Below the pieces are notes generated by a model. That model did no database searches. It was not told the DNA's origin and saw only the letters and a program-made list of their open reading frames with translations. From Myxococcota bacterium (lineage in GTDB: Bacteria; Myxococcota_A; UBA796; CAJQPC01), in contig DASCPX010000107.1 in the NCBI GenBank assembly GCA_036012755.1, positions 23,828-87,827 on the forward strand: a stretch of 64,000 bases of DNA, given 5' to 3'. The position numbers and the translations under genes were made by a program. Below are positions 1-64,000 of this stretch, piece after piece. Positions within the stretch are counted from its first letter, which is position 1. Each line of letters opens with the position of its first letter.

Positions 1-2
1 CG

Positions 3-1379
3 CTCGGCGCCTACGGCTACGACGACATGCACGGTCTCTACCGGGCATTCGAGCCCGCACGAGCAGCGGGTGTGCGGCTTCAGCCGGTCTGGGATCCCTG
101 GACTCCTGGCGCCCTCGGCGGCGCCTCGGCGGTCTTCATCAACCTCGTCAGCGGAGACAACCCGGGCTTTCGGCACAGCGAGGTGCTCGCGCTCGAGTCC
201 TTCGTCCGCCATGGCGGAGGGCTGGTCATCATCGTCGACCATACGAACTGCTACTTCCACGCCGAGATGCTCCAAGAGCTGAGCGAGGCGCTGGGCTTCG
301 AGATCGGGCCCTACACCGCGGCCGACAGGGCGAAGGGAAACCGCCTGTCACCCCGATCGGTGGCCTGGATCCGCGTTCGACCGACCGCGGTCGACCACCC
401 GGTGACAGAGGGTGTCCGCATGCTCGGCTGGATGAACGGCGGCGTCGTCGAGCCGACCGAGGGCTCCAAGCTGCAGGGCCTGATGCAGAACTCGGCCGAG
501 GGCGGGTGGGCCGACCGCATGTTGCCCTACAAGAAAGCGGAGTCTGCCGGGTTCACGGGGAACTTGAGCTTCGACGACGACGAGCTCGCCGGGCCGCACT
601 CTGTCGTCCTCGCGGGCCGCCACGGACAGGGGAGGGTGGTTGTGCTCGCCGACCAGAACGCCTGGGGGGCGACCCTCGTCGGCTACGAGGACAACGCCAG
701 GCTCTTCGCCAACGCAATCGGCTGGGCTGTGGGCCAGGACGTCGACATCGACATGCGAGGGCCGGACAGCGTCACCACGATCGGGGGCAATCGCAGCCTC
801 TGCACCTCCGCGGCCGACCACGCCTTCCGCACCTTCCAGGTTCAGTCCCAGCGAATCGGCGAGCACCTCGCCGTACCCGAGTTCTGCACCGCCGAGGCCG
901 AGGTCGACAGCGAAGGCCTCGTCCTGCTGCCGGAGGCCCGCCGTGAGGACCTCGAGGGCCTGCTGTCTCGCGAGCGCGTCCTCGCCGTCGTCGATCCCAG
1001 GTTCGCGGGCAGCCGCCGGCTGCTCGAAGCCCTCGACCTCTCCTGGGGTGAGGCGGGTGACGAGGTCATGGGCCTGTCCTGGAGGATCGAGCGGCCGACC
1101 TTCGACACCCGCCTGTTTTTGGACGTGTCCGAGCTGGAGCCCCTCTCGGTCGCGCCGATCGCGGTCGAGGGCGACTACGAGGTGCTCGCAGAGGACACCT
1201 CCGGGCGTCCGATCGTGATCCGGAAGGGCAACGTCACGCTGCTCTTGGACGCGAGCCTGCTCCACAACGCCCAGCTGGGCGGAGAGCGTGAGAAGCCCTG
1301 GCTGACGGACGACCCGGGCGTCGCCGCCGCCCACCGGCTGGCCTTCGAGCTCCTGGCCGGCGTCTATCCAGCGCCCTGA
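3..1379 (+). CDS. GIFT/DUF4350 (GATase1-like) domain protein, 5'-truncated by window edge
   Basis: Frame is open upstream of ATG 27 to the window edge. Motifs 'EVLALESFVRHGGGLVIIVDH' and 'GRVVVLADQNAW...DNARLFANAIGW' are typical of GldG/IFT52-like domains. Confidence 0.55.
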   Translation, partial: LGAYGYDDMHGLYRAFEPARAAGVRLQPVWDPWTPGALGGASAVFINLVSGDNPGFRHSEVLALESFVRHGGGLVIIVDHTNCYFHAEMLQELSEALGFEIGPYTAADRAKGNRLSPRSVAWIRVRPTAVDHPVTEGVRMLGWMNGGVVEPTEGSKLQGLMQNSAEGGWADRMLPYKKAESAGFTGNLSFDDDELAGPHSVVLAGRHGQGRVVVLADQNAWGATLVGYEDNARLFANAIGWAVGQDVDIDMRGPDSVTTIGGNRSLCTSAADHAFRTFQVQSQRIGEHLAVPEFCTAEAEVDSEGLVLLPEARREDLEGLLSRERVLAVVDPRFAGSRRLLEALDLSWGEAGDEVMGLSWRIERPTFDTRLFLDVSELEPLSVAPIAVEGDYEVLAEDTSGRPIVIRKGNVTLLLDASLLHNAQLGGEREKPWLTDDPGVAAAHRLAFELLAGVYPAP

Positions 1380-1445
1380 CGAGGCCCTGACACGAGCGAG
1401 CGGTCGGGGTGTTTGATTCTGCCAACACCACTGTCCGGAGTTGCC

Positions 1446-2477
1446 GTGTTCGAGCTCTTGATCGCTACCGCGCTGTCAGCCGACCCCAAGATCATCAACG
1501 GCGCGGACGCCGGCCTCGATGACTACCCGATGACGGGTGGGATGCTCATGGACGCCGAAGCGGACATGGGCAGCTGGGGGTCCTACGACTTCCGCATGTT
1601 GGTCTGCAGCTCCACGCTCATCGCGCCGGACGCCGTGCTGCTCGCGGCCCACTGCGTCGACCCGGACTCCTTCACCTACGGCCAGGGCGACCTCTCCGAC
1701 GTGGACATCCGCTGGACCCGCGAGGTCGACCTCACCGACTTCGACGGCTCCCGACGCAACCCGGAGTGGCCAGAGGACGCCGTCGGCGCCTGGGACTGGG
1801 TCGCCCACCCGGACTTCGACCTCTTCGGCATGGAGGTCGGGATCGCCGACAACGCCGATGTGGCCTTGCTCTTCCTGGATGCGCCGATCACAGACGTCGA
1901 GCACGCCTACCTGCCCTCGGCGGACGAAGCCGGACAGCTCGCCGAGGGTGCCGACGTCGACGTCGTCGGCTGGGGGCAGCAGGTCGCTACCGATGGCTAC
2001 TCGGAGCCCCCGGCGGGCACCTACGCCATCAAGCAGGTCGGCACGAGCTGGATCGCCGAGCTGGGCGACAACGAGATGAAGATCGGCGAGCTGGAGGACG
2101 ACGTGCGCAAGTGCCACGGGGACTCGGGTGGCCCGAGCTTCATGGAGGTCACGGCGGACACAGAGGTGTCGACCCGCCTCGTCGGCGTCACCTCCCACGC
2201 CTACGACCGCAGCGACTGCGAGGAGACCGGGGGCGTGGACACGCGCGTCGACGCCTACCTCGACTGGATCGACGGGGAGCTCAGGGCACGCTGCGAGGAC
2301 GGCACGCGCTCCTGGTGCGAGGAGCCCGGCATCGTCGCTGCTCCGGTCCCGGTCGTCGAGGACCCCGTCGCCCAGGGCGAGGAGGTCCGCCGCTTCGGCG
2401 CCTGCTCGACCGGAGGCCTCGCTCCCACCGCCCTCTACGCACTGCTCGGGCTCATGGCGCTGCGCCGCCGGGGCTAG
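1446..2477 (+). CDS. Secreted trypsin-like (S1) serine protease with MYXO-CTERM-like tail
   Basis: GGAG RBS before GTG 1446; IING activation motif; LLAAHC, DVALLFL and CHGDSGGP catalytic triad; C-terminus GACSTGG-hydrophobic-RRRG. Confidence 0.9.
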   Translation: MFELLIATALSADPKIINGADAGLDDYPMTGGMLMDAEADMGSWGSYDFRMLVCSSTLIAPDAVLLAAHCVDPDSFTYGQGDLSDVDIRWTREVDLTDFDGSRRNPEWPEDAVGAWDWVAHPDFDLFGMEVGIADNADVALLFLDAPITDVEHAYLPSADEAGQLAEGADVDVVGWGQQVATDGYSEPPAGTYAIKQVGTSWIAELGDNEMKIGELEDDVRKCHGDSGGPSFMEVTADTEVSTRLVGVTSHAYDRSDCEETGGVDTRVDAYLDWIDGELRARCEDGTRSWCEEPGIVAAPVPVVEDPVAQGEEVRRFGACSTGGLAPTALYALLGLMALRRRG

Positions 2478-4888
2478 AAGGGCAAGAGCCGCCTGCGCCT
2501 TCTACGCTTCTTGTCCACGAGGTCGTCGACCTTCTCCTCGTCGGCGAGGTCGATCCGCCAGGGGAGGAGCTCCAGCAGGTCGCTCACCAGCGGCGGTGCG
2601 CAGCCGTTTGCGGGCTCGGTGCCCCGGGTGTAGAGCTCCAGCGCGCACTCCTGGCACTCCCAGTCCTCGAATCCGCCCACGCAGGACTCCGCCTCGACGA
2701 CCTCGTCGCTGACGGGGAAGTCGCCGTCGCTGGTGCCGCTGCCGTCGACGAAGCGGGCCCAGGTTGGGATGGCTGCCGTCGCCCCCGAGAGACCCACACC
2801 GCGGCCCTGGTCGAAGCCGACCCACACGGCGACCGAGAGCTCCGGGGTGAAGCCCACGAACCAGGCGTCGCGGGTGCCATCGGTGGTGCCGGTCTTTCCG
2901 GCGACTGCGCCGGTTGCGCCAAAGGTCGTCGCGCGGGTGCCGGTGCCGGAGTCGATGACGGTCTCCAGGACAGAGGTCGCCAGCGTCGTCGCCCGGGCGG
3001 AGGCCTGGCGGATCACGATGGGCTCGTCGTTGATCAACAGCGAGCCCTCCTCGTCGAGCACGGCGCGGACGAGCCGCGGCTCGGCGTACCTCCCCTGGCC
3101 CGGGAAGACGGTGTAGGCGCCGGCGAGCTCTGCGGGGGCTGCATCGAAGGCTCCCAGGGACGCCGAGGGGAGGGTCGTCGTCCCGCTCAAGCCGAGGTGC
3201 TCGTAGAAGCGCGCGAGGTCCGCCCACCCGACCTGCTCGGCCAGCAGCACCGCGGGGATGTTCCGGCTCTCGGCGATGGCCCGCCGGAGCGTGATCTCGC
3301 CGACGAACTCCCCGTCGTAGTTGGTCGGAGCCCACGTGGTCCCGTCGAGGGTCTTCTCGTAGGGTTCGTCGAGCAGGACGGAGGCTGGTGAGAGCGTGCG
3401 GTCCTCTTCGAAAGCGGCGAGCATGGTCAGCGGCTTCACCGTGGATCCGGGCTGGCGGCGCGCTCGCAGCGCTCGGTTGTATTGGCTCTGGGCGTAGTCC
3501 CGGCCGCCCACCATCGCGACGATGGCGCCGTCCTCGACGCGCACGGCCACCAGGGCGACCTGGGCTCCGGCTGCGTCGGGGAAGGCAGCGTCGAGCTTGG
3601 CCATCGAAAGGGCGACCATGCGCTCCGCGTGGCGCTGGAGCGGCGGGTTGATCTCCGTGTAGATGTCGAGACTGCGCTCGGCGACGACGCCCTGGCCGAG
3701 GGCTGCCTCGACGTGGTCGACCGCGGCGTCGACGACGAAGGGTGCCTTGCGCCCGGTGGGGCCGGCGTGGACCCCGAGCGGCTCCGCGGCTGCCGCCTCT
3801 GCCGCCTCTGAGTCCAGGAAACCCTCCAGCACCATGCGCTTCAGGGCCAGATCCCGGCGAGCACGAGCCTGCTCGGGGTGGCGCAGGGGGCTGTAGGAGT
3901 TCGGCGAGCTGATGATGCCCGCCAGCGTCGCGGACTCGCTGAGGGTCAGCCTCTCGACGGGCTTGCCGAAGGTGACGCGAGCGGCCTCGTCCGCGCCGCA
4001 GATGGCGACGCCGCCGACCTGCCCCCAGTAGATCTCGTTGAGGTACAGCGCGAGGATCTCGTCCTTGGTGAGCTCTCGCTCCAGGGCGAAGGCCAGCAGG
4101 AGCTCCTGGCTCTTGCGGGAGAGCGTGCGCTCCTGGGACAAGAAGAGGTTCTTGGCGAGCTGCTGGGTGAGCGTGCTGCCGCCCTGCACGGTCTCGCCCT
4201 CGATGGCGTTCACCAGGAGGGCTCGCACGATGCCGAAGGGCGAGATGCCCTGGTGCTCGTAGAAGTGGGCGTCCTCCATGGCGAGCACGGCGTCTCGAAG
4301 GTGCTCGGGGAAGTCCTCGAGCTCGCGTGGCCGGCGGGTCTCGTTGTCCGCGCCGCGGATGCTGGCCAGCTCTGTGGGAGGGAAGCGCACCGGGTCCGTC
4401 GGCGAGGTGCTCGCGACCCGTCCCGAGCGGAAGGTGACCAGCACTTCGCCTTCGCGGATCGTCCAGCCCCTGCCTTCGGTTGCGCGGTTCCAGACCATCA
4501 CCGCGTCGTCGTTGACGACGAAGTCTCCGGGGCCCTCCAGGCGCGAGGTTCGCGCCAAGCCGGCTCCAGACAGGTCCGTCGCGAGCTCCTCCGGGCTCAG
4601 GGCGAGACCCGGCCAGACCTCTACCGGCCCCGACCACACGCGCCCCGGAAGCGTCCAGACGCCCTGTTCGATGCGCGTCTCCACCTGGGACACGGCGTCG
4701 CGGTAGAGCGCGAGACCGACGAAGGACGAGCCCGCGACGAAGGCCAGCGTGCCGGCGATGCCGAGGCGCTTGAGGACACGCACAGCCCTCGGAAGGAAGG
4801 CTCCGGAAGGCCGCTTGCCCTTCGTCTTCTTCCTGGGCTTCCGCGCCTTTGGCTTGGAACCCTTGGTTGGTTTCTTTCGAGGACTCAT
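2474..4888 (-). CDS. mrcB: Class A penicillin-binding protein (PBP1B-like transglycosylase/transpeptidase)
   Basis: Basic N-terminus plus TM helix; EDAHFYEHQG, GGSTLTQQLAKNLFL and RKSQE transglycosylase motifs; PGSTVKP (SxxK), SRN and KTGT transpeptidase motifs; UB2H-like insert. Confidence 0.9.
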   Translation of the reverse strand: MSPRKKPTKGSKPKARKPRKKTKGKRPSGAFLPRAVRVLKRLGIAGTLAFVAGSSFVGLALYRDAVSQVETRIEQGVWTLPGRVWSGPVEVWPGLALSPEELATDLSGAGLARTSRLEGPGDFVVNDDAVMVWNRATEGRGWTIREGEVLVTFRSGRVASTSPTDPVRFPPTELASIRGADNETRRPRELEDFPEHLRDAVLAMEDAHFYEHQGISPFGIVRALLVNAIEGETVQGGSTLTQQLAKNLFLSQERTLSRKSQELLLAFALERELTKDEILALYLNEIYWGQVGGVAICGADEAARVTFGKPVERLTLSESATLAGIISSPNSYSPLRHPEQARARRDLALKRMVLEGFLDSEAAEAAAAEPLGVHAGPTGRKAPFVVDAAVDHVEAALGQGVVAERSLDIYTEINPPLQRHAERMVALSMAKLDAAFPDAAGAQVALVAVRVEDGAIVAMVGGRDYAQSQYNRALRARRQPGSTVKPLTMLAAFEEDRTLSPASVLLDEPYEKTLDGTTWAPTNYDGEFVGEITLRRAIAESRNIPAVLLAEQVGWADLARFYEHLGLSGTTTLPSASLGAFDAAPAELAGAYTVFPGQGRYAEPRLVRAVLDEEGSLLINDEPIVIRQASARATTLATSVLETVIDSGTGTRATTFGATGAVAGKTGTTDGTRDAWFVGFTPELSVAVWVGFDQGRGVGLSGATAAIPTWARFVDGSGTSDGDFPVSDEVVEAESCVGGFEDWECQECALELYTRGTEPANGCAPPLVSDLLELLPWRIDLADEEKVDDLVDKKRRRRRRLLPF

Positions 4889-4924
4889 TGACGGGTCAAG
4901 TTTAGCATCGGTTAAGCCGGCGCG

Positions 4925-5671
4925 ATGCTGGATCCGGAGCTCATCTCAGAGACGCTGGAGGCACTGTCCGACAAGGACACCGCGCGACGTCGCGGCAAGC
5001 ACCTCAAGCCCTTTCGCGGCCTCAGAGGCACTCCGGTGACGGAGATCGCGCAGGTCACCGGGACCTGCTGGAAGGAGTCACGGCCCCGGCTCCCCGACCA
5101 CGAGGCGGAGCTCCACGCCCTCTTCTGCACCGCTTTCGAAGACGGTCTCGTGGCCATCGGACTCCTCGCGGGGGTAGCACCCGACTCGCCATACGGAGCG
5201 CTGGACCTCGTCGACCGCTGGCTCCCGCTGGTGGATGATCTCGAGACCGCCGACGCGCTGGGCTGGTTGGTCCTCGGGCCCTCACTCCTGGCTTCGGGAG
5301 AGCCGCTCTCCGCGTCGCTGCTGGAGCACCGGGGGGGCCGCGCGCTGTCACGCCGGGTCGCCGTCGTCGCCGCCCTGGCCGCCCTCCCGGTTCCGGTGAC
5401 CGGACCCTCGGCCGCGGCCCTTCGCGTGCGCCTCGGACAGCGGCAGGTCGTCTTCGTCGAGGAGCCTCGCGGTGTCGAGGTCGCAGGGGTCCTCGCCGGC
5501 TACGTCCGCGACGACGACCCCCACGTGCGCAAGGCCGTCGCCCGTGTCGGTCGCCTCCTCGGCGAGGTCGCCCCGGATGCCCTCGAGCCGCTCCTCGACC
5601 TCGCCGGTGGACTGCCGAAGAAGGTGCGCGAGAGCTGGCAGAAGGGCCAAAGACGCGGTCGCCGGGTCTGA
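4925..5671 (+). CDS. DNA alkylation repair (AlkD-like HEAT-repeat) family protein
   Basis: Helical protein with 'DRWLPLVDDLETADAL' and 'DDDPHVRKAVA' segments resembling AlkD-family motifs. Confidence 0.6.
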   Translation: MLDPELISETLEALSDKDTARRRGKHLKPFRGLRGTPVTEIAQVTGTCWKESRPRLPDHEAELHALFCTAFEDGLVAIGLLAGVAPDSPYGALDLVDRWLPLVDDLETADALGWLVLGPSLLASGEPLSASLLEHRGGRALSRRVAVVAALAALPVPVTGPSAAALRVRLGQRQVVFVEEPRGVEVAGVLAGYVRDDDPHVRKAVARVGRLLGEVAPDALEPLLDLAGGLPKKVRESWQKGQRRGRRV

Positions 5672-5728
5672 GTCACAGGTCGCTCGGTGACCCGGGCGTT
5701 ATACGGCGCGCCTGCTCAGGAGGCAGCC

Positions 5729-6220
5729 GTGTTCAGCGCAAAGAAGATCCTGGTCCCCGTCGACTTCTCCGACGTCTCCCGCGCCGCGATCAGCGCCGCG
5801 CTGCAGATGGCCGCCGCCTCGAGCGGAGAGGTCTGGCTGCTCCACGTCGAACGCGGTCTCGAGTCCGACATGGCCGAGGCCATCCAGACCGCACCGAACG
5901 AGACCGTCATCGAGAACCAGATCCGCTTCGACGAGCACGCGCTCACAGAGGCCGCCGCGCTCGAAGCGCAGCGGTGCGCCGAGGCTGGCAAGCCGCTCCC
6001 CTTCGTACCGGTCCACGTTCGGGTCACGGGGGGCTCCTGGCTGGAGGTCGCCATCGACATGATCTCCGAGCTGCAGCTCGACCTGGTCATCACCGGCACC
6101 CACGGTCGCAAGGGGGTCGCGGGCTTCCTCATGGGCTCGGTGAGCGAGCGCCTGGCCGGCAAGGCCCCGTGCTCGGTCTTCGTCGTGAAGCCCCAGGGTT
6201 TCCCATACCTGCGTGACTGA
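5729..6220 (+). CDS. Universal stress protein (UspA family)
   Basis: AGGAGG RBS before GTG 5729; KKILVPVDFS and GTHGRKG...MGSVSERL...APCSVFVVK motifs. Confidence 0.93.
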   Translation: MFSAKKILVPVDFSDVSRAAISAALQMAAASSGEVWLLHVERGLESDMAEAIQTAPNETVIENQIRFDEHALTEAAALEAQRCAEAGKPLPFVPVHVRVTGGSWLEVAIDMISELQLDLVITGTHGRKGVAGFLMGSVSERLAGKAPCSVFVVKPQGFPYLRD

Positions 6221-7001
6221 GCTCCGGGCTGGCCTCGAGGCGCTCTACGCCTCTTGTGACTTCCAGGCCCGGCTGGCCACGGACCCTGTCAGGTTTCCAC
6301 GCCGCTACTCGGACCCTGGTGACATCGAGGTCGCTGGCTTCCTGGCGGCGACCTACGCCTTCGGTCGGGTAGAGCTCTTCGGGGCGGTGCTGGAGCGACT
6401 CCTGGCGTCGATGGGGCCCAGCCCCCGGGACTTCGTCGAGACCTACGATGGGGCCTCGCTGGCCAGCTTCGAGTACCGCTGGCTCAAGGCGGCGCGCCTG
6501 CAGGCGCTCATCCGCTCGATGCGCCTGGTCCTGGCGGAGCGAGGAAGCCTCGAGGCGGTCGCTGTCGAGGCCTTCGACGGCGGACTCGCCAGCTGCCTGG
6601 AGGCCCTCGGCGACGCTCTCGGACCAGAGGTCGCCAGGCCTTCCAAGGGCTCGGCGTGCAAGCGCATGTGCATGTGGCTGCGGTGGATGGTGCGTCCCCC
6701 GACCGAGGGCATCGATCTCGGGACCTGGGACCTGCCGAGCTCGGCGCTGGTGGTGCCGCTGGACACACACGTCGCCCGCATCGCCCGCCTCGTCGGATTG
6801 ACCACCCGCAAGACGGACGGCTGGCGGACCGCCCTCGACATCACGCGCGGCCTCTCCGAGCTCGACCCGGTCGACCCGGTGCGCTTCGACTTCGCCATCG
6901 CGCACCTCGGCATCAGCGGCGCCTGCCGCGGCAGTCACGACGCCGAGCTCTGCCCGCCCTGCTCGCTCCGCGGGTCCTGCAGCGCAGGCGGATCAGCCTG
7001 A
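6213..7001 (+). CDS. TIGR02757/DUF2400 family protein
   Basis: DPVRFPRRY, SACKRMCMWLRWMVR, PLDTHVARI and DPVRFDFAI motifs; C-terminal Cys cluster. Confidence 0.88.
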   Translation: MTELRAGLEALYASCDFQARLATDPVRFPRRYSDPGDIEVAGFLAATYAFGRVELFGAVLERLLASMGPSPRDFVETYDGASLASFEYRWLKAARLQALIRSMRLVLAERGSLEAVAVEAFDGGLASCLEALGDALGPEVARPSKGSACKRMCMWLRWMVRPPTEGIDLGTWDLPSSALVVPLDTHVARIARLVGLTTRKTDGWRTALDITRGLSELDPVDPVRFDFAIAHLGISGACRGSHDAELCPPCSLRGSCSAGGSA

Positions 7002-7991
7002 CAGCCTCAGGGCGCCGAGGACCTCGTCGATCCGCGCGAGCTCTTCGTCGGCCAAGGACAGATGCATCGCCGCCGCGTTCTCCGCGGCCTGACCCCCGTC
7101 GCGGGCCCCGACGATGGCTGCGGTCACACCCGGCCTCGAGAAGGTCCAGGCGATGCTCATCTGAGCGAGGGTCACCCCGTGTTCCTCCGCGATGGGCTGG
7201 AGCTTCGAGAGGGCCTCTGCGACGGCGCGGCGGTTCTCGGGAGAAAAGCGGGGCAGCTCCCCCCGGCGGTCTCCTGGCGGGAAGACCCGCTCGGCGGTGA
7301 CCTTGCCCGTGAGCAGCCCCTGCTCCAGCGGCGAGTAGACGATGACGGCGACCTCGTGCTCCCGGCACCAGGGCAGCACGTCGGCCTCGATCGCTCGATC
7401 CAGGGCGCTGTAGCGTGGCTGGGTAGAGGCCAGCGGCACATCTCCGAGGGCTCGCTGTGCCCGCTCGAGGAGCTCGGGGCCGAAGTTCGAGACCCCGATC
7501 GCGTCGATCTTGCCTTCCCCTTTGAGCTCCAGCAGGGCGCCCATCGTGTCCTCGACTGGGGTGGTTCCGTCGGGCCAGTGACACTGGTAGAGGTCGATGC
7601 GCTCGACGCCGAGGCGCGTCAAGCTGGCCTCGCACTCCAGCCGGATGCTCTCCGGACGCAGGTTCTTGGTCACCTGGACGTTCCCGAGACGGGCCGCCCG
7701 GGTCTGGAAGAAGGCCTCGCCTCCAGGGACCGAGCTGTCCCAGCGCAGGCCGGCCTTCGTTGCGATCCGCACCTCGCGGCCGCGGATGGCCCTGCCGATG
7801 ACATGCTCGCTGTGGCCGAAGCCGTAGATCGGAGCCGTGTCGATCCAGCCGACGCCGTGGTCGATGGAGGCTGCGATGGCCTCTGCGGCCTTGTCGTCGT
7901 CGGTGTCGCCCCAGAACCAGCCGCCGATGGCCCAGGCTCCGAAGACGACGGGGTCGACCTCGAGGCTGCAGCGACCGAGGGGGCGTCTCAT
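6993..7991 (-). CDS. Aldo/keto reductase
   Basis: GAWAIGG, DTAPIYGFGHSE, IDLYQCHWPD, IGVSNF and YSPLEQGLLTGK motifs; ATGA overlap with the upstream gene. Confidence 0.93.
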   Translation of the reverse strand: MRRPLGRCSLEVDPVVFGAWAIGGWFWGDTDDDKAAEAIAASIDHGVGWIDTAPIYGFGHSEHVIGRAIRGREVRIATKAGLRWDSSVPGGEAFFQTRAARLGNVQVTKNLRPESIRLECEASLTRLGVERIDLYQCHWPDGTTPVEDTMGALLELKGEGKIDAIGVSNFGPELLERAQRALGDVPLASTQPRYSALDRAIEADVLPWCREHEVAVIVYSPLEQGLLTGKVTAERVFPPGDRRGELPRFSPENRRAVAEALSKLQPIAEEHGVTLAQMSIAWTFSRPGVTAAIVGARDGGQAAENAAAMHLSLADEELARIDEVLGALRLSG

Positions 7992-9808
7992 TGCTCGAGC
8001 GCCTCCAGGAGCTCCAGCATCTCCTCGGGAGAGGGCTGCTGACCGGGAATGACGGGAGCCAGCTCCGGGGCGCCGCCCACACCGAGCATCGCGAAGAGGT
8101 CCTTGGGCGACATGCCGAGGAACTTCATGCCCTGCTCCAGGCCCTCGGCCATCTCTTCGCCGAGCAGGATGCGCAGGGCGGCGTGACCCTCCGGATCCAG
8201 GCCGAAGTCCTCGTCGCCCCAGGCCTCCTTCCACCATCGGCGACCCTTGCCGGTGGCATCCGTGGCGCCGTGGCGTTCCAGGGAGCTCAGCCAGTCCTCT
8301 GTCCCTACCAGCTCCCAGGCGTGCTCCTCTGTGGCGGCGCGGAGGGCGCGATCGAGGGCGTCGCGGCCGAGGTCCTCTTCCAGGTCGACGTAGAGGTAGG
8401 GCGCCTTGCCGTAGACCAGGGCGGCGTACTCCAGGGTGGAGGAGAAGCTGGTCGTCGGTCGCGCAGCGGCTGCGTCCTGGCCGTCCATGAGCCGGAACAG
8501 GGCGAAGTTGGCCTTGACGCTCCGGTCGCGCAGGTCGTCCCCGAGCACAGTGCCTGCGAGGTACTGGGCCAGCGGCTCGTCGAGGGCGGGCTGGTCGTGG
8601 GCGTCGCTGCCGACCAGACCCGGGAACCACTGGTGAGCGACCTCGTGGGCGACGACGAAGCGGCGCTGCTCGGCCACGACGGCGGTCATGTCGGGCACGC
8701 CCATGCCCATGCCGCCCATCTGCTGGAGCATCTGGTAGGTCGGATCCTGGCTCGTGGTCGGGTCGCGGTAGAGGAAGCCGGCGACGAGGATCAGCGAGGA
8801 GAACTCGACCCCTCCGGCCCCTCCGGTCAAGGTCGCCTCGACGACGTCGAGCTCCGTGAAGGGGTAGTCGGCGATGCGCTCGTCGAGGGCCTGGAGGCTC
8901 ATCGTCGCGTCGGCGAGGGCTGCGTCGGTGGCCTGGGCGTCCCGGGAGAGCCCCCAGCTGCGCACGAGCACATCGCCGAGCCGTCGCTCGGAGACGTGGA
9001 AGTCCCGCGACGCGATGAGGACCAGGTCGCGCGCCCCGACCCCGACGCCCTCGACGACCTGGACGTCGCCCTCTACCTTTGGCTCGGAGTCGACGAGGTT
9101 GGTGACCACGCGAAGGCCCACCGGAGTGACGACCCGGACGTCGAAGGCCAGCGGTGCGTTCCAGGCGAGGTCGCCGATGCCGCTGGGAGGCGGGGTCTGG
9201 AAGGCGCCGTCGCGGTACGGGGCGATGGTCGGGAAGGCGCTCGCGGCGGTCAAGAGCCCGTCTCCCTGGCCGAGCAGGCCGTAGTCCGCGGCCTCGATGG
9301 GCCCCTGGGACATGCCGGCGGATGCCTGGGCCCAGACGTCGTTGGTCTCGGTGGTCAGGAGCTTCAGGGTCCCGCCGAACTCCACCTCGATGGCCACCTG
9401 TCCGCCCGGGGGGATCGGCGAGGCGAAGTCCAGCTCTGCCAGGGTCGGCCTCACCGATCGAAGGGTCGCGCCCGGGCTCTCCGCCCGCCGAAGCTCCAGG
9501 CTGGCGGTGGTCGCGGCCCCCAGCTCCTTCGGGGCGTTCGGGTGCAACAACAGCGGCAGCGTCGAGATCGGCCCGTCGGTCGTGTTGGTCCAGGTGATGG
9601 TGCCGCGACCCTCGTAGCGGTTCGCCACGTCCGAGATCGACAGGTCCAGCTCGTAGCGGGGGAGCACATGGAGGGGCCCGACGACCTCGATGAAGCCCTC
9701 CGCGTCACGCAGGAGCTCCGCGCCGGGGACCTCTACGACCTCGACGACCTGCTCCACCGGCGCCACCGGTTCCTCCGCTGCCTTGCTGAAACAGGCGAGC
9801 CACCACAT
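7988..9808 (-). CDS. M1-family zinc aminopeptidase, probable lipoprotein
   Basis: GGVEF, HEVAHQWF...E (HExxH-x18-E-like) and VYGK motifs; LAC lipobox. Start uncertain (9808 or 9835). Confidence 0.85.
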   Translation of the reverse strand: MWWLACFSKAAEEPVAPVEQVVEVVEVPGAELLRDAEGFIEVVGPLHVLPRYELDLSISDVANRYEGRGTITWTNTTDGPISTLPLLLHPNAPKELGAATTASLELRRAESPGATLRSVRPTLAELDFASPIPPGGQVAIEVEFGGTLKLLTTETNDVWAQASAGMSQGPIEAADYGLLGQGDGLLTAASAFPTIAPYRDGAFQTPPPSGIGDLAWNAPLAFDVRVVTPVGLRVVTNLVDSEPKVEGDVQVVEGVGVGARDLVLIASRDFHVSERRLGDVLVRSWGLSRDAQATDAALADATMSLQALDERIADYPFTELDVVEATLTGGAGGVEFSSLILVAGFLYRDPTTSQDPTYQMLQQMGGMGMGVPDMTAVVAEQRRFVVAHEVAHQWFPGLVGSDAHDQPALDEPLAQYLAGTVLGDDLRDRSVKANFALFRLMDGQDAAAARPTTSFSSTLEYAALVYGKAPYLYVDLEEDLGRDALDRALRAATEEHAWELVGTEDWLSSLERHGATDATGKGRRWWKEAWGDEDFGLDPEGHAALRILLGEEMAEGLEQGMKFLGMSPKDLFAMLGVGGAPELAPVIPGQQPSPEEMLELLEALEQ

Positions 9809-9932
9809 GCCCAAGTAAACCAGTGAATCGGTCAATCAGTGAACCAGCGATGGTGCATCGCGCCGTTTGACGATCCTGCGAACCTGGCCAGCCACCGGCT
9901 GGAGGTGAGACGCCAGCGGGCTATGAGCGGGC

Positions 9933-10904
9933 ATGAAGCCCGACGCATACAAGGAAGCTGGGGTGGACATCGACGCCGGCGAGGCCGTTGTCGAGGGGAT
10001 CCGCGAGGCCGTGCGCAGCACTGGCAGGCCAGAGGTGCTCGGGGGCATCGGCGGCTTCGGCGGGCTCTTCGCCCTGGGCAAGTACCGCGAGCCGGTGCTG
10101 GTGAGCGGGACCGACGGGGTCGGGACCAAGCTGCTGGTCGCTCAGCGCCTCGGGCGACACGGGAGCATCGGCGTCGACCTGGTCGCCATGTGCGTCAACG
10201 ACATCGCGGTCGTCGGTGCCGAGCCGCTGTTCTTCCTCGACTACTTCGCCACGGGAAAGCTCGCGCCCGATGTCGCCGTCGAGGTCGTCGAGGGCATCGC
10301 CGAGGGCTGTCGCCAGGCTGGCTGCGCGCTCATCGGCGGCGAGACCGCAGAGATGCCGGGCATGTACGGGCCCGGACACTACGACCTCGCCGGCTTCGCC
10401 GTGGGCGTCGTCGAGCGCGACGAGCTCCTCGACGGCTCGGACATCCAGGCCGGGGACGTGCTCGTGGGCTTGCCCAGCTCCGGGCTGCACAGCAATGGCT
10501 ACTCGCTGGTCCGGCGGATCGTCGAGGACCTCGACTGGGAGTCCGAGTACGAGCTCGGCCGCCCCCTCGGGGAGGTGCTGCTCGAGCCGACGCGGATCTA
10601 CGTGCGCGAGGTCCTCGCGGCCCGGGATGCCAAGGGCTTCGTCCACGTCACTGGCGGCGGCTTCTACGAGAACCTGCCGCGGGTCTTGCCCGAGGGCCTG
10701 GGCTGCTCCGTCGAGGTGGGGTCGTGGTCCGTGCCGCCGATCTTCGATCTCCTCGCCAGCCACGGCGGGCTGAGCACACGCGAGCTCTACCGCACCTTCA
10801 ACATGGGCATCGGCATGGTCGCGGTGATGCCCCCGGGAGAGACCCTCGACGGGGGCGTGGTCATCGGCGAGGTCGTCGCCGGTGAGGGCGTGGTCCTGCG
10901 ATGA
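9933..10904 (+). CDS. purM: Phosphoribosylformylglycinamidine cyclo-ligase
   Basis: [37 protein letters not shown] and TFNMGIGM motifs. Confidence 0.98.
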
Positions 10905-11530
10905 GCGTCGTCGGGGTCCTGCTCTCCGGCGGCGGGACGAACCTCCAGGCCCTCATCGACGCGACGAAGAGCGAGGACTTCCCTGGCCGGATCGGGGTCG
11001 TCATCTCGAACCGACCAAAGGCCCATGGGCTGGAGCGTGCCAGGGTCGCGGGCATCCCCGCGGTCCACATCGGCCACCGCAAGTACCCCTCTCGCGAGGC
11101 CTTCGAAGAGGCCCTGACCGACTGCCTGCGTGCCCACGACGTCGAGTGGGTGGCCTGCGCCGGCTTCATGCGCATCCTCACGCCGACCTTCCTGGCCGCC
11201 TGGCCGGACCGGGTCCTGAACATCCACCCGGCGCTCTTGCCCGCCTTCCCCGGCGTCGACGCCCAGGGCCAGGCCCACGCTCGGGGCGTGCGAGTCGCCG
11301 GAGCCACCGTGCACTTCCTCGACCCCGGCACCGACACTGGCCCGATCGTCGCCCAGGCCGCGGTCCCGGTGCTGCCCGACGACGACCGCGATGCCCTGCA
11401 AGGGCGCATCCTCGAAAAGGAGCACGTCCTGTACCCGATGTGCCTGCGCATGGCGGTCGAGGGTCGCCTGCGCGTCGTCGGAGGCCGCGTCGAGGTCGAC
11501 CTGCGAGACGGAGAGAGCCTGCTGCTGTGA
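10901..11530 (+). CDS. purN: Phosphoribosylglycinamide formyltransferase
   Basis: [34 protein letters not shown] and DTGPI motifs; ATGA-coupled to purM. Confidence 0.98.
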
Positions 11531-11611
11531 GCCCGTAGGGGCTCTGCGGTGCCGGAGCCCGACGCCTGGTAGCTCCCGTCGCACCAACACGGCGCGCCGT
11601 CTCAGGGCGGG

Positions 11612-12112
11612 CTACTCGCCTCCGCCGTCGTCTCCGGTCTCTGTCGGGGTCCAGCCCGTAGCGACGCCGATGTTGCTGGGCTCGGCCTCCGAGTCCGTGA
11701 TGCGCACGGCGAAGTCCATCTCCGTGTCGTAGGGGATGGAGCCGCCGACCTGCAGGTAGAGGCCGAGGTTCTCTGCGGTCTCGTTGCAGGCGGCGCTGTC
11801 TTGCCGAGGGGTCCAGGTCTTGTCTCCGGCGGCTGTGCCGCTGGTGTCGACCGCGCCGTCGGGGGTCTCGTCCCACCAGATCTCCATGGTCACGACGTCG
11901 AGGTTGCCGTCGGCGTCCTCTGTGTCGGCCCAGATCAGGATCGTGGGGTAGGGCGTGCCCTCGAAGTCCTGGACTCCGCCGTTCTCGAGCGCGACCTCGT
12001 TGATCACGGGGTCGTTGCCGAAGCACTCCAGGGTCGAGTCGTCGCCGCCCAGGGGCGGGACGTTGCTGTCGCCGGCCGGCTTGTCGCAGGAAAGGAAAAG
12101 GAGCAGTGACAT
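11612..12112 (-). CDS. Hypothetical acidic lipoprotein (beta-rich)
   Basis: GGAGG RBS; MSLLLFLSC lipobox; GC3-rich codon usage. Confidence 0.7.
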   Translation of the reverse strand: MSLLLFLSCDKPAGDSNVPPLGGDDSTLECFGNDPVINEVALENGGVQDFEGTPYPTILIWADTEDADGNLDVVTMEIWWDETPDGAVDTSGTAAGDKTWTPRQDSAACNETAENLGLYLQVGGSIPYDTEMDFAVRITDSEAEPSNIGVATGWTPTETGDDGGGE

Positions 12113-12159
12113 CGAAGTCCTCCGAGCCCAGAAAGCTATCACCGGCGTTAGTGGCCGGC

Positions 12160-12951
12160 ATGGCCGACCGCCCCGGCACCCTCACCCGCGTCTACCGTTA
12201 CCTCCGAGGTCAGCTCGGCAGCGTGCGCCGTGTGTACGTGAAGGGCAACGGCATCGTGCGACGGGGAGACCTCGGGAACAGGCCCCAGACCGTGCTGATG
12301 TTGCACGGCTTCATGCAGACCAGGGCCGTCTGGCAGGTCATGGAGGATCGGCTCCGCTACGATGGCTACGGCGTCTTCAGCTTCGACCTCGGTGGCCTCT
12401 TCTACCGCTTCAACACGGAGTCCATCGACACGCTCGGCGAGCGGGTCGCCGAGAAGATCGAGGGCATCTGCCAGCGCTACGACCTGTCGGGCTTCCACGT
12501 CATCGGCCACAGCAAGGGCGGCATCATCGCCCGGCACTACGTGCAGAACCACGGCGGTGATCGGCGGGTGCGGAGCCTCATCACCCTCGGCTCGCCCCAC
12601 CACGGCACGCCCACGGCCCTGCTCGGCGTCGCGATGTTCGGTGGCGGGCTGATCTCCAAGAGCCCCTGGGAGATGCTGCCCAAGAGCCGCCTCATCAGCG
12701 ACCTCGCCCAGGACACCTTCCCTTCACACATCCCCCTGGTCAGCGTCTACTCGAAGGCCGACCTGGTCTGCCCCTACTGGTGCAGCGTCCTGCGACCGCG
12801 CCAGGGGGAGACCTCGATGAAGAACATCGAGATCGAGGGGCTCGGTCACACCCAGCTCTGCCACGCCCCGAAGGTCTACCTGGCGGTGCGCAAGGAGCTC
12901 GACGCCGCCTCGCAGGTCTGGCGAGAGCGCCAGAGCGTCCAGCTAGTCTGA
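12160..12951 (+). CDS. Alpha/beta hydrolase (lipase/esterase)
   Basis: LHGF oxyanion motif, GHSKGG nucleophile elbow, LGSPHHGT, GLGH. Confidence 0.88.
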   Translation: MADRPGTLTRVYRYLRGQLGSVRRVYVKGNGIVRRGDLGNRPQTVLMLHGFMQTRAVWQVMEDRLRYDGYGVFSFDLGGLFYRFNTESIDTLGERVAEKIEGICQRYDLSGFHVIGHSKGGIIARHYVQNHGGDRRVRSLITLGSPHHGTPTALLGVAMFGGGLISKSPWEMLPKSRLISDLAQDTFPSHIPLVSVYSKADLVCPYWCSVLRPRQGETSMKNIEIEGLGHTQLCHAPKVYLAVRKELDAASQVWRERQSVQLV

Positions 12952-14613
12952 GGGAGCCTCTGGCGGGGTGACCGTGCCGCTCTCGTCGATCGAGAGGCAG
13001 CAGCGGAAGGTGAGGGTGCTCTCCGCGTAGTCGGCGTCCTCGTCAACGCTGAACGCACAGCGGGCCCCGCGCTCGGGGTTGCCGCGCTGACCACCCTTCA
13101 CGATCTTGCGGTTCGGCCGTCCCGAGGGCGAGCTGTCGCTCCACTCCCGGAAGCCGCCGCTCATGTCGAAGACGCCATAGCCGCTGACGCAGTCGCCGCG
13201 GCTGCCCAGCTTGTAGGGTTCGTCCATGGCGCTGCCGCACATGGTGCCGTCCCAGGTGTCGCCGTAGGTGTAGATGTAATTCCCGGGCCCCTTGCAGGCC
13301 TTCTCCCACTCCAGCGCCGTGCAGAGGCGCTTGTGGACCTTCGCGCAGGCCTCCTCGGCCTCGGTGTATGAGACCTTGCCCGCTGGCAGCTGCTCTGGGC
13401 GGTTGGGGAACTCGTAGCGATCGATGTAGAAGTCCGAGACCTTCGAGACCTTGCGGAGGGGCTCGCTCGGCGAGGCCATCGTGCCGTCCTCGCTGGCGAG
13501 TCGCCCCTGGACGAAGGTCCCGCCCGGGATCCACACCATGTCCGGCTGCGCCTTGATCATCGTCTGGACGATGGCGTCGCTCGGCAGCGGGTTGTCGGAC
13601 AAGAGCTGCTTGCGGACGAGCTCGTCCTCTTCGGTCTTCGAGAGGTTGGGGTCCGAGGGCTCGCGGCTCCCGATGTAGAGGCCGGCGAGAGAGACCACCG
13701 CGATGCCGATGCCGATGCCGATGAGGATGTTCTTCAGCGAGGTCTTCTTCGGCCCGCCCTGCATCTCCAGGTTGAAGGAGCGCTGGATGTCGAAGACCAT
13801 GTCCTTCGCGGTCGGATAGCGGTCGCCCTGGTCCGGCGACAGCCCCAGCTCGACGAGGTGGTCGACGTGATCTGGGAGGTCCTCGCGGATCTGGGTGGGG
13901 GAGAGGAAGGTCCCGCGGGGGACCTGGCCGCAGAGCAGCTCGTAGAGCACGACGCCCACGGAGTAGATGTCGGCCTGGGGCGTGCCATCGCTGCCGAAGC
14001 CGGAGAGCTCGGGCGCGAGGTAGGGCGAGTCCATGTGGGAGCTGTAGCGATCGCCGATGGCCTCTGGATCGAACATGTCGACCATGCCGAGATCGCTGAG
14101 CTTCACGGTGCGCACGACCTTCGAACCGCCAGGTCCCGAGCGCTGGGTGTGGACCAGGATGTTCTCGGGCTTCAGGTTGCGATGGATGAGCCCTTCGTCG
14201 TGGCCGACCTGCAGGGACTCCAGCACCTTGATGACGATCTGGCAGGCGTCCTGCAGCGTGAAGGCCTGGTCGCTGCCGAGGTACTCGTCGATCACCTGTC
14301 GCAGCGACTGGGACTTGAAGTACTCCTGGACGAGGTAGGTGAGGCCGTTGTGCTCGTTGATCTCGCCGTAGCGGACCAGGCCGGCGTGGCGGATTCGCTT
14401 GGCGGCCGCGAAGGACTTCTTCAGGCGCTCGTTGGCGCCCGCGCTGTCCATTAGGTGCGGCTGGACGAACTTCAGCGCCACGTGCTTGCCGCTGGCGATG
14501 TGCCGGGCGAGGTAGGTCTTGCCGAAGACCCCGTCCCCCAGGTGGTTCTCGATCTCGTACTTGCGGGAGACGACGTCCCCGCGCGCGAATGTCAGCCTCG
14601 AATCGTCAGCCAA
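12943..14613 (-). CDS. Membrane Ser/Thr (pseudo)kinase with C-terminal FGE-sulfatase (SUMF1-like) domain
   Basis: LGDGVFG, VALK, HRNLKPEN, DLG and YLAPE; one TM helix; FYIDRYE, KRLCTALEWEKAC, GVFDMSGGFREW and FRCC. TTG start after GGAG. Confidence 0.85.
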   Translation of the reverse strand: MADDSRLTFARGDVVSRKYEIENHLGDGVFGKTYLARHIASGKHVALKFVQPHLMDSAGANERLKKSFAAAKRIRHAGLVRYGEINEHNGLTYLVQEYFKSQSLRQVIDEYLGSDQAFTLQDACQIVIKVLESLQVGHDEGLIHRNLKPENILVHTQRSGPGGSKVVRTVKLSDLGMVDMFDPEAIGDRYSSHMDSPYLAPELSGFGSDGTPQADIYSVGVVLYELLCGQVPRGTFLSPTQIREDLPDHVDHLVELGLSPDQGDRYPTAKDMVFDIQRSFNLEMQGGPKKTSLKNILIGIGIGIAVVSLAGLYIGSREPSDPNLSKTEEDELVRKQLLSDNPLPSDAIVQTMIKAQPDMVWIPGGTFVQGRLASEDGTMASPSEPLRKVSKVSDFYIDRYEFPNRPEQLPAGKVSYTEAEEACAKVHKRLCTALEWEKACKGPGNYIYTYGDTWDGTMCGSAMDEPYKLGSRGDCVSGYGVFDMSGGFREWSDSSPSGRPNRKIVKGGQRGNPERGARCAFSVDEDADYAESTLTFRCCLSIDESGTVTPPEAPSD

Positions 14614-14702
14614 ACCTGCTACTCCAGGGGGTCCTCGGGCGGGTGCCGAGCGAGCTTTCAACGATGCGAAGGTAGCACAGCGGAGTCCCCGGGAATCGGC
14701 GG

Positions 14703-16403
14703 TCAGCCGGTGAAGAAGCGCAACAGCGCGCTCGCACGCCGCCTCCACCACTCTGGTCTGAGCTGATCACCGAAGAGCGTCACCGTGACCAGACCCGCCC
14801 ACATGCCGACCGCGACGATCAACACCAGCCACCCGAAGATGAACAGCAGCGGGACGTCGCCGGGCATCGGGTTCCAGGTCGTGATCAGCAGCGTGCCCGA
14901 CACCAACAGCGCCATGGCGCACAGGGCGAGGGAGACCCGGAGCGCAGCGAGGCGGATCTCGACCCGAAGCTCCGCTGACTCGGGGTCCCGGGTGACGACG
15001 CGCAGCTGACCGCGCTCGAGGTCCAACAACAGCTGGTTGAGCTGGGTCGGGAGCTGCTTGAAGCCCCCCTGGGCCTGGATCAGGAGGCGCATCAGGTCGG
15101 CGCTGACCCGCTCGGGGTCGAGGCGCTGGGTCATCATCCGCTTGGCGTGGGGCCGGATCAGCTCGACGGGATCCGACTCCGGCGCGCGCTGCCGCAGGAT
15201 GCCGTCCACGATCGAGCAGGCGCGGACGAGCAGGGCGTACTCCGGAACGAGCTTGATCTGGTACTTCGAGGCCACCTGGATGAACTCCACGAGGCTGGCC
15301 TGGGTGGAGAGGTCCGCGAGGGAGGCCCCGTGGTACTTCTGCATCAGCCGCGCGATCTCGCCTCGGAACTGCTTGAGGTCCACGCGTCCCTCGATGCCAC
15401 CCGAGTGGTAGATGCTCAAGCTCAAGGTCTCGGCGTCCTGGAAGACCAGCGAGACCACGCAGGTGACGAGCACGTGGCGCATCTCGGCGGTCAGCGAGCC
15501 ACACATGCCGAAGTCGAGGAAGGCGAGGCGACCGTCCTCTGTCACCAGGAGGTTCCCCGGGTGGGGGTCCGCGTGGAAGAAGCCGTGGTCGAAGATCTGG
15601 GCGACCGTGGCGTCGACGAGTCGGTGCAGCGTGGGGCGGAGGCGGCCGTCGTCGTCGCCCACGGCGCTCAGCGGGGTGCCGACGATCCGCTCCATCACCA
15701 GGACACGGCTCGAGGACCAGCGCCCGTGGATCGCGGGCACGACGATCCACTCGTCGTCCTCGAAGCACTCGGCGAAGCGGACGGCGTTGCGGCCCTCCTG
15801 GAGGAAGTCGAGCTCCTCGTGGATGGCTCGCTCGAGCTCGCGCACGATGGCGACCGGGGTGTAGACGCCGGGCAGGCTGATCCGGCCCTCGATCAAGGTC
15901 GCCATGGTGTGGAGGATGTGGAGATCGGAGCGGATCGTGGCCGGGATGCCGGGACGCTGGATCTTCACCGCCACCTCTCGCCCGTCCCGGAGCTCCGCGA
16001 AGTGCACCTGGGCGATGGAAGCCGAGGCGACCGCCTCCGTCTCGAACTCGCCGAAGGTCTCGTCGAGGACGTCTGCGCCGAGCTCGTCGACGAGGACCTC
16101 GCGGGCCTGCTCCCAGCTCACTGGAGGGACCTCGTCCTGGAGCTTCTGGAGCTCCATGATCAAGGCCGGGGGCACCATGTCCGGGCGCACGGAGAGGATC
16201 TGGCCGAGCTTCACGAAGGTGGGGCCCAGATCGATGAGGACCCCGCGGATCCGGCTGGCCCACGGCTCGGTGGTCTCGCCGACCTCGACGTCGGTGTACT
16301 GCTCCCAGCCCGCGGCGCTGAGGAAGCCACCGAAGCCGTGATTGGCGAGCACCCCCGCGATCTCGCGGACGCGGCCAAGGTCGCTGACGTCGATGTGAGC
16401 CAT
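14703..16403 (-). CDS. AarF/UbiB (ABC1) atypical kinase
   Basis: LGPTFVKLGQILSVRPD, ASASIAQVH, VAVKIQRP, FFHADPHPGN and LDFGM motifs; two C-terminal TM helices. Confidence 0.93.
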   Translation of the reverse strand: MAHIDVSDLGRVREIAGVLANHGFGGFLSAAGWEQYTDVEVGETTEPWASRIRGVLIDLGPTFVKLGQILSVRPDMVPPALIMELQKLQDEVPPVSWEQAREVLVDELGADVLDETFGEFETEAVASASIAQVHFAELRDGREVAVKIQRPGIPATIRSDLHILHTMATLIEGRISLPGVYTPVAIVRELERAIHEELDFLQEGRNAVRFAECFEDDEWIVVPAIHGRWSSSRVLVMERIVGTPLSAVGDDDGRLRPTLHRLVDATVAQIFDHGFFHADPHPGNLLVTEDGRLAFLDFGMCGSLTAEMRHVLVTCVVSLVFQDAETLSLSIYHSGGIEGRVDLKQFRGEIARLMQKYHGASLADLSTQASLVEFIQVASKYQIKLVPEYALLVRACSIVDGILRQRAPESDPVELIRPHAKRMMTQRLDPERVSADLMRLLIQAQGGFKQLPTQLNQLLLDLERGQLRVVTRDPESAELRVEIRLAALRVSLALCAMALLVSGTLLITTWNPMPGDVPLLFIFGWLVLIVAVGMWAGLVTVTLFGDQLRPEWWRRRASALLRFFTG

Positions 16404-16432
16404 GGAGGCGGAGCATAGCCCCGCACGGAGCG

Positions 16433-17926
16433 TCAGTAGGCGCGGGCGAAGATCGCGATGCGGTTCGCGGGCTTGCCGCTGTAGAAGCAGCTTCGGCCCT
16501 CGATGTCCTGCTCGCCGATGGGGAAGCAGCGGAGGCTGGCCTTCGTCTCGGCCTTGATCGTGGCCTCTGCTTCTGCGTCGTCGAACCAGGGCACGAGGTA
16601 CCACCCACCGCGCTCGGCCAGCTTCGTCTTGAAGTCGTCGTAGGAGCTGACCTCGTGGGTGTTGTCATCGCGGAAGCGGCGGGCGCTCTCGAGGAGCTCC
16701 GCTTGCATGTTCTCGAGCACGGAGGTGACCGCTTCGGCGCAGCCCTCCAGGGGGATGCCGAAGCGGTCGCCGCCCGTGCGCTTCTTGCAGAAGGCGGCGC
16801 CCTTGGCGACGTCGCGAGGCCCTACCTCCATGCGGAGGCAGACACCCTTGCGCTCCCACTCGTAGTACTTGGCGCCTGGCTTCATGTTCTCGCGGGCATC
16901 GACGTGGACGCGGACGCCGGAAGCGGCGAGGGCCGCCTGGATCGACCGCGCGAAGTCGAGGACCGCGTCTCTGTCCCGGTCCTTGCGCCAGATCGCGACC
17001 ACGACGACCTGGATTGGCGCGATCCTGGGGGGCAGGACCAGGCCGATGTCGTCCGAGTGGGTCATGATCAGGGCCCCCACCAGGCGGGTGCTGACACCCC
17101 AGGAGGTGGCCCAGACGAGCTCGCGCTCGCCCCGGCTGTTCTGGAAGGTGACGTCGAAGGCGCGGGCGAAGTTCTGGCCGAGGAAGTGGGACGTCCCAGC
17201 CTGCAGAGCCCAGCGGTTCTGCATCATCGCTTCGATCGTGTAGGTGTCCTCTGCGCCGGCGAAGCGCTCGGTCTCGGACTTCAGCCCGGGCACGACGGGG
17301 ATCGCCAGGGTCTCGTGGGCGAAGTCGGTGTAGACCTGCAGCATCTGCTCGGTCTCGGCGACGGCCTCGTCTCGGGTCGCGTGGGCCGTGTGGCCCTCCT
17401 GCCAGAGGAACTCGGCGGTGCGCAGGAAGGGGCGGGTCTTGAGCTCCCAGCGGACGACGTTGGCCCACTGGTTGATGAGCAGGGGCAGGTCGCGCCAGCT
17501 GTCGATCCACTTGCCGTACATGTGCCAGATGATGGTCTCGCTGGTGGGGCGGACGATCAGGGGCTCCTCCAGCTTCGCGGCCGGGTCGGGCTCGCAGCGG
17601 ACCTTGCCGTCGGCGTCTGTGACGGCGCGCAGGCGGTGGTGCGTGATGACCGCGCACTCCTTGGCGAAGCCCTCGACGTGCTGGGCCTCGCGGGAGAGGA
17701 ACTCCTGGGGGATGAACAGCGGGAAGTAGGCGTTGACGTGGCCGGTGGCCTTGAAGCGCGCGTCGAGATCGACCTTGATGTTCTCCCAGATCGCGAAGCC
17801 GTGGGGACGCAGCACCATGCAGCCCTTCACGGGGCCGTAGTCGGCCAGCTGGGCTTCGCGGATGACGTCGAGGTACCAGGCGCTGTAGTCCTCTGCGCGG
17901 GGCTTGATGGTGTTCTCCTGGGCCAT
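16433..17926 (-). CDS. proS: Proline--tRNA ligase (archaeal/eukaryotic type)
   Basis: VRPTSETII, NQWANVVRWE, FLRTAEFLWQEGHT, ALQAGTSHFLGQNF and SWGVSTR motifs; ends FARAY. Confidence 0.97.
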   Translation of the reverse strand: MAQENTIKPRAEDYSAWYLDVIREAQLADYGPVKGCMVLRPHGFAIWENIKVDLDARFKATGHVNAYFPLFIPQEFLSREAQHVEGFAKECAVITHHRLRAVTDADGKVRCEPDPAAKLEEPLIVRPTSETIIWHMYGKWIDSWRDLPLLINQWANVVRWELKTRPFLRTAEFLWQEGHTAHATRDEAVAETEQMLQVYTDFAHETLAIPVVPGLKSETERFAGAEDTYTIEAMMQNRWALQAGTSHFLGQNFARAFDVTFQNSRGERELVWATSWGVSTRLVGALIMTHSDDIGLVLPPRIAPIQVVVVAIWRKDRDRDAVLDFARSIQAALAASGVRVHVDARENMKPGAKYYEWERKGVCLRMEVGPRDVAKGAAFCKKRTGGDRFGIPLEGCAEAVTSVLENMQAELLESARRFRDDNTHEVSSYDDFKTKLAERGGWYLVPWFDDAEAEATIKAETKASLRCFPIGEQDIEGRSCFYSGKPANRIAIFARAY

Positions 17927-18024
17927 CCGGGCTTCCTTGCGGCGGGGTGGGCGTTTAACGCGAATGCCACTCTGCGCACCGTTGTCGACGAGTTAAGCCC
18001 GCGCGCCCGGGAGTAGAGGTCACC

Positions 18025-19974
18025 TTGGACATCGCGCGGAAGACGGTCAACACGATCAAGGGTCTGTCGATCGACGCGATCCAGCAGGCCAACAGCGGGC
18101 ATCCGGGCATGCCGATGGGCATGGCGGACGCCGCATACGTGCTGTGGTCCCGCTTCCTGAAGCACGACCCCTCCAATCCCACCTGGGCCGACCGGGATCG
18201 CTTCGTGCTCTCCGGTGGCCACGGGAGCATGCTGCTCTACAGCCTGCTCCACCTCTTCGACTACCGCGGCCCAGCGGGCGGCGAGGCCGTCTCACTGAAC
18301 GATATCAAGAACTTCCGCCAGTTCGGCTCGCGCACGCCCGGCCACCCGGAGCACGGTCACACGGCCGGGGTCGAGACGACCACCGGCCCCCTCGGGCAGG
18401 GCTTCGCGATGGGCGTCGGCATGGCGCTGGCGGAGCGCTACCTGCGCGAACGCTTCGGCAGCGAGCTCTGTGACCACCACGTCTACGCCATCGCCGGGGA
18501 CGGTGACCTGATGGAGGGCGTCGCCTCAGAGGCCGCGTCCCTGGCCGGCACGCTCCAGCTGGGTCGGCTCGTCTACCTCTACGACGACAACAGCATCACC
18601 ATCGACGGCAGCACGGAGATCTCCTTCACAGAGGACTGCGGCGCGCGCTTCGAGGCATACGGCTGGCACGTCCAGGCCATCGATGGCCACGACCACGACG
18701 CGGTCGCGACCGCCATCGAGCTGGCGAGGGCCGATGGGCGTCCCTCCCTGATCTGCTGCAAGACCCACATCGGGCACGGCTCCCCGAACAAGCAGGACAG
18801 CGAGAAGTCGCACGGGGCCCCGCTCGGTGTCGGCGAGGTCGCCTTGACCAAGGAGAACATCGGCCTCGATCCGACCGAGTTCTTCGCCGTGCCGGCAGAG
18901 GTCCTCCACCACTGCCGCGAGCATGCCGTCGAGCGGGCTGATCTCCGCCTCGCGTGGGGGCAGCGTCTCGAGGCTTCGGGCCGGCGAGCTCACTGGGAGG
19001 CCTGGCACGAGGCCCCGGACGTCGACGGGATTCGGTGGCCCAGCTTCACGGTCGGAGAGAAGCTGGCGACGCGAAAGGCCTCCCACGCGGCGCTCAACGC
19101 GGCGGCCCAGAGCGTGCCGCAGCTGTTGGGCGGCTCGGCGGATCTCGCCGGGTCGAACGGTTCGCTGATCAAGGGCGCTGTCGGTATCGCGGCCTCGGAC
19201 TTCTCCGGACGCAACCTCTTCTTCGGCGTTCGCGAGCACGCCATGGCGGCGATCTGCAACGGCATGGCGCTGCATGGCGGCGTGCGCCCCTACTGCGCGA
19301 CCTTCCTCGTCTTCCACGACTACATGCGCCCGGCGGTGCGCATGTCGGCCTTGATGAAGCAGCCGGTGGTCTACGTCTACACCCACGACAGCATCTACCT
19401 GGGCGAGGACGGCCCGACCCACCAGCCGGTGGAGCACCTCATGGCGATGCGGCTCATTCCGGGCCTCTGGACCATCCGTCCGGCGGACGCCAAGGAGACC
19501 GCCGGGGCCTGGGCTGCGGCCCTCGGGCGCCACGACGGGCCGGTCGCCCTCTCCCTCACGAGGCAGGGCGTGCCGATCCTGGAGGGGAGCTCCGCGGACA
19601 AAGTCGCCTCTGGGGCCTATGTGCTCGCCGAGGCGGGAGCCGAGCACGCCGTGACGCTCCTGGCCACGGGCTCCGAGGTCGAGCTCGCGCTGCAAGCCAA
19701 GGCTGCGCTGGAGGCAATGGGCGTCGGGACACGCGTCGTCAGCTTTCCCTGCTGGGAGCTCTTCGAGCAGCAGGACCCGGACTACCGCGCCGCGGTCCTG
19801 GGCACCGCTCCGCGGGTCTCGATCGAGGCCGGACGCACCTTCGGGTGGTCACGGTACGCGCAGGCCCACGTCGGTCACGATGACTTTGGCGCCTCGGCGC
19901 CCGCCTCCGACCTGGCCAGGGTCTTTGGCTTCACGGTCGACAACGTCGTGAAGACAGCGCGTACCCTGCTGTAG
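18025..19974 (+). CDS. tkt: Transketolase
   Basis: [43 protein letters not shown] and [16 protein letters not shown] motifs. Confidence 0.98.
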
Positions 19975-19992
19975 GTCGTCGTAGAAGGGTCC

Positions 19993-20574
19993 ATGCCCAA
20001 ACAGCGCGAGATCGACATAGAGCTCGCGGGGGTCTCACCAACCGAGGCCGCCACCCGGATGAAGGCGGAGACGAAGGCGGCGCTCATGCCCTCCTTTTCC
20101 AGCCCGCTGCGCGGCCGTGGGGAGGAGTCCCTCGCCGGTCGGGTCGACGAGGAGGGCTTCGTCGTCTCTCCAAACGAGTTCGCCACCAAGAAGATCGTGG
20201 TCACCGCGCGGGGGAGCTTCGAGGCGACGGAGACCGGGACGCGGGTGACGGGCGTGGTCGGCATCCCCCCGGCCATCGTCTGGCTGCTGCGGTTGTCCTG
20301 GATCGCAAGCCTCGGGGCCGTCGGCGTCGCGGGCTACGAGCTGCTCACCGCCGGCGAGAGCGCGATCTTCGCCGCCTTCCTCGCCGGCTTCGTCGTGCTC
20401 GCGACCATGGCGACGGGCTGGAACGTGCACACGGCGGAGGCGGGCATCCCCAAGTTGGCCGCGGACGTCGACAACGCCCTCCTCGGGCGGGGGCGCGAGC
20501 CGACGGAGACGATGGAGGTCGACGTCGGCCTCGACGAGCGCAAGCGAAGGCAGGCCCGGAGACAGCGGGACTGA
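19993..20574 (+). CDS. Hypothetical membrane protein (two TM helices)
   Basis: Coding-like codon bias; two hydrophobic segments. Confidence 0.65.
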   Translation: MPKQREIDIELAGVSPTEAATRMKAETKAALMPSFSSPLRGRGEESLAGRVDEEGFVVSPNEFATKKIVVTARGSFEATETGTRVTGVVGIPPAIVWLLRLSWIASLGAVGVAGYELLTAGESAIFAAFLAGFVVLATMATGWNVHTAEAGIPKLAADVDNALLGRGREPTETMEVDVGLDERKRRQARRQRD

Positions 20575-20597
20575 GAGCTCCGCTGACTCGCTTGTCC

Positions 20598-21212
20598 TCA
20601 GTCGGTCATCAGCACCGCGCGCACCGGAGAGGCGTCCGCGCCGACGACCTTCAGCGGGAGGGCGATCAGCGTGTAGAGGCCAGGCTGGACTTCATCCAGC
20701 ACCAGCCCCTCCAAGATGGCCAGATCGTTCGCGAAGGCAGCCTTGTGGCTTTCAAGTCCGACCGAGCGGAAGGGGTCGACCGAGGGGGTGTCGATGCCGA
20801 CGAGCACGACCCCCTGGAGGGCGAGGTCGTCGATGAGCTCTGGGGACAAGGCGGCGAAGTCCTCGTCGAAGGCGTCGGGGTCCGGGGAGCTCCCGGTCTT
20901 GAAGAGCACCCGAGGTGCGCGAACGGCTCCGACGGGAGGGACACGACCACCGGCGGCGACCATCACCTCCACGACCTCGCAGGGGCCGTAGTACAGCGCG
21001 AGGTCCCGCTGGTCGATGCTGGCACCGTCCCGATGGAGGTGGCTGGGGGCGTCCGCGTGTGCGCCCGCGTGAAGGGTCGTCCGCACGCTGGAGGCCTCGA
21101 CGCCGGCGTCGTCGAACGAGCAGGTGAGCTCGCGAGAGAAGGCGACGTCGCCGGGCCACACGGCGATGCCGGCGTGCAGGGGGGGGGAGATGTCGATGAA
21201 CGATGCGCCCAT
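20598..21212 (-). CDS. kynB: Cyclase-family metallohydrolase (kynurenine formamidase-like)
   Basis: VWPGD, HAGAHADAPSH (HxGxHxDxPxH), GIDTPSVD, ILEGL and ADASPVRAVL motifs. Confidence 0.82.
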   Translation of the reverse strand: MGASFIDISPPLHAGIAVWPGDVAFSRELTCSFDDAGVEASSVRTTLHAGAHADAPSHLHRDGASIDQRDLALYYGPCEVVEVMVAAGGRVPPVGAVRAPRVLFKTGSSPDPDAFDEDFAALSPELIDDLALQGVVLVGIDTPSVDPFRSVGLESHKAAFANDLAILEGLVLDEVQPGLYTLIALPLKVVGADASPVRAVLMTD

Positions 21213-21304
21213 GAGCGCCTCTAACTGGCAGTCGCTACGACCGAAGAGTCCTGGTGGGACCTCGCTCGTCGCTCCGGTTATGGGTGCCGCTTCAGAGGTC
21301 GCCT

Positions 21305-23179
21305 GTGCGTGAGCCGCTCGACATCCTCGCCCGCTATGGAGCAGCTCGGAGCGCCGTCATGGTGTCCGGAACCGAACAGGTGCGCGAAGGGGAGGGTGGA
21401 CGCCTGGGCGCCTCGGTCGAGGCCCACGGCATCGAGCCCCTCGCCGGCCTGCTCTGGTCGATGGCCGAGCTCGAGGCGCTGGAGCTCGTCGACGCCGACG
21501 TGACGCTGCGGCTGGTGCGCAACGGCGTGGGCGCCGCGCTGTCGGTGGCCTGGGCCTCCGGCGAGGTCTTCGAGGAGACCGTCGACCTCGCGCCGCATCC
21601 AGGCCTGGACGAGGGCCGGCCGAGCTTCCTCCCGGACTCCGGGAGCCGCATCCACGACGTCGCCGCGGCGCTGTCGGACCCGAGTCGGTCGCTGTTCGTG
21701 GTCGAGGGGGGCGAGGGCCTTCGCTGGTACGGCGCCGGCCACTTTGGCAGCGGCGGCGGCGCCCTGCCGCTGGTGGCCCAGGCCGGGCCCTGTCAGCCCC
21801 TGGGTCCGGCGAGCTTCCGGCGGCGCCACGGCCTGCGCGCCAACTACCTCGGGGGCGCGATGGCGGGAGCCATCAGCTCGGCCGCGATGGTCCAGGCCAT
21901 GGGCGAGAGCGGGATGCTCTGCTTCTTCGGCGCCGGCGGCCTGCCGCTGCCAGAGGTCGAGAAGAACCTCATCGACATCAAGGCAGTGCTCGGGGACAGG
22001 CCAGCTGGCTTCAACCTCCTCCACAACCCCGTGGAGCCGGCGATCGAGGACAGGACGGTCGAGCTCTTCCTGGAGCACGGCTGCACCTACGTGAGCGCCA
22101 GCGCCTTCATGGGGCTGACGCCGGCGATCACGCGCTACCGCTACACGGGCATCCACCTCGACGACAGCGGCGCCATCGTGTGTCCGAACCGCGTCTTCGC
22201 CAAGGTCTCCCGGACAGAGGTCGCCGAGCACTTCCTGCGCCCTGCCCCTACCACTCTCCTGGCGGAGATCGTGGCCGCCGGCGGACTCACGGAGAGCGAG
22301 GCGGAGCTGGCCTCGCACCATCCGATGGCGGACGCCATCACGGCAGAGGCGGACAGCGGGGGGCACACCGATCGACGTCCTCTGCCGGTGCTGTTGCCGC
22401 TGATCCTGCGCCAGCGGGACCGGGTCTCCAGGGAGCTCGCCTACGCGGAGCGGGGGATCGAGGTCTTCGTCGGGGCGGCGGGCGGCCTCGGCTCGCCGGA
22501 GTCGATCGTGGCGGCCTTCGCCATGGGCGCCGACTTCGTGCTCACGGGCTCGGTGAACCAGGCAACGACCGAGGCGGGCACCTCGGCCAGCGCCAAGGCG
22601 ATGCTCCTCGAGGCGGGCATGGCGGACGTGGGCCTCGGCCCGGCGCCGGACATGTTCGAGCTCGGGGCGCACGTCCAGGTGCTGTCCAGAGGCACGATGT
22701 TCGCCAACCGCGGGACGCAGCTCTACGCGGTCTACAAGGAGCACGCGGACTGGGACCTCGTCCCGGAGAAGACGCGGAAGAAGATCGAGAAGCAGATCCT
22801 CGGTCGCCCCTTCGCCGATGTCTGGTCGGACTGCGTCGACTACTGGTCCGAGCGGGACATCGGCCAGATCGAGCGCGCCGAGGCGGTGGGCCGGCACAAG
22901 ATGGCGCTCGTCTTCCGCTGGTACCTGGGAATGTCGAGCCGCTGGGCTCGCATCGGAGACACCAAGCGCAAGCGGGACTACCAGATCTGGTGTGGCCCGG
23001 CGATGGGTGCTTTCAACGACTGGGTCGCGGGGACGACCCTGGAGCCGCTCGAGGCCCGCGGCGTCGTGCGGGTCGCCGACGCCCTGCTCGAGGCCGCGGC
23101 GGTCCTCGCCCGGGCCCGACGGCTGGAGGCTCGTGGCGTCCCGATTCCGGCCGAGGCGTGGCAGGTCTCGCCCTCCTAG
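21305..23179 (+). CDS. pfaD: PfaD-family trans-acting enoyl reductase with N-terminal extension
   Basis: GAMAGAISS, AKVSRTEVA, AEADSGGHTD, GAAGGLG, VLTGSVNQ, DMFELGAHVQVL and DYQIWCGPAMGAFNDWV motifs. Confidence 0.88.
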   Translation: MREPLDILARYGAARSAVMVSGTEQVREGEGGRLGASVEAHGIEPLAGLLWSMAELEALELVDADVTLRLVRNGVGAALSVAWASGEVFEETVDLAPHPGLDEGRPSFLPDSGSRIHDVAAALSDPSRSLFVVEGGEGLRWYGAGHFGSGGGALPLVAQAGPCQPLGPASFRRRHGLRANYLGGAMAGAISSAAMVQAMGESGMLCFFGAGGLPLPEVEKNLIDIKAVLGDRPAGFNLLHNPVEPAIEDRTVELFLEHGCTYVSASAFMGLTPAITRYRYTGIHLDDSGAIVCPNRVFAKVSRTEVAEHFLRPAPTTLLAEIVAAGGLTESEAELASHHPMADAITAEADSGGHTDRRPLPVLLPLILRQRDRVSRELAYAERGIEVFVGAAGGLGSPESIVAAFAMGADFVLTGSVNQATTEAGTSASAKAMLLEAGMADVGLGPAPDMFELGAHVQVLSRGTMFANRGTQLYAVYKEHADWDLVPEKTRKKIEKQILGRPFADVWSDCVDYWSERDIGQIERAEAVGRHKMALVFRWYLGMSSRWARIGDTKRKRDYQIWCGPAMGAFNDWVAGTTLEPLEARGVVRVADALLEAAAVLARARRLEARGVPIPAEAWQVSPS

Positions 23180-24003
23180 TCGCCTGCGGCGGGCCCTCCG
23201 ACACCAGCTTGCACGCCGCGGTGCTCGCCGCGGACCTGGAGTCGGTCGAGGTCGCCGACTGCGGCACCATCCGTCACGAGGAGCTCCGTGGGGAGTGCCA
23301 GCTCTATGCTGCCTTCACGGTGGGCTCCCGGCGGGGCGAGGAGCTGGGACCCCGCTGCGACGCGGTCGACGAGGGGGTCTGGCGCGACGAGTGCTACTTC
23401 CTCGCTGCAGAGGACCTTCGGCGGCGCCAGCGGGACTTCGCGGCCGCCGGAGCCCTGTGCGCCAGGTCGAGTCGTTTCGTCGACGACTGCGGCCAGCACC
23501 TCTGGCAGTCCCCGGTCAAGGTCATCGTCGACCGGCACCTCGCCACGGGCGACCTCGAGTCCGCGCTGGCGGAGGCCACGCCGGTCTACTGCGAATGGGA
23601 GACCATCCTGGGCGAGGACAGCGACATCGCCAGCCGCTTCTGGCGCAAGCTCTTCGGGGGCTTCTTCGAGCACACGCGGGTCCTCGATACGGAGCGCTGT
23701 GCCCCCCTCGACGACGTGGCGGAGGCCCACTGCCGCGCTGCGGTCGCGCAGGTCTACCTGCGGCGTCTCCACATGCTGAGCGTCGCGGAGCCGGACCTGC
23801 TCTGCAAGAGCACGGCTTCGAACAAGCCCTCCGTCGAGGCGCTCCGGCGGCTGCCCAACCTCCAGGCCGAGCCCGACCCCCTGTTGCAGTCGCTGCTGGA
23901 GGAGCAACACCGCTGGGCCTGCGAGCTCGGCGAGGGCGGCCTGCCCCCGATGGGCGCCGAGCTGTTGGAGGTAGAGGGCACACCCGTGGACTGCTCGGGC
24001 TAG
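23158..24003 (+). CDS. Cys-rich helical-repeat lipoprotein
   Basis: GTG start overlapping the pfaD end; LALLVAC lipobox; repeated C-x8/9-C units (C...RGEC, C...RDECYF, C...DDC, C...AHC). Confidence 0.7.
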   Translation: MAGLALLVACGGPSDTSLHAAVLAADLESVEVADCGTIRHEELRGECQLYAAFTVGSRRGEELGPRCDAVDEGVWRDECYFLAAEDLRRRQRDFAAAGALCARSSRFVDDCGQHLWQSPVKVIVDRHLATGDLESALAEATPVYCEWETILGEDSDIASRFWRKLFGGFFEHTRVLDTERCAPLDDVAEAHCRAAVAQVYLRRLHMLSVAEPDLLCKSTASNKPSVEALRRLPNLQAEPDPLLQSLLEEQHRWACELGEGGLPPMGAELLEVEGTPVDCSG

Positions 24004-24012
24004 GATCGTGGC

Positions 24013-24237
24013 GTGCTCGCCCTCCTCCTGACCGCCTGCGGCAACCCATGCATGGACCTCTGCCAGCGGCACGAGGTCTACCTGGACGAGTGCGGCTATG
24101 GCTGGTCGACGGTCTTCGCCGAGGAGGGCTGGGCTTCGATCGAGGACTGCTACGAGGACCAGGCCGAGGCCTCTGACGAGGAGCGGGACGCCTGCGCCGA
24201 GGAGCTCTCCGAGCCAGAGCAGCGGAGCTGCTATTGA
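24013..24237 (+). CDS. Small Cys-rich acidic lipoprotein
   Basis: MLALLLTAC lipobox; six further Cys in 74 aa; overlaps the next start. Confidence 0.7.
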   Translation: MLALLLTACGNPCMDLCQRHEVYLDECGYGWSTVFAEEGWASIEDCYEDQAEASDEERDACAEELSEPEQRSCY

Positions 24238-25187
24238 TCCACTTCGCCCCAGGCCGCGCCTGCCTCCTCGGCGAGCACTGCGACTGGGCCGGGGGCGTCG
24301 ACGCCGCCTGCCTCGTCGTGCCCCTGAAGGTCGGCATAGAGGTCACGGTGCGTCGCGCCGATTGGGGGCTCGTGGTCCACAGCGCCTACGGGGTGACGCG
24401 CATGGGGGCGGACATGCGCTGCGTCGCAGAGGACCCGAACCGCTACGTCGCCGCGGTGGCGAGGGAGCTGCTCCGCCAGGGGTTGTCCCTCCCTCCAGCC
24501 CGTGTCGTCGTGCGCTCCACGCTGCTTGCGGGGCGCGGGTTCTCGTCCTCGGCCGCCGTCTGTGTCGCCGCCGCCCGCGCCCTGGCGGCTCACGCCGGGG
24601 TCGAGGTGGACGCCGCGGGCGTCGCCTACCGCGCCGAGCGCAGGGATCTCGGCGTCAACTGCGGCGAGATGGACCAGCTGGCCAGCGCAGCCGGGGCGCC
24701 ACTGTTCATCGACTGGGGGCCGCCCCGCGCCGAGCGCCGCCTGAGACCGGGCCTCTCGATCCCGCTGTTGGTCGCCGCCTTCCCCGACGAGATCTCCGCG
24801 GCACCGATCCTGGCGGCCCTGGCCGAGGCTCGCCCCAGCGCGGCCTTCGCAGCCTGGGGCGCCGGGGCTCGACGCGCCGCCGTGGCGCTGGAGGCTGGGG
24901 ACCTCGTCGCCCTCGGGGCCGAGCTCGACGCGGCCCAGGCGGTCTACGAGTCACTGGAGCTGCCGGCGCTCCAAGCTCCGAAGCTCGGTGAGACCTGCGA
25001 TGCGCTCAGAGCGCTGGGCGCCCTCGGCGCCAAGTTCTCCGGTGCAGGTGGGGACCGCAGCCTGGTCGCCGTGTTCGAGGACGATGGGGGCCTGGCTCGT
25101 GGGCGCGTCCTGCTGGAGGAGCGGGGGCTGATCGTGCTCGACGCGTCGCTCGCTCAGAGCTCGTCGACCACGCCCACGTCCATGTAG
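24234..25187 (+). CDS. GHMP kinase (galactokinase-like)
   Basis: PGRACLLGEHCD, GRGFSSSAA, NCGEMDQ and GAKFSGAGG motifs. Confidence 0.85.
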   Translation: MIHFAPGRACLLGEHCDWAGGVDAACLVVPLKVGIEVTVRRADWGLVVHSAYGVTRMGADMRCVAEDPNRYVAAVARELLRQGLSLPPARVVVRSTLLAGRGFSSSAAVCVAAARALAAHAGVEVDAAGVAYRAERRDLGVNCGEMDQLASAAGAPLFIDWGPPRAERRLRPGLSIPLLVAAFPDEISAAPILAALAEARPSAAFAAWGAGARRAAVALEAGDLVALGAELDAAQAVYESLELPALQAPKLGETCDALRALGALGAKFSGAGGDRSLVAVFEDDGGLARGRVLLEERGLIVLDASLAQSSSTTPTSM

Positions 25188-26062
25188 GGACAGTCCGTCT
25201 CGGAGCCCTCCGCGGGGTTCACGCCCTCTGAGTCCGCCTTGAAGGTGAGGACGCCGTCCTCGCTCCAGCACTGGGTCAACACCAGCCCGGGGTAGGGGTA
25301 GTCGCCGCCCTCGATGGTGCCGTCGGCGCGGCCGGTGCCCGAGCTGTCCCAGCGCGTGATGAGCTCGATGTCCTCGTCCCGCGGGAGCAGCTCGCCAGGG
25401 TTGGCGTCCATGCGCATTGCGAACTGGAGCTCTCCGGAGCCGTCTGCTGGGGCATCGAGCCACATGCGCGTGGACTGGGCCTGCTCGAAGGCCGTCGCGT
25501 AGCCCTGCGAGTCGATCTGGACGATGACACCGCCCTCTTCCATTGCGGCGTAGGCCAGCTCGAGGCTCCCCTCTCCGCCGGCATCGATGGCCTCTGCGAG
25601 GGCGGCCTGGTCCCACTCGAGCTCGACGTCCCAGTCGCCCTCTGCCCAGGTCTCGCCTGTCATGAACTCGGTCCAGGGACCGTCGGACATCTCAGAGGCC
25701 TGGAAGGTCCAGTGATACAGCCCGTGATCGGAGGTGCGGCTCATCTCCAGGCGCAGGAAGCTGCCCGGGTAGACGTCCCAGGCCCCGGGGCCCCAGATGC
25801 GGTAGTCCTCTCCGCGGGTCGATGGCGGCACGGCGCGCACCGTGGCGGTCACGGTGGTGATGAGTCGAGACCAGTCCTGGAGCCCGTCGAGGGTCTGGAC
25901 CGTCGTCTGGAAGTAGCTCGCGTCGTCGGCATCGGGCGTGGGGGATCCCGGGTACTCCACGCCAAGGCCCTCGCCGCCGGGCAGCGCGTCGAGGAAGTCG
26001 GCGTCTTCGAGGAAGATCGCGTTCGACAGCGAGCCCGAGCAGGCCGACAGGAGGAGGATCAC
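25154..26062 (-). CDS. Hypothetical beta-rich lipoprotein (last gene of the ECF/caspase operon)
   Basis: GTGA overlap with the caspase gene stop; MILLLSAC lipobox. Confidence 0.75.
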   Translation of the reverse strand: MILLLSACSGSLSNAIFLEDADFLDALPGGEGLGVEYPGSPTPDADDASYFQTTVQTLDGLQDWSRLITTVTATVRAVPPSTRGEDYRIWGPGAWDVYPGSFLRLEMSRTSDHGLYHWTFQASEMSDGPWTEFMTGETWAEGDWDVELEWDQAALAEAIDAGGEGSLELAYAAMEEGGVIVQIDSQGYATAFEQAQSTRMWLDAPADGSGELQFAMRMDANPGELLPRDEDIELITRWDSSGTGRADGTIEGGDYPYPGLVLTQCWSEDGVLTFKADSEGVNPAEGSETDCPYMDVGVVDEL

Positions 26063-27630
26063 CAACGCATTCCGACGCTGAGCAGGACGTGGCGTGTGAA
26101 GAACGCGGCCTGCTCGTCGCTCAGCTTGTAGGGCACGAGCGAGCTGTGCCACTCGAGCTCGAGCATGAAGCGACCGGGGTGCCAGCCGGCGAACCAGACT
26201 CCGCCCGGAGCGAAAGTGACCAGCGACTGGTCCGGGGTGTCGTCGAAGGGGAAGGAGCGGTTGATGTAGAGCACCTCGCCCCGCACGCCGCCGCCCCACT
26301 GCAGCCCGTACCACTCAGGGCTCTGGTAGCCGGCGGAGACCCCGATCGTGGTCCAGAAGGTGCTGACGTCGATGGCCGTCACCAGCTCTGGCACGGTGAT
26401 CTGGCCCGGTCCCCCTCCCGCGAGCATGTCGAGGCCCCAGAAGCCGCGCTTGCCGCTCCCCCGGTAGCCGAGCCCCGCCATTGGGGCGGGCGGAAGGTAC
26501 TGGGCCGAGATCTTGGGGGCGGTGGGTCCGCCTACACCCGCGAGGACCTTGATGCTGGTGTCGGGCCGCCGCGCCTGGCGGACACGCTTCTCGACCTCGC
26601 CCTTGGCAGTGTCGTTCTCGTACTCGACCGCCTCGAAGGTCGCGGTGGAGAGGTCGACGACGCCATCCCTGGGCACCTTGACCTCGGCCACGTAGAGGTG
26701 CGTCGGCCGCCTGACCTGGACGAGGTAGCGCCCGGGTCGCACGGCCAGCTTGCGGTCGCCGTCGCCCGCGGTGACCTCGCCGACGAAGGTGCTGCGTCCG
26801 AGGTCGAAGACGGCGAAGGTGCCGATGAGGTGGGACGGGAAGAGCAGCCCGGAGGCGGCTGGCTCGAGATCGGCGAGGATCACGTCGCCCTCGCCGGAGA
26901 GGTCCCACTCGAAGGTCGGGTGCTGAGTGCCCAGGGCCGACTGCGCCGTCCCGATGATGGTCTGGATGTAGACGTAGTCGTAGACCTCGGACAGCGTCAC
27001 GCGCTGGTCGTAGTCCTCGTCCGCGGCGCCCGCGAGCCCGCTGACGAGGTAGTGCGTGAAGTAGGACCCGCCGATCTCGTCGGACTCTTGCGAGGCCTCG
27101 TCGGAGGAGGACGAGGTGACGATGACCGTGCCCTCTGCGGCGAGGCGTTCCGTCACGTCGAAGACGAAGCTCGGCGCCATCGTGCCCCCCTTGCGACGGG
27201 TCGCGGTGCCGCTCTGGCAGGCGTCGAGGAAGGCCATGCGGACGTCGGCGCCGCTGCGCTCCAGCAGCGTGTCGAGCTCGTCGTAGCCGAGCACCGTCGG
27301 TCCCAGCTGCAGGCCGTCGTCGGTGGCGTGGCCCGAGTAGTAGAAGAAGAGCACGACGTCGTCGCCGCTTGCCTTTGCGTCCGCGATGTCCCGCTTGATC
27401 GCGCCGAAGTCGGTGAGCATCTGGCTCTTGCGGAGACCCAGCGCCAGCTTGACGTCGTCTTCGGCGTAGCCCCCGACGTCGATGAGCACGTCGGCGACCT
27501 TCTCCGCGTCGTTCTCGGCGAAGTACAGCGGCGACGAGGTCGTGGCGCCCTCGTTGTTGCCGACGAGGAAGGCCATTCGGACGACGGCCGCCTCGGCGCT
27601 CCCGGACAGCGCTAGCAACAAGGCGATCAT
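26059..27630 (-). CDS. Exported caspase-like (peptidase C14) protein with C-terminal putative beta-barrel
   Basis: Signal peptide; VGNNEG, YYSGHA (His), DACQSG (Cys), SQESDEIGGSYFTH and VTLSEVYDY; amphipathic beta strands ending in Trp. Confidence 0.88.
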   Translation of the reverse strand: MIALLLALSGSAEAAVVRMAFLVGNNEGATTSSPLYFAENDAEKVADVLIDVGGYAEDDVKLALGLRKSQMLTDFGAIKRDIADAKASGDDVVLFFYYSGHATDDGLQLGPTVLGYDELDTLLERSGADVRMAFLDACQSGTATRRKGGTMAPSFVFDVTERLAAEGTVIVTSSSSDEASQESDEIGGSYFTHYLVSGLAGAADEDYDQRVTLSEVYDYVYIQTIIGTAQSALGTQHPTFEWDLSGEGDVILADLEPAASGLLFPSHLIGTFAVFDLGRSTFVGEVTAGDGDRKLAVRPGRYLVQVRRPTHLYVAEVKVPRDGVVDLSTATFEAVEYENDTAKGEVEKRVRQARRPDTSIKVLAGVGGPTAPKISAQYLPPAPMAGLGYRGSGKRGFWGLDMLAGGGPGQITVPELVTAIDVSTFWTTIGVSAGYQSPEWYGLQWGGGVRGEVLYINRSFPFDDTPDQSLVTFAPGGVWFAGWHPGRFMLELEWHSSLVPYKLSDEQAAFFTRHVLLSVGMRW

Positions 27631-28358
27631 GGGGCCTTCTCGACGCGGATGGTGTCGACGCCCGGCAGGTCCTTGAGGTCTCCGACGGCGTCGTGGCTGC
27701 CGGTGGCGTAGGCCTCTTCGACAAGCTCGGCGGCCTCTTCGACGCTGCCGGAGCCGAAGACGGCCACGAAGACCTCTGGTCCGCTGGCTCCGTCGAGCTG
27801 GATCGAGCGCTCCAGGAAGTGCCGCTCGCCCGGGATGATGGGGTGGGGGACGTCGCCCTCGCCGGGGTAGTAGACCGACAGCACGCCGTCACCGTCGATG
27901 CTGAGCAGCACGAGGTCGGACAGTCCCGGGGCGTAGTAGCTGAACTGGAGTCGGTCTCCCTCGGACAGCAGGGCGCCCTCGGTGCCCGGCCGCAGCTCGC
28001 CGTCGACGAGGACCACGAAGTCGAGGTCCGGATCTCCCTTCACGCCGGCGTAGTCCCGCGGGATGACGAAGATGAGGACCGCCAGCGCAGCCGCCAGGGT
28101 CGGCACCAGCCACCAGGCCCTCCACCAGGGGCGGCGGGCCTCTTCCCGAGGGCTCTCCATGCGCGGCTCTTCGGCCATGCGCGCGGCGGCCTTCGAGAGG
28201 ATCTCGAAGTCGAATGGCTCCAGCGCGACAGCGGAGAGGGCGACCGCCTCGGCGAAAGCCCGCTCGGCCTCGATGCCCTGGGCGGGGAGCTCCCCCACCA
28301 TCCGGCGCGCCAGCTCCAGCTGCGAGGGGCGGCTGCCGTCGTTGACGTCGAAGATCAC
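27627..28358 (-). CDS. Single-pass anti-sigma-like protein with DUF4384-like periplasmic domain
   Basis: Follows the ECF sigma; TM helix after RRPWWRAWW; 'KG...L..GDRLQFSY...LLSIDGDGVLSVYYP...SIQLDG' pattern. Confidence 0.75.
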   Translation of the reverse strand: MIFDVNDGSRPSQLELARRMVGELPAQGIEAERAFAEAVALSAVALEPFDFEILSKAAARMAEEPRMESPREEARRPWWRAWWLVPTLAAALAVLIFVIPRDYAGVKGDPDLDFVVLVDGELRPGTEGALLSEGDRLQFSYYAPGLSDLVLLSIDGDGVLSVYYPGEGDVPHPIIPGERHFLERSIQLDGASGPEVFVAVFGSGSVEEAAELVEEAYATGSHDAVGDLKDLPGVDTIRVEKAP

Positions 28359-28900
28359 AACAGCACCACGAGCAACAGGGCCAGGGCGCCAGCGGGGAGC
28401 GTGCCCTCCTCCATGCGCTTGCGGGCCTTCTTCAGGAAGAGGTTGAGCCGCTTGCGCAGGGTGGGGACGGAGATGCCGACGAGCTCCGCGGCCTGCTCGC
28501 GCGTCATCTCGTCGAAGAAGAGGTAGGTCACGATCTGCCGGGTCTCGTCATCGCAGTCGGCGAGCAGCGCGCGGATCGTCTCCGAGACCTCCCACCGCCC
28601 GGCCTCGGGCCTGGTGAAGCCCTCTCCGACGATGGCGTCCTTGTGCTGGACGCGCTTCTGCTCTCGACCGGTCCGGTTCCGGATCTGGTTGAGGCAGTGG
28701 TTGGTGGAGATCCGGTACATCCAGGTCAGCGGTGAAGAGTGTCCGCGGAACTCGTCCCACTTGTTGATGACCTTGGCGAAGGTCTCCTGCACCGCGTCGT
28801 TGGCGTCCTCGTCGTTTCGGAGGATCTGACGGCAGCGATGAAAGAGGACCGGCCCATAGCGCTCGTAGAGCTCCCTGATTTCGCCTTCGGTGGCCGTCAA
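28355..28900 (-). CDS. ECF RNA polymerase sigma factor
   Basis: ELYERYG, DAVQETF, TWMYRISTNHCLN (region 2) and MTREQAAELVGISVPTLRKRL (region 4 HTH). Confidence 0.93.
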   Translation of the reverse strand: MTATEGEIRELYERYGPVLFHRCRQILRNDEDANDAVQETFAKVINKWDEFRGHSSPLTWMYRISTNHCLNQIRNRTGREQKRVQHKDAIVGEGFTRPEAGRWEVSETIRALLADCDDETRQIVTYLFFDEMTREQAAELVGISVPTLRKRLNLFLKKARKRMEEGTLPAGALALLLVVLL

Positions 28901-28949
28901 CTGAGTTCCGTCCCTTGGACCCCCCAGCTCAGGGGGATCGAAAAGGATC

Positions 28950-29525
28950 TTAGGATCTCTGCGGCGGGCCTGATCTGCTGGAGAGCCCGAGGGAGGAGAT
29001 GAAGATCTCCTCCTCGGCATCGGCCGAGGCCTTGAAGTCGACCCTGACGTGGTCGCGGCCTTCCATGTTCGGGGCGGGCGACTCGGGGATCCCCAGGTCC
29101 TCCAGCACGTCCCTGAAGCTGGGATCGTCGGGGTAGACCCAGACCATGCCGAGCTCGTCGAGCACGAGCTGCTCCTGCATCGCGCCTCGCAGCCAGAGCT
29201 GGTGGCGCGCGTCCCGGTACAGCAAGGTGGCGCAGCGCTGGAGCGCCGAGCGCAGCGCGTGCTCCGGGACGTCGAGGGCGAGCAGGCGGTGGGGCTCTTC
29301 GAGCTGTCTGTTGGCCTGCCGGTCGACGAGCCGCACGTAGAGCACGGACACGGGCTTGGACAGGGCGGCGAGAAGAGCCGCGTGCGTCTGGGCGAGGCGG
29401 TCCGGCGGCACGCTGATGGCCAGGCGGGTGGCGCCGCTGGGGTCCACCTCGCCGCGGTAGGCGAGCGGCGGCTCGAAGCCATCGAGCTCGCCTGTCGCGG
29501 TGACCGAGGTGGCCTTCGGCGTCAC
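28950..29525 (-). CDS. Hypothetical protein
   Basis: GTGA overlap with the upstream gene; strong GC3 bias. Confidence 0.65.
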   Translation of the reverse strand: MTPKATSVTATGELDGFEPPLAYRGEVDPSGATRLAISVPPDRLAQTHAALLAALSKPVSVLYVRLVDRQANRQLEEPHRLLALDVPEHALRSALQRCATLLYRDARHQLWLRGAMQEQLVLDELGMVWVYPDDPSFRDVLEDLGIPESPAPNMEGRDHVRVDFKASADAEEEIFISSLGLSSRSGPPQRS

Positions 29526-30073
29526 AGCTCCTCCAGCTCGCCGAGCCCCCAGCGGGCGTGCCCCGACCAGCGGTCGTCGGGGCTGGCGAGGACCGAAGTG
29601 TAGGCAGCCGTCGCCTGGGTGATCAGGGGCTCGGCGGCCTCCTCCAACAACACGGTCGCGTCGGCCCCGGGCACCGGATCCCGGGTCTCGAGGACCGCCG
29701 TGGCCGCGAGTCGCAGGGCATCCGCCGTACGGCAGGCTGCGATGTCGCCGAGGTCGTGCTGGGAGGCAGCGGTCCCGAACAGCTCCAGCGCCCGCTCCGA
29801 CTCCCCGACGAGGTCCATCGCGCGCTTCTTCGAGGTGGCCGGGTCCGTCGCGGCGGGCCAGCGGTCCATTCCGAGCACGATCTCCTCTCCGGCGACCAGG
29901 GACTTCTCGGCCTCTGTGCTCGCGAGCTCGAAGGGCAGGGCGGCGCCGTAGGGGATCGGGTTGCCAGCGACGGTCGGCATGAGGATGGGGACCTGTGGCA
30001 CGTCCCGCTCGACGGCGACCGAGCCGACCGGAGGCTGCTTCGGCCCGCAGGCTATGAGGAGGAGCCAGGACAC
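29522..30073 (-). CDS. Hypothetical helical lipoprotein
   Basis: MSWLLLIAC lipobox; in-frame stop 4 codons upstream fixes the start. Confidence 0.7.
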   Translation of the reverse strand: MSWLLLIACGPKQPPVGSVAVERDVPQVPILMPTVAGNPIPYGAALPFELASTEAEKSLVAGEEIVLGMDRWPAATDPATSKKRAMDLVGESERALELFGTAASQHDLGDIAACRTADALRLAATAVLETRDPVPGADATVLLEEAAEPLITQATAAYTSVLASPDDRWSGHARWGLGELEEL

Positions 30074-30092
30074 GCCGCCCAGCTAACACCGA

Positions 30093-31109
30093 ATGTTCCC
30101 CGCCTCCTACCGCGTCGCCGACCTCCGGATCGAGCCCAACCTGGTGCTGTCACCTATGGAAGGGGTCACGGACCTGACCTTCCGGCGGCTCATCAGGGGG
30201 ATCGGCGGGGCTGGCCTGACCGTCACCGAGTTCGTCCCGGGCGCGGCCCTGGGGCGCGGGGACAAGAAGGTCGTGCAGACGGTGGAGCTCGACGAGGACG
30301 AGCATCCGGTCGCGGTCCAGCTCTATGGCAACGCCCCGGGTCGGATGGCGGAAGGAGCCAGGGTCGTCCAGGGCATGGGCGCTGACATCGTCGACATCAA
30401 CATGGGCTGTCCGTCGAAGAGGGTCTGCAGGAGCAGTGGGGGCTCGGCCCTGATGCGCGAGCCCGCGCTGGCTCGGGAGATCGTGGCGGCGGTGGTCTCG
30501 GCGGTGGACATCCCCGTCACGGTGAAGATGCGCTCCGGCTTCGACGCCTCGAACCGGAACGCCCCAGAGATCGCCTGGATCTGCCAGGAGGAGGGGGCCT
30601 CGGCCGTCACGATCCACTGGCGAACCAGACAGGACGGCTACGGCGGCGTGCGCGCGGTCTGCAAGATCGCCGAGGCCAAGGGTCGGCTGTCGATCCCGGT
30701 CCTCGCCAACGGGGACATCGTCGACGTCCGCTCCGCCCGGCGCATGTTCGAGGACACCGGCTGCGACGGTCTCTTCGTCGGTCGAGGCGCGATCCGGGAT
30801 CCCTGGCTCCTGCTCCGGCTCCAGCGCTGGATGCGTGGCGAGGAAGAGCCGGTCGTCCAGGACTCGGACAGGCACAGGCTGCTGTTGGACTACGTGGCGG
30901 GCCTTCGCGCTCGCTTCGCGATCTCCATCGGGAGCCAGGCGAGGGTCGACCACGCCGTGCTGGGTCGCTTCAAGATGTTCACGAAGCACTTCGCGACGCT
31001 GCACCTGTCCAAGGACGAGACGATCCGGACGAAGCTGCTCCGGAGCCAGACCCTCGATACGGCCTTGGGGCATGTCGAGGAGTACTTCGACCGCTATCGG
31101 GTAGCCTGA
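30093..31109 (+). CDS. dusB: tRNA-dihydrouridine synthase (DusB-like)
   Basis: LSPMEGVTD, DINMGCP, GGSALM, PVTVKMR, ANGDI and GRGA motifs. Confidence 0.9.
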   Translation: MFPASYRVADLRIEPNLVLSPMEGVTDLTFRRLIRGIGGAGLTVTEFVPGAALGRGDKKVVQTVELDEDEHPVAVQLYGNAPGRMAEGARVVQGMGADIVDINMGCPSKRVCRSSGGSALMREPALAREIVAAVVSAVDIPVTVKMRSGFDASNRNAPEIAWICQEEGASAVTIHWRTRQDGYGGVRAVCKIAEAKGRLSIPVLANGDIVDVRSARRMFEDTGCDGLFVGRGAIRDPWLLLRLQRWMRGEEEPVVQDSDRHRLLLDYVAGLRARFAISIGSQARVDHAVLGRFKMFTKHFATLHLSKDETIRTKLLRSQTLDTALGHVEEYFDRYRVA

Positions 31110-31113
31110 GGAC

Positions 31114-32586
31114 GTGGACAATGACCCGCTGATCGGCGCGGTGATCGAGGACCGCTACGAGCTCGTCGCGGCGATCGGGCAGGGTGGCGCTGCCCGGGTC
31201 TACCGGGCGATCCAGCAGCCGCTGGGGCGCGAGGTCGCGCTGAAGGTCGTCCGGCCCGATCTGCAAGGGGCGCAGCGGAAGGAGTTCCAGTCCCGCTTCC
31301 TGCGCGAGGCCGCCGGGGCTGGACGACTCGCGCATCCGGCCATCGTTCGGGTCTACGACTTCGGCCAGACGGCGGATGGGGACTGCTTCATCGTCATGGA
31401 GCTGCTCGTCGGCCGTCCCCTCCGGCGGCTCGTCAACTCCCCCGTGGACCCGCGCGAGGTAGCCCGCATCGGCGCCGTCCTGGGGCGTGGGCTCCGACAC
31501 GCCCACGTCCGCGGCGTCGTCCATCGGGACGTCAAGCCGGGGAACATCCTGCTCGTGCGGGACGACGACGGCGTCGAGCAGCCGAAGCTCCTGGACTTCG
31601 GCCTCGTCAAGGCAGAGGACGAGCCCACCTTCACCGGCGTGGGCACCTTCATGGGTACACCCCACTACATCGCGCCGGAGCAGGCCAAGAGCGACGGCGT
31701 CGTCGACGGGCGAGCCGACCAGTACAGCCTCGGCGTCATCCTCTACCGAATGCTCACCGGAGTCCTGCCCTACATGGCGGAGCACCCCATGGGCATCGCC
31801 CTGGCTCACATGAAGGAGCCCTACCCGCCGATGCGCGTCCGCGCGCCAGAGGTCACCGTCGACCCGGAGCTCGAGGACATCGTGCGGCGCTGCCTCGAGA
31901 AGGCCCCTGGGGATCGCTTCCCCGACGGGCGCGAGCTAGCCCGTGCCCTCGAAGCCTGGCTCGGCGCCGGGCCGGTGCTCCGAGAGGACTCCACGGTGAG
32001 CACCATCGAGCTCCCCGAACCAGAGCCAGAGCGCACCTGGGTTCCGCTCGTCGCTGGGGTGATCGGGCTGTTGCTCGCGCTCGGCGCCGGAGTAGCTCTC
32101 TGGCCCGAAGCCACCGAGGAGTTCCCCCTTCCGGTGCCCGATCCCCGCTTCGAGGTCCCCGAACTCACGGCGCTGCCGGAGACCCCGGTCTCCACCGCGC
32201 CGCGGAGCGTGTTCAGCCCACCTCCAGTCGACGAGGAGCCAGTCCTCGGTGAGGTGCCGGTCGAGGTCGCGATCGAGGTGCCCGTCGAAGAGCCGCTGGA
32301 GCCGCCTGCTCCCGCCGCGGTCGAGCCGCTGGCTCCCGCAGAGGAGCCTCCGCCGGTGGGGCCCTCCGCGTCCTACGACGGCGTCCAGATGACCCGAGAA
32401 CAAGCGGCTCGCACCCTGGCCTGGGTCAACGAGGCCGACGAGCAGGCCCTCCGCGCAGGAGGCGTCTACGGCCGCGGCGCCAACATCATCCTGGAGGCCC
32501 GCCCCTTCGCCACGATCGAGGCCTTCGTCGCGACGCCGTACATCGGCGAGAAGACGGTTCGCGCTGCCTACGACGCTGCGAACTGA
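31114..32586 (+). CDS. Membrane Ser/Thr kinase with C-terminal helix-hairpin-helix (ComEA-like) domain
   Basis: IGQGGAA, VALK, HRDVKPGN, DFG and GTPHYIAPEQ; TM helix; Pro/Glu linker; 'VNEADEQAL...GANIILEARPFATIEAFVATPYIGEKTV'. Confidence 0.88.
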   Translation: MDNDPLIGAVIEDRYELVAAIGQGGAARVYRAIQQPLGREVALKVVRPDLQGAQRKEFQSRFLREAAGAGRLAHPAIVRVYDFGQTADGDCFIVMELLVGRPLRRLVNSPVDPREVARIGAVLGRGLRHAHVRGVVHRDVKPGNILLVRDDDGVEQPKLLDFGLVKAEDEPTFTGVGTFMGTPHYIAPEQAKSDGVVDGRADQYSLGVILYRMLTGVLPYMAEHPMGIALAHMKEPYPPMRVRAPEVTVDPELEDIVRRCLEKAPGDRFPDGRELARALEAWLGAGPVLREDSTVSTIELPEPEPERTWVPLVAGVIGLLLALGAGVALWPEATEEFPLPVPDPRFEVPELTALPETPVSTAPRSVFSPPPVDEEPVLGEVPVEVAIEVPVEEPLEPPAPAAVEPLAPAEEPPPVGPSASYDGVQMTREQAARTLAWVNEADEQALRAGGVYGRGANIILEARPFATIEAFVATPYIGEKTVRAAYDAAN

Positions 32587-32596
32587 GCAGGGATCG

Positions 32597-33277
32597 TCAG
32601 GCGATCGGCGTCGAGACCAGGTTCGCCACGTAGAAGAAGTGCAACGTCGCGCCGGCCAGCACGAAGAGGTGCCAGACCTCGTGGTGGCCGAAGCGCTCCG
32701 GCCAGGGGTCGGGCCACTCGCGCCAGAAGATCAGGGCGCCGATGGTGTAGGCGAGGCCGCCGGAGAGCAGCCAGAAGATCTCGATGCCCGTCAGCTGCGG
32801 GAAGAACAGCAGGACAGGGAACAAGCTGAACCAGCCGAAGGCGAGGTAGAGCCCGGTCGACAGCCAGTGGGGTGCGTCCAGCCAGACGACCTTGAGCAGG
32901 ACGCCGGCGACCACGAAGGCGCCGACGATGCACAGCATGACGACTCGCCACGCGCCGTCGAGGAGGATCACCAGACCGGGCACATAGGTGCCGGCGATCA
33001 ACAGGTAGATCGTCATGTGGTCGATGCGGCGGAGGAGGCGATTGCCGCGCTCTCCGAAGTCGAAGAAGTGGTAGGCCGCGCTCGCGGCGAAGAGCGCCAC
33101 GAGCGTGCCGCCGTAGATGCTCGCCGAGGTCACCCTGGCCGCCCCTGGCTCGCAGAAGACGAGCAACAGCACGAGGCCAACGATGGCGGCGACGAAGCCG
33201 GCGAAGTGGGAGAGCCAGGACCAGAAGTCCTTGAAGATGCCGAAGCGCACCCGGATGCCCTGGCGGAAGAAGCTCAT
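32597..33277 (-). CDS. Hemolysin III / PAQR family membrane protein
   Basis: SWLSH, SAAYH, RRIDHMTIYLLIAGTY, GGLAYTIGA and FGHHEVWHLFVLAG motifs. Confidence 0.93.
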   Translation of the reverse strand: MSFFRQGIRVRFGIFKDFWSWLSHFAGFVAAIVGLVLLLVFCEPGAARVTSASIYGGTLVALFAASAAYHFFDFGERGNRLLRRIDHMTIYLLIAGTYVPGLVILLDGAWRVVMLCIVGAFVVAGVLLKVVWLDAPHWLSTGLYLAFGWFSLFPVLLFFPQLTGIEIFWLLSGGLAYTIGALIFWREWPDPWPERFGHHEVWHLFVLAGATLHFFYVANLVSTPIA

Positions 33278-36009
33278 TCGTCGCGGCGGCGCCTCATCAG
33301 GAGCATGCCGAGCAGTGTAAGCACCGAAGCCGCAGCGGCGCCACCGCCGCTGCAACCGAAGCAGGCAGCGGAGCCCTGGCAGTCCGCGTCGATGTCGTCG
33401 CCAGCGCCGTCACAGTCGTTGTCCTTTCCGTCGTCGCACTGCTCGATGGCGTCCCGGTAGACCCAGGGATCCTCGTCGTCGCAGTCGCCCTGCGCGGGTG
33501 CCTGCCCGTCGCCGTCGTTGTCGTCCCACCACCCTGGGATGCCGCTGTCGGTGGGGGAGGTGCCCGTGTCGGTGTCGTCTGTGTCGCCGGTGTCCTCTGG
33601 GGCGATGCCGTCGACCCCATCGCAGTTCTGGTCGATGCCGTCGTCCAGCACCTCGTCGGCGTTCGGGTAGATCGTCCCGTCCGTGTCGTCGCAGTCGGTC
33701 TCTTCCGGCGGGTCTCCACCACTCTCGTGGCGGAAGCCGTCACCGTCGGCGTCGTAGTCGTCGGCGCCGTCGCAGTCGCTGTCCACCCCGTCGTACCAGG
33801 TGTCGGTCGCGCCCGGGTAGACGCTCGCGTCGTCATTGTCGCAGTCGCCGTCGCTGGGCTTGTAGCCGTCGCCGTCGTCGTCCTCGTCAGCGGCCTCTGG
33901 CCCGCCGAAGCTGCCCATGTCCGAGCGCGAGCCGTCGGTGTCGGTGATGTCGGGGTCCCCAGCGTCCCGGCAAGGCGAGGTGGAGCTCAGGTACAGGATG
34001 TCGTTGTCGGCGTTGTCGTCAACGCTCCAGCCCGTGTAGTCAGGGTCCTTCGAGATGTTGCCGTCCAAGCCAGTGAGATCACTGAGACCTTGACCCCAGT
34101 CGGTGCCGTTGTCGTGGCTGTCGTTGTAGGTGATGACGAAGTCGCTGATCGAGTAGGCACGGAAGCCGTCGCCGTCGTTGAAGGCGGCGATGTCGTTGAC
34201 GAGGGTCACACCCTCGCCGTACTCCACGCTGAAGCCGCGCTCGCCGTTGCCGACCGCGTCGGAGTTCTGCACGACGAAGGCCCCGGTCGCGTCCGAGACC
34301 GTCAGGCCAGTGCCGCCGTTGCCTATGAAGACGCTGTTGGTGACGATGTGTGAGCCGCTCGCCGAGTAGTAGGCGCCGCCGTCCAGGTTGCCGCGGAAGC
34401 TCGTGTTCTCCATGTAGGAGCCGTCGATCGAGACCGCCTTGAGGCCCTCTTCGGCGTTCCCGCTGTAGCTGTCCGATGTGATCTTGAAGCTGTTGGCGCC
34501 GATGACGTAGACGCCCTCTGGGCTGTTGTCGTCGAAGTCGTTCTGGGACGAGATCCATGACTTGGGCGCGTCGGCATAGACGGCGCCGCCGCTCGTCGTC
34601 GCGGTGTTGCGCTGGAAGCTGTTCTTCGACAGCGTGCCCGTGGCCCCCGAGGCGTCGTTGGCGTGGTGGAAGACGGCGCCCCCGACGTCGGAGGTGTTCG
34701 TCAGGAAGGTGCTGCGCTTGAGGGTCATCGCGGCCCGGTAGACGCGGATCGCCCCGCCCTGGGAGCCGCCGGAGTTGGCCGTGAAGGTCGAGTCGTAGAC
34801 CTCCAGCTTGCCCTCGTCGGCGAAGATGGCGCCGCCGGCGATGTCAGCCGTGTTGCTCGTGAAGTCCCCGTCCTGGATGTAGATGGGCGCAGAGGACCAG
34901 ATCGCCGCTCCCTCCTCCGTGGCGGTGTTGTCCTCGAAGGTGCAGGTGTCGACGGCGAGGTCCTCGCCGCTGCCGGTGTCGATCACGTAGACAGCGCCGG
35001 AGTCGGAGCTGTGGTTCATGATCGTGCAGTCCCGCAGGGTCAGCTTCGTGCCGCCGCCGAAGTAGATGGCCGGCCCGCGGATGGTGCTCGCCGCGGCGGT
35101 GTTGCCGTCCATCTCGCCGCGGACCTCCATCTTCGTGTCCCAGCTGTAGATCCCGCCCCCGTTCCCGCCTGCGGCGTTGTCGTTGATCTCCGCGGTGGCC
35201 CCGCGGAACCAGCTGCCAGAGCTCGAGTTGGACCCCTCGATGTAGGCGCCTGCGCCGGAGAGCCCGGAGCTGTTGTTGGTCACGACACAGTTCTGGCAAG
35301 CCAGGTCGGAGTCACGGACGTCGACACCGCCACCGTTGTCCGCGGCAACGTTCGAGTCGACCGTGACCCGCGTCATCGTGACCGTGGAGCCGTCGCGGAT
35401 CCGGAAGCCCCCGCCGTGCCACTCGGCGGTGTTGTCTTCGACGGTGACGTCGGTGAGGTCCGCCGTCGAGTCGGTGATGTAGAAGCCCCCGCCCTGGTAC
35501 GCGGTGTTGCCGCTGACCGTGCAGTTGCTGGCGGTGAGGGTGCTGCCGTCGACGAAGAAGCCGGCCCCGTACTGGCTGTTGGTGAGCTCCACGTTCTTGA
35601 CGTTGCAGCTGCTGATCGTCAGCGTGGCGCCGTTGGTGACGAGGTAGCCCCCGCCGTTGCTCTTGCCCGTGACGTTGTTGACGCGGATCGACGAGGCCGT
35701 CACGGTCGACCCGCGGACCTCCAGCCCCTGGTCGCTGCCGGTCAGCTCGAAGCCCGAGATCGTCACGGTCTCGCCCTCGTCTACCGACACCGCGTGGGTC
35801 TCGCCCGTGGCGTCGATGATCGTGGTCGACGGGCCATCGCCTGTCAGGGTGAGGTTCTTTCCGCTGGTGTCGACGGCCTCTTCATAGGTGCCGGCGGCCA
35901 CGGTGATCGTGTCTCCGCTGCTGGCGGCGTCGATCGCGGCCTGGATGGTGGAGTGGTCACCGGGCACGGAGAGCGTCGCGCCCCACGCCGGAGCGAGCAG
36001 GATCAGCAC
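33274..36009 (-). CDS. Large surface protein: right-handed beta-helix, Asp/Cys-rich metal-binding repeats, MYXO-CTERM-like tail
   Basis: GGAGG RBS; TIQAAIDAA..GDTI.V..GTY; many N.A..GG(A)I repeats; DxDGDG..DCDD..YPGA..DGxDxxCDG repeats; GCSGGG-hydrophobic-RRRR tail. Confidence 0.88.
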   Translation of the reverse strand: MLILLAPAWGATLSVPGDHSTIQAAIDAASSGDTITVAAGTYEEAVDTSGKNLTLTGDGPSTTIIDATGETHAVSVDEGETVTISGFELTGSDQGLEVRGSTVTASSIRVNNVTGKSNGGGYLVTNGATLTISSCNVKNVELTNSQYGAGFFVDGSTLTASNCTVSGNTAYQGGGFYITDSTADLTDVTVEDNTAEWHGGGFRIRDGSTVTMTRVTVDSNVAADNGGGVDVRDSDLACQNCVVTNNSSGLSGAGAYIEGSNSSSGSWFRGATAEINDNAAGGNGGGIYSWDTKMEVRGEMDGNTAAASTIRGPAIYFGGGTKLTLRDCTIMNHSSDSGAVYVIDTGSGEDLAVDTCTFEDNTATEEGAAIWSSAPIYIQDGDFTSNTADIAGGAIFADEGKLEVYDSTFTANSGGSQGGAIRVYRAAMTLKRSTFLTNTSDVGGAVFHHANDASGATGTLSKNSFQRNTATTSGGAVYADAPKSWISSQNDFDDNSPEGVYVIGANSFKITSDSYSGNAEEGLKAVSIDGSYMENTSFRGNLDGGAYYSASGSHIVTNSVFIGNGGTGLTVSDATGAFVVQNSDAVGNGERGFSVEYGEGVTLVNDIAAFNDGDGFRAYSISDFVITYNDSHDNGTDWGQGLSDLTGLDGNISKDPDYTGWSVDDNADNDILYLSSTSPCRDAGDPDITDTDGSRSDMGSFGGPEAADEDDDGDGYKPSDGDCDNDDASVYPGATDTWYDGVDSDCDGADDYDADGDGFRHESGGDPPEETDCDDTDGTIYPNADEVLDDGIDQNCDGVDGIAPEDTGDTDDTDTGTSPTDSGIPGWWDDNDGDGQAPAQGDCDDEDPWVYRDAIEQCDDGKDNDCDGAGDDIDADCQGSAACFGCSGGGAAAASVLTLLGMLLMRRRRDE
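33380..33885 (-). repeat. Three Asp/Cys-rich 'putative metal-binding motif' repeats
   Basis: DDDGDGY..DCDNDD..DGVDSDCDG; DADGDGF..DCDDTD..DGIDQNCDG; DNDGDGQ..DCDDED..DGKDNDCDG. Confidence 0.8.
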
Positions 36010-36028
36010 AGATGACCTCCGCGGGGCG

Positions 36029-37777
36029 TCAGTCTGCCACCAGTACCAGCACCCCTGCTTCGCTGGCCTCGTCCTGGCAGTGGACCTGCCCGTCTTTCTC
36101 CGGCCAGCAGCGCAGCTCGAGTGCGTCGACGAGGTGGAGATCGGTGTATGCCGTGCTCCTGCCGACCACCTTGACGGCGAGGGTGTAGTCGCCTTCTGGC
36201 ACCTCTCCTTGCAGCCCCAGCTCGTCGCCGTCCAGCGCGCGCTCCCCTGCCTGCAGAAGGCGCACCCACTGCACCGTGTCACCGTCGATCTGCACTGCGA
36301 CGGGCACCGACCCTTCGATCTCGAGGGGGATCGGAGGCTGGTCGTCGATTGGCGCGATCGGGTCCGATCGGTAGTAGAGCCAGGCCGCCGTACCTCCGAC
36401 GAGCACGACGAGGAAGCCCAAGGCTGCGACGGCGAAGCCGACCATCAGGAGCGGTCCGAGCACCCCCCTCTTCTTTGGGACCTCTGCGGGCGACGGGGGA
36501 AGCGGGGGCGGCGGGGGCCGCGCGATCGGGTCGGGCTCGTCGGCGGGCTCGCCGACGGGCTCGCCGACGGGCTCGGGCGGCCGTGCCAGGTTCGGCCCCG
36601 CGACCGCGTGCTGCACGATGTGTTCGACCGGAGGCTCGGGCTCCGGGCGGAACCCCGACAGCGGCGTGGGCGCTTCGAGGTCCTCTACCGGTACGCGGCC
36701 TGGAGTGCGTCGAGGCCTCCGAGCTCGCGGAGGCGCCGCCTCGGGTTGGGTCGGGCGGGGCTGGTCACCGCTGGTGCGCGGATCGATGTAGACCTGCTTC
36801 CCCGCGAGGACGCCGCTGGGCTCCTCCTCGTCGGGGAAGGCGAGGTCGACCAGTTGGCCCATGCTGTCGGCGCAGAAGTCTTCGAGCGAGGGACCGCGCG
36901 CGCGATCCGCGAAGGCGCGCAGGAGCTTCACGGCCTGCTCGCCCGTGGGGCGCTGACCGGGGCGATCGGCGCACATCTGCAGCAACACCTTTCGGACCGC
37001 GTGATCCCAGTCCGTCTCGCTCATGCCCGTGTCGCTGATCGCCCCGGCAGCTTTGCGAAGGGCCTCGTGGTGACGAGGGCCATCTGGCAACACCTTCAGC
37101 CACTGCCCCTCGAGCAGCTCCATGAGCAACAGGCCCAGGGAGTAGATGTCGCTGGTGTGCTCTCCGCGGTCGCCCTCCCGACGCTCCGGGCTCATGTACT
37201 TCAGCGAGCCGAAGCGGAGCATCGCCGTCTCCGCCTCGCGCCCCTCGAAGAAGCCCCGCGCCGTGCCGAAGTCGAGGACCTTGATCTCGCCCTCCTGCGT
37301 CAACATGATGTTGCTCGGCTTGATGTCGCGATGGACGACCTGGAGCGGCGCTTCGTGCCCGTAGGGTGTCTTTCGGTAGGCGGCGTCGAGCGCCGAGGCG
37401 ACCTTGGCGCAGATCTGGTAGGCCGCGCGGGGCGGGAGTCGCTCCTTGCGCTCCGCCAGATGCTCCACGACCTGCTTCAGGTCGAGGCCGTCGACGAACT
37501 CCATCACGATGGCGAGCTGGCCGTCGAGCTCGGTCATCTCCTCGACCCGAACGATGTTGGGGTGGCGCAGGCGGGCCAGCATCCGCGCCTCGTCCTGGGT
37601 CCGGATGTGGAACTCGTCCGCGTCGTTCCACTTCTCGCGTAGGACTTTCACTGCCACGAGCCGCGTCAGGCCACCCGTCCCGGTGACCTGGGCGAGGTAG
37701 ACGCGAGCGAAGGTCCCACCGCTCCGTTCGTGGAGCAGCGTGATTTGTTGACGTCCGGGCGCGGAGGAGCGGTCCAT
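36029..37777 (-). CDS. Membrane Ser/Thr protein kinase
   Basis: GGTFARVY, VAVK, HRDIKPSN, DFG and YMSPE; Pro-rich linker; TM helix; small beta-rich exported domain. Confidence 0.92.
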   Translation of the reverse strand: MDRSSAPGRQQITLLHERSGGTFARVYLAQVTGTGGLTRLVAVKVLREKWNDADEFHIRTQDEARMLARLRHPNIVRVEEMTELDGQLAIVMEFVDGLDLKQVVEHLAERKERLPPRAAYQICAKVASALDAAYRKTPYGHEAPLQVVHRDIKPSNIMLTQEGEIKVLDFGTARGFFEGREAETAMLRFGSLKYMSPERREGDRGEHTSDIYSLGLLLMELLEGQWLKVLPDGPRHHEALRKAAGAISDTGMSETDWDHAVRKVLLQMCADRPGQRPTGEQAVKLLRAFADRARGPSLEDFCADSMGQLVDLAFPDEEEPSGVLAGKQVYIDPRTSGDQPRPTQPEAAPPRARRPRRTPGRVPVEDLEAPTPLSGFRPEPEPPVEHIVQHAVAGPNLARPPEPVGEPVGEPADEPDPIARPPPPPLPPSPAEVPKKRGVLGPLLMVGFAVAALGFLVVLVGGTAAWLYYRSDPIAPIDDQPPIPLEIEGSVPVAVQIDGDTVQWVRLLQAGERALDGDELGLQGEVPEGDYTLAVKVVGRSTAYTDLHLVDALELRCWPEKDGQVHCQDEASEAGVLVLVAD

Positions 37778-37921
37778 GCGGTCTCGCGGGCTCCGGGACG
37801 GGCCCAGGGCCGAGGATAGCACCGCCTTTTCTTCGCCAGGGGACGATGGGCGGAGTCCAGGGGGTTCGCCCGCGTGTCGATTCGGTTAGACTCCCCGCCG
37901 ATTCGGACGGGATCCTCCAGT

Positions 37922-37948
37922 GGAACCCGAGCCGGGCGCGGGCGTCCG
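37922..37948 (+). promoter_or_regulatory. Candidate ECF-sigma promoter (GGAACC-N16-GTC) for the 11-gene operon
   Basis: GGAACC at 37922-37927 and GTC at 37944-37946, about 35 nt before ATG 37983. Confidence 0.35.
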
Positions 37949-37982
37949 ACAAGACGCGCGTGCTCCGCACAGGGAGAATGGA

Positions 37983-38990
37983 ATGCTTCTGGGCTTCTTG
38001 TGGCTGACGAGCTGCTTCGTCCTCGACATGATCGGCGGTGACGACGGGGCCTTGCTCCAGGGCGCGGACGCCAAGCTGAGCGCTGGCGATGTCGCTGGCG
38101 CGATCGTCGACTACGAGACCGTGCTCGCCGGCAATCCGGAGAGCGTCGACGCCGCGATCGGCGTGGCCTATGGCGCCTACGTCAGTGGCGACCTCGGGCG
38201 CGCCGAGACCGTGCTCGCCTCTGTCGAGGGTGTCGCGGGCGAGCGACTCAGCGAGATCAAGCTCCGGCGTGCGCTGGTCGCGATGGCCTCTGGGGACACG
38301 GACGCGCTGCGCGAGCACGCGGCCGCCTCGGGTCTGCCGGAGGGCAAGGTCCTCGTCGCAGAGGTGGCCCTGGCCGACGGTGAGCGCGAAGAGGCCATCG
38401 CGCTCCTGCAGGACGCAGCTGGTGCCGGCGGCGAGGTCGCTTCTGCCGCCAACGGCTACCTGGAGCTGCTCGGGGATGACGATCCTGCCGTGCAGGGTCT
38501 GGCCGAGAACTACGCGCTGTGGGCGCTCGGTGCCCGCAGCGTGGCGGTGAAGTCCGTCGAGGAGGTCGTCAAGAGCGTCCCCGACGATCGCGATCGAAAG
38601 GCGGAGGAGCTCTTGTTGTGGGCTGGCCGGGCGGCGGGTGAGGGGGAGACCCTCGTCGCTTCCAGCCTGCTCGAGGCGATCAGCTTCCCACCGCCGGGGC
38701 AGGCGTGGCGTGTTCCGGCGACGCGGGCGATCATCGACTGCGCCGACGGCGAGCACGACACCTGCCTCGCCACCTTCGAAGACCTCGACGGAAAGGCCCC
38801 TGCGGACGGCCTCCTGCATGCCCGCGCGACCGCTGCCATGCTGGTGGACGACGCCGAGGTCGTCACAGAGCTCCTTCCGGAGCACCCCAGCGCGGCCTCG
38901 GCTCTAGCTGCCGCGATGGCTGGCAATGACTCCATGGCTCGGAGCCTGGCCCCGTCTGGCCTGCTCGCCGAGCACCTCAACGCGAGGTAA
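37983..38990 (+). CDS. TPR-like helical lipoprotein
   Basis: LWLTSC lipobox; 'GDVAGAIVDYETVLAGNPESVDAAIGVA' TPR pattern. Confidence 0.8.
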   Translation: MLLGFLWLTSCFVLDMIGGDDGALLQGADAKLSAGDVAGAIVDYETVLAGNPESVDAAIGVAYGAYVSGDLGRAETVLASVEGVAGERLSEIKLRRALVAMASGDTDALREHAAASGLPEGKVLVAEVALADGEREEAIALLQDAAGAGGEVASAANGYLELLGDDDPAVQGLAENYALWALGARSVAVKSVEEVVKSVPDDRDRKAEELLLWAGRAAGEGETLVASSLLEAISFPPPGQAWRVPATRAIIDCADGEHDTCLATFEDLDGKAPADGLLHARATAAMLVDDAEVVTELLPEHPSAASALAAAMAGNDSMARSLAPSGLLAEHLNAR

Positions 38991-38992
38991 CC

Positions 38993-39451
38993 ATGACACG
39001 AAGCATCCTGTCCCTCTTTGCCCTGCTGCTCCTGGCAGTGCTCCCTTCAGAGGCCCTCGCCAAGAAGGGCGCTGACTCGATCGGCACACGGGTCTACGTC
39101 CAGGTCCTGGACGAGGCTGGTGAGCCGATCCGCACGGCGGTCATCCGCCACCCCGATGAGGCCGACCGCCATCGCGTCAACAGTGTCGACGGCACCTGGG
39201 ACGACGAGGTCCTCTACCTCCCGGACGGCACGGAGCTCATCTTCACCCCGGGAATGATGCTGGTGCTCGAGGTGTCGGCGCCTGGCTACGAGACCCAGGT
39301 CATCCAGTACCAGGTCCGGCGGCGCAAGAACAACCTGAAGGTCACGCTCACCGAGCTCAAGTACGACGAGGGCGAGATCGAGGAGCCGATGATGTCCTTT
39401 GGACGCGACACCCCGCGCGACGAGAGCGGCGGTGGCGACCCGGCCAACTGA
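38993..39451 (+). CDS. Secreted carboxypeptidase-regulatory-like/PEGA-like beta-sandwich protein
   Basis: Signal peptide ending ALA; 'VLDEAGEPIRTA' and 'LEVSAPGYETQ' motifs. Confidence 0.65.
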   Translation: MTRSILSLFALLLLAVLPSEALAKKGADSIGTRVYVQVLDEAGEPIRTAVIRHPDEADRHRVNSVDGTWDDEVLYLPDGTELIFTPGMMLVLEVSAPGYETQVIQYQVRRRKNNLKVTLTELKYDEGEIEEPMMSFGRDTPRDESGGGDPAN

Positions 39452-39468
39452 AGAACCAGGAGAGAAGC

Positions 39469-40824
39469 GTGAAGAAGACTGCACTCGCACTCGCCGTTTT
39501 CGGGCTCTCCTCGGTGGCCTGGGCCCAGGACATCGGTTCGATGGAGGATCTGTTCCCGGCCATGCCCTGCCACGATGGCTGGGCCGCCTGCCTGGTCGAC
39601 GGGGCGGAGATCAGCCCCGACGCGGTCCGCGACTCCGCCGGGCGTCCGTTGCCCAGCGACATGCGGGTCGGCTGGTTCGATCTGGACGCCACCGCGGCCT
39701 TCGATCCCTTCCAGGGCCTCTCCGACTACACCGGTGATCTACCCGCCGTGGCCAGCGCAGATGGCGCCGTCGATGCCCTCCTCGAGGACGGTGATCCGGC
39801 GGTGGCAGCCCTCGATCCGGTCGACAGCGCGGTCGAGGTCGCCTCGGGCGATCCCTCAGGGGACGACCCCGAACTGGAGCCGTCCTTCGAGGATCCCGTC
39901 GTCGAGCCCACCACCTTCGACGATCCGCCGGATCCTCATTTCGGCGAAAACCCCGGTGGCAAGGGCAACACGGTGGTGCTCACCGACGATCGGAACACGA
40001 CCACATCCCCAGGCAACGGCCTCGACTTCACGACGCGCAGCCAGGGACTGGAAGTGGTCGAGCCCGGTCCCGGACCGAAGGTCGGCAAGGCCACGAAGAA
40101 GGATGATCCCCTGCTGAAGCCCGTGCCCGAGGACGACGAGGACAAGGACACGGAGATCGAGACCGGCGGGATCGTGATGGTCGACCCCGACGTCGCCAAG
40201 AAGGATGACCCGCCCCCCGCCGCCTGCGACAACCTGGTGCAGCTCGAGCCCGCGGCGCTGATGGGCAAGCTCAGCTCTGGCCAGGTCGCCTGCCTGGAGA
40301 AGAGGGTGCTGGGCACCAAGACGCAGACGACCAAGGACAAGATCAGCCGGGTCCTGCTCTCGAACGCGGAGGGCAGCGGGAACAGGAAGGAGTGGGAGCG
40401 CCTCATGCGCCGCCACCTCGAGGAGATCGATCGCTCCGACCCGAACCTCTGCTTCAAGTACGCGCTGCACCTGTCCCGCGGCGGTGTCGGCCGGGCCTGG
40501 GGCGTCATCAAGTGGTCCGACTACGCGCTGGAGAACAAGACCCAGTGGTCGGGCACCACCTACAAGTCCCGCGTCTACAGCCTCAACCAGCTCAAGGCAG
40601 AGGCCGCCATGAAGCTCTGGCAGGATGCGAACGACAAGCTGATCGAGGCCGGAGGCGACAACCGCGACGCGCTGGCCGCCAACGAAGAGAAGCTGCGCGG
40701 CATGTCCAAGGACTTCGCCCGTGAGTGGCTCGACTACGCCCGCGCCAGCGGTCAGGACACCAAGGAGCCCATGTCTCTCTGCGTCTCCGCCGCCGGCAGC
40801 AAGAAGTACTGCGAGGACGGCTGA
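39469..40824 (+). CDS. Secreted protein: small Cys-pair domain, long acidic Pro-rich linker, Cys-containing helical C-terminal domain
   Basis: MKKTALALAVF..AWA signal; low-complexity D/E/P linker; helical C-domain. Confidence 0.75.
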   Translation: MKKTALALAVFGLSSVAWAQDIGSMEDLFPAMPCHDGWAACLVDGAEISPDAVRDSAGRPLPSDMRVGWFDLDATAAFDPFQGLSDYTGDLPAVASADGAVDALLEDGDPAVAALDPVDSAVEVASGDPSGDDPELEPSFEDPVVEPTTFDDPPDPHFGENPGGKGNTVVLTDDRNTTTSPGNGLDFTTRSQGLEVVEPGPGPKVGKATKKDDPLLKPVPEDDEDKDTEIETGGIVMVDPDVAKKDDPPPAACDNLVQLEPAALMGKLSSGQVACLEKRVLGTKTQTTKDKISRVLLSNAEGSGNRKEWERLMRRHLEEIDRSDPNLCFKYALHLSRGGVGRAWGVIKWSDYALENKTQWSGTTYKSRVYSLNQLKAEAAMKLWQDANDKLIEAGGDNRDALAANEEKLRGMSKDFAREWLDYARASGQDTKEPMSLCVSAAGSKKYCEDG

Positions 40825-42122
40825 TGCTGCTCCTCATCGCCTGCGCCGGCGGTGAGCCGGAGGTCCCGGTCGTCGAGGCCGAGGTCGCGCTGGCGTCGCC
40901 GGCGCTCCTGGATGCCACCTGGATGGTCGAGGTCAGCAAGCCGGGTGCTCTCGACGGGCTGTCCGGACCGGGCTGGCAGGCGATCTTCGAGAAGAACGCC
41001 GCGGCTGCCCTGGGCGCCTTCAGAGAGGAGGGCGTCGAAGCCGGTCGTGTGCACGCCGAGGCGGCGGCCATCTACCGGCAGGCCGCCCTGGTGTCCGCCA
41101 ACGCGACGCTGGGGACCTACTCGGCAGAGCTCAGGCGGGACTTCGACCCGACAGAGGTCGAGTACCTGCTCGGCGTCAGCCGCGTCATCGTCGGCGAGGT
41201 CGACGGGGCACGCGAGCACCTCGGACGGGGGGGAGACAACGTCGAGCTCGCTGCCGCCGATGCCGCCTGGGCTGGCATGCTGGACTCTCTCGAGCTCGCC
41301 GTCTGGGACGACGAGGCGCTCTACCCGCTCGGTGAGGTCAAGGTCGGCGCCCTGCCGGAGCTGGCCAACGCGCCGCACTACACCTTCGACATCGAGGGCA
41401 CCGACGGCAAGCTGGAGCTCGCCGATCCCACCGTGCTGCTGCAGGCCGCGTGGTGGCACGAGTCCGCTGCCGTGGCCGCAGCCGGACAACCGCAGACCGA
41501 CGCGCTCCTGGGTCCATGGCGCCTCGCCGGCGAGGACGCTGGCGTGGCCGCATCGGAGTTGCCGCTCGAGGCGCTGTTCCTCTCGGTCTGGTCGAGCGCT
41601 GGGGACCTCTCGTACCTGGCCTCCATCGAGGCCGGGACTCCGGTTGAAGAAGCCCTGGATGCCCACGCGACGACGTCGCTCTATGCCGCCGTGGTCAGGA
41701 CCTGCCACGAGGCCGACAAGGGCATCGACCCTGACTGCATCGAGACTGCCAGCCGGAAGCTCGGCCTGGAGCTCGAGGGCGCGATGGCCCTCTCTGGGGG
41801 CGGCGTCGTCGCCGACCACCGCGTGTTCGGGAGCTTCGCGCGCGCCGGTGTGCTCCGCGCGGCTGCCCGCACCGAGGACGCTCTCGGAAACGACTACAAC
41901 GCCGCCTTGATCCGGACCCTGGCCCGCGACGCCTCCCTCGGGCCGGCATCGGATCCCGCCTTCCAACTGTCCCTCGCCGCCTACCACGCCGGCACCCGCA
42001 ACGTGCTCAGCGCTGCGGAGCTGCTGCATGGCCAGGTCACGATCGTCCCCGGTCTCAACGCCGCCCGTGTGTCGCTCGATGCGCTCAGCCTGCGCGTCCA
42101 GTTCGACCAAGCGGGAGGCTGA
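40824..42122 (+). CDS. Hypothetical helical (TPR-like) lipoprotein
   Basis: TGATG coupling to the upstream gene; MLLLIAC lipobox. Confidence 0.75.
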   Translation: MLLLIACAGGEPEVPVVEAEVALASPALLDATWMVEVSKPGALDGLSGPGWQAIFEKNAAAALGAFREEGVEAGRVHAEAAAIYRQAALVSANATLGTYSAELRRDFDPTEVEYLLGVSRVIVGEVDGAREHLGRGGDNVELAAADAAWAGMLDSLELAVWDDEALYPLGEVKVGALPELANAPHYTFDIEGTDGKLELADPTVLLQAAWWHESAAVAAAGQPQTDALLGPWRLAGEDAGVAASELPLEALFLSVWSSAGDLSYLASIEAGTPVEEALDAHATTSLYAAVVRTCHEADKGIDPDCIETASRKLGLELEGAMALSGGGVVADHRVFGSFARAGVLRAAARTEDALGNDYNAALIRTLARDASLGPASDPAFQLSLAAYHAGTRNVLSAAELLHGQVTIVPGLNAARVSLDALSLRVQFDQAGG

Positions 42123-42150
42123 GCTATCGTTCCGGTCTGATGGAGCCTCG

Positions 42151-43725
42151 ATGAAGCCGACTCCCCGAATCCTGCTCACCGCGCTGGCCCTCGCCGTCAC
42201 GGCGATGTTCGCCACCGGCGCGAGCTTGACGTTCTACGAGGAGAGCCTGCCCTCCTCGATGAACCCGCTCTTCGCGCAGTCGATGGTCGACAACCGCGTG
42301 CACGAGCTGGTCCTGGACCGCATCTACCACCACGACCCCATCACGAACGAGCTCGTCAGCGATGTCGTCGAGCGCTGGGAGCTGGCGGATGGTGGCAAGG
42401 GCGTGAGGCTCTACCTCAAGAAGGGCATCAAGTGGCACGACGGCCAGTCGATGACCGCGGATGACGTGTGCTTCAGCGTCGACGCGATGCTCGACGAGGG
42501 CACCCCGAGCCCCATCGCCGACAAGCAGCGCGCCGTGTTCTCCGGGTGCGACGCCGAGAAGAACGACGTCGCCCTGGTCAAGTTCACCAAGATCTTCCAC
42601 AACCCGCTCAACCGGCTCGGCTTCCACATCATGCCGAAGCACGTCTTCGGCGAGACCGCCATCCGGCCGGACCACCAGTTTGCCAACCGCCCGGTCGGGA
42701 CTGGCCCGATGAAGGGCTCGATGGGCCGTCGCGGCGTCGTCTTCGAGAAGTACAAGAACGTCCACCACGACGCCAAGATCGACCAGATGACGTTGCAGGA
42801 GGGTGGTGACCCGCTGGTGCAGGTGCGGACGCTGCTGAACAACGGTGTCCAGGGCATCATCGCCGTGCCACCGCCGTACCGCGCAGACGTGAGCGCCTCG
42901 GACGAGCTGACGCTGAAGTCATACGACCTCCGCAGCTGGTGGTTCGTCGCCGTGAACCAGGAGAAGGCCTACCTCAAAGACAAGAAGGTCAGGCAGGCCC
43001 TCAACCTCATCATGGACCGCACCGACCTTCGCCAGCTCTCCATCGGCGTGAGCCCTGGCGAGCAGAACAGTGCTTGCGAGTTCATCTCCGGCCCCTTCGT
43101 CCAGACCTCGCCCTACTACAACCGCTCCGTCCCTACGCAGCCGCGCTCGGACAAGGAGAAGGCCTTCGCGCTGCTGAAGGAGGCGGGTCTCAAGCAGATC
43201 GGTGGTCGCTGGCACTACAACGGCCAGGCCATCACGATGCGCATCGGAATGAAGGCGCCGCTGAACAACGAGGCTCCCGACCTCCTCTCGCAGATCGGGA
43301 ACCAGCTGGGCGCGGCCGGCTTCGACCGCCAGGAGTTCCGCATCACGACGGACGACTGGAACCGCAAGGTGCTCACCGGGCAGGCCACGGACTACGACCT
43401 CGTGGTCGGCAAGTGGTCCTTCGGCCTCGTCGAGGACGTCAACCCGCTCTTCCACACGCGCAAGGACGGTCGGGGCGCGCTGAACATCTTCAACTACGCC
43501 AACCCGCAGGTGGATGCGCTGCTGGCCCAGTACGACGCGGCCCGCACGGACACAGAGGCCAAGGACGCCTACCACAAGCTCCACGAGAAGCTGGCCGAGG
43601 AGCTGCCCTACCTCTTCCTCTGGAAGCTCGACACGAAGAGCGCCTGGCGGACAGAGGTCCGCGGCAACACCATCAGCCCCTACTTCTACTGGACGCACTT
43701 CGACTTCTGGAAGTACGGCTCCTGA
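42151..43725 (+). CDS. ABC transporter substrate-binding protein, family 5 (Opp/Dpp/Nik type)
   Basis: LKKGIKWHDGQSMTADDVCFS, PVGTGP, DKKVRQALN, YANPQVDALL and LAEELPYLFL motifs. Confidence 0.93.
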   Translation: MKPTPRILLTALALAVTAMFATGASLTFYEESLPSSMNPLFAQSMVDNRVHELVLDRIYHHDPITNELVSDVVERWELADGGKGVRLYLKKGIKWHDGQSMTADDVCFSVDAMLDEGTPSPIADKQRAVFSGCDAEKNDVALVKFTKIFHNPLNRLGFHIMPKHVFGETAIRPDHQFANRPVGTGPMKGSMGRRGVVFEKYKNVHHDAKIDQMTLQEGGDPLVQVRTLLNNGVQGIIAVPPPYRADVSASDELTLKSYDLRSWWFVAVNQEKAYLKDKKVRQALNLIMDRTDLRQLSIGVSPGEQNSACEFISGPFVQTSPYYNRSVPTQPRSDKEKAFALLKEAGLKQIGGRWHYNGQAITMRIGMKAPLNNEAPDLLSQIGNQLGAAGFDRQEFRITTDDWNRKVLTGQATDYDLVVGKWSFGLVEDVNPLFHTRKDGRGALNIFNYANPQVDALLAQYDAARTDTEAKDAYHKLHEKLAEELPYLFLWKLDTKSAWRTEVRGNTISPYFYWTHFDFWKYGS

Positions 43726-43744
43726 GCCGCCGTCAGAGCCTCCA

Positions 43745-44668
43745 GTGAAGCGATGGTGGACACGGCCGCTGGTGCGAGTGGTCGCGGCGGTCCTGTTGCC
43801 GGTCGCCGTTCCCGCGGTCATCACCCTGTTCATCTGGGCGCTGCCCGGCGACCCGGCCTCCATCGTCTGCCCTCCGGAGCTCTGCGGCGGCACCGAGAAG
43901 CTCGCCGCGGACTGGCACCTCGACCAGGGTCCCTGGCACTTCTTCAGGTGGTGGATGGGCGGCGCCGTCCACGCCGAGTTCGGCAACTCCTGGCGGCTCC
44001 AGCCAGGGGTCCCGGTCGGAGAGCTGTTGTTCTCTTCCATCCCCTGGACCGCCGCGCTGGTCGTCCTCGCCTTCGTCCCGCTCTTGATCGGAGCGGCCGG
44101 TGCCGCTGCCCGGTGGATCCCCCCGCGCCTCGACGCGGTCCTTGTCGCGGTCGGCCTCACTCCCAGCGTGGTGTTCGCCCTCTGCGCAGCCGCGCTGGTG
44201 ACGATCCGCTACGGCGCCTTCGCCTATGACGACGAGGCGATGCGAGTGAAGCTCGTACTCGGAGCGCTGGTGCTGGGGCTCGCCGACCAGGCGCTATCTG
44301 GAGCGGTCGGCGGTGTGCGTGGCCTGATGGAGCAGGAGCGCAAACAGCGCTACGTGCAGATCGCCATCCTGCGGGGGGAGGGCGTGCTCTCCAACATGCT
44401 CCCGAACACCCTCGGCGCTCTCGCCGGGCAGATGCGCGCGCGCCTGTTGCACCTGCTCAGCGGGGCCGTCATCGTCGAGGTCGTCATCCGCATCGACGGT
44501 CTGGGCGACCTCTTGTGGCAGGGAACGCTGTCCCAGGACTTCGGCGTGGTGCTCGCCGCTGCCTTTGGCTTCGCGCTGTTGTCTGCCGCGCTGCTGCTGC
44601 TGCAGGCGATCGTCGAGGTCCTCACCGCTCTCCACGTGCGGCGGTCGCCGGCGGGGGTGATGCAGTGA
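43745..44668 (+). CDS. ABC transporter permease (DppB/OppB-like)
   Basis: LPGDPA, GAVIVEVV..DGLG and multiple TM helices; shortened EAA loop. Confidence 0.88.
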   Translation: MKRWWTRPLVRVVAAVLLPVAVPAVITLFIWALPGDPASIVCPPELCGGTEKLAADWHLDQGPWHFFRWWMGGAVHAEFGNSWRLQPGVPVGELLFSSIPWTAALVVLAFVPLLIGAAGAAARWIPPRLDAVLVAVGLTPSVVFALCAAALVTIRYGAFAYDDEAMRVKLVLGALVLGLADQALSGAVGGVRGLMEQERKQRYVQIAILRGEGVLSNMLPNTLGALAGQMRARLLHLLSGAVIVEVVIRIDGLGDLLWQGTLSQDFGVVLAAAFGFALLSAALLLLQAIVEVLTALHVRRSPAGVMQ

Positions 44669-45480
44669 ACCGCAAGCTCGCCTGGGGCCTGGCGCTCGCC
44701 TGCTTCGCGGTGCTCGTCGTGCCGGGGCTCCTGGCCCCCGAGCACCTCTCTCCGCCGGACCTGGCCAACGCCTACCTGGGCCCGGCCGCGGCGCCGCCCC
44801 TCGGAGCCGACGCGAGGGGGCGGCCGCTGATCGAGTACGCCATGCAGGGCGCTCGGGTCGTAGCCTTCCCAGCGTTGCTCGCCGGGCTGGTGGTCGTGCT
44901 GCTCGGAACCCTCGGGGGCCTGTTGGCCTGCACGGGCTCCCAGCGGGCCGAGGCCGGCGCCCAGGCCTTCGGGGAGATCGTGGGCGCCCTGCCGCGCATG
45001 GTGGTCGTCCTGGTCGTGGCCCTGCTGGTCCCGAAGGACGCCCGCAGCCTCGTGCCCATCGCCATCACCTGGGCGATCCTCGCCGCGCCCGGTGCCATGG
45101 ACGAGGCCGCCGCGGTGGCCGGACGACTGGGTGGGGCCGGCTTCGTCGAGGCGCTTCGAGCCCACGGCTTCTCGCGGGCCCGCATCTACCTCCTCCACAT
45201 CGTCGCGATGAACCTCCGGCCAGTCGTCGTTCGGCAGGGCGTCGAGACGATGATGCAGGTCGTCTTCCTCGAGATCGGCTTGTCCTACCTCGCCGTCCAG
45301 GACACCCAGCCGAGCTTCACCCACGGCGACTCCGAGAAGAGCTGGGCCGATCTGCTGTACCTGGGCTACCAGGCCTTCCTGGACGTGCCCTCGACCCACG
45401 CGCTGGTCCTCGGCCTGGCGCTCGTCGGCGTCGTGGCCCTGATGTCGGTCTTCGTGACCCAAGCCGTGAGGGCGCGCTGA
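44665..45480 (+). CDS. ABC transporter permease (DppC/OppC-like)
   Basis: PLGADARGR, FVEALRAHGFS and EIGLSYL..SW motifs; GTGA overlap. Confidence 0.88.
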   Translation: MNRKLAWGLALACFAVLVVPGLLAPEHLSPPDLANAYLGPAAAPPLGADARGRPLIEYAMQGARVVAFPALLAGLVVVLLGTLGGLLACTGSQRAEAGAQAFGEIVGALPRMVVVLVVALLVPKDARSLVPIAITWAILAAPGAMDEAAAVAGRLGGAGFVEALRAHGFSRARIYLLHIVAMNLRPVVVRQGVETMMQVVFLEIGLSYLAVQDTQPSFTHGDSEKSWADLLYLGYQAFLDVPSTHALVLGLALVGVVALMSVFVTQAVRAR

Positions 45481-46217
45481 TGCCCAGCCTTCTCGAGCTT
45501 CGAGGCCTCACGATCGCCATCCCCGAGCGCAACCTCGTCACGGGGGTGGACATCGACGTCCGCGCGGGTCGCATCACGGCGCTCATGGGACCGAGCGGGA
45601 GCGGAAAGACCCTGTCGGCGCGTGCGGCCATGGGCTTCATCGACGTCGATCCGGGCCTGAAGGAGGGCACGCTTCGCTATCCGCAGCTCTCTGGCGACAA
45701 GGACTGGTTCGAGGGCGTGCGGGGGGGCGGCCCGAGAGCCCAGGACAAGCTGCTCCGGGAGACCCGACAGCTCCGCGGTGCCTTCGTGGCCTACGCCCCG
45801 CAGGCGGCCTCGTCGGCCTTGAACCCCGCGCGGACGGTCGGCCGCCAGCTGGAGCTGGCGATCGGCCGGCGCGAGCAGCCACCGACTTCCTCGGCGGAGC
45901 TGGCAGCGGCCGTGCGGGAGTGTCTCGACGACGTCGGGCTGCCGTACTCGGCCAGCGCCGCGCTCGCCGGCGAGCTCAGCGGGGGCATGGCCCAGCGGAC
46001 GGCGCTCGCGATCGCTGTGGCCCCCTTGCCCAAGGTGCTCATCGCGGACGAACCCGAGACCGGCCTCGACCCGGTGCTCACGCGCCAGATCATCGAGCTG
46101 ATGATCCGCGTGGCGCAGTCGAAGAAGTGCGGCATGCTGCTCATCTCGCACCACGAGGAGACGGTCGAGCGCGTCGCGGACGATGTCGTGCGCCTGCCGC
46201 CAGGGGGCCAGGCATGA
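45480..46217 (+). CDS. ABC transporter ATP-binding protein (DppD/NikD-like, short)
   Basis: GPSGSGKT, ALNP, LSGGMAQR, LIADEP and ISH motifs. Confidence 0.92.
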   Translation: MPSLLELRGLTIAIPERNLVTGVDIDVRAGRITALMGPSGSGKTLSARAAMGFIDVDPGLKEGTLRYPQLSGDKDWFEGVRGGGPRAQDKLLRETRQLRGAFVAYAPQAASSALNPARTVGRQLELAIGRREQPPTSSAELAAAVRECLDDVGLPYSASAALAGELSGGMAQRTALAIAVAPLPKVLIADEPETGLDPVLTRQIIELMIRVAQSKKCGMLLISHHEETVERVADDVVRLPPGGQA

Positions 46218-46978
46218 TCGTCAGGATCACCGCGCTCCACAAGACCTTCGTCCAACAGGGCGCCTGGCCCTGGTCTCCCAAGCGGGACATCCACGCCGTC
46301 ATCGACTACCGCGACGAGGTCCACGCCGGCGAGGTCGTCGCCCTCGTCGGCCAGTCGGGCTCCGGCAAGACGACCGTGTCCCGCATCGTGCTCGGGCTCG
46401 AGACAGCCACCTCGGGCAAGGTCGAGATCGACGGCCTGGACTGGACGAACATGAGCGAGGGCGAGCGCTTCCCCCATCGCCACAAGTACCAGTACGTGCC
46501 CCAGGACGCGATGTCCGCGCTCGACCCCCAGCAGACGGCGCTGGAGCATGTCGTCGAGACCCTCCGGGTGCTCGGGGGGCGGGACAGGGAGGCTGCGGTG
46601 CGCGACGCCCGGGCGATGCTCGAGCGGCTGGGCCTCGGCCACCGGGGGCACGCCCTGCCCCGCGAGATGTCCGGCGGCGAGCAGCGGCGCGTCACGCTGG
46701 CGCGCGTCCTGGCTCTGTCCCCGAGGCTCATCGTCGCCGACGAACCGACCTCTGGACTGGAGCCGGATCGGCGCGAGGAGGTGCTCCGTGACCTGATCGG
46801 CAACCTGCCGGAGACAGCAGCGTGTATCCTCGTCACCCACGATCTGGCAGCCGCGAAGCGGTGGTGTACGAGGGCGCTTGTGATGCTGGAGGGACGCGTG
46901 ATCGAGCGCTTGAAGCTGCCCGAGGACGAACCCAACCATCCCTATGCCCGACAGCTCTTCGACCCATGGTCGACATGA
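46214..46978 (+). CDS. ABC transporter ATP-binding protein (DppF/NikE-like, short)
   Basis: GQSGSGKTT, MSGGEQRR, IVADEPTSGL, VTHDL and PNHPYARQL motifs. Confidence 0.92.
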   Translation: MIVRITALHKTFVQQGAWPWSPKRDIHAVIDYRDEVHAGEVVALVGQSGSGKTTVSRIVLGLETATSGKVEIDGLDWTNMSEGERFPHRHKYQYVPQDAMSALDPQQTALEHVVETLRVLGGRDREAAVRDARAMLERLGLGHRGHALPREMSGGEQRRVTLARVLALSPRLIVADEPTSGLEPDRREEVLRDLIGNLPETAACILVTHDLAAAKRWCTRALVMLEGRVIERLKLPEDEPNHPYARQLFDPWST

Positions 46979-47003
46979 GCCCGAACAGAAGGAGCAGGTA
47001 CTG

Positions 47004-48233
47004 ATGAAGACCCGCAATCTGCTAGTACTCGCCTCGCTCTTCGCGATGTCGACTCCGGCCCATGCTGGCGACGTCGAAGCGGCGGAACACCGCCAGATCT
47101 CGGAGGAGATGGAGCGCCTCGCCTCCCGCAACGCCTGGTCCGGTGTCGAGCGCAACTTCAAGCAGCTCCTCGAGCTCCAGGAAGCCGGAGAGGTGATCAC
47201 CTACGACGAGTGGAACCTCGGCGCGCAGGCGGCCCGTGCCCTCGGCGACATGGGCAGCTGCCGGGATCGCCTCGCCCAGGCCGTCAAGCTCGAGGGCAAG
47301 GAAGAGGACATCGCCTGGCTCGAACAGATCGACAAGTCCTACGGGCCGGTGACCCTGCGCTCCGTCGACAAGGACTCGGTGCCCACCCTCGCGATCGCGG
47401 CGATGCCCTTCGCCGCCGATGAGCGAGCGTCCTTGGAGTACGCGCAGAAGACCCTCGCCGACAAGCGCCACTTCAACGGGCTCTTGCCTCCCGGTGACTA
47501 CACCTTCGAGGCTGGCGGCGTCACGGCGACCTTCTCCGTCACCGCGGGCTCGCTGGACCAGGTCGACATCAAGCTGACGCCCTCTGGAGAGGGAGGCACC
47601 GGGGCGCTGTCCTATGTCGGCCCACGGGTCGACCTCGGGGGGGCCTTCACGATCGGCTCCGATCCCGTCGTGCCCGAGCACCAGGTCCCGCCGTCGTTTT
47701 CCGGGGCCGGCACCCGAGCCGGAGTGGGGCTCGAGGTCGGCTTCAAGCGCGGCTTCGGCGTGATGGCCGAGGTCGGCTACCACAACCTGGTCTCGGGTAC
47801 GGACCTGCCCGACATCTCGGGGGTGCCGAACCTGGGCGACCGGATGCACCTGGGCTTCGGCGCGCTCGGGCCGACCATGCGCTTCGGCAACGTCTGGCTC
47901 AACGCCACCGGCGTGCTCGGCTTCGGCGTCGCCCGAGCCAGCGGAGTCAACGAGCTGAACAATGTAAATGAGAGCTGTCCCTACGGATCGGAAGAACAGT
48001 CCTGCGCGTGGGTTTCTTCTGTCCCAGAAGAGCACAGGGAGTACTACCCGTGGGCCGGCAGGCTAACGATGAGCGGCTTTTCGGCGCAGGCCGGATATGC
48101 CTTCCTGGACGTGGGTGACAGCCTCCGCGCTGGCATCACCGTTGGCGGTGGCCTGCTCTTCGATCCCCACCGCAACTATCCCTGGGGCCAGGTCGCGCTC
48201 ACGATCGCGCCGGTCTCATCGAGGAGTGAGTAA
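47004..48233 (+). CDS. Secreted protein: TPR-like N-domain, beta-sandwich, C-terminal putative outer-membrane beta-barrel
   Basis: AAGGAG RBS; signal peptide ending AHA; Gly/aromatic amphipathic strands (RAGVGLEVGF, GVMAEVGY, SAQAGYAF, WGQVALTI). Confidence 0.7.
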   Translation: MKTRNLLVLASLFAMSTPAHAGDVEAAEHRQISEEMERLASRNAWSGVERNFKQLLELQEAGEVITYDEWNLGAQAARALGDMGSCRDRLAQAVKLEGKEEDIAWLEQIDKSYGPVTLRSVDKDSVPTLAIAAMPFAADERASLEYAQKTLADKRHFNGLLPPGDYTFEAGGVTATFSVTAGSLDQVDIKLTPSGEGGTGALSYVGPRVDLGGAFTIGSDPVVPEHQVPPSFSGAGTRAGVGLEVGFKRGFGVMAEVGYHNLVSGTDLPDISGVPNLGDRMHLGFGALGPTMRFGNVWLNATGVLGFGVARASGVNELNNVNESCPYGSEEQSCAWVSSVPEEHREYYPWAGRLTMSGFSAQAGYAFLDVGDSLRAGITVGGGLLFDPHRNYPWGQVALTIAPVSSRSE

Positions 48234-48236
48234 GGA

Positions 48237-49280
48237 ATGCTTCTGAGCCTCGCGCTCATGCTCGGTCTGGCTGACGCCGCCGAGGTGACGACAAAGGACA
48301 CCGGCCACGTCCAGAACCCTGTGTGGTCTCCGGACGGCCAGTGGGTGGCCTTCGAAATCAACAACATGTCCAACTCGGTCGAGCTCTGGCTCGCCAAGGT
48401 CCAAGGGGCGAACCCGGGCTCTCCGACGGAGCTGCGCATTCCAGGCGCGTCGACGACCTTTGGGACAGGCGGCTACCTAGCGGCTTCGCCGACGTGGGCC
48501 TCCAAGCCCTCGCTGATGCTGATCTTCGAAGGCAGCAACCCCGGCGGGACGATGCGGCTCTACTACGCCACGCCGGGAGCCGGCGCGCCAAACGAGCTCA
48601 TCCAGGCCAGCCAGCTGGCCGGCAACCTGAGCGCGCCATCGATGTCGACCTCGGGGGAGCGCTTCGCCTTCGTGTCGGACAGCAGCGGCAACGGCGACAT
48701 CTACGTCTGGCAGATCCAGAGCGGTGACATGGAGGTCACCTTCACCACCCAGCAGTCAGAGCACTTCCCGGCCTGGAACGACGCCGGCGACACGCTCGCG
48801 CTCTCGCGCAAGAACAACGGCACAGAGGACCTCTTCACCTGGACGACTGCGGTCCCCGGGATGAAGCCGCTCAAGGGCGGAAACGGTGACCAGACCAGGC
48901 CCGTGTGGGTCGATGATCAGGTCGCCTACTTCACCTCTGAGAGGGGCGAGGGCCTCTGGGACATCGCCATCACCGGCTCCGGTGGCAAGCGCACGGTCGT
49001 CGCCCGCAACGTCAGGCTCCCGGTGCGCTCGGCGCCGGCGATCTCGCCCGACGGCCAGTGGGTCGCCTACGGCACGATGACCGCCGAGCTCGACGACCAG
49101 ATCCTGCTGACGCGACTCGATGGCTCGAAGACGGTCGAGATCAAGACAGGGCACAAAGCCTGCGGCGAACCCTCCCTGATCGAGACCGACGGCCGCCTGC
49201 TGCTCGCCTACACGGGTCTTCCGGACGAGGGCAGCGACTGGCGACGCCTGCACGTCATCGACATCACAGGCGAGATCTAG
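48237..49280 (+). CDS. TolB-like beta-propeller (PD40 repeats)
   Basis: NPVWSPDGQWVAF, FPAWNDAG, RPVW and PAISPDGQWVAY repeats; no TolB N-domain. Confidence 0.85.
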   Translation: MLLSLALMLGLADAAEVTTKDTGHVQNPVWSPDGQWVAFEINNMSNSVELWLAKVQGANPGSPTELRIPGASTTFGTGGYLAASPTWASKPSLMLIFEGSNPGGTMRLYYATPGAGAPNELIQASQLAGNLSAPSMSTSGERFAFVSDSSGNGDIYVWQIQSGDMEVTFTTQQSEHFPAWNDAGDTLALSRKNNGTEDLFTWTTAVPGMKPLKGGNGDQTRPVWVDDQVAYFTSERGEGLWDIAITGSGGKRTVVARNVRLPVRSAPAISPDGQWVAYGTMTAELDDQILLTRLDGSKTVEIKTGHKACGEPSLIETDGRLLLAYTGLPDEGSDWRRLHVIDITGEI

Positions 49281-49282
49281 CA

Positions 49283-50443
49283 CTAGCGAAAGAAGGTCGC
49301 GAGCTGCTCTTCGCAGTCCCGCGCGTCCTCCCAGCCCAGGCGCTCGATCTCGGCGGTGTAGCTGCGGTCGAAGAACAGGTAGGACATCAAGTCGGCCTCG
49401 CCGCCCTCGCGGTCGCTGATGAGGTCGAGGAGCAAGCGCGTCGCTCGAGTCAGGCGCGGGGCTGCGGCCACGTAGGCGGCGGCGCAGACCTCGCCCAGGT
49501 CGGCTCGGGGAAGCACGAGCGCGCTCTCCACGCGTCGGTAGCCACGACCTCGGTGCTTCGAGATGACGGCGTTGAAGCGGTCGATGAAGTCCACGCCATA
49601 GTTCTCGGTCCCCCAGTCGAAGATGGCGTTGAGCCGGTCGAGTCGCGTGAGGTCCTGCTCCAGGGGGTCGAGCATGAGCGCGTTGAGCACCTTGCCGAGC
49701 AGGAAGACGAGGTTCGGGTTCTCGTTGGCGTCGGCGAGGGCCTCCTCCGAGCGAACGTCGAAGGGACGCTTGACGCCGATGACGAGGACCTTGTCAGCGC
49801 CCATGCGGAGCGCCGGGGACAGCGGGGTGTTCTGCCGCAAGCTGCCATCGACGTAGCGAAGGCCGTCGACGTTGATCGGCGGGAAGAGGAAGGGGATGGC
49901 TGCGCTCGCAAGGGCGTGCTCCGGGCCGAGCGTGACCTCTCGAACCCGGACCTGGGGGTAGGGGATGTCGCCGACGCCGGCGCCTTCGATGAACAGCGTC
50001 GACCGTCCCGTGGCGACCTCGGTCGCGGAGAGCGCGACGGCCGCCAGCGTGCCCTCGCCCAGGGCCCGCCGGATTCCGGCGAAGGGGAAGAGCCTGCGCA
50101 CGAGGTCGTGTAGAGGCCGGGCGTCGAGGAAGGAGGCGCCGATGTCCGGGTCCGCTTGCCAGAGCTTGGCCGGGCTGCGCAAGAGGTCCAGCGAGTCGAA
50201 GGACCAGATGTCGCCGACCTCCATCCTGCGCCAGATGTGTGAGAGGCCCCGTCCGGAGCCGGGGTTCGTGCCGTTGCCTGCGATCCAGCACCCATTGAGG
50301 GCGCCGACCGAGGTGCCGCTGATGATGTCGATCGCCAATGGCTTGTCGAGCCGTGGCCCGATCTCGTTGGTCAGGAACCGCAGGACGCCAGCTTCGTAGG
50401 CGCCTCGGGCGCCGCCACCAGAGAGGACCAGGGCGGTGGTCAC
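49283..50443 (-). CDS. Patatin-like phospholipase
   Basis: LVLSGGGARGAY, GTSVG (GxSxG), ASAAIPFLF and YVDG motifs. Confidence 0.93.
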   Translation of the reverse strand: MTTALVLSGGGARGAYEAGVLRFLTNEIGPRLDKPLAIDIISGTSVGALNGCWIAGNGTNPGSGRGLSHIWRRMEVGDIWSFDSLDLLRSPAKLWQADPDIGASFLDARPLHDLVRRLFPFAGIRRALGEGTLAAVALSATEVATGRSTLFIEGAGVGDIPYPQVRVREVTLGPEHALASAAIPFLFPPINVDGLRYVDGSLRQNTPLSPALRMGADKVLVIGVKRPFDVRSEEALADANENPNLVFLLGKVLNALMLDPLEQDLTRLDRLNAIFDWGTENYGVDFIDRFNAVISKHRGRGYRRVESALVLPRADLGEVCAAAYVAAAPRLTRATRLLLDLISDREGGEADLMSYLFFDRSYTAEIERLGWEDARDCEEQLATFFR

Positions 50444-51204
50444 AGCTCCAGCTCCAGCGAGACGGGGCAGTGGTCCGAGCCGAGCACCTCGGCGTGGATG
50501 CCGGCGTCCCTGACGTTGTCGCGGAGATCCTCGCTCACCAGCCAGTAGTCCAGGCGCCACCCGACGTTTCGCCCCCGCGCGCCCGCGCGGTTCGTCCACC
50601 AGCTGTAGTGACCGCCGTCGGTGTGGAACATGCGGAAGGTGTCGACGAACCCGGCAGCGAGGAGCCGGTCGAGCCAGACGCGCTCCACGGGGAGGAAGCC
50701 GCTGTTCTTCGTGTTCGCCTTCGGCCGCGCGAGGTCCAGCTCGGTGTGCGAGGTGTTCAGGTCGCCCGTGATCGCGACGCGCTGGCCTCGGCCCCTGAGC
50801 TTGCAGCAGTGGGCGAGCAAATCGGCGTAGTAATCCAGCTTGAAGGCGAGGCGCTCTGGGCTCGCGCCTCCGTTCGGGAAGTAGCCGTTGACCAGGGTCA
50901 GGCCGCCCTCGAGCTCGACGAGCAGGGTGCGTCCCTCTGCGGCGTAGCGAGGCGCGAAGTCGTGGAAAACGGCGCGGATCGGCACACGGCTGAAGACGGC
51001 GACGCCGGAGTAGCCCTTGCGCTCGCCGTTGTGCCAGACCATCTCGTAGCCCTGGAGTCGCTCGAGGTCGGCCGGCTCCTGCCCGGCGGACAGGCGGGTC
51101 TCCTGGAGGCAGATGACGTCCGGCTGGTCAGCCAGCGCCCAGTCGACGAAGCCCTTCCGCGCGCAGGCCCGCAAGCCGTTGACGTTCCACGAAACCAGCC
51201 TCAC
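50440..51204 (-). CDS. xth: Exodeoxyribonuclease III (AP endonuclease)
   Basis: SWNVNGLRA, CLQET, GDLN, YSWW, GWRLDY and GSDHCPV motifs. Confidence 0.96.
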   Translation of the reverse strand: MRLVSWNVNGLRACARKGFVDWALADQPDVICLQETRLSAGQEPADLERLQGYEMVWHNGERKGYSGVAVFSRVPIRAVFHDFAPRYAAEGRTLLVELEGGLTLVNGYFPNGGASPERLAFKLDYYADLLAHCCKLRGRGQRVAITGDLNTSHTELDLARPKANTKNSGFLPVERVWLDRLLAAGFVDTFRMFHTDGGHYSWWTNRAGARGRNVGWRLDYWLVSEDLRDNVRDAGIHAEVLGSDHCPVSLELEL

Positions 51205-52208
51205 TCATCCGCCTCGAGGTCGATGTGCTCGAGCTCCGGCGCGATCTCCCTCATCTTGTCCTCGATGTCGGACTCCTCGATGTCCAGCTGGTGGAGCAGG
51301 CTCTCGCCGAACTCGATGAGGAAGGCGCGCATCTCCTCCTCCGTGTTCACGCTGGCCCAGATGGCCTCGAGGTCCATGCCCTCCAGCGCGTTGGCTGCGA
51401 TGACATGCCCGTCGAAGTCCACCTCTGCCTTGAAGCGGGCCGTGTTCGCCCCGAGCACGGTGGCCTTGACGTCGTCGACGCCCTCGACGGCTTCGTGCTC
51501 GGCTATGGCGGCGATGAGGCTGTCCCGCTTCACGGGGTCCATCGAGCGGTCGAGGAGGTAGTCCTTGTTCTTGCGGATGAGGAAGATGGCGAGCGCCCCC
51601 AACAAGGCGCCGATGCAGATGCTGCCGACGCCGTCCCAGACACCGTTCTGCGTGATGTCCGCGATCACCAGCGCGATGGCTGCGATGACGATGCCGATGC
51701 AGGCGGCGCTGTCCTCGATGAGCACCGCGACCCCCATCGGGTCGGGGCCGTCCTTGATGTACTCCAGCATGCTCAGGCCAGCCTGCCGGGACTGGTCCTG
51801 CACCGCCTTGAGCGCGACGAGGAAGGTCGCGCCCTCGATGACGAAGCTGAGGGCGAGGATGACGAAGGCGGCGGTGAGGTCCTCTGGCGTCTCCGGATGG
51901 AGGATCGAGTGGATGCCGTGCATCACGGTGACGCCGCAGCCGAGGAAGAAGATGCCGACGGCCGAGATCAGCGCCCAGGAGAACTGGGCGCGCCCGTAGC
52001 CATAGGGGTGGTCGGCGTCGGGCTCCTTCTCCGAGTGCCGGATCCCGACGGCAAGCAGGGCCTGGTTGCCGACGTCCGCGATGGAGTGGATGCCCTCTGA
52101 CAACATCGCGCCCGAGCCGGTCAGGAAGAAGCCCGCCAGCTTCGCGATCGCGACCAGGGTGTTCGCGCCGATGGCCGCGTAGACGGCCGTTTTCGAGCCT
52201 CCGGCCAC
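51201..52208 (-). CDS. Cation diffusion facilitator, ZnT9/SLC30A9-like
   Basis: GSGAMLSEGIHSIAD, HPYGYG, VLIEDSAA, RFKAEVDFDG and HIDLE motifs. Confidence 0.9.
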   Translation of the reverse strand: MAGGSKTAVYAAIGANTLVAIAKLAGFFLTGSGAMLSEGIHSIADVGNQALLAVGIRHSEKEPDADHPYGYGRAQFSWALISAVGIFFLGCGVTVMHGIHSILHPETPEDLTAAFVILALSFVIEGATFLVALKAVQDQSRQAGLSMLEYIKDGPDPMGVAVLIEDSAACIGIVIAAIALVIADITQNGVWDGVGSICIGALLGALAIFLIRKNKDYLLDRSMDPVKRDSLIAAIAEHEAVEGVDDVKATVLGANTARFKAEVDFDGHVIAANALEGMDLEAIWASVNTEEEMRAFLIEFGESLLHQLDIEESDIEDKMREIAPELEHIDLEADE

Positions 52209-52209
52209 T

Positions 52210-52851
52210 TCAGAACCAGACGCAGGTGCGCTCGGTGATCCAGTTCACGGCGGTGGAGTCGTAGTAGCCGCTGGCGAACTGGTTTCCGCTGTCGCCGAAG
52301 AAGAAGTCGGCGGTGCCGTCGTCGTTCTCCCGCACGTCGTAGGTGTAGCTCCAAGGCGCTGGGTCCCAGAGATCGCTGGGGCAGTCGGTGCTACCGGTGT
52401 CGACCTCTGCGTCGAAGCTGAGCCCGTAGTTGCAGCTGTTGCACGTGTTCGCGTCGGTCTGGGTCGCCGTGATGGTCCAGACGACCTCGCAGTCCAGGCC
52501 CCCGTTCCACTCGCTGGTGCCGAACAGCAGCCACCTCTCGGTGCCGGTCCAGTCCGCCTTGTCGTACCAGGCCGTGTAGTAGGAGGTCGCTCCAGCCTGG
52601 TCCTCGTAGCCCGAGGCCGTGTCGCAATAGGTCGTGTCGATGCCTTCCGTGGGGTCGGTCAGGGTGTCCGTGTCCGTGTCCGAGTCGGTGTCCGCGTCGG
52701 CGTCGGTGTCGGTGTCCGAGTCCGCGTCCGCGTCCGAGTCGGTGTCGGTGTCGGTGTCGGAGTCGGCGTCGGTGTCGGCGTCAGCCTCGCTTCCGGAGTC
52801 CGAGGTGTCCTTGTCGCCACAGGCGAAGGAGAAGAGGAGTAGCGTCATCAT
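52210..52851 (-). CDS. Lipoprotein with Asp-X dipeptide repeat linker and Cys-containing C-domain
   Basis: FACGDK lipobox; (DA/DT/DS)n tract. Confidence 0.8.
   Translation of the reverse strand: MMTLLLFSFACGDKDTSDSGSEADADTDADSDTDTDTDSDADADSDTDTDADADTDSDTDTDTLTDPTEGIDTTYCDTASGYEDQAGATSYYTAWYDKADWTGTERWLLFGTSEWNGGLDCEVVWTITATQTDANTCNSCNYGLSFDAEVDTGSTDCPSDLWDPAPWSYTYDVRENDDGTADFFFGDSGNQFASGYYDSTAVNWITERTCVWF
52663..52786 (-). repeat. 6-bp-unit coding tandem repeat (Asp-Ala/Thr/Ser)n
   Basis: gtcggt/gtcggc/gtccga units, about 20 dipeptides. Confidence 0.9.
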
Positions 52852-52878
52852 GAGCACCTTGTAGCACCAGTCGGGGAG

Positions 52879-54540
52879 TCATTCCACGTAGCCGAGCGCC
52901 TCCAGGCCGCCAGGCGCTTCTCCCCCCGCCGCGGCCTCGGGCTCGCGCACGTTGACCCGGCCTCCGACCGTGGCCTCGAGGTCCGAGTCGTAGAGGGTGC
53001 CTTGGACGACCCGCGCTGCGCGGCGCTGCCCGAAGACCTCGCCATCGAGGTGCGCCGGGGGCGTCAGACCGAGGTGGTCGAGCAAGCTCGGCAACAGATC
53101 CACCTGGGAGACCTTGTCGCGAGAGACACGTGGCGGCCTGTCACTGCCCCAGCGCACCACCAGCGGCACCTGGACGACCTCCTCGACGATCGCGTGGCCG
53201 TGCTCGACGCCGCCGGACTCCCAGAACTCCTCTCCGTGATCGCTCGTCAGGACGATGAGAGCGTCGCCGAGACCCCGGGACTCGAGGCCGTCGAGGAAGG
53301 TGGTGATCTCTCGATCGACGTAGTCCACTTCGCGCTGGTAGGCCTCTTGCACCTCGGGCCGTGCCTCTGGTCTGAGGCGTCCCTGGCGGAGGTCCCGTAC
53401 GTCCACGTCGTCGTATGCCTCGACGTGGTGGTAGGGCAGGTGGGGGTCGAGGAAGTGCAGCCAGAGAAACACGGGGTCGTCGCCGGTGTGGTCGAGCCAG
53501 CGGAAGGCTTCGTCGACGACACGTCGGGCGTCCCCCGGCGATCGCGGCGTGCTGCGCAGGTCGAAGCCGCGCCCGGCGAGCCCGAGGCCGACCGGGTCGA
53601 GAGGGGCACGCATCGACAGGTTGCGCCAGTGGCCGAAGCCAGTCTCCAGGCCGTACCCGACGAAGGGGTTCGTAACGACCGCCGCTGTGTCCAGGCCCTC
53701 CTGCGACAGGTACTCGGCGAGGGTCTGGTGGCTGGGGTCGACCGGGCGGATCTCCAGCCACCCGGTGCCCACGCGCGCCCCACCGTGGGAGGCGGGATCC
53801 AGTCCGGTGTGGAGCGACGCCAGGGCTGGGAGCGTCCAGGTCGAGCTGGCGGTCGCGTCGGTGAAGACATCGCCGTGTTCAGCGAGGGCGGCGTAGCTGT
53901 GCATGGCCTCGCCAGCGTCCTTGCGGAGCGTGTCGACGGTGATCAGGACGATGCTGCCCGAGCGCTCCGGGATGGGGTCCTTGATGTCGAGGGCCAGGGC
54001 GGGGGCGAGGACGAGCAGCGCCAGGGCGAGCTTGTCCTTCCAGGCACCGAGCAGGGCGGCGGGGAGCAGGCAGGCCAGCCAGGGCAGGCCATCGACGACG
54101 GCGAGCGCCGTGGTCTGGACGTCTCCGTGTCCGCCGTACCAGATCTCCATCAGCAGGCGGCCGCAAGGGACCAAGGGCGCCGCGAGCACCGCCAGCGGGG
54201 CGCCGACCCAGGGCAGGCGCTCCTCCAGATCCGCGCCTGCGTAGCCTATGCCCAGCGCGATGAAGCCGACCCCCATCACCGACAGGATGCGGGTGGGGCC
54301 ATCGACGGCGATCAGCGCCCCCAGGGCCAGGGCCCATCCCAGGGCGGAGAAGGGACCCCGCAGGACCTTCAGGTAGGACAGCCAGGCGTGCAGCGCTCCG
54401 AGCCCGAGCAACACCAGGCACTCGATGAGGGCGCCCGCCAGGCTCGGCTGGGGAGTGAGCACCCGAGCGAGGGCCAGCTCAGAGGCCGCGATGGCCGCCC
54501 AGCCGATCAGTACAGTGGTGCGTTCGCCCGGGGTTACCAT
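52879..54540 (-). CDS. Membrane-anchored sulfatase-like (alkaline phosphatase superfamily) protein
   Basis: N-terminal TM helices; VLITVDTLR, WTLPALASLHTG, HFLDPHLPY, TSDHGEEFWE..HG and VPLVV motifs. Confidence 0.88.
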   Translation of the reverse strand: MVTPGERTTVLIGWAAIAASELALARVLTPQPSLAGALIECLVLLGLGALHAWLSYLKVLRGPFSALGWALALGALIAVDGPTRILSVMGVGFIALGIGYAGADLEERLPWVGAPLAVLAAPLVPCGRLLMEIWYGGHGDVQTTALAVVDGLPWLACLLPAALLGAWKDKLALALLVLAPALALDIKDPIPERSGSIVLITVDTLRKDAGEAMHSYAALAEHGDVFTDATASSTWTLPALASLHTGLDPASHGGARVGTGWLEIRPVDPSHQTLAEYLSQEGLDTAAVVTNPFVGYGLETGFGHWRNLSMRAPLDPVGLGLAGRGFDLRSTPRSPGDARRVVDEAFRWLDHTGDDPVFLWLHFLDPHLPYHHVEAYDDVDVRDLRQGRLRPEARPEVQEAYQREVDYVDREITTFLDGLESRGLGDALIVLTSDHGEEFWESGGVEHGHAIVEEVVQVPLVVRWGSDRPPRVSRDKVSQVDLLPSLLDHLGLTPPAHLDGEVFGQRRAARVVQGTLYDSDLEATVGGRVNVREPEAAAGGEAPGGLEALGYVE

Positions 54541-54565
54541 CCCTGCCATCGTACGGGAGGAGCGC

Positions 54566-55537
54566 GTGTTCCTGCTGCTGGCGAGCGCTCACGGCGCCGA
54601 CCTCGACTTCGGCTACACCCCCACACTCGGCCCTGGCGAGAAGCCTGCGCTGTACGTCACGCCGAACCGACCGCTCAAGGAGCTCCAGGTCGCCTGCGAG
54701 CCAGGTGGCAGCTGGACGAAGACGGGGCTCTCGGGCGGGGAGAAGTTGACCTTCACATTGCCTCGGGACCCGGCCGTGACCTCGGCCGAGTGCACCGTCC
54801 GCGCCGAGTTCGAGGACGGCTTCCTGGACGAGATCGTGATCCCGTTGGAGTGGGAGATCGGCGGCAGCCTCAGCGTGGACCTCTCCCGCGCCTCGGCTGA
54901 CATCACGGAGCACACGCTGACGGTGAAGGTGACGGGCTACGTCGAGACCGCCCAGATCGTCGCCTATGGCGAGGGGAAGACCGAGCGGGAGCGCGCCACG
55001 GTGCAGGTGGGCGACGGCCCGGGGGACATCACCCTGCCGTGGACCGGTGACCCTGGCGAGGTGGTGCTGCTCGACGTGAAGCTCGAGAACTCCAGCGCCT
55101 GGGCAGGCTTCACCTTCAGCCCCTGGTTCCTCGACATCCCACACGACGACGTGCTCTTCGCGACGGACTCCGATGTGATCGAGCAGGACGAGGAGTGGAA
55201 GCTCGAGGCCACGCTGGCGGATCTGAACCGGGTGCTCGACAAGTACGGCGAGGTCGTCCCCGTGAAGCTCTACATCGCGGGGTGCACCGACACGGTCGGG
55301 GACGGCGCCTCCAACCGCAACCTCTCCAGCCGCCGCGCGAAGGCCATCGCGAAGTGGCTGAGATCGCATGGCTATTCCGAGCCGATCTACTACCATGGCT
55401 TCGGCGAGGGGCTCCTGGCCGTGCCGACCGGGGACGGTGTGGACGAGCAGTCCAACCGGCGGGCGCTCTACCTCGTGGGCGCCTCGCCACCGCCTGCGGG
55501 CTCTGGCATCCCTGCGGTGTCCTGGCAGGCCCTCTGA
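54566..55537 (+). CDS. OmpA-family peptidoglycan-binding protein with N-terminal beta domains
   Basis: GGAGG RBS; VLFATDS, AGCTDTVG..NRNLSSRRAKAI, GFGE and NRRA motifs. Confidence 0.88.
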   Translation: MFLLLASAHGADLDFGYTPTLGPGEKPALYVTPNRPLKELQVACEPGGSWTKTGLSGGEKLTFTLPRDPAVTSAECTVRAEFEDGFLDEIVIPLEWEIGGSLSVDLSRASADITEHTLTVKVTGYVETAQIVAYGEGKTERERATVQVGDGPGDITLPWTGDPGEVVLLDVKLENSSAWAGFTFSPWFLDIPHDDVLFATDSDVIEQDEEWKLEATLADLNRVLDKYGEVVPVKLYIAGCTDTVGDGASNRNLSSRRAKAIAKWLRSHGYSEPIYYHGFGEGLLAVPTGDGVDEQSNRRALYLVGASPPPAGSGIPAVSWQAL

Positions 55538-55538
55538 G

Positions 55539-56060
55539 TCACCAGGAGTAGGTGACCGACTGATCCGAGAGGTGGACGATCACAGGCGATGAGCCTGCCC
55601 AGGTCTGGAAGGGGCTCAGATCCCAGCTGTGGGACTCGGTGATGTAGGCCTCGCAGTCGTCGCCGTTGGCGTTGTGGCCGAGGGTCACCCAGGTCTCCGT
55701 GGGGTTCGAGTCCGTGAGGACTCCGTCCCAGCAGAGCTCGAAGTCGTGGTCCTGGCAGCCGCCGCTGTAGCTGACCTCGAGGGTGAGCGTGTCGCCGCTG
55801 AGGCCCATGCTGTTGAGCGCGTAGGCGTCGGTGTGGGCCGGGGTGCACTGCTCCACCTGCGGACTGACATCGGTGTCCGAGTCAGCGTCGGTGTCGGCGT
55901 CCGCGTCAGCATCGGCGTCAGCGTCGGCGTCGGTGTCCGAGTCGGCGTCGGTGTCGGTGTCGGTGTCGCTGTCCGCGTCAGTATCCGCGTCGGCCTCGAC
56001 GGCCCCCGAGTCGACGGGCTCCTTGTCGCCGCATGCCACTGAAAGCAGCAGGAAGATCAT
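55539..56060 (-). CDS. Lipoprotein with Asp-X repeat linker and small beta-sandwich (NigD-C-like) domain
   Basis: GGAGG RBS; VACGDK lipobox; GDTLTLEVSYSGGC..HDF..HNANGDDCEA..WDL. Confidence 0.78.
   Translation of the reverse strand: MIFLLLSVACGDKEPVDSGAVEADADTDADSDTDTDTDADSDTDADADADADADADTDADSDTDVSPQVEQCTPAHTDAYALNSMGLSGDTLTLEVSYSGGCQDHDFELCWDGVLTDSNPTETWVTLGHNANGDDCEAYITESHSWDLSPFQTWAGSSPVIVHLSDQSVTYSW
55869..55995 (-). repeat. 6-bp-unit coding tandem repeat (Asp-Ala/Thr/Ser)n
   Basis: Encodes ADADTDADSDTDTDTDADSDTDADADADADADTDADSDTD. Confidence 0.9.
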
Positions 56061-56090
56061 GTTTCCTCCAGACTGCCCTGCACGGAGAGC

Positions 56091-56717
56091 CTATCCCATG
56101 GAAGCCAGGAGTCGCTCGGCCAGCGCGGTGAGGCCACGCACGGTGTCCTTGAGCTGCTCGATGCGCCCGGCCATCATCAGGTCGGTGAGGGGATTGTCGA
56201 AGTAGATGTCGGCCGCGGCCATGCCCATGCCGATGTCCTCTGGCCGTCCTGCGTCTGCGTCATCGCCGAGGAGGTAGAGCGCGTCCTTGATCAGGGCGCG
56301 GGCCTGCTCGGCGTCCTGGAGCGCGCGCTGCATCAGCTGCTGCTTCTCAGAGCCCTCCCCGGCGATGCCAGAGGGGTCGCTGCCGATGCCGATGATGTCG
56401 TGGACCGAGGCGATCACCGCGCCATCCAGGGTCCCCGTGGCCGCGCTGAGGAGGCTCCGGGCGTCCTCCAGCTCCTTCCGCGCTTTTGCGCGCTTCCGCT
56501 CGGGTGAGAGCCTGTCCACCTCCCTGCGGGCCGCTGCCTCGTGAGCGGCGGCGAGTCCAGAGCCGCCCTCGTACCCGCAGCTGAGGCAACGGTAGGCCTT
56601 CGGGGCCAGCTCATCGAGCTTCTTGCTGCCACAGGCGACACACTCGGTGTCGGAGATGTTCTCCTTCGCCGCGCGGTCCAGCTTGAATGCCTGCCAGATC
56701 GCCTTCAGGATGTACAC
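56091..56717 (-). CDS. Hypothetical protein with zinc-ribbon (CxxC...CxxC) and helical C-terminus
   Basis: CVACG..YRCLSCGY; GTG start after GGGGG chosen tentatively. Confidence 0.6.
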   Translation of the reverse strand: MYILKAIWQAFKLDRAAKENISDTECVACGSKKLDELAPKAYRCLSCGYEGGSGLAAAHEAAARREVDRLSPERKRAKARKELEDARSLLSAATGTLDGAVIASVHDIIGIGSDPSGIAGEGSEKQQLMQRALQDAEQARALIKDALYLLGDDADAGRPEDIGMGMAAADIYFDNPLTDLMMAGRIEQLKDTVRGLTALAERLLASMG

Positions 56718-56738
56718 GAAGACCCCCAGACAACGGGT

Positions 56739-57268
56739 ATGGACGAATAGCAAAAAGCCACTGTCTTCGTACTCGATCGGCGAGCACGTGTCGCCGACGA
56801 AGTCACCCTCGCCCTGGCCGGTCGCTTCCGGGTCGAGCACGCCCGCAACGCCCTGGCGGTCGAGCAGCTGCTCTCGGAGACGATGCCGCTTGTGGTCACT
56901 GTGCACGCCAGCCAGCTGCAGGTGGTCCCCTCGCTCAGGAAGGCCACGGGCCCGGGCTGCCTGTTCATCGGCTACGGCGCGCTCTCCTTCGCTGACCCGG
57001 CGCGTGGGCTCCCGAGGGAGCGGCAGCTGGAGAAGCTCCAACTGGACGACTTCGTCGATCGGCAGCTCACGGGCGAGGATGTCGGCAAGCTCGTCTGGAA
57101 CCACGTCTCCGCTGTGATCCGCACGGCGTCGAAGCCCGAGGACCAGCCCGCCGAGGGCGAAGAGCAGGCCTGGACACGCATCCTGACCAGCGAGGCGAGC
57201 TCCTCACGGCCCGCGTCTCGGGCACCGCGCTCAAGAAGATGTTGACGAAGAAGATCGGGTCCGACTGA
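56739..57268 (+). pseudogene. Disrupted receiver-like gene (early TAG and 3' frameshift)
   Basis: ATG GAC GAA TAG then ATVFVLD...RFRVEHARNALAVEQLLSETMPLVV. After about 57197 the GC3-rich frame switches to ELLTARVSGTALKKMLTKKIGSD*. Confidence 0.45.
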
Positions 57269-57271
57269 GCG

Positions 57272-58051
57272 TCAATAGAGCGTGTACTTCAAGACGCGCT
57301 CGACCTGGTTCCGCCGGATCGTCACCTCCAGCACCTTCTCCTTGCGCAGCCTGCGGTAGGCGCCGATGGCCTGCGCCACCGACGTGACGGTCTCCCCGTT
57401 CACCGCCAGCACCACGTCGCCGCCGCGGAAGCCCAGCTGGTAGAGGTCGTTGCCACAGCGCACGCGGCGGACGCGGAAGCCGATGATCTCGCCACCTTTG
57501 CCCTTCTGCCAGAAGGTGTCTGCGAGGGTCGCGGCCTGGCGGAGGTGGTTGACGTAGTGGTCGACCATCTCGCGCTTCACACGGTAGGTGTCATCGCCTT
57601 GGTCCTTGATGTCTGGGTTGTCCGGCAGACACTCCTGGGCCTTGGAGCCCTCGCCGTCCTGGGTCGGGCCCTTCGTCTTGCCCCCGCTCTTGATGCGGTC
57701 GACCTGCTCCTCGGTCGGCTGGGGCGCCCCCTCCTTGGGCGCCTCCTGCTCGCCTTTGTCCGTGTTGGCCTCCAGCGGTGACTCGGAGCCCTCCTCTTCT
57801 GAAGCGTCCCCGCTGCGACCCGGCGGCTTCATCAGCTCCTCGGTGATCTCACGGACCTGCTCGTCCGGATCCGGAAATGGAATCAGCGACATCGACGCCA
57901 TGTAGTGGGCGGTGCGTTCGGGGGGCTCATCGACCTCGAAGCCGAGCGTGCCGGCCTCGTAGGCGACCCCCATCGCCATGGGCAGGAGAAAGCACCCCGC
58001 CACGAAGCCATGGCAAACGAGCCACTGCAGCGCGCTGGTCAGCCGCCTCAC
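57272..58051 (-). CDS. Membrane-anchored protein with charged linker and GspC-like PDZ domain
   Basis: N-terminal TM helix; 'GFRVRRV...LGFRGGDVVLAVNG..V....A..AY..L....V.IRRN' pattern. Confidence 0.72.
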   Translation of the reverse strand: MRRLTSALQWLVCHGFVAGCFLLPMAMGVAYEAGTLGFEVDEPPERTAHYMASMSLIPFPDPDEQVREITEELMKPPGRSGDASEEEGSESPLEANTDKGEQEAPKEGAPQPTEEQVDRIKSGGKTKGPTQDGEGSKAQECLPDNPDIKDQGDDTYRVKREMVDHYVNHLRQAATLADTFWQKGKGGEIIGFRVRRVRCGNDLYQLGFRGGDVVLAVNGETVTSVAQAIGAYRRLRKEKVLEVTIRRNQVERVLKYTLY

Positions 58052-58058
58052 GGTGTCA

Positions 58059-59306
58059 TCACCCCAGCAGGATAGACCGCACCTCGTCCCGCCACAGCGA
58101 CCCCAGTGATCCGAGGCGCTCCACGAAGGGCTCCTCGAGGTCCTCTCGTCCGGACAGCTCGATGGCTCGCAGGGCGTAGCGCAGGATCTGGATGGCCTCG
58201 ATGCCCGGCGCGTCGAAGAACCACCCACAAGACGTGAACATCTTGAGGCGGCAGTCCAACAGCGCGCCGTCGACCTCGCCGAGGTCGTCCCGAAGGGCGT
58301 TCAGCGCAGCTCGGAGCTCGCCGCGCCACCGCCCGTTCGCGGGCCCGGCCAAGGCGCAGCCGCAGTCGCGCGACCAGCGCCCGACCCCGTGGGCGCAAGA
58401 CCACGAAGAGGGCAGAACGAGCAGGGCCTCGTGTCTGACCTCGTTGGCTGCCATCCAGGCAGCCGGGTTCGACAGCGCCACGTCGTCCCGACCCTCGAGC
58501 ACCTCGATGCAGCGGGCCAGCGCCATCTCGCCGTGTCGATGGTGGTGGCCGTAGGACTCTCCGTCGGTGGCTGCCATCGCGAAGCCCGGAGCCTGCATCA
58601 GGTGGTTCGCGTAGTCCTCGCCGTCGTGGAGGAGACCCTCGAAGGCGACCCCCTGCGAGACCGGGCCGTCGTAGAAGAAGACGACGATGTCCCGCCCGCC
58701 GGGCAAGGCCACACGGGCCGGCATGCCGGGAACCAGCGGCCCCCACTCCCCGCCAGCGCTGCGCATCTCGCGGCACTGCCCCGGTGCCAGGATCGTGAAG
58801 CCGATCCCGGCGGCGGCGAGGGCCACCAGGGTGGCGGTGTCCACCGCGGTCTCCGGAAGCCAGAGGCCCTCCGGGTCGCGACCGAAGCGCGCGACAAAGT
58901 CCTCGATGCCGCGCTCCACCTCGCGCTCCTTGTCCGCCTCCGAGGCCAGGGGAAGGATGGCGTGGTGGCAGCCCTGGGCGATGGCGTTCCCATGTCCCAG
59001 GCGTGCCGCCGAGGCCCGGTCCGCTCGCACGATCGTCTCGTGCACGTCGGGGGCGTGGCGCTCCAGCCACGAGGAGAGCGTCGGACCGACGTCGAAGCTG
59101 ATGTGCTCCCAGGTGGACAAGCGCCGACGCACGTCGCCGTCTTCACCGAGCAGCTTCGCGCGGCCGCTGGGGCGATAGCACTCGGCGGTGATGCGGTGGT
59201 TCCAGTCGGGCCAGGGCGCCGCGGTGGGCTGCCTGTCGATCCGCCCGGTCCAGGGGTTCTCTCGCGGCGGCTGGTAGAAGTGGCCGTGGATGCAGGCGAA
59301 CTTCAA
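58059..59306 (-). CDS. GH57-type glycoside hydrolase (N-terminal part of DUF3536-family proteins), short form
   Basis: IHGHFYQPPRENPW, HAILPLA, GLWLPETAVD, ATDGESYGHH, SWSCAHGVGRW and MFTSCGWFFD motifs. Confidence 0.88.
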   Translation of the reverse strand: MKFACIHGHFYQPPRENPWTGRIDRQPTAAPWPDWNHRITAECYRPSGRAKLLGEDGDVRRRLSTWEHISFDVGPTLSSWLERHAPDVHETIVRADRASAARLGHGNAIAQGCHHAILPLASEADKEREVERGIEDFVARFGRDPEGLWLPETAVDTATLVALAAAGIGFTILAPGQCREMRSAGGEWGPLVPGMPARVALPGGRDIVVFFYDGPVSQGVAFEGLLHDGEDYANHLMQAPGFAMAATDGESYGHHHRHGEMALARCIEVLEGRDDVALSNPAAWMAANEVRHEALLVLPSSWSCAHGVGRWSRDCGCALAGPANGRWRGELRAALNALRDDLGEVDGALLDCRLKMFTSCGWFFDAPGIEAIQILRYALRAIELSGREDLEEPFVERLGSLGSLWRDEVRSILLG

Positions 59307-61159
59307 CGGCGCCCTCGCCTGCGCAGGGGTGTGAGGAAGGTCAGTCCCAGCGGGGGCACACGGAGGCGGAGCGAGGCGGGTTGGTCCTGCCAGGGCTCGG
59401 CGACAGCCCGGGTGCGCGTGTTGACCACGTCGCTGCCGCCGTAGCTGGCCTCGTCGCTGTTGAGGAGCTCGCGCCACCAGCCGGCTTCCGGCACCCCGAC
59501 CTGGTAGTCCTCGCGCGGGATCGGCGTGAAGTTGGCGACGACGAGCACCGGGCGATGATCGGAGCCCATCCGGAGCATCGCGACCACCGACAGCCGGCCG
59601 TCGTCCAGCCCGCTCCAACAGACGCCGTCTGTGGACAGGTCGCCTGCGTGGAGGGCTCCGTTGCGGCAGTACAAGGCGTTGAGATCGGTCACGAATCTCT
59701 GGACGCCAGCGTGGTCCTCTTGCGCGAGCAGGGCCCAGTCGAGCTCTCGGTCGTGGCTCCACTCCTCCAGCTGAGCGAGCTCCATGCCCATGAACAGGAG
59801 CTTCTTTCCGGGCTGGGCGAACTGCCATCCGAAGAGCAGGCGGCAGCTGGCCAGCTTCTGCCACCGGTCCCCTGGCACCCGACCCATGAGCGAGCCCTTT
59901 CCATGCACCACCTCGTCATGGGACAGGGCGAGCACGAAGCTCTCCGAGTGGGCGTAGACCGAGCGGAAGGTGAGCTCGCCGTGGTGGTGCGTGCGATGGA
60001 TGGGATCCCGGGCGAGGTGGGAGAGCGTGTCGTTCATCCACCCCATGTCCCACTTCAGGCCGAAGCCGAGGCCGCCGTCGTAGGTGGGCTTCGAGACTCC
60101 GGGCCAGGCCGTGCTCTCCTCGGCGACGATGAGCACCTCTGGAAAGTCGCGATGGAGGACCTCGTTGAGCTCCTTCAAGAGCGAGACGGCTTCGAGGTTC
60201 TCGCGCCCGCCGTGTTCGTTCGGCAGCCAGTCCTCGCGGGAGTAGTCGAGGTAGAGCATCGAGGCGACGGCGTCGACGCGCAGCCCGTCTGCGTGGAACT
60301 CCTCGAGCCAGTAGCGGGCAGACGACAGCAGGAAGGAGCGCACCTCTGGCCGCCCGTAGTCGAAGACCGCCGTCCCCCAGTCCGGGTGCTCGCCGCGTCG
60401 GGGGTCCGGGTGCTCGTAGAGGGCGGTGCCGTCGAAGCGGTAGAGCCCGTGGTCGTCCTTCGGGAAGTGCGCCGGGACCCAGTCGAGCAGGACAGCGATG
60501 CCGCGCTGGTGGAGGTGGTCGATGAGGAAGCGCAGCCCGTCGGGATCACCGAAGCGCGCGGTGGGCGCGAAGTGCCCCAGGGCCTGGTAGCCCCACGAGC
60601 CGTAGAAGGGGTGCTCCATGACCGGGAGGAACTCGACGTGGGTGAACCCCATCTGGCGCACGTAGTCCGCGAGCGGCTCGGCGATCTCGCGGTAGGAGTA
60701 CTGGCGCCCATCGGGATGGCGCCGCCAGCTGCCGAGGTGGATCTCGTAGATGGAGATCGGCCTCTGGCGCCAGTCCGGAGCACGCCGCTTCATCCACCGA
60801 CCGTCTCGCCAGCGGTGGACCGAGGCGGTGATCCGAGAGCTGTTCCCGGGGGGGAGCTCCTGCGAGAACGCCATCGGATCGGCTCGGTCGACCCAGCTGT
60901 CGTCGGAGCCGAGCACTGCGTACTTGTAGTGGTGCCCCGGGCGGGCCTCTGGAACGCTCAGCGACCAGATGCCGTCGGCCGCGGCCATCGACAGCCCCTC
61001 CCAGGCGCTGAAGTCGCCCTTGACCATGACCTCTCGCGCGTTCGGCGCCCACACGGCGAAGCGCGTGCCCTGGCCCAATCCGTGGGCACCCAGGAAGGAG
61101 AAGATCCGGCTGTGGTGGCCCTCGTGGAAGCCCTGGATGTCGCCGGCGGCCAGCATCAC
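59303..61159 (-). CDS. glgB: 1,4-alpha-glucan branching enzyme
   Basis: FAVWAPNA, IYEIHLGSW, SWGYQ, DGLRVDAVASMLYLDYSR, AEESTAWP and LSHDEVVHGKGSL motifs. Confidence 0.97.
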   Translation of the reverse strand: MMLAAGDIQGFHEGHHSRIFSFLGAHGLGQGTRFAVWAPNAREVMVKGDFSAWEGLSMAAADGIWSLSVPEARPGHHYKYAVLGSDDSWVDRADPMAFSQELPPGNSSRITASVHRWRDGRWMKRRAPDWRQRPISIYEIHLGSWRRHPDGRQYSYREIAEPLADYVRQMGFTHVEFLPVMEHPFYGSWGYQALGHFAPTARFGDPDGLRFLIDHLHQRGIAVLLDWVPAHFPKDDHGLYRFDGTALYEHPDPRRGEHPDWGTAVFDYGRPEVRSFLLSSARYWLEEFHADGLRVDAVASMLYLDYSREDWLPNEHGGRENLEAVSLLKELNEVLHRDFPEVLIVAEESTAWPGVSKPTYDGGLGFGLKWDMGWMNDTLSHLARDPIHRTHHHGELTFRSVYAHSESFVLALSHDEVVHGKGSLMGRVPGDRWQKLASCRLLFGWQFAQPGKKLLFMGMELAQLEEWSHDRELDWALLAQEDHAGVQRFVTDLNALYCRNGALHAGDLSTDGVCWSGLDDGRLSVVAMLRMGSDHRPVLVVANFTPIPREDYQVGVPEAGWWRELLNSDEASYGGSDVVNTRTRAVAEPWQDQPASLRLRVPPLGLTFLTPLRRRGRR

Positions 61160-61203
61160 ACCTCCGGCCCGTCAGACCGCCGAGCCCCCACGCCGGCACG
61201 CAG

Positions 61204-61209
61204 TATCCT
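61204..61209 (+). promoter_or_regulatory. Candidate -10 box (TATCCT) of a leaderless transcript
   Basis: TAnnnT 5 nt upstream of ATG 61215; no strong SD. Confidence 0.4.
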
Positions 61210-61214
61210 GGACC

Positions 61215-62066
61215 ATGCTCACGCTCCTGGCCTGCACCCCGGAGACGCTCCTGCTCCAGGACGCAGGCAACTACACCTATGACGGCTCGCTGGAGATCCC
61301 GGGCCACGAGCTCGTGCCGCTCTCCGACAACACCCTCGACTGGTCCGGCGTGGACTCGGACCTTTCCTGCCACGAGCTCGACCCGGTCACCGACATCGAC
61401 AACGTCCAACTCCTGGTCTTCCCCGAGCTGGACGAGGCCGCGGTCGCCGCTGGCTTCGCCGAGGACAGCCTCAAGCAGGTCGACCTCGGCTCCTACGCCT
61501 CCTTGGATCCCCAGGGAGGCGTGACGAGCGCGGCCATCTCCGAGCTCACCTTCTTCGGCACGATCGTGAACCTCCAGGACGAGTTCGACGAGGGCAGCGG
61601 CACCTGGGTCGCCCTCCTCGGTCGGGGCACGGAGGTCGGGGTGGGGACCTACAGCATGGCCTTTCTCCGCCCGGACAGCTCGAGCAGCGAGACCCGCGTG
61701 GCCCTGGTCGGCGGGTGTGGTGTGCTCGAGTACGAGGTGGACGTCTCGGCCACGACCGAGCTCTCCGGCCGTGTCGAGGTCGTCGACTGGTCCGAGCTGA
61801 GCACGACGGGGCAGGGGAGACCCTTCGATCCCCTGGACGTCAGCGAGGTCATGCTCGCTCGCTTCGAGGACGGGACGGATCTCGAGGCCGACTTCCTCGA
61901 CCTGGAGCTCATCGCCGACGAGCTGGTGGTGCAGGACCACGGCGGCGGCACCTCGACCGAGCTCGATCTCTCGGTGGTGGACAGCGGCGAGACCTGGCTC
62001 CTGGCCCTCGGCTGCGACAGCTGCACGAGCCCGGCGCCGCTCTACATGACTCGACTCGTGCGCTGA
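61215..62066 (+). CDS. Hypothetical acidic lipoprotein with two related domains
   Basis: MLTLLAC lipobox; internal duplication (LDWSGVDSD..ELDP / VDWSELSTT..PFDP; TWVALL / TWLLAL). Confidence 0.75.
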   Translation: MLTLLACTPETLLLQDAGNYTYDGSLEIPGHELVPLSDNTLDWSGVDSDLSCHELDPVTDIDNVQLLVFPELDEAAVAAGFAEDSLKQVDLGSYASLDPQGGVTSAAISELTFFGTIVNLQDEFDEGSGTWVALLGRGTEVGVGTYSMAFLRPDSSSSETRVALVGGCGVLEYEVDVSATTELSGRVEVVDWSELSTTGQGRPFDPLDVSEVMLARFEDGTDLEADFLDLELIADELVVQDHGGGTSTELDLSVVDSGETWLLALGCDSCTSPAPLYMTRLVR

Positions 62067-62085
62067 GGGCGGGGATGAGACCCAG

Positions 62086-62102
62086 CCGCGACATTGTCGC
62101 GG
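62086..62102. promoter_or_regulatory. Perfect 8-1-8 palindrome CCGCGACA-T-TGTCGCGG (possible operator)
   Basis: Directly visible; 22 nt upstream of ATG 62125. Confidence 0.4.
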
Positions 62103-62124
62103 GGCCCTGCAGGTGAGGAGGAAC

Positions 62125-62247
62125 ATGACCTGTACACGACGACAGACGCTCCACGGACTGCTCGTCGCTCTCCCCCTTCAACCCCGGACATCAACAACCA
62201 GGAAGACTCCAACGGCTTCGATACACCACTTGACGGGACACAGCTGA
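62125..62247 (+). pseudogene. 5' stub of a probable Tat-exported protein gene, truncated by IS sequence
   Basis: GAGGAGG RBS; MTCTRRQTLHGLLVALPL then non-coding-like sequence; 40 codons. Confidence 0.45.
62222..62244 (+). mobile_element. IS256-family-like terminal sequence
   Basis: TACACCACTTGACGGGACACAGC resembles the TACACCAC...GGGACAC right ends I recall for IS256-family elements; unverified. Confidence 0.45.
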
Positions 62248-62389
62248 GAGCGCCCGGCGCGCACCAGCGCGACCATCTGCGCGCGGAACTCAGCCGGGTA
62301 CGGGGAACGATGTCGTTTGGCCATGTGACTCCTTTTCTCGAAAACGGAAAGGTGTCCACAAAACCGGGTTCACTCCAACTCCAACTCCA
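62245..62389 (-). mobile_element. IS3-family left-end remnant with truncated orfA
   Basis: TGGAGTGAACCCGGTTTTGTGGACACC IR-like end; AAGGAG RBS; ATG 62324 gives MAKRHRSPYPAEFRAQMVALVRAGRS, an OrfA N-terminus cut before the HTH. Confidence 0.75.
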
Positions 62390-62442
62390 GGCATCACCGG
62401 CTCTTTGCTCGGGGCGTGGCAAGGCGCTGATAGCGTCAGGGC

Positions 62443-63648
62443 GTGTTGCTCTTCCTCGCTTGTGGGCCCCCGTCGGTGCCGATGATGGTCGGCCCCATCG
62501 ACACAGGCGCGGACTGGGTCGACGAGGCCCCCGGCCCCGAGGGCATCGGCGAGGTCCCAGAGCTCGACGTCTTCTCGGAGGAGCTCATCCACAGCTTCGC
62601 GCTGGAGCTGGACAGCGACGCCCGGTACGCCCTGCAGCGCGACCCCTACGAGTGGGCCGAGGGGGTCTTCGTCGTGGCAGGGGTCCGGTACGAGGTCGGG
62701 GTGCGGGTGAAGGGCTCCAGCACCTACGAGTCCATCGACGACAAGCCCTCGCTCAAGCTCAGCTTCGACTTCGTCTCCGAGGGGCAGCGCTTCCACGGAA
62801 TGCGGCGCCTCAACCTGCACAACATGACGCTGGACCCGATGCTCTGCAGCGAGGTCCTCACCTGGGCCATCTTCCGCGCCGCGGAGCTCCCGGCGCCGCG
62901 GGTCGGCTACGCGCGCCTCGACATCAACGACGACGACCGCGGTCTCTACAGCGTCGTCGAGGACATCGAGGACGACTTCCTCGGGCGCTGGTTCGAGGAC
63001 TCGGGCGGCAACCTCTACGAGAACCGCGAGAACTACTGCGACCTGAGCTCGGTGAGCTGCTTCGAGGCCGAAGAGGACGACGAGGGCAACGATGACGCCC
63101 TCCAGGCACTGGTCGAGGCGGCAGCCCTGGAGGGCTCGGACTGGCTCGCCGCGATGCAGGACCAGATGGACTGGGAGCGCTTCGTGGGCTTCCTGGCGAT
63201 GGAGGCTGCCATCGCCCACTGGGACAGCTACAGCTTCGATGTGTCCAACTACCGCCTCTACCACGAGCCCACGGCCGACCGCTTCACCTTCATCCCCTGG
63301 TCCGGGGACCTCGGCTTCGGTTACCGGCCCTGGAGCTACCCGGACTGCGGCAAGCACGGCGTGGACCCCGGGGACTACGACATGGGCCGCCTCGCCGCCA
63401 GCTGCGAGGAGGTCTCCGAGTGCCACGAGGCGGTGCTCGACGCGCTCTTGGAGCAGGCCGATCTCCTGGAGGCCCTGGACGCCTCGACGATGGCCGCCGA
63501 GGCCCTCGACCGCGTGCGGGAACAGGCCGCGACAGATCCCGAGACCCGTAACGATATGGACCACTTCGAGGAGCACGGCCGGTGCGTGCAGGACTTCCTG
63601 GCTGGCCGTCCAGAGGTCATCCGCGACTGGGTGGCAAAGGAGCGCTAG
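62443..63648 (+). CDS. CotH-family kinase, lipoprotein
   Basis: MLLFLAC lipobox; VGVRVKGSST, KPSLKLSFD, GLYSVVE, HWDSY, NYRLY and FIPWSGDLGF motifs. Confidence 0.88.
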   Translation: MLLFLACGPPSVPMMVGPIDTGADWVDEAPGPEGIGEVPELDVFSEELIHSFALELDSDARYALQRDPYEWAEGVFVVAGVRYEVGVRVKGSSTYESIDDKPSLKLSFDFVSEGQRFHGMRRLNLHNMTLDPMLCSEVLTWAIFRAAELPAPRVGYARLDINDDDRGLYSVVEDIEDDFLGRWFEDSGGNLYENRENYCDLSSVSCFEAEEDDEGNDDALQALVEAAALEGSDWLAAMQDQMDWERFVGFLAMEAAIAHWDSYSFDVSNYRLYHEPTADRFTFIPWSGDLGFGYRPWSYPDCGKHGVDPGDYDMGRLAASCEEVSECHEAVLDALLEQADLLEALDASTMAAEALDRVREQAATDPETRNDMDHFEEHGRCVQDFLAGRPEVIRDWVAKER

Positions 63649-64000
63649 CCCGGCACGCGCATCCTGCTTCGCGCGGACTCCGGGTTCGCCCGCGATGCGC
63701 TGATGGCCTGGTGCGAAGACACGGCCGGCGTCGACTTCCTCTTCGGCCTGGCTCGCAACAACCGGTTGAGGGAGATGGTGAAGGCCGACCTCGACGCCGC
63801 GGGCGAGGAGTCGAAGGAGACGGGCAAGCCGGCTCGCCGGCTGAAGGAGCTGGTCTACGAGACGCTGAAGTCGTGGACGCGACCGCGCCGCGTCGTCGCC
63901 AAGGCCGAGGTCCTCGTCGACCGCGACAACCCGCGTTTCGTCGTGACCTCGCTGCCCATCGAGGAGGTGTCCACCGAGCGCCTGTACTGCGAGCTCTACT
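63649..64000 (+). mobile_element. IS1380-family transposase fragment (5'-deleted, runs off window)
   Basis: Frame reads PGTRILLRADSGFARDALMAWCE..GVDFLFGLARNNRL..SWTRPRRVVAKAE..NPRFVVTSL..LYCELY; N-terminal half absent. Confidence 0.88.

Follow-up and report, generated by a model that had tools for sequence, protein, structure and literature searches.

Short uncharged leaders in the window

A 64,000-nucleotide stretch of contig DASCPX010000107.1 from an uncultured, myxobacterium-like Myxococcota bacterium (the window, to which coordinates refer) encodes a series of predicted envelope proteins in which only a few residues, none of them Lys or Arg, precede a lipobox cysteine, and it raises the question of whether such leaders are genuine export signals and how they could be handled. 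The 11 short N-termini given in a preliminary description of this DNA were all present where it had placed them, with 5–10 uncharged residues before the Cys; the starts at 62443, 24013, 30073, 23158 and 26062 are GTG codons read as Met. Its observations of an in-frame TAG exactly four codons upstream of 62443, 24013 and 30073, and of stop/start coupling at 40824 (overlap TGATG) and 26062 (GTGA), were borne out, and the three tiny SPase I-type signals it mentioned were located at 54566 (+), 36009 (−) and 1446 (+), each with GGAG(G) 9–11 nt upstream. At 62443 and 24013 the TAG at −12 is also the TA of a TANNNT −10-like box (TAGCGT and TAGGAT, respectively); the −10-like box at 30073 is imperfect. 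A sigma-70 scan of positions 61000–62600 revealed no two-box promoter. Three short genes absent from the original list, a lipobox gene at 52851 (−) and SPase I-type genes at 27630 (−) and 48237 (+), are included below.

62443..63648, + strand: CotH-family protein, six uncharged residues, lipobox Cys7; GTG start, TAG four codons upstream, no other start
62431..62436, + strand: TANNNT −10-like box TAGCGT, 12 nt before the 62443 start; probable leaderless promoter, judged from sequence
61215..62066, + strand: protein without assigned family, lipobox Cys7; TATCCT at −11; an ATG 26 codons upstream gives no hydrophobic leader
55539..56060, − strand: acidic repeat protein, lipobox Cys10; GGAGG at −9, in-frame TAG 11 codons upstream, no other start
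54566..55537, + strand: OmpA-domain protein, 11-residue uncharged SPase I-type signal; GGAGGAG before GTG, other starts 16–25 codons upstream
52210..52851, − strand: acidic repeat protein with a short uncharged leader; lipobox Cys at 10–13 depending on the start chosen, in-frame TGA 10 codons upstream
48237..49280, + strand: TolB-like beta-propeller, uncharged SPase I-type signal; in-frame TAA two codons upstream
40824..42122, + strand: protein without assigned family, lipobox Cys7; start overlaps the upstream stop
37983..38990, + strand: TPR protein, lipobox Cys11; GGAG at −10
33274..36009, − strand: beta-helix/MopE-like repeat protein, 11-residue uncharged SPase I-type signal, MYXO-CTERM-like tail; GGAGG at −11, no other start in the 30 codons upstream
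29522..30073, − strand: protein without assigned family, lipobox Cys9; in-frame TAG four codons upstream, divergent gene start at 30093, 20 nt away
26059..27630, − strand: caspase-domain protein, uncharged SPase I-type signal
25154..26062, − strand: protein without assigned family, lipobox Cys8; start overlaps the upstream stop
24013..24237, + strand: 74-residue Cys-rich protein, lipobox Cys9; the in-frame TAG four codons upstream (TAGGAT) is the stop of gene 23158–24003
23158..24003, + strand: protein without assigned family, lipobox Cys10; least secure start, with no SD and no −10 box; no ATG/GTG/TTG within 30 codons
11612..12112, − strand: protein without assigned family, lipobox Cys9; GGAGG at −11, a GTG 10 codons upstream lacks such support
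7988..9808, − strand: M1 peptidase, lipobox Cys6; in-frame stop 10 codons upstream, longest reading 14 residues with no Lys/Arg
1446..2477, + strand: trypsin-like protease, SPase I-type signal of 12 residues, among them one Glu but neither Lys nor Arg; GGAG at −9

A genome-wide class of leaders

Short uncharged leaders are real and genome-wide. Using custom scripts for gene calls and signal classes, we found that 707 of the 5621 genes in the whole genome begin with Met, an uncharged Leu-rich stretch and a lipobox, with a median of 7 residues (range 5–13) before the Cys, while basic, canonical lipoprotein signals numbered only 110 in the same genome. The pattern occurred in 685 of 5758 genes against about 10 expected by chance; it followed 7.5% of the start codons near gene 5' ends (840 of 11160), as against 0.087% of those in gene interiors (72 of 82437) and 0.041% of those in non-coding frames (70 of 169703). 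About one eighth of the genes probably encode lipid-anchored envelope proteins carrying an uncharged tag of some seven residues. Uncharged SPase I-type leaders were assigned to 301 further genes, where both the cleavage sites and the median leader length of 11 residues are estimates, and about 121 canonical SPase I-like signals coexist with them. Alanine peaks at residues 9–11 of the 301 uncharged SPase I-type leaders, for which the A-x-A motif was part of the definition.

The Lys/Arg n-region is absent from the short class by definition, and in 513 of 707 cases it is not restorable from upstream. There is no Arg in the short leaders that could serve a Tat signal; Tat-like motifs were observed in 16 other genes. 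A published lipoprotein pattern matched 0 of the 707 short leaders and 59 of the 110 canonical lipoproteins, and the earlier expectation that predictors would miss many of these proteins holds for that one pattern. Our literature searches retrieved no description of such genome-wide seven-residue uncharged export signals.

Translation start sites

If the real starts lay upstream, these proteins could carry normal basic signals and the class would be an annotation artefact. Some ATG, GTG or TTG codon does occur 14–40 codons before the Cys in 194 of the 707 genes, a few class members are probably truncated canonical signals, and start support at 23158 is weak. Against this, 513 genes have no such codon in that interval, 347 have none there even when CTG and ATH are counted, and 133 are closed by an in-frame stop less than 14 codons before the Cys; 160 lie directly next to the stop of the upstream gene. 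In the SPase I-type class 57 of 301 genes have an in-frame stop within five codons.

Motif and coding-score profiles also centre on the short start. SD-like words were found at −12 to −8 in about 55% of 685 short starts, and TANNNT at −13/−12 in 17% of them versus about 0.1% of interior starts; these starts were picked without use of either motif. Motif fractions computed after starts had been re-picked are partly circular. Among the 393 genes with an open upstream frame the coding score was negative ahead of the short start (about −0.5 per codon) and turned positive there, and no hydrophobic excess was seen upstream of short starts. Upstream frames were not conserved between orthologs, the short starts were kept, and in 27 of 33 ortholog pairs short on both sides at least one partner had no upstream start. 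Stop-codon reassignment was considered and rejected: long open reading frames end in TGA, TAG and TAA, the tRNA set is ordinary apart from a tRNA-Sec, and both fit code 11. The sequence data strongly suggest that translation begins at the short start; the artefact reading is already largely refuted and we consider it very improbable.

Composition of the leaders and the early mature region

In 879 uncharged leaders chosen without any lipobox condition, residue −1 was Ala, Gly or Ser in 92.5% and Leu was present at −3 in 60%. Position −2 of the short signals is Leu in 59%, Ile in 10% and Phe in 8%, which deviates from the small or polar A/S/T/V/I rule; canonical signals of the same genome have Val, Leu, Ala or Thr there. 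The early mature region behind the short signals carries a net charge of about −3 in 19 residues. The acidity is the same behind canonical lipoprotein signals (−2.9 versus −3.05) and so permits the trait without explaining it. We rejected the idea that short leaders are compensated for by greater acidity of the mature start or by the level of expression, as 707 short and 89 canonical lipoproteins did not differ in either.

Evidence for an extracytoplasmic cargo

Once the lipobox Cys was subtracted, even and odd cysteine counts in the short lipobox class stood at 359:150, compared with 53:25 for canonical lipoproteins and 1517:1596 for other proteins; the lipobox Cys itself falls outside this disulfide-type parity. 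The bias was weaker in the 133 stop-locked genes (53:38), and the SPase I-type class had no even-cysteine bias (0.47–0.51). Pfam matches were obtained for 68 of 116 scanned short lipobox proteins, mainly hydrolases, adhesion repeats, c-type cytochromes, imelysin, L,D-transpeptidase and LysM, and among the 116 there were no ribosomal or DNA-binding matches. One five-heme protein has a stop two codons before its short start. The SPase I-type class includes Omp85, BamD, lytic transglycosylase, M23, LolA-like and DegP-like proteins, and MYXO-CTERM-like tails were found in 37 of its 301 members versus 51 of 4088.

It could be argued that the proteins never leave the cytoplasm or remain at the inner membrane face, their Cys being either unmodified or S-acylated by some other enzyme, and the amidohydrolase, rhodanese and hydrolase families among them do occur in either compartment. 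Such a location is, however, hard to reconcile with the cysteine parity, the c-type heme motifs, the Omp85, LolA-like and BamD proteins, the peptidoglycan enzymes, the MYXO-CTERM-like tails and the canonical lipoprotein signals of orthologs, and we give it hardly any credence. Taken from parity, families, heme motifs and orthologs, the short-leader cargo appears to be extracytoplasmic.

Orthologs and origin of the trait

The preliminary description had proposed a search for longer signals in relatives, and orthologs elsewhere do carry normal basic signals as well as uncharged intermediates. In the family of the 37983 gene long basic, mid-length uncharged and short uncharged signals all occur, orthologs alternate between long and short forms around a Cys whose position is fixed, and orthologs of the M1 peptidase (9808) have either basic lipoprotein or short SPase I-type signals. 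In one family the public gene callers mostly picked the short start. The trait is confined to one order; canonical-signal counts in signal-poor genomes come from 20-kb stretches and from pattern counts. Since basic signals and uncharged intermediates exist among orthologs, we infer that the signals eroded stepwise, more than once, inside this order. Such erosion would have combined gradual loss of the n-region with shortening of the h-region, in an order whose machinery tolerates the products.

Export machinery

SecA, SecY, Ffh, FtsY, YidC, LepB, Lgt, LspA, Lnt and LolA are all encoded, with five Lgt, two LspA and three LepB-family genes and single copies of SecY, SecA and YidC. LspA was retained by 40 of 41 relatives, and both of its catalytic Asp motifs could be recognised. 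No alignment column of SecY (28 sequences), Ffh (30) or SecA (28) cleanly split signal-rich from signal-poor genomes, the differences being conservative or noisy, and by eye the LspA and Lgt alignments had no visible rich/poor difference. As a separate observation, the machinery comparison yielded no change that explains the tolerance of short signals in this order. Several single causes were rejected: loss of SRP (Ffh and FtsY are present here, with matches in 39 of 40 genomes), loss of peptide deformylase with retention of formyl-Met (two copies here, present in five of five genomes), extra SecY, SecA or YidC, and Lgt or LspA paralog number, which did not correlate with the trait.

A dedicated route for short signals, through an Lgt or LspA paralog, a subtle SecY or SecA change or an accessory factor, would fit the multiple Lgt, LspA and LepB-family genes, the coexistence of both signal types and the restriction to one order. 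We nevertheless rate it as rather unlikely, given that 2–7 Lgt paralogs were present in rich, poor and outgroup genomes alike, that genomes with a single LspA also have short signals, and that the single SecY, SecA and YidC show only conservative differences. Subtle or accessory changes may still be compatible with the data. The preliminary description had proposed a minimal export signal replacing canonical ones in this lineage together with altered SecA, SRP, Lgt or LspA recognition; the first part is upheld, and the second found no support in the complete gene set, where neither an alignment column nor a paralog count tracked the trait.

Proposed mechanism and comparison with known signals

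The reading we favour, and judge reasonably probable from the sequences, is that these are eroded Sec signals, translated from the short codon and handled by the ordinary Sec, Lgt, LspA and LepB machinery. Delivery to the ordinary SecA/SecYEG translocase would depend mostly on the mature part, and the acidic early mature region would favour export; mature domains can bind the translocase even when no signal is attached (PMC5412566). A Leu-rich patch of 5–6 residues would stand in for the h-region and the free N-terminal amine would be the sole positive charge, a net n-region charge of zero being tolerated in E. coli (PMC2034453). Lgt would then place diacylglycerol on the Cys and LspA would remove the leader of about seven residues, steps that we infer from the lipobox and the presence of the genes, after which Lnt and Lol could act. 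The non-lipoprotein leaders of about 11 residues ending in A-x-A would be cut by LepB.

Alternatively the proteins may be exported and lipidated with the leader left uncleaved, its 6–7 greasy residues forming a shallow membrane anchor and LspA, Lnt and Lol being skipped. In an LspA study, the enzyme was modelled with a helical signal some 20 residues long, and a seven-residue leader is too short for that pose (PMC6952399). The frequent Leu at −2 would also suit an uncleaved leader, and the −1 composition cannot separate the two readings because Lgt and LspA both select a small residue there. The same study, however, reports that LspA cleaves in vitro a FRET lipopeptide in which five residues precede the Cys (PMC6952399), LspA is conserved with its catalytic motifs, and orthologs switch between long and short signals with the Cys fixed; we regard retention of the leader as quite unlikely.

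As a helix, seven residues are too short to cross the bilayer. It is conceivable, if doubtful, that most envelope proteins here are exported and lipidated without the signal ever forming a membrane-spanning hairpin, the six- or seven-residue leader entering the translocon head-first, or being lipidated first and held by the lipid, before it is trimmed or retained at the outer leaflet. If true, such a hairpin-free route would give Sec initiation a second mode, on which roughly a thousand genes in each genome rely. Too short to span the membrane as a helix, a leader of this length puts the loop-insertion model of Sec initiation to the test, and it also probes where Lgt and LspA meet their substrate.

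The short class shares with canonical Sec/SPase II signals, in which about 15–25 residues precede the Cys, a hydrophobic stretch leading to a lipobox, a small −1 residue and the Cys; the genome encodes Lgt, LspA, Lnt and LolA, and orthologs hold the canonical form. It differs in having no Lys/Arg n-region, in the merging of h-region and lipobox into one patch of 5–6 residues, in the prevalence of Leu at −2, and in a median of 7 residues before the Cys versus about twenty in the LspA study (PMC6952399); in a Bacillota set the lipobox Cys lies at 21.4 ± 2.7 (PMC13068155).

Canonical Sec/SPase I signals are tripartite (n-h-c), with a basic n-region and a length of 18–25 residues. The SPase I-type leaders described here share their hydrophobic core, A-x-A spacing and acidic mature start, but are estimated at about 11 residues and lack the basic n-region. 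Engineered charge-free n-regions in E. coli show positive charge to be dispensable (PMC2034453), and in signal-independent targeting mature domains can reach SecA on their own (PMC5412566). Those examples either retain an h-region of full length or were built in the laboratory. Unlike in those systems, here both the charge and most of the length have been lost in hundreds of natural genes. If the favoured reading is true, the smallest signal that suffices for natural export in bacteria is about one third as long as textbooks state and can do without basic residues. Its true minimum then becomes directly testable, with the ortholog series from long basic to short uncharged forms providing ready-made constructs for E. 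coli or M. xanthus. Pattern-based lipoprotein annotation would then miss a whole class, which in the richest genomes of the order comprises about one eighth of the genes.

Short uncharged leaders in the window and the genome

All 11 short lipobox N-termini of the preliminary description, and its three SPase I-type examples, were located in the window as described. The surrounding genome (6.73 Mb, GC 68%, completeness 96%) is assigned to Myxococcota by inference from the source organisms given for homologs, the most frequent taxon in the first Atlas cluster and the MYXO-CTERM-like tails described below. It was processed with our own gene caller, giving 5758 genes which covered 91% of the genome. 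Of start codons close to gene 5' ends, 7.5% were followed by a short uncharged leader with lipobox, vs 0.087% of those in gene interiors and 0.041% in non-coding frames; 685 genes carried such a leader against an expectation of approx. 10. The refined set of 5621 genes, in which starts were re-picked and genes shorter than 60 residues or running off a contig were removed, contained 707 short uncharged lipoproteins, 110 basic lipoproteins and 8 genes with long uncharged leaders. It also contained 375 short uncharged SPase I-like genes, 74 with an early Cys (many being lipobox variants) and 301 without; canonical SPase I-like signals numbered approx. 121 in the genome by a rough rule. Cys frequency across all genes reached a maximum of 5.8% at residue 8, against a level of approx. 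1.3% at other positions, and did not rise again at residues 15-25.

Use of the short starts

For motif profiles the most upstream uncharged start was chosen without regard to motif. GGAG/GAGG words had their maximum at -12 to -8 (approx. 55% of these short starts), and TANNNT at -13/-12 preceded 17% of them vs approx. 0.1% of interior starts. Among the 393 genes whose frame stays open upstream, coding score rose from approx. -0.5 to positive values at the short start. No hydrophobic excess was found in the residues upstream of short starts. The in-frame TAG four codons upstream, previously noted for individual genes, proved to be a general feature, with an in-frame stop exactly there in 70/685 genes; 65 of these 70 stops were TAG or TAA, in contrast to the long genes, 69% of which end in TGA. 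On sequence grounds the likeliest reading of this TAG is that its TA belongs to the -10 box of a leaderless transcript.

No ATG, GTG or TTG was present 14-40 codons before the Cys in 513/707 short lipoproteins, and 347/707 had no start there even when CTG and ATH were admitted. A stop lay less than 14 codons before the Cys in 133/707, and 160/707 adjoined the stop of the upstream gene. Best-hit ortholog pairs (at least 40% identity and 60% coverage) were collected from 840 kb sampled from three relatives. Among the 48 pairs, both partners carried a short lipobox leader in 33 and a basic leader in 2; the remaining 13 belonged to other classes, several because of a narrowly missed criterion or a wrongly picked start. 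In 27 of the 33 short-short pairs an upstream start was lacking in one partner or both, and no conservation of upstream translations was found across the pairs.

When first-in-unit genes were counted, with start picking that gave a bonus to TANNNT in all classes, the motif at -12/-13 preceded 97/384 short-signal lipoproteins (25%), 3/68 canonical lipoproteins (4%) and 202/2389 others (8%); window examples are at 62431-62443, 24001-24013 and 61204-61215. Leaders of short lipoproteins preceded by TANNNT were smaller (7.4 vs 8.1 residues), and loss of the n-region may have been favoured by leaderless transcription. The divergent gene starts at 30073 and 30093 are only 20 bases apart, with no space for leaders.

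Comparison with canonical signals

Short leaders had a higher Leu content than canonical ones (0.57 vs 0.39) and approximately half their total hydrophobicity, while the early mature region was equally acidic in both and the codon score was also equal. PMC13068155 gives a lipoprotein signal pattern in which Lys/Arg is required, the Cys lying on average at position 21.4; as used here, with one garbled part filled in, the pattern matched 0/707 short and 59/110 canonical signals. The canonical n-h-c organization with lipobox, and intramembrane cleavage by LspA, are set out in PMC9360617. The short leaders would work like Sec/SPase II or SPase I signals but lack the charge and length expected of these. 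No literature on such short uncharged signals was found in search listings of largely open-access papers; the accessible part of PMC11495043, where Myxococcota secretomes are described as large, contains no mention of them.

Evidence for export and lipidation

Of 879 leaders collected without imposing the lipobox condition, 92.5% had Ala, Gly or Ser at residue -1, a bias which points to recognition of the Lgt/LspA type. Among proteins with 1-8 Cys, not counting the lipobox Cys, even to odd numbers were 359:150 in short lipoproteins, 53:25 in the likewise even-biased canonical lipoproteins and 1517:1596 in the remaining proteins. The ratio for short lipoproteins reversed once the lipobox Cys was included. 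The bias was kept after removing MopE-like repeat proteins (337:142), was weaker in stop-locked short lipoproteins (53:38) and was not observed in the SPase I class.

A Pfam scan covered 116 proteins taken from the 20 most short-signal-rich stretches, a non-random sample including 3 SPase I-like proteins, and gave matches in 68, chiefly to sulfatases, peptidases, CotH, FG-GAP, MopE-like repeats, c-type cytochromes, imelysin, L,D-transpeptidase, LysM and PhoD; ribosomal or DNA-binding families were absent from these matches. CxxCH motifs occurred in 13 short lipoproteins, one of which, with five such motifs, has a stop 2 codons upstream of its start. A scan of 36 SPase I-type proteins yielded two Omp85-family matches at or just below cut-off, as well as one lytic transglycosylase, one multiheme cytochrome, one M23 peptidase and one false member, a histidine kinase. 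BamD, one DegP-like protease and the two LolA-family proteins also carry short uncharged leaders. MYXO-CTERM-like C-terminal tails were found on 37/301 SPase I-type proteins vs 51/4088.

BamD had no lipobox Cys in 27/28 genomes of the class examined, in contrast to the BamD entries from elsewhere in the phylum, and BamD of this class (G000:C149:39842-40597 in this genome; loci L121-L147) is predicted to be non-lipidated. Acidic repeat proteins at 52210-52851 and 55539-56060 carry long Asp-Ala/Asp-Thr/Asp-Ser linkers directly after the lipobox, and staphylococcal SD-repeat models match weakly, far under cut-off; such linkers are frequent genome-wide. In the region 25154-28900 of the window, the gene of a caspase-domain protein with an export-type leader has as neighbours one for a lipoprotein with a short signal and one that, by eye, probably encodes an ECF sigma factor. 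The genome contains a tRNA-Sec, and a (seleno)redoxin model gave a match, under its cut-off, to the short-signal protein L409:8600-9103. ORFs resembling, by eye, a transposase fragment lie immediately 3' of the CotH gene (window 63092-64000).

Export machinery and proposed mechanism

The genome encodes 2 LspA, 5 Lgt, Lnt and 3 LepB-family proteins, together with Ffh, FtsY, SecY, SecA, YidC, deformylase and LolA. Ffh-family matches were found in 39/40 genomes, SecY in 28/30 and SecA in 29/30. The altered SecA/SRP recognition proposed earlier was not borne out by alignments that combined genomes rich and poor in short signals with outgroups and showed conservative differences only; nor was altered Lgt/LspA recognition, LspA (26) and Lgt (14) of the order being ordinary by eye. 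Lgt copies ranged from 2 to 7 across rich, poor and outgroup genomes. A tandem lspA-lspA-lgt-lgt cluster is at G000:C59:99967-102591, with three further lgt at other sites. The last ligand of the SecA C-terminal metal-binding motif is Cys in 21/21 genomes of the order and His in 7/7 outgroups (L361-L388).

The short starts, the conserved lipobox, the signal swaps between orthologs and the ordinary gene set are established here at the level of sequence. We infer that short-leader proteins would be exported in a SecA-dependent manner, with mature-domain signals assisting and the N-terminal amine as the leader's sole positive charge, and would then be processed by Lgt followed by LspA for the lipobox class, or by LepB. 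In published work, export was unimpaired when the P2 positive charge was removed, net zero charge being tolerated (PMC2034453), and the translocase was bound by mature domains without signal peptides (PMC5412566). The LspA substrate signal is given as approximately twenty residues, helical in models, yet LspA cleaved a FRET lipopeptide in which only five residues precede the Cys (PMC6952399).

Distribution and evolution

Distribution was scanned with a DNA pattern describing the short signal, the reversed pattern serving as control; counts were taken over related genomes and hence are not independent. This genome gave 142 matches. At least 60 were found in 37/127 genomes of the order (reversed control 0-17): 26/30 in one family, 6/19 in the host's, and 3/11 and 2/2 in two others, with no such genome in three families of the order. 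Outside the order, 8 genomes of the same class had 2-12 matches each, and 42 further genomes from the phylum had 1-25. In unrelated bacteria 5/1360 genes were short-only, apparently truncated calls.

In this genome the gene adjoining bamD encodes an uncharged leader of 10 residues, where relatives mostly have basic ones of 14-20 residues, and an RND membrane-fusion lipoprotein shows the same swap. Among 120 listed of the 223 homologs found for the TPR protein at 37983, with starts as called in databases, 50 signals were long and basic, 25 uncharged of 13-16 residues, 25 uncharged of at most 12 residues and 20 unclassified. On a midpoint-rooted tree of 117 sequences, built by a quick method with the careful search unfinished, the short label requires 9 changes, a few of them stemming from mis-called starts, and well-supported branches force 8. 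Several origins of the short signal in this protein family are likely from these sequences, the direction of change depending on outgroup genomes. Orthologs of the M1 peptidase (9808) occurred in 10/60 other genomes, their signals being either of the basic lipoprotein kind or uncharged and SPase I-type, and switching between lipoprotein and SPase I-type signals was observed among them (window 7988-9808, L456-L465).
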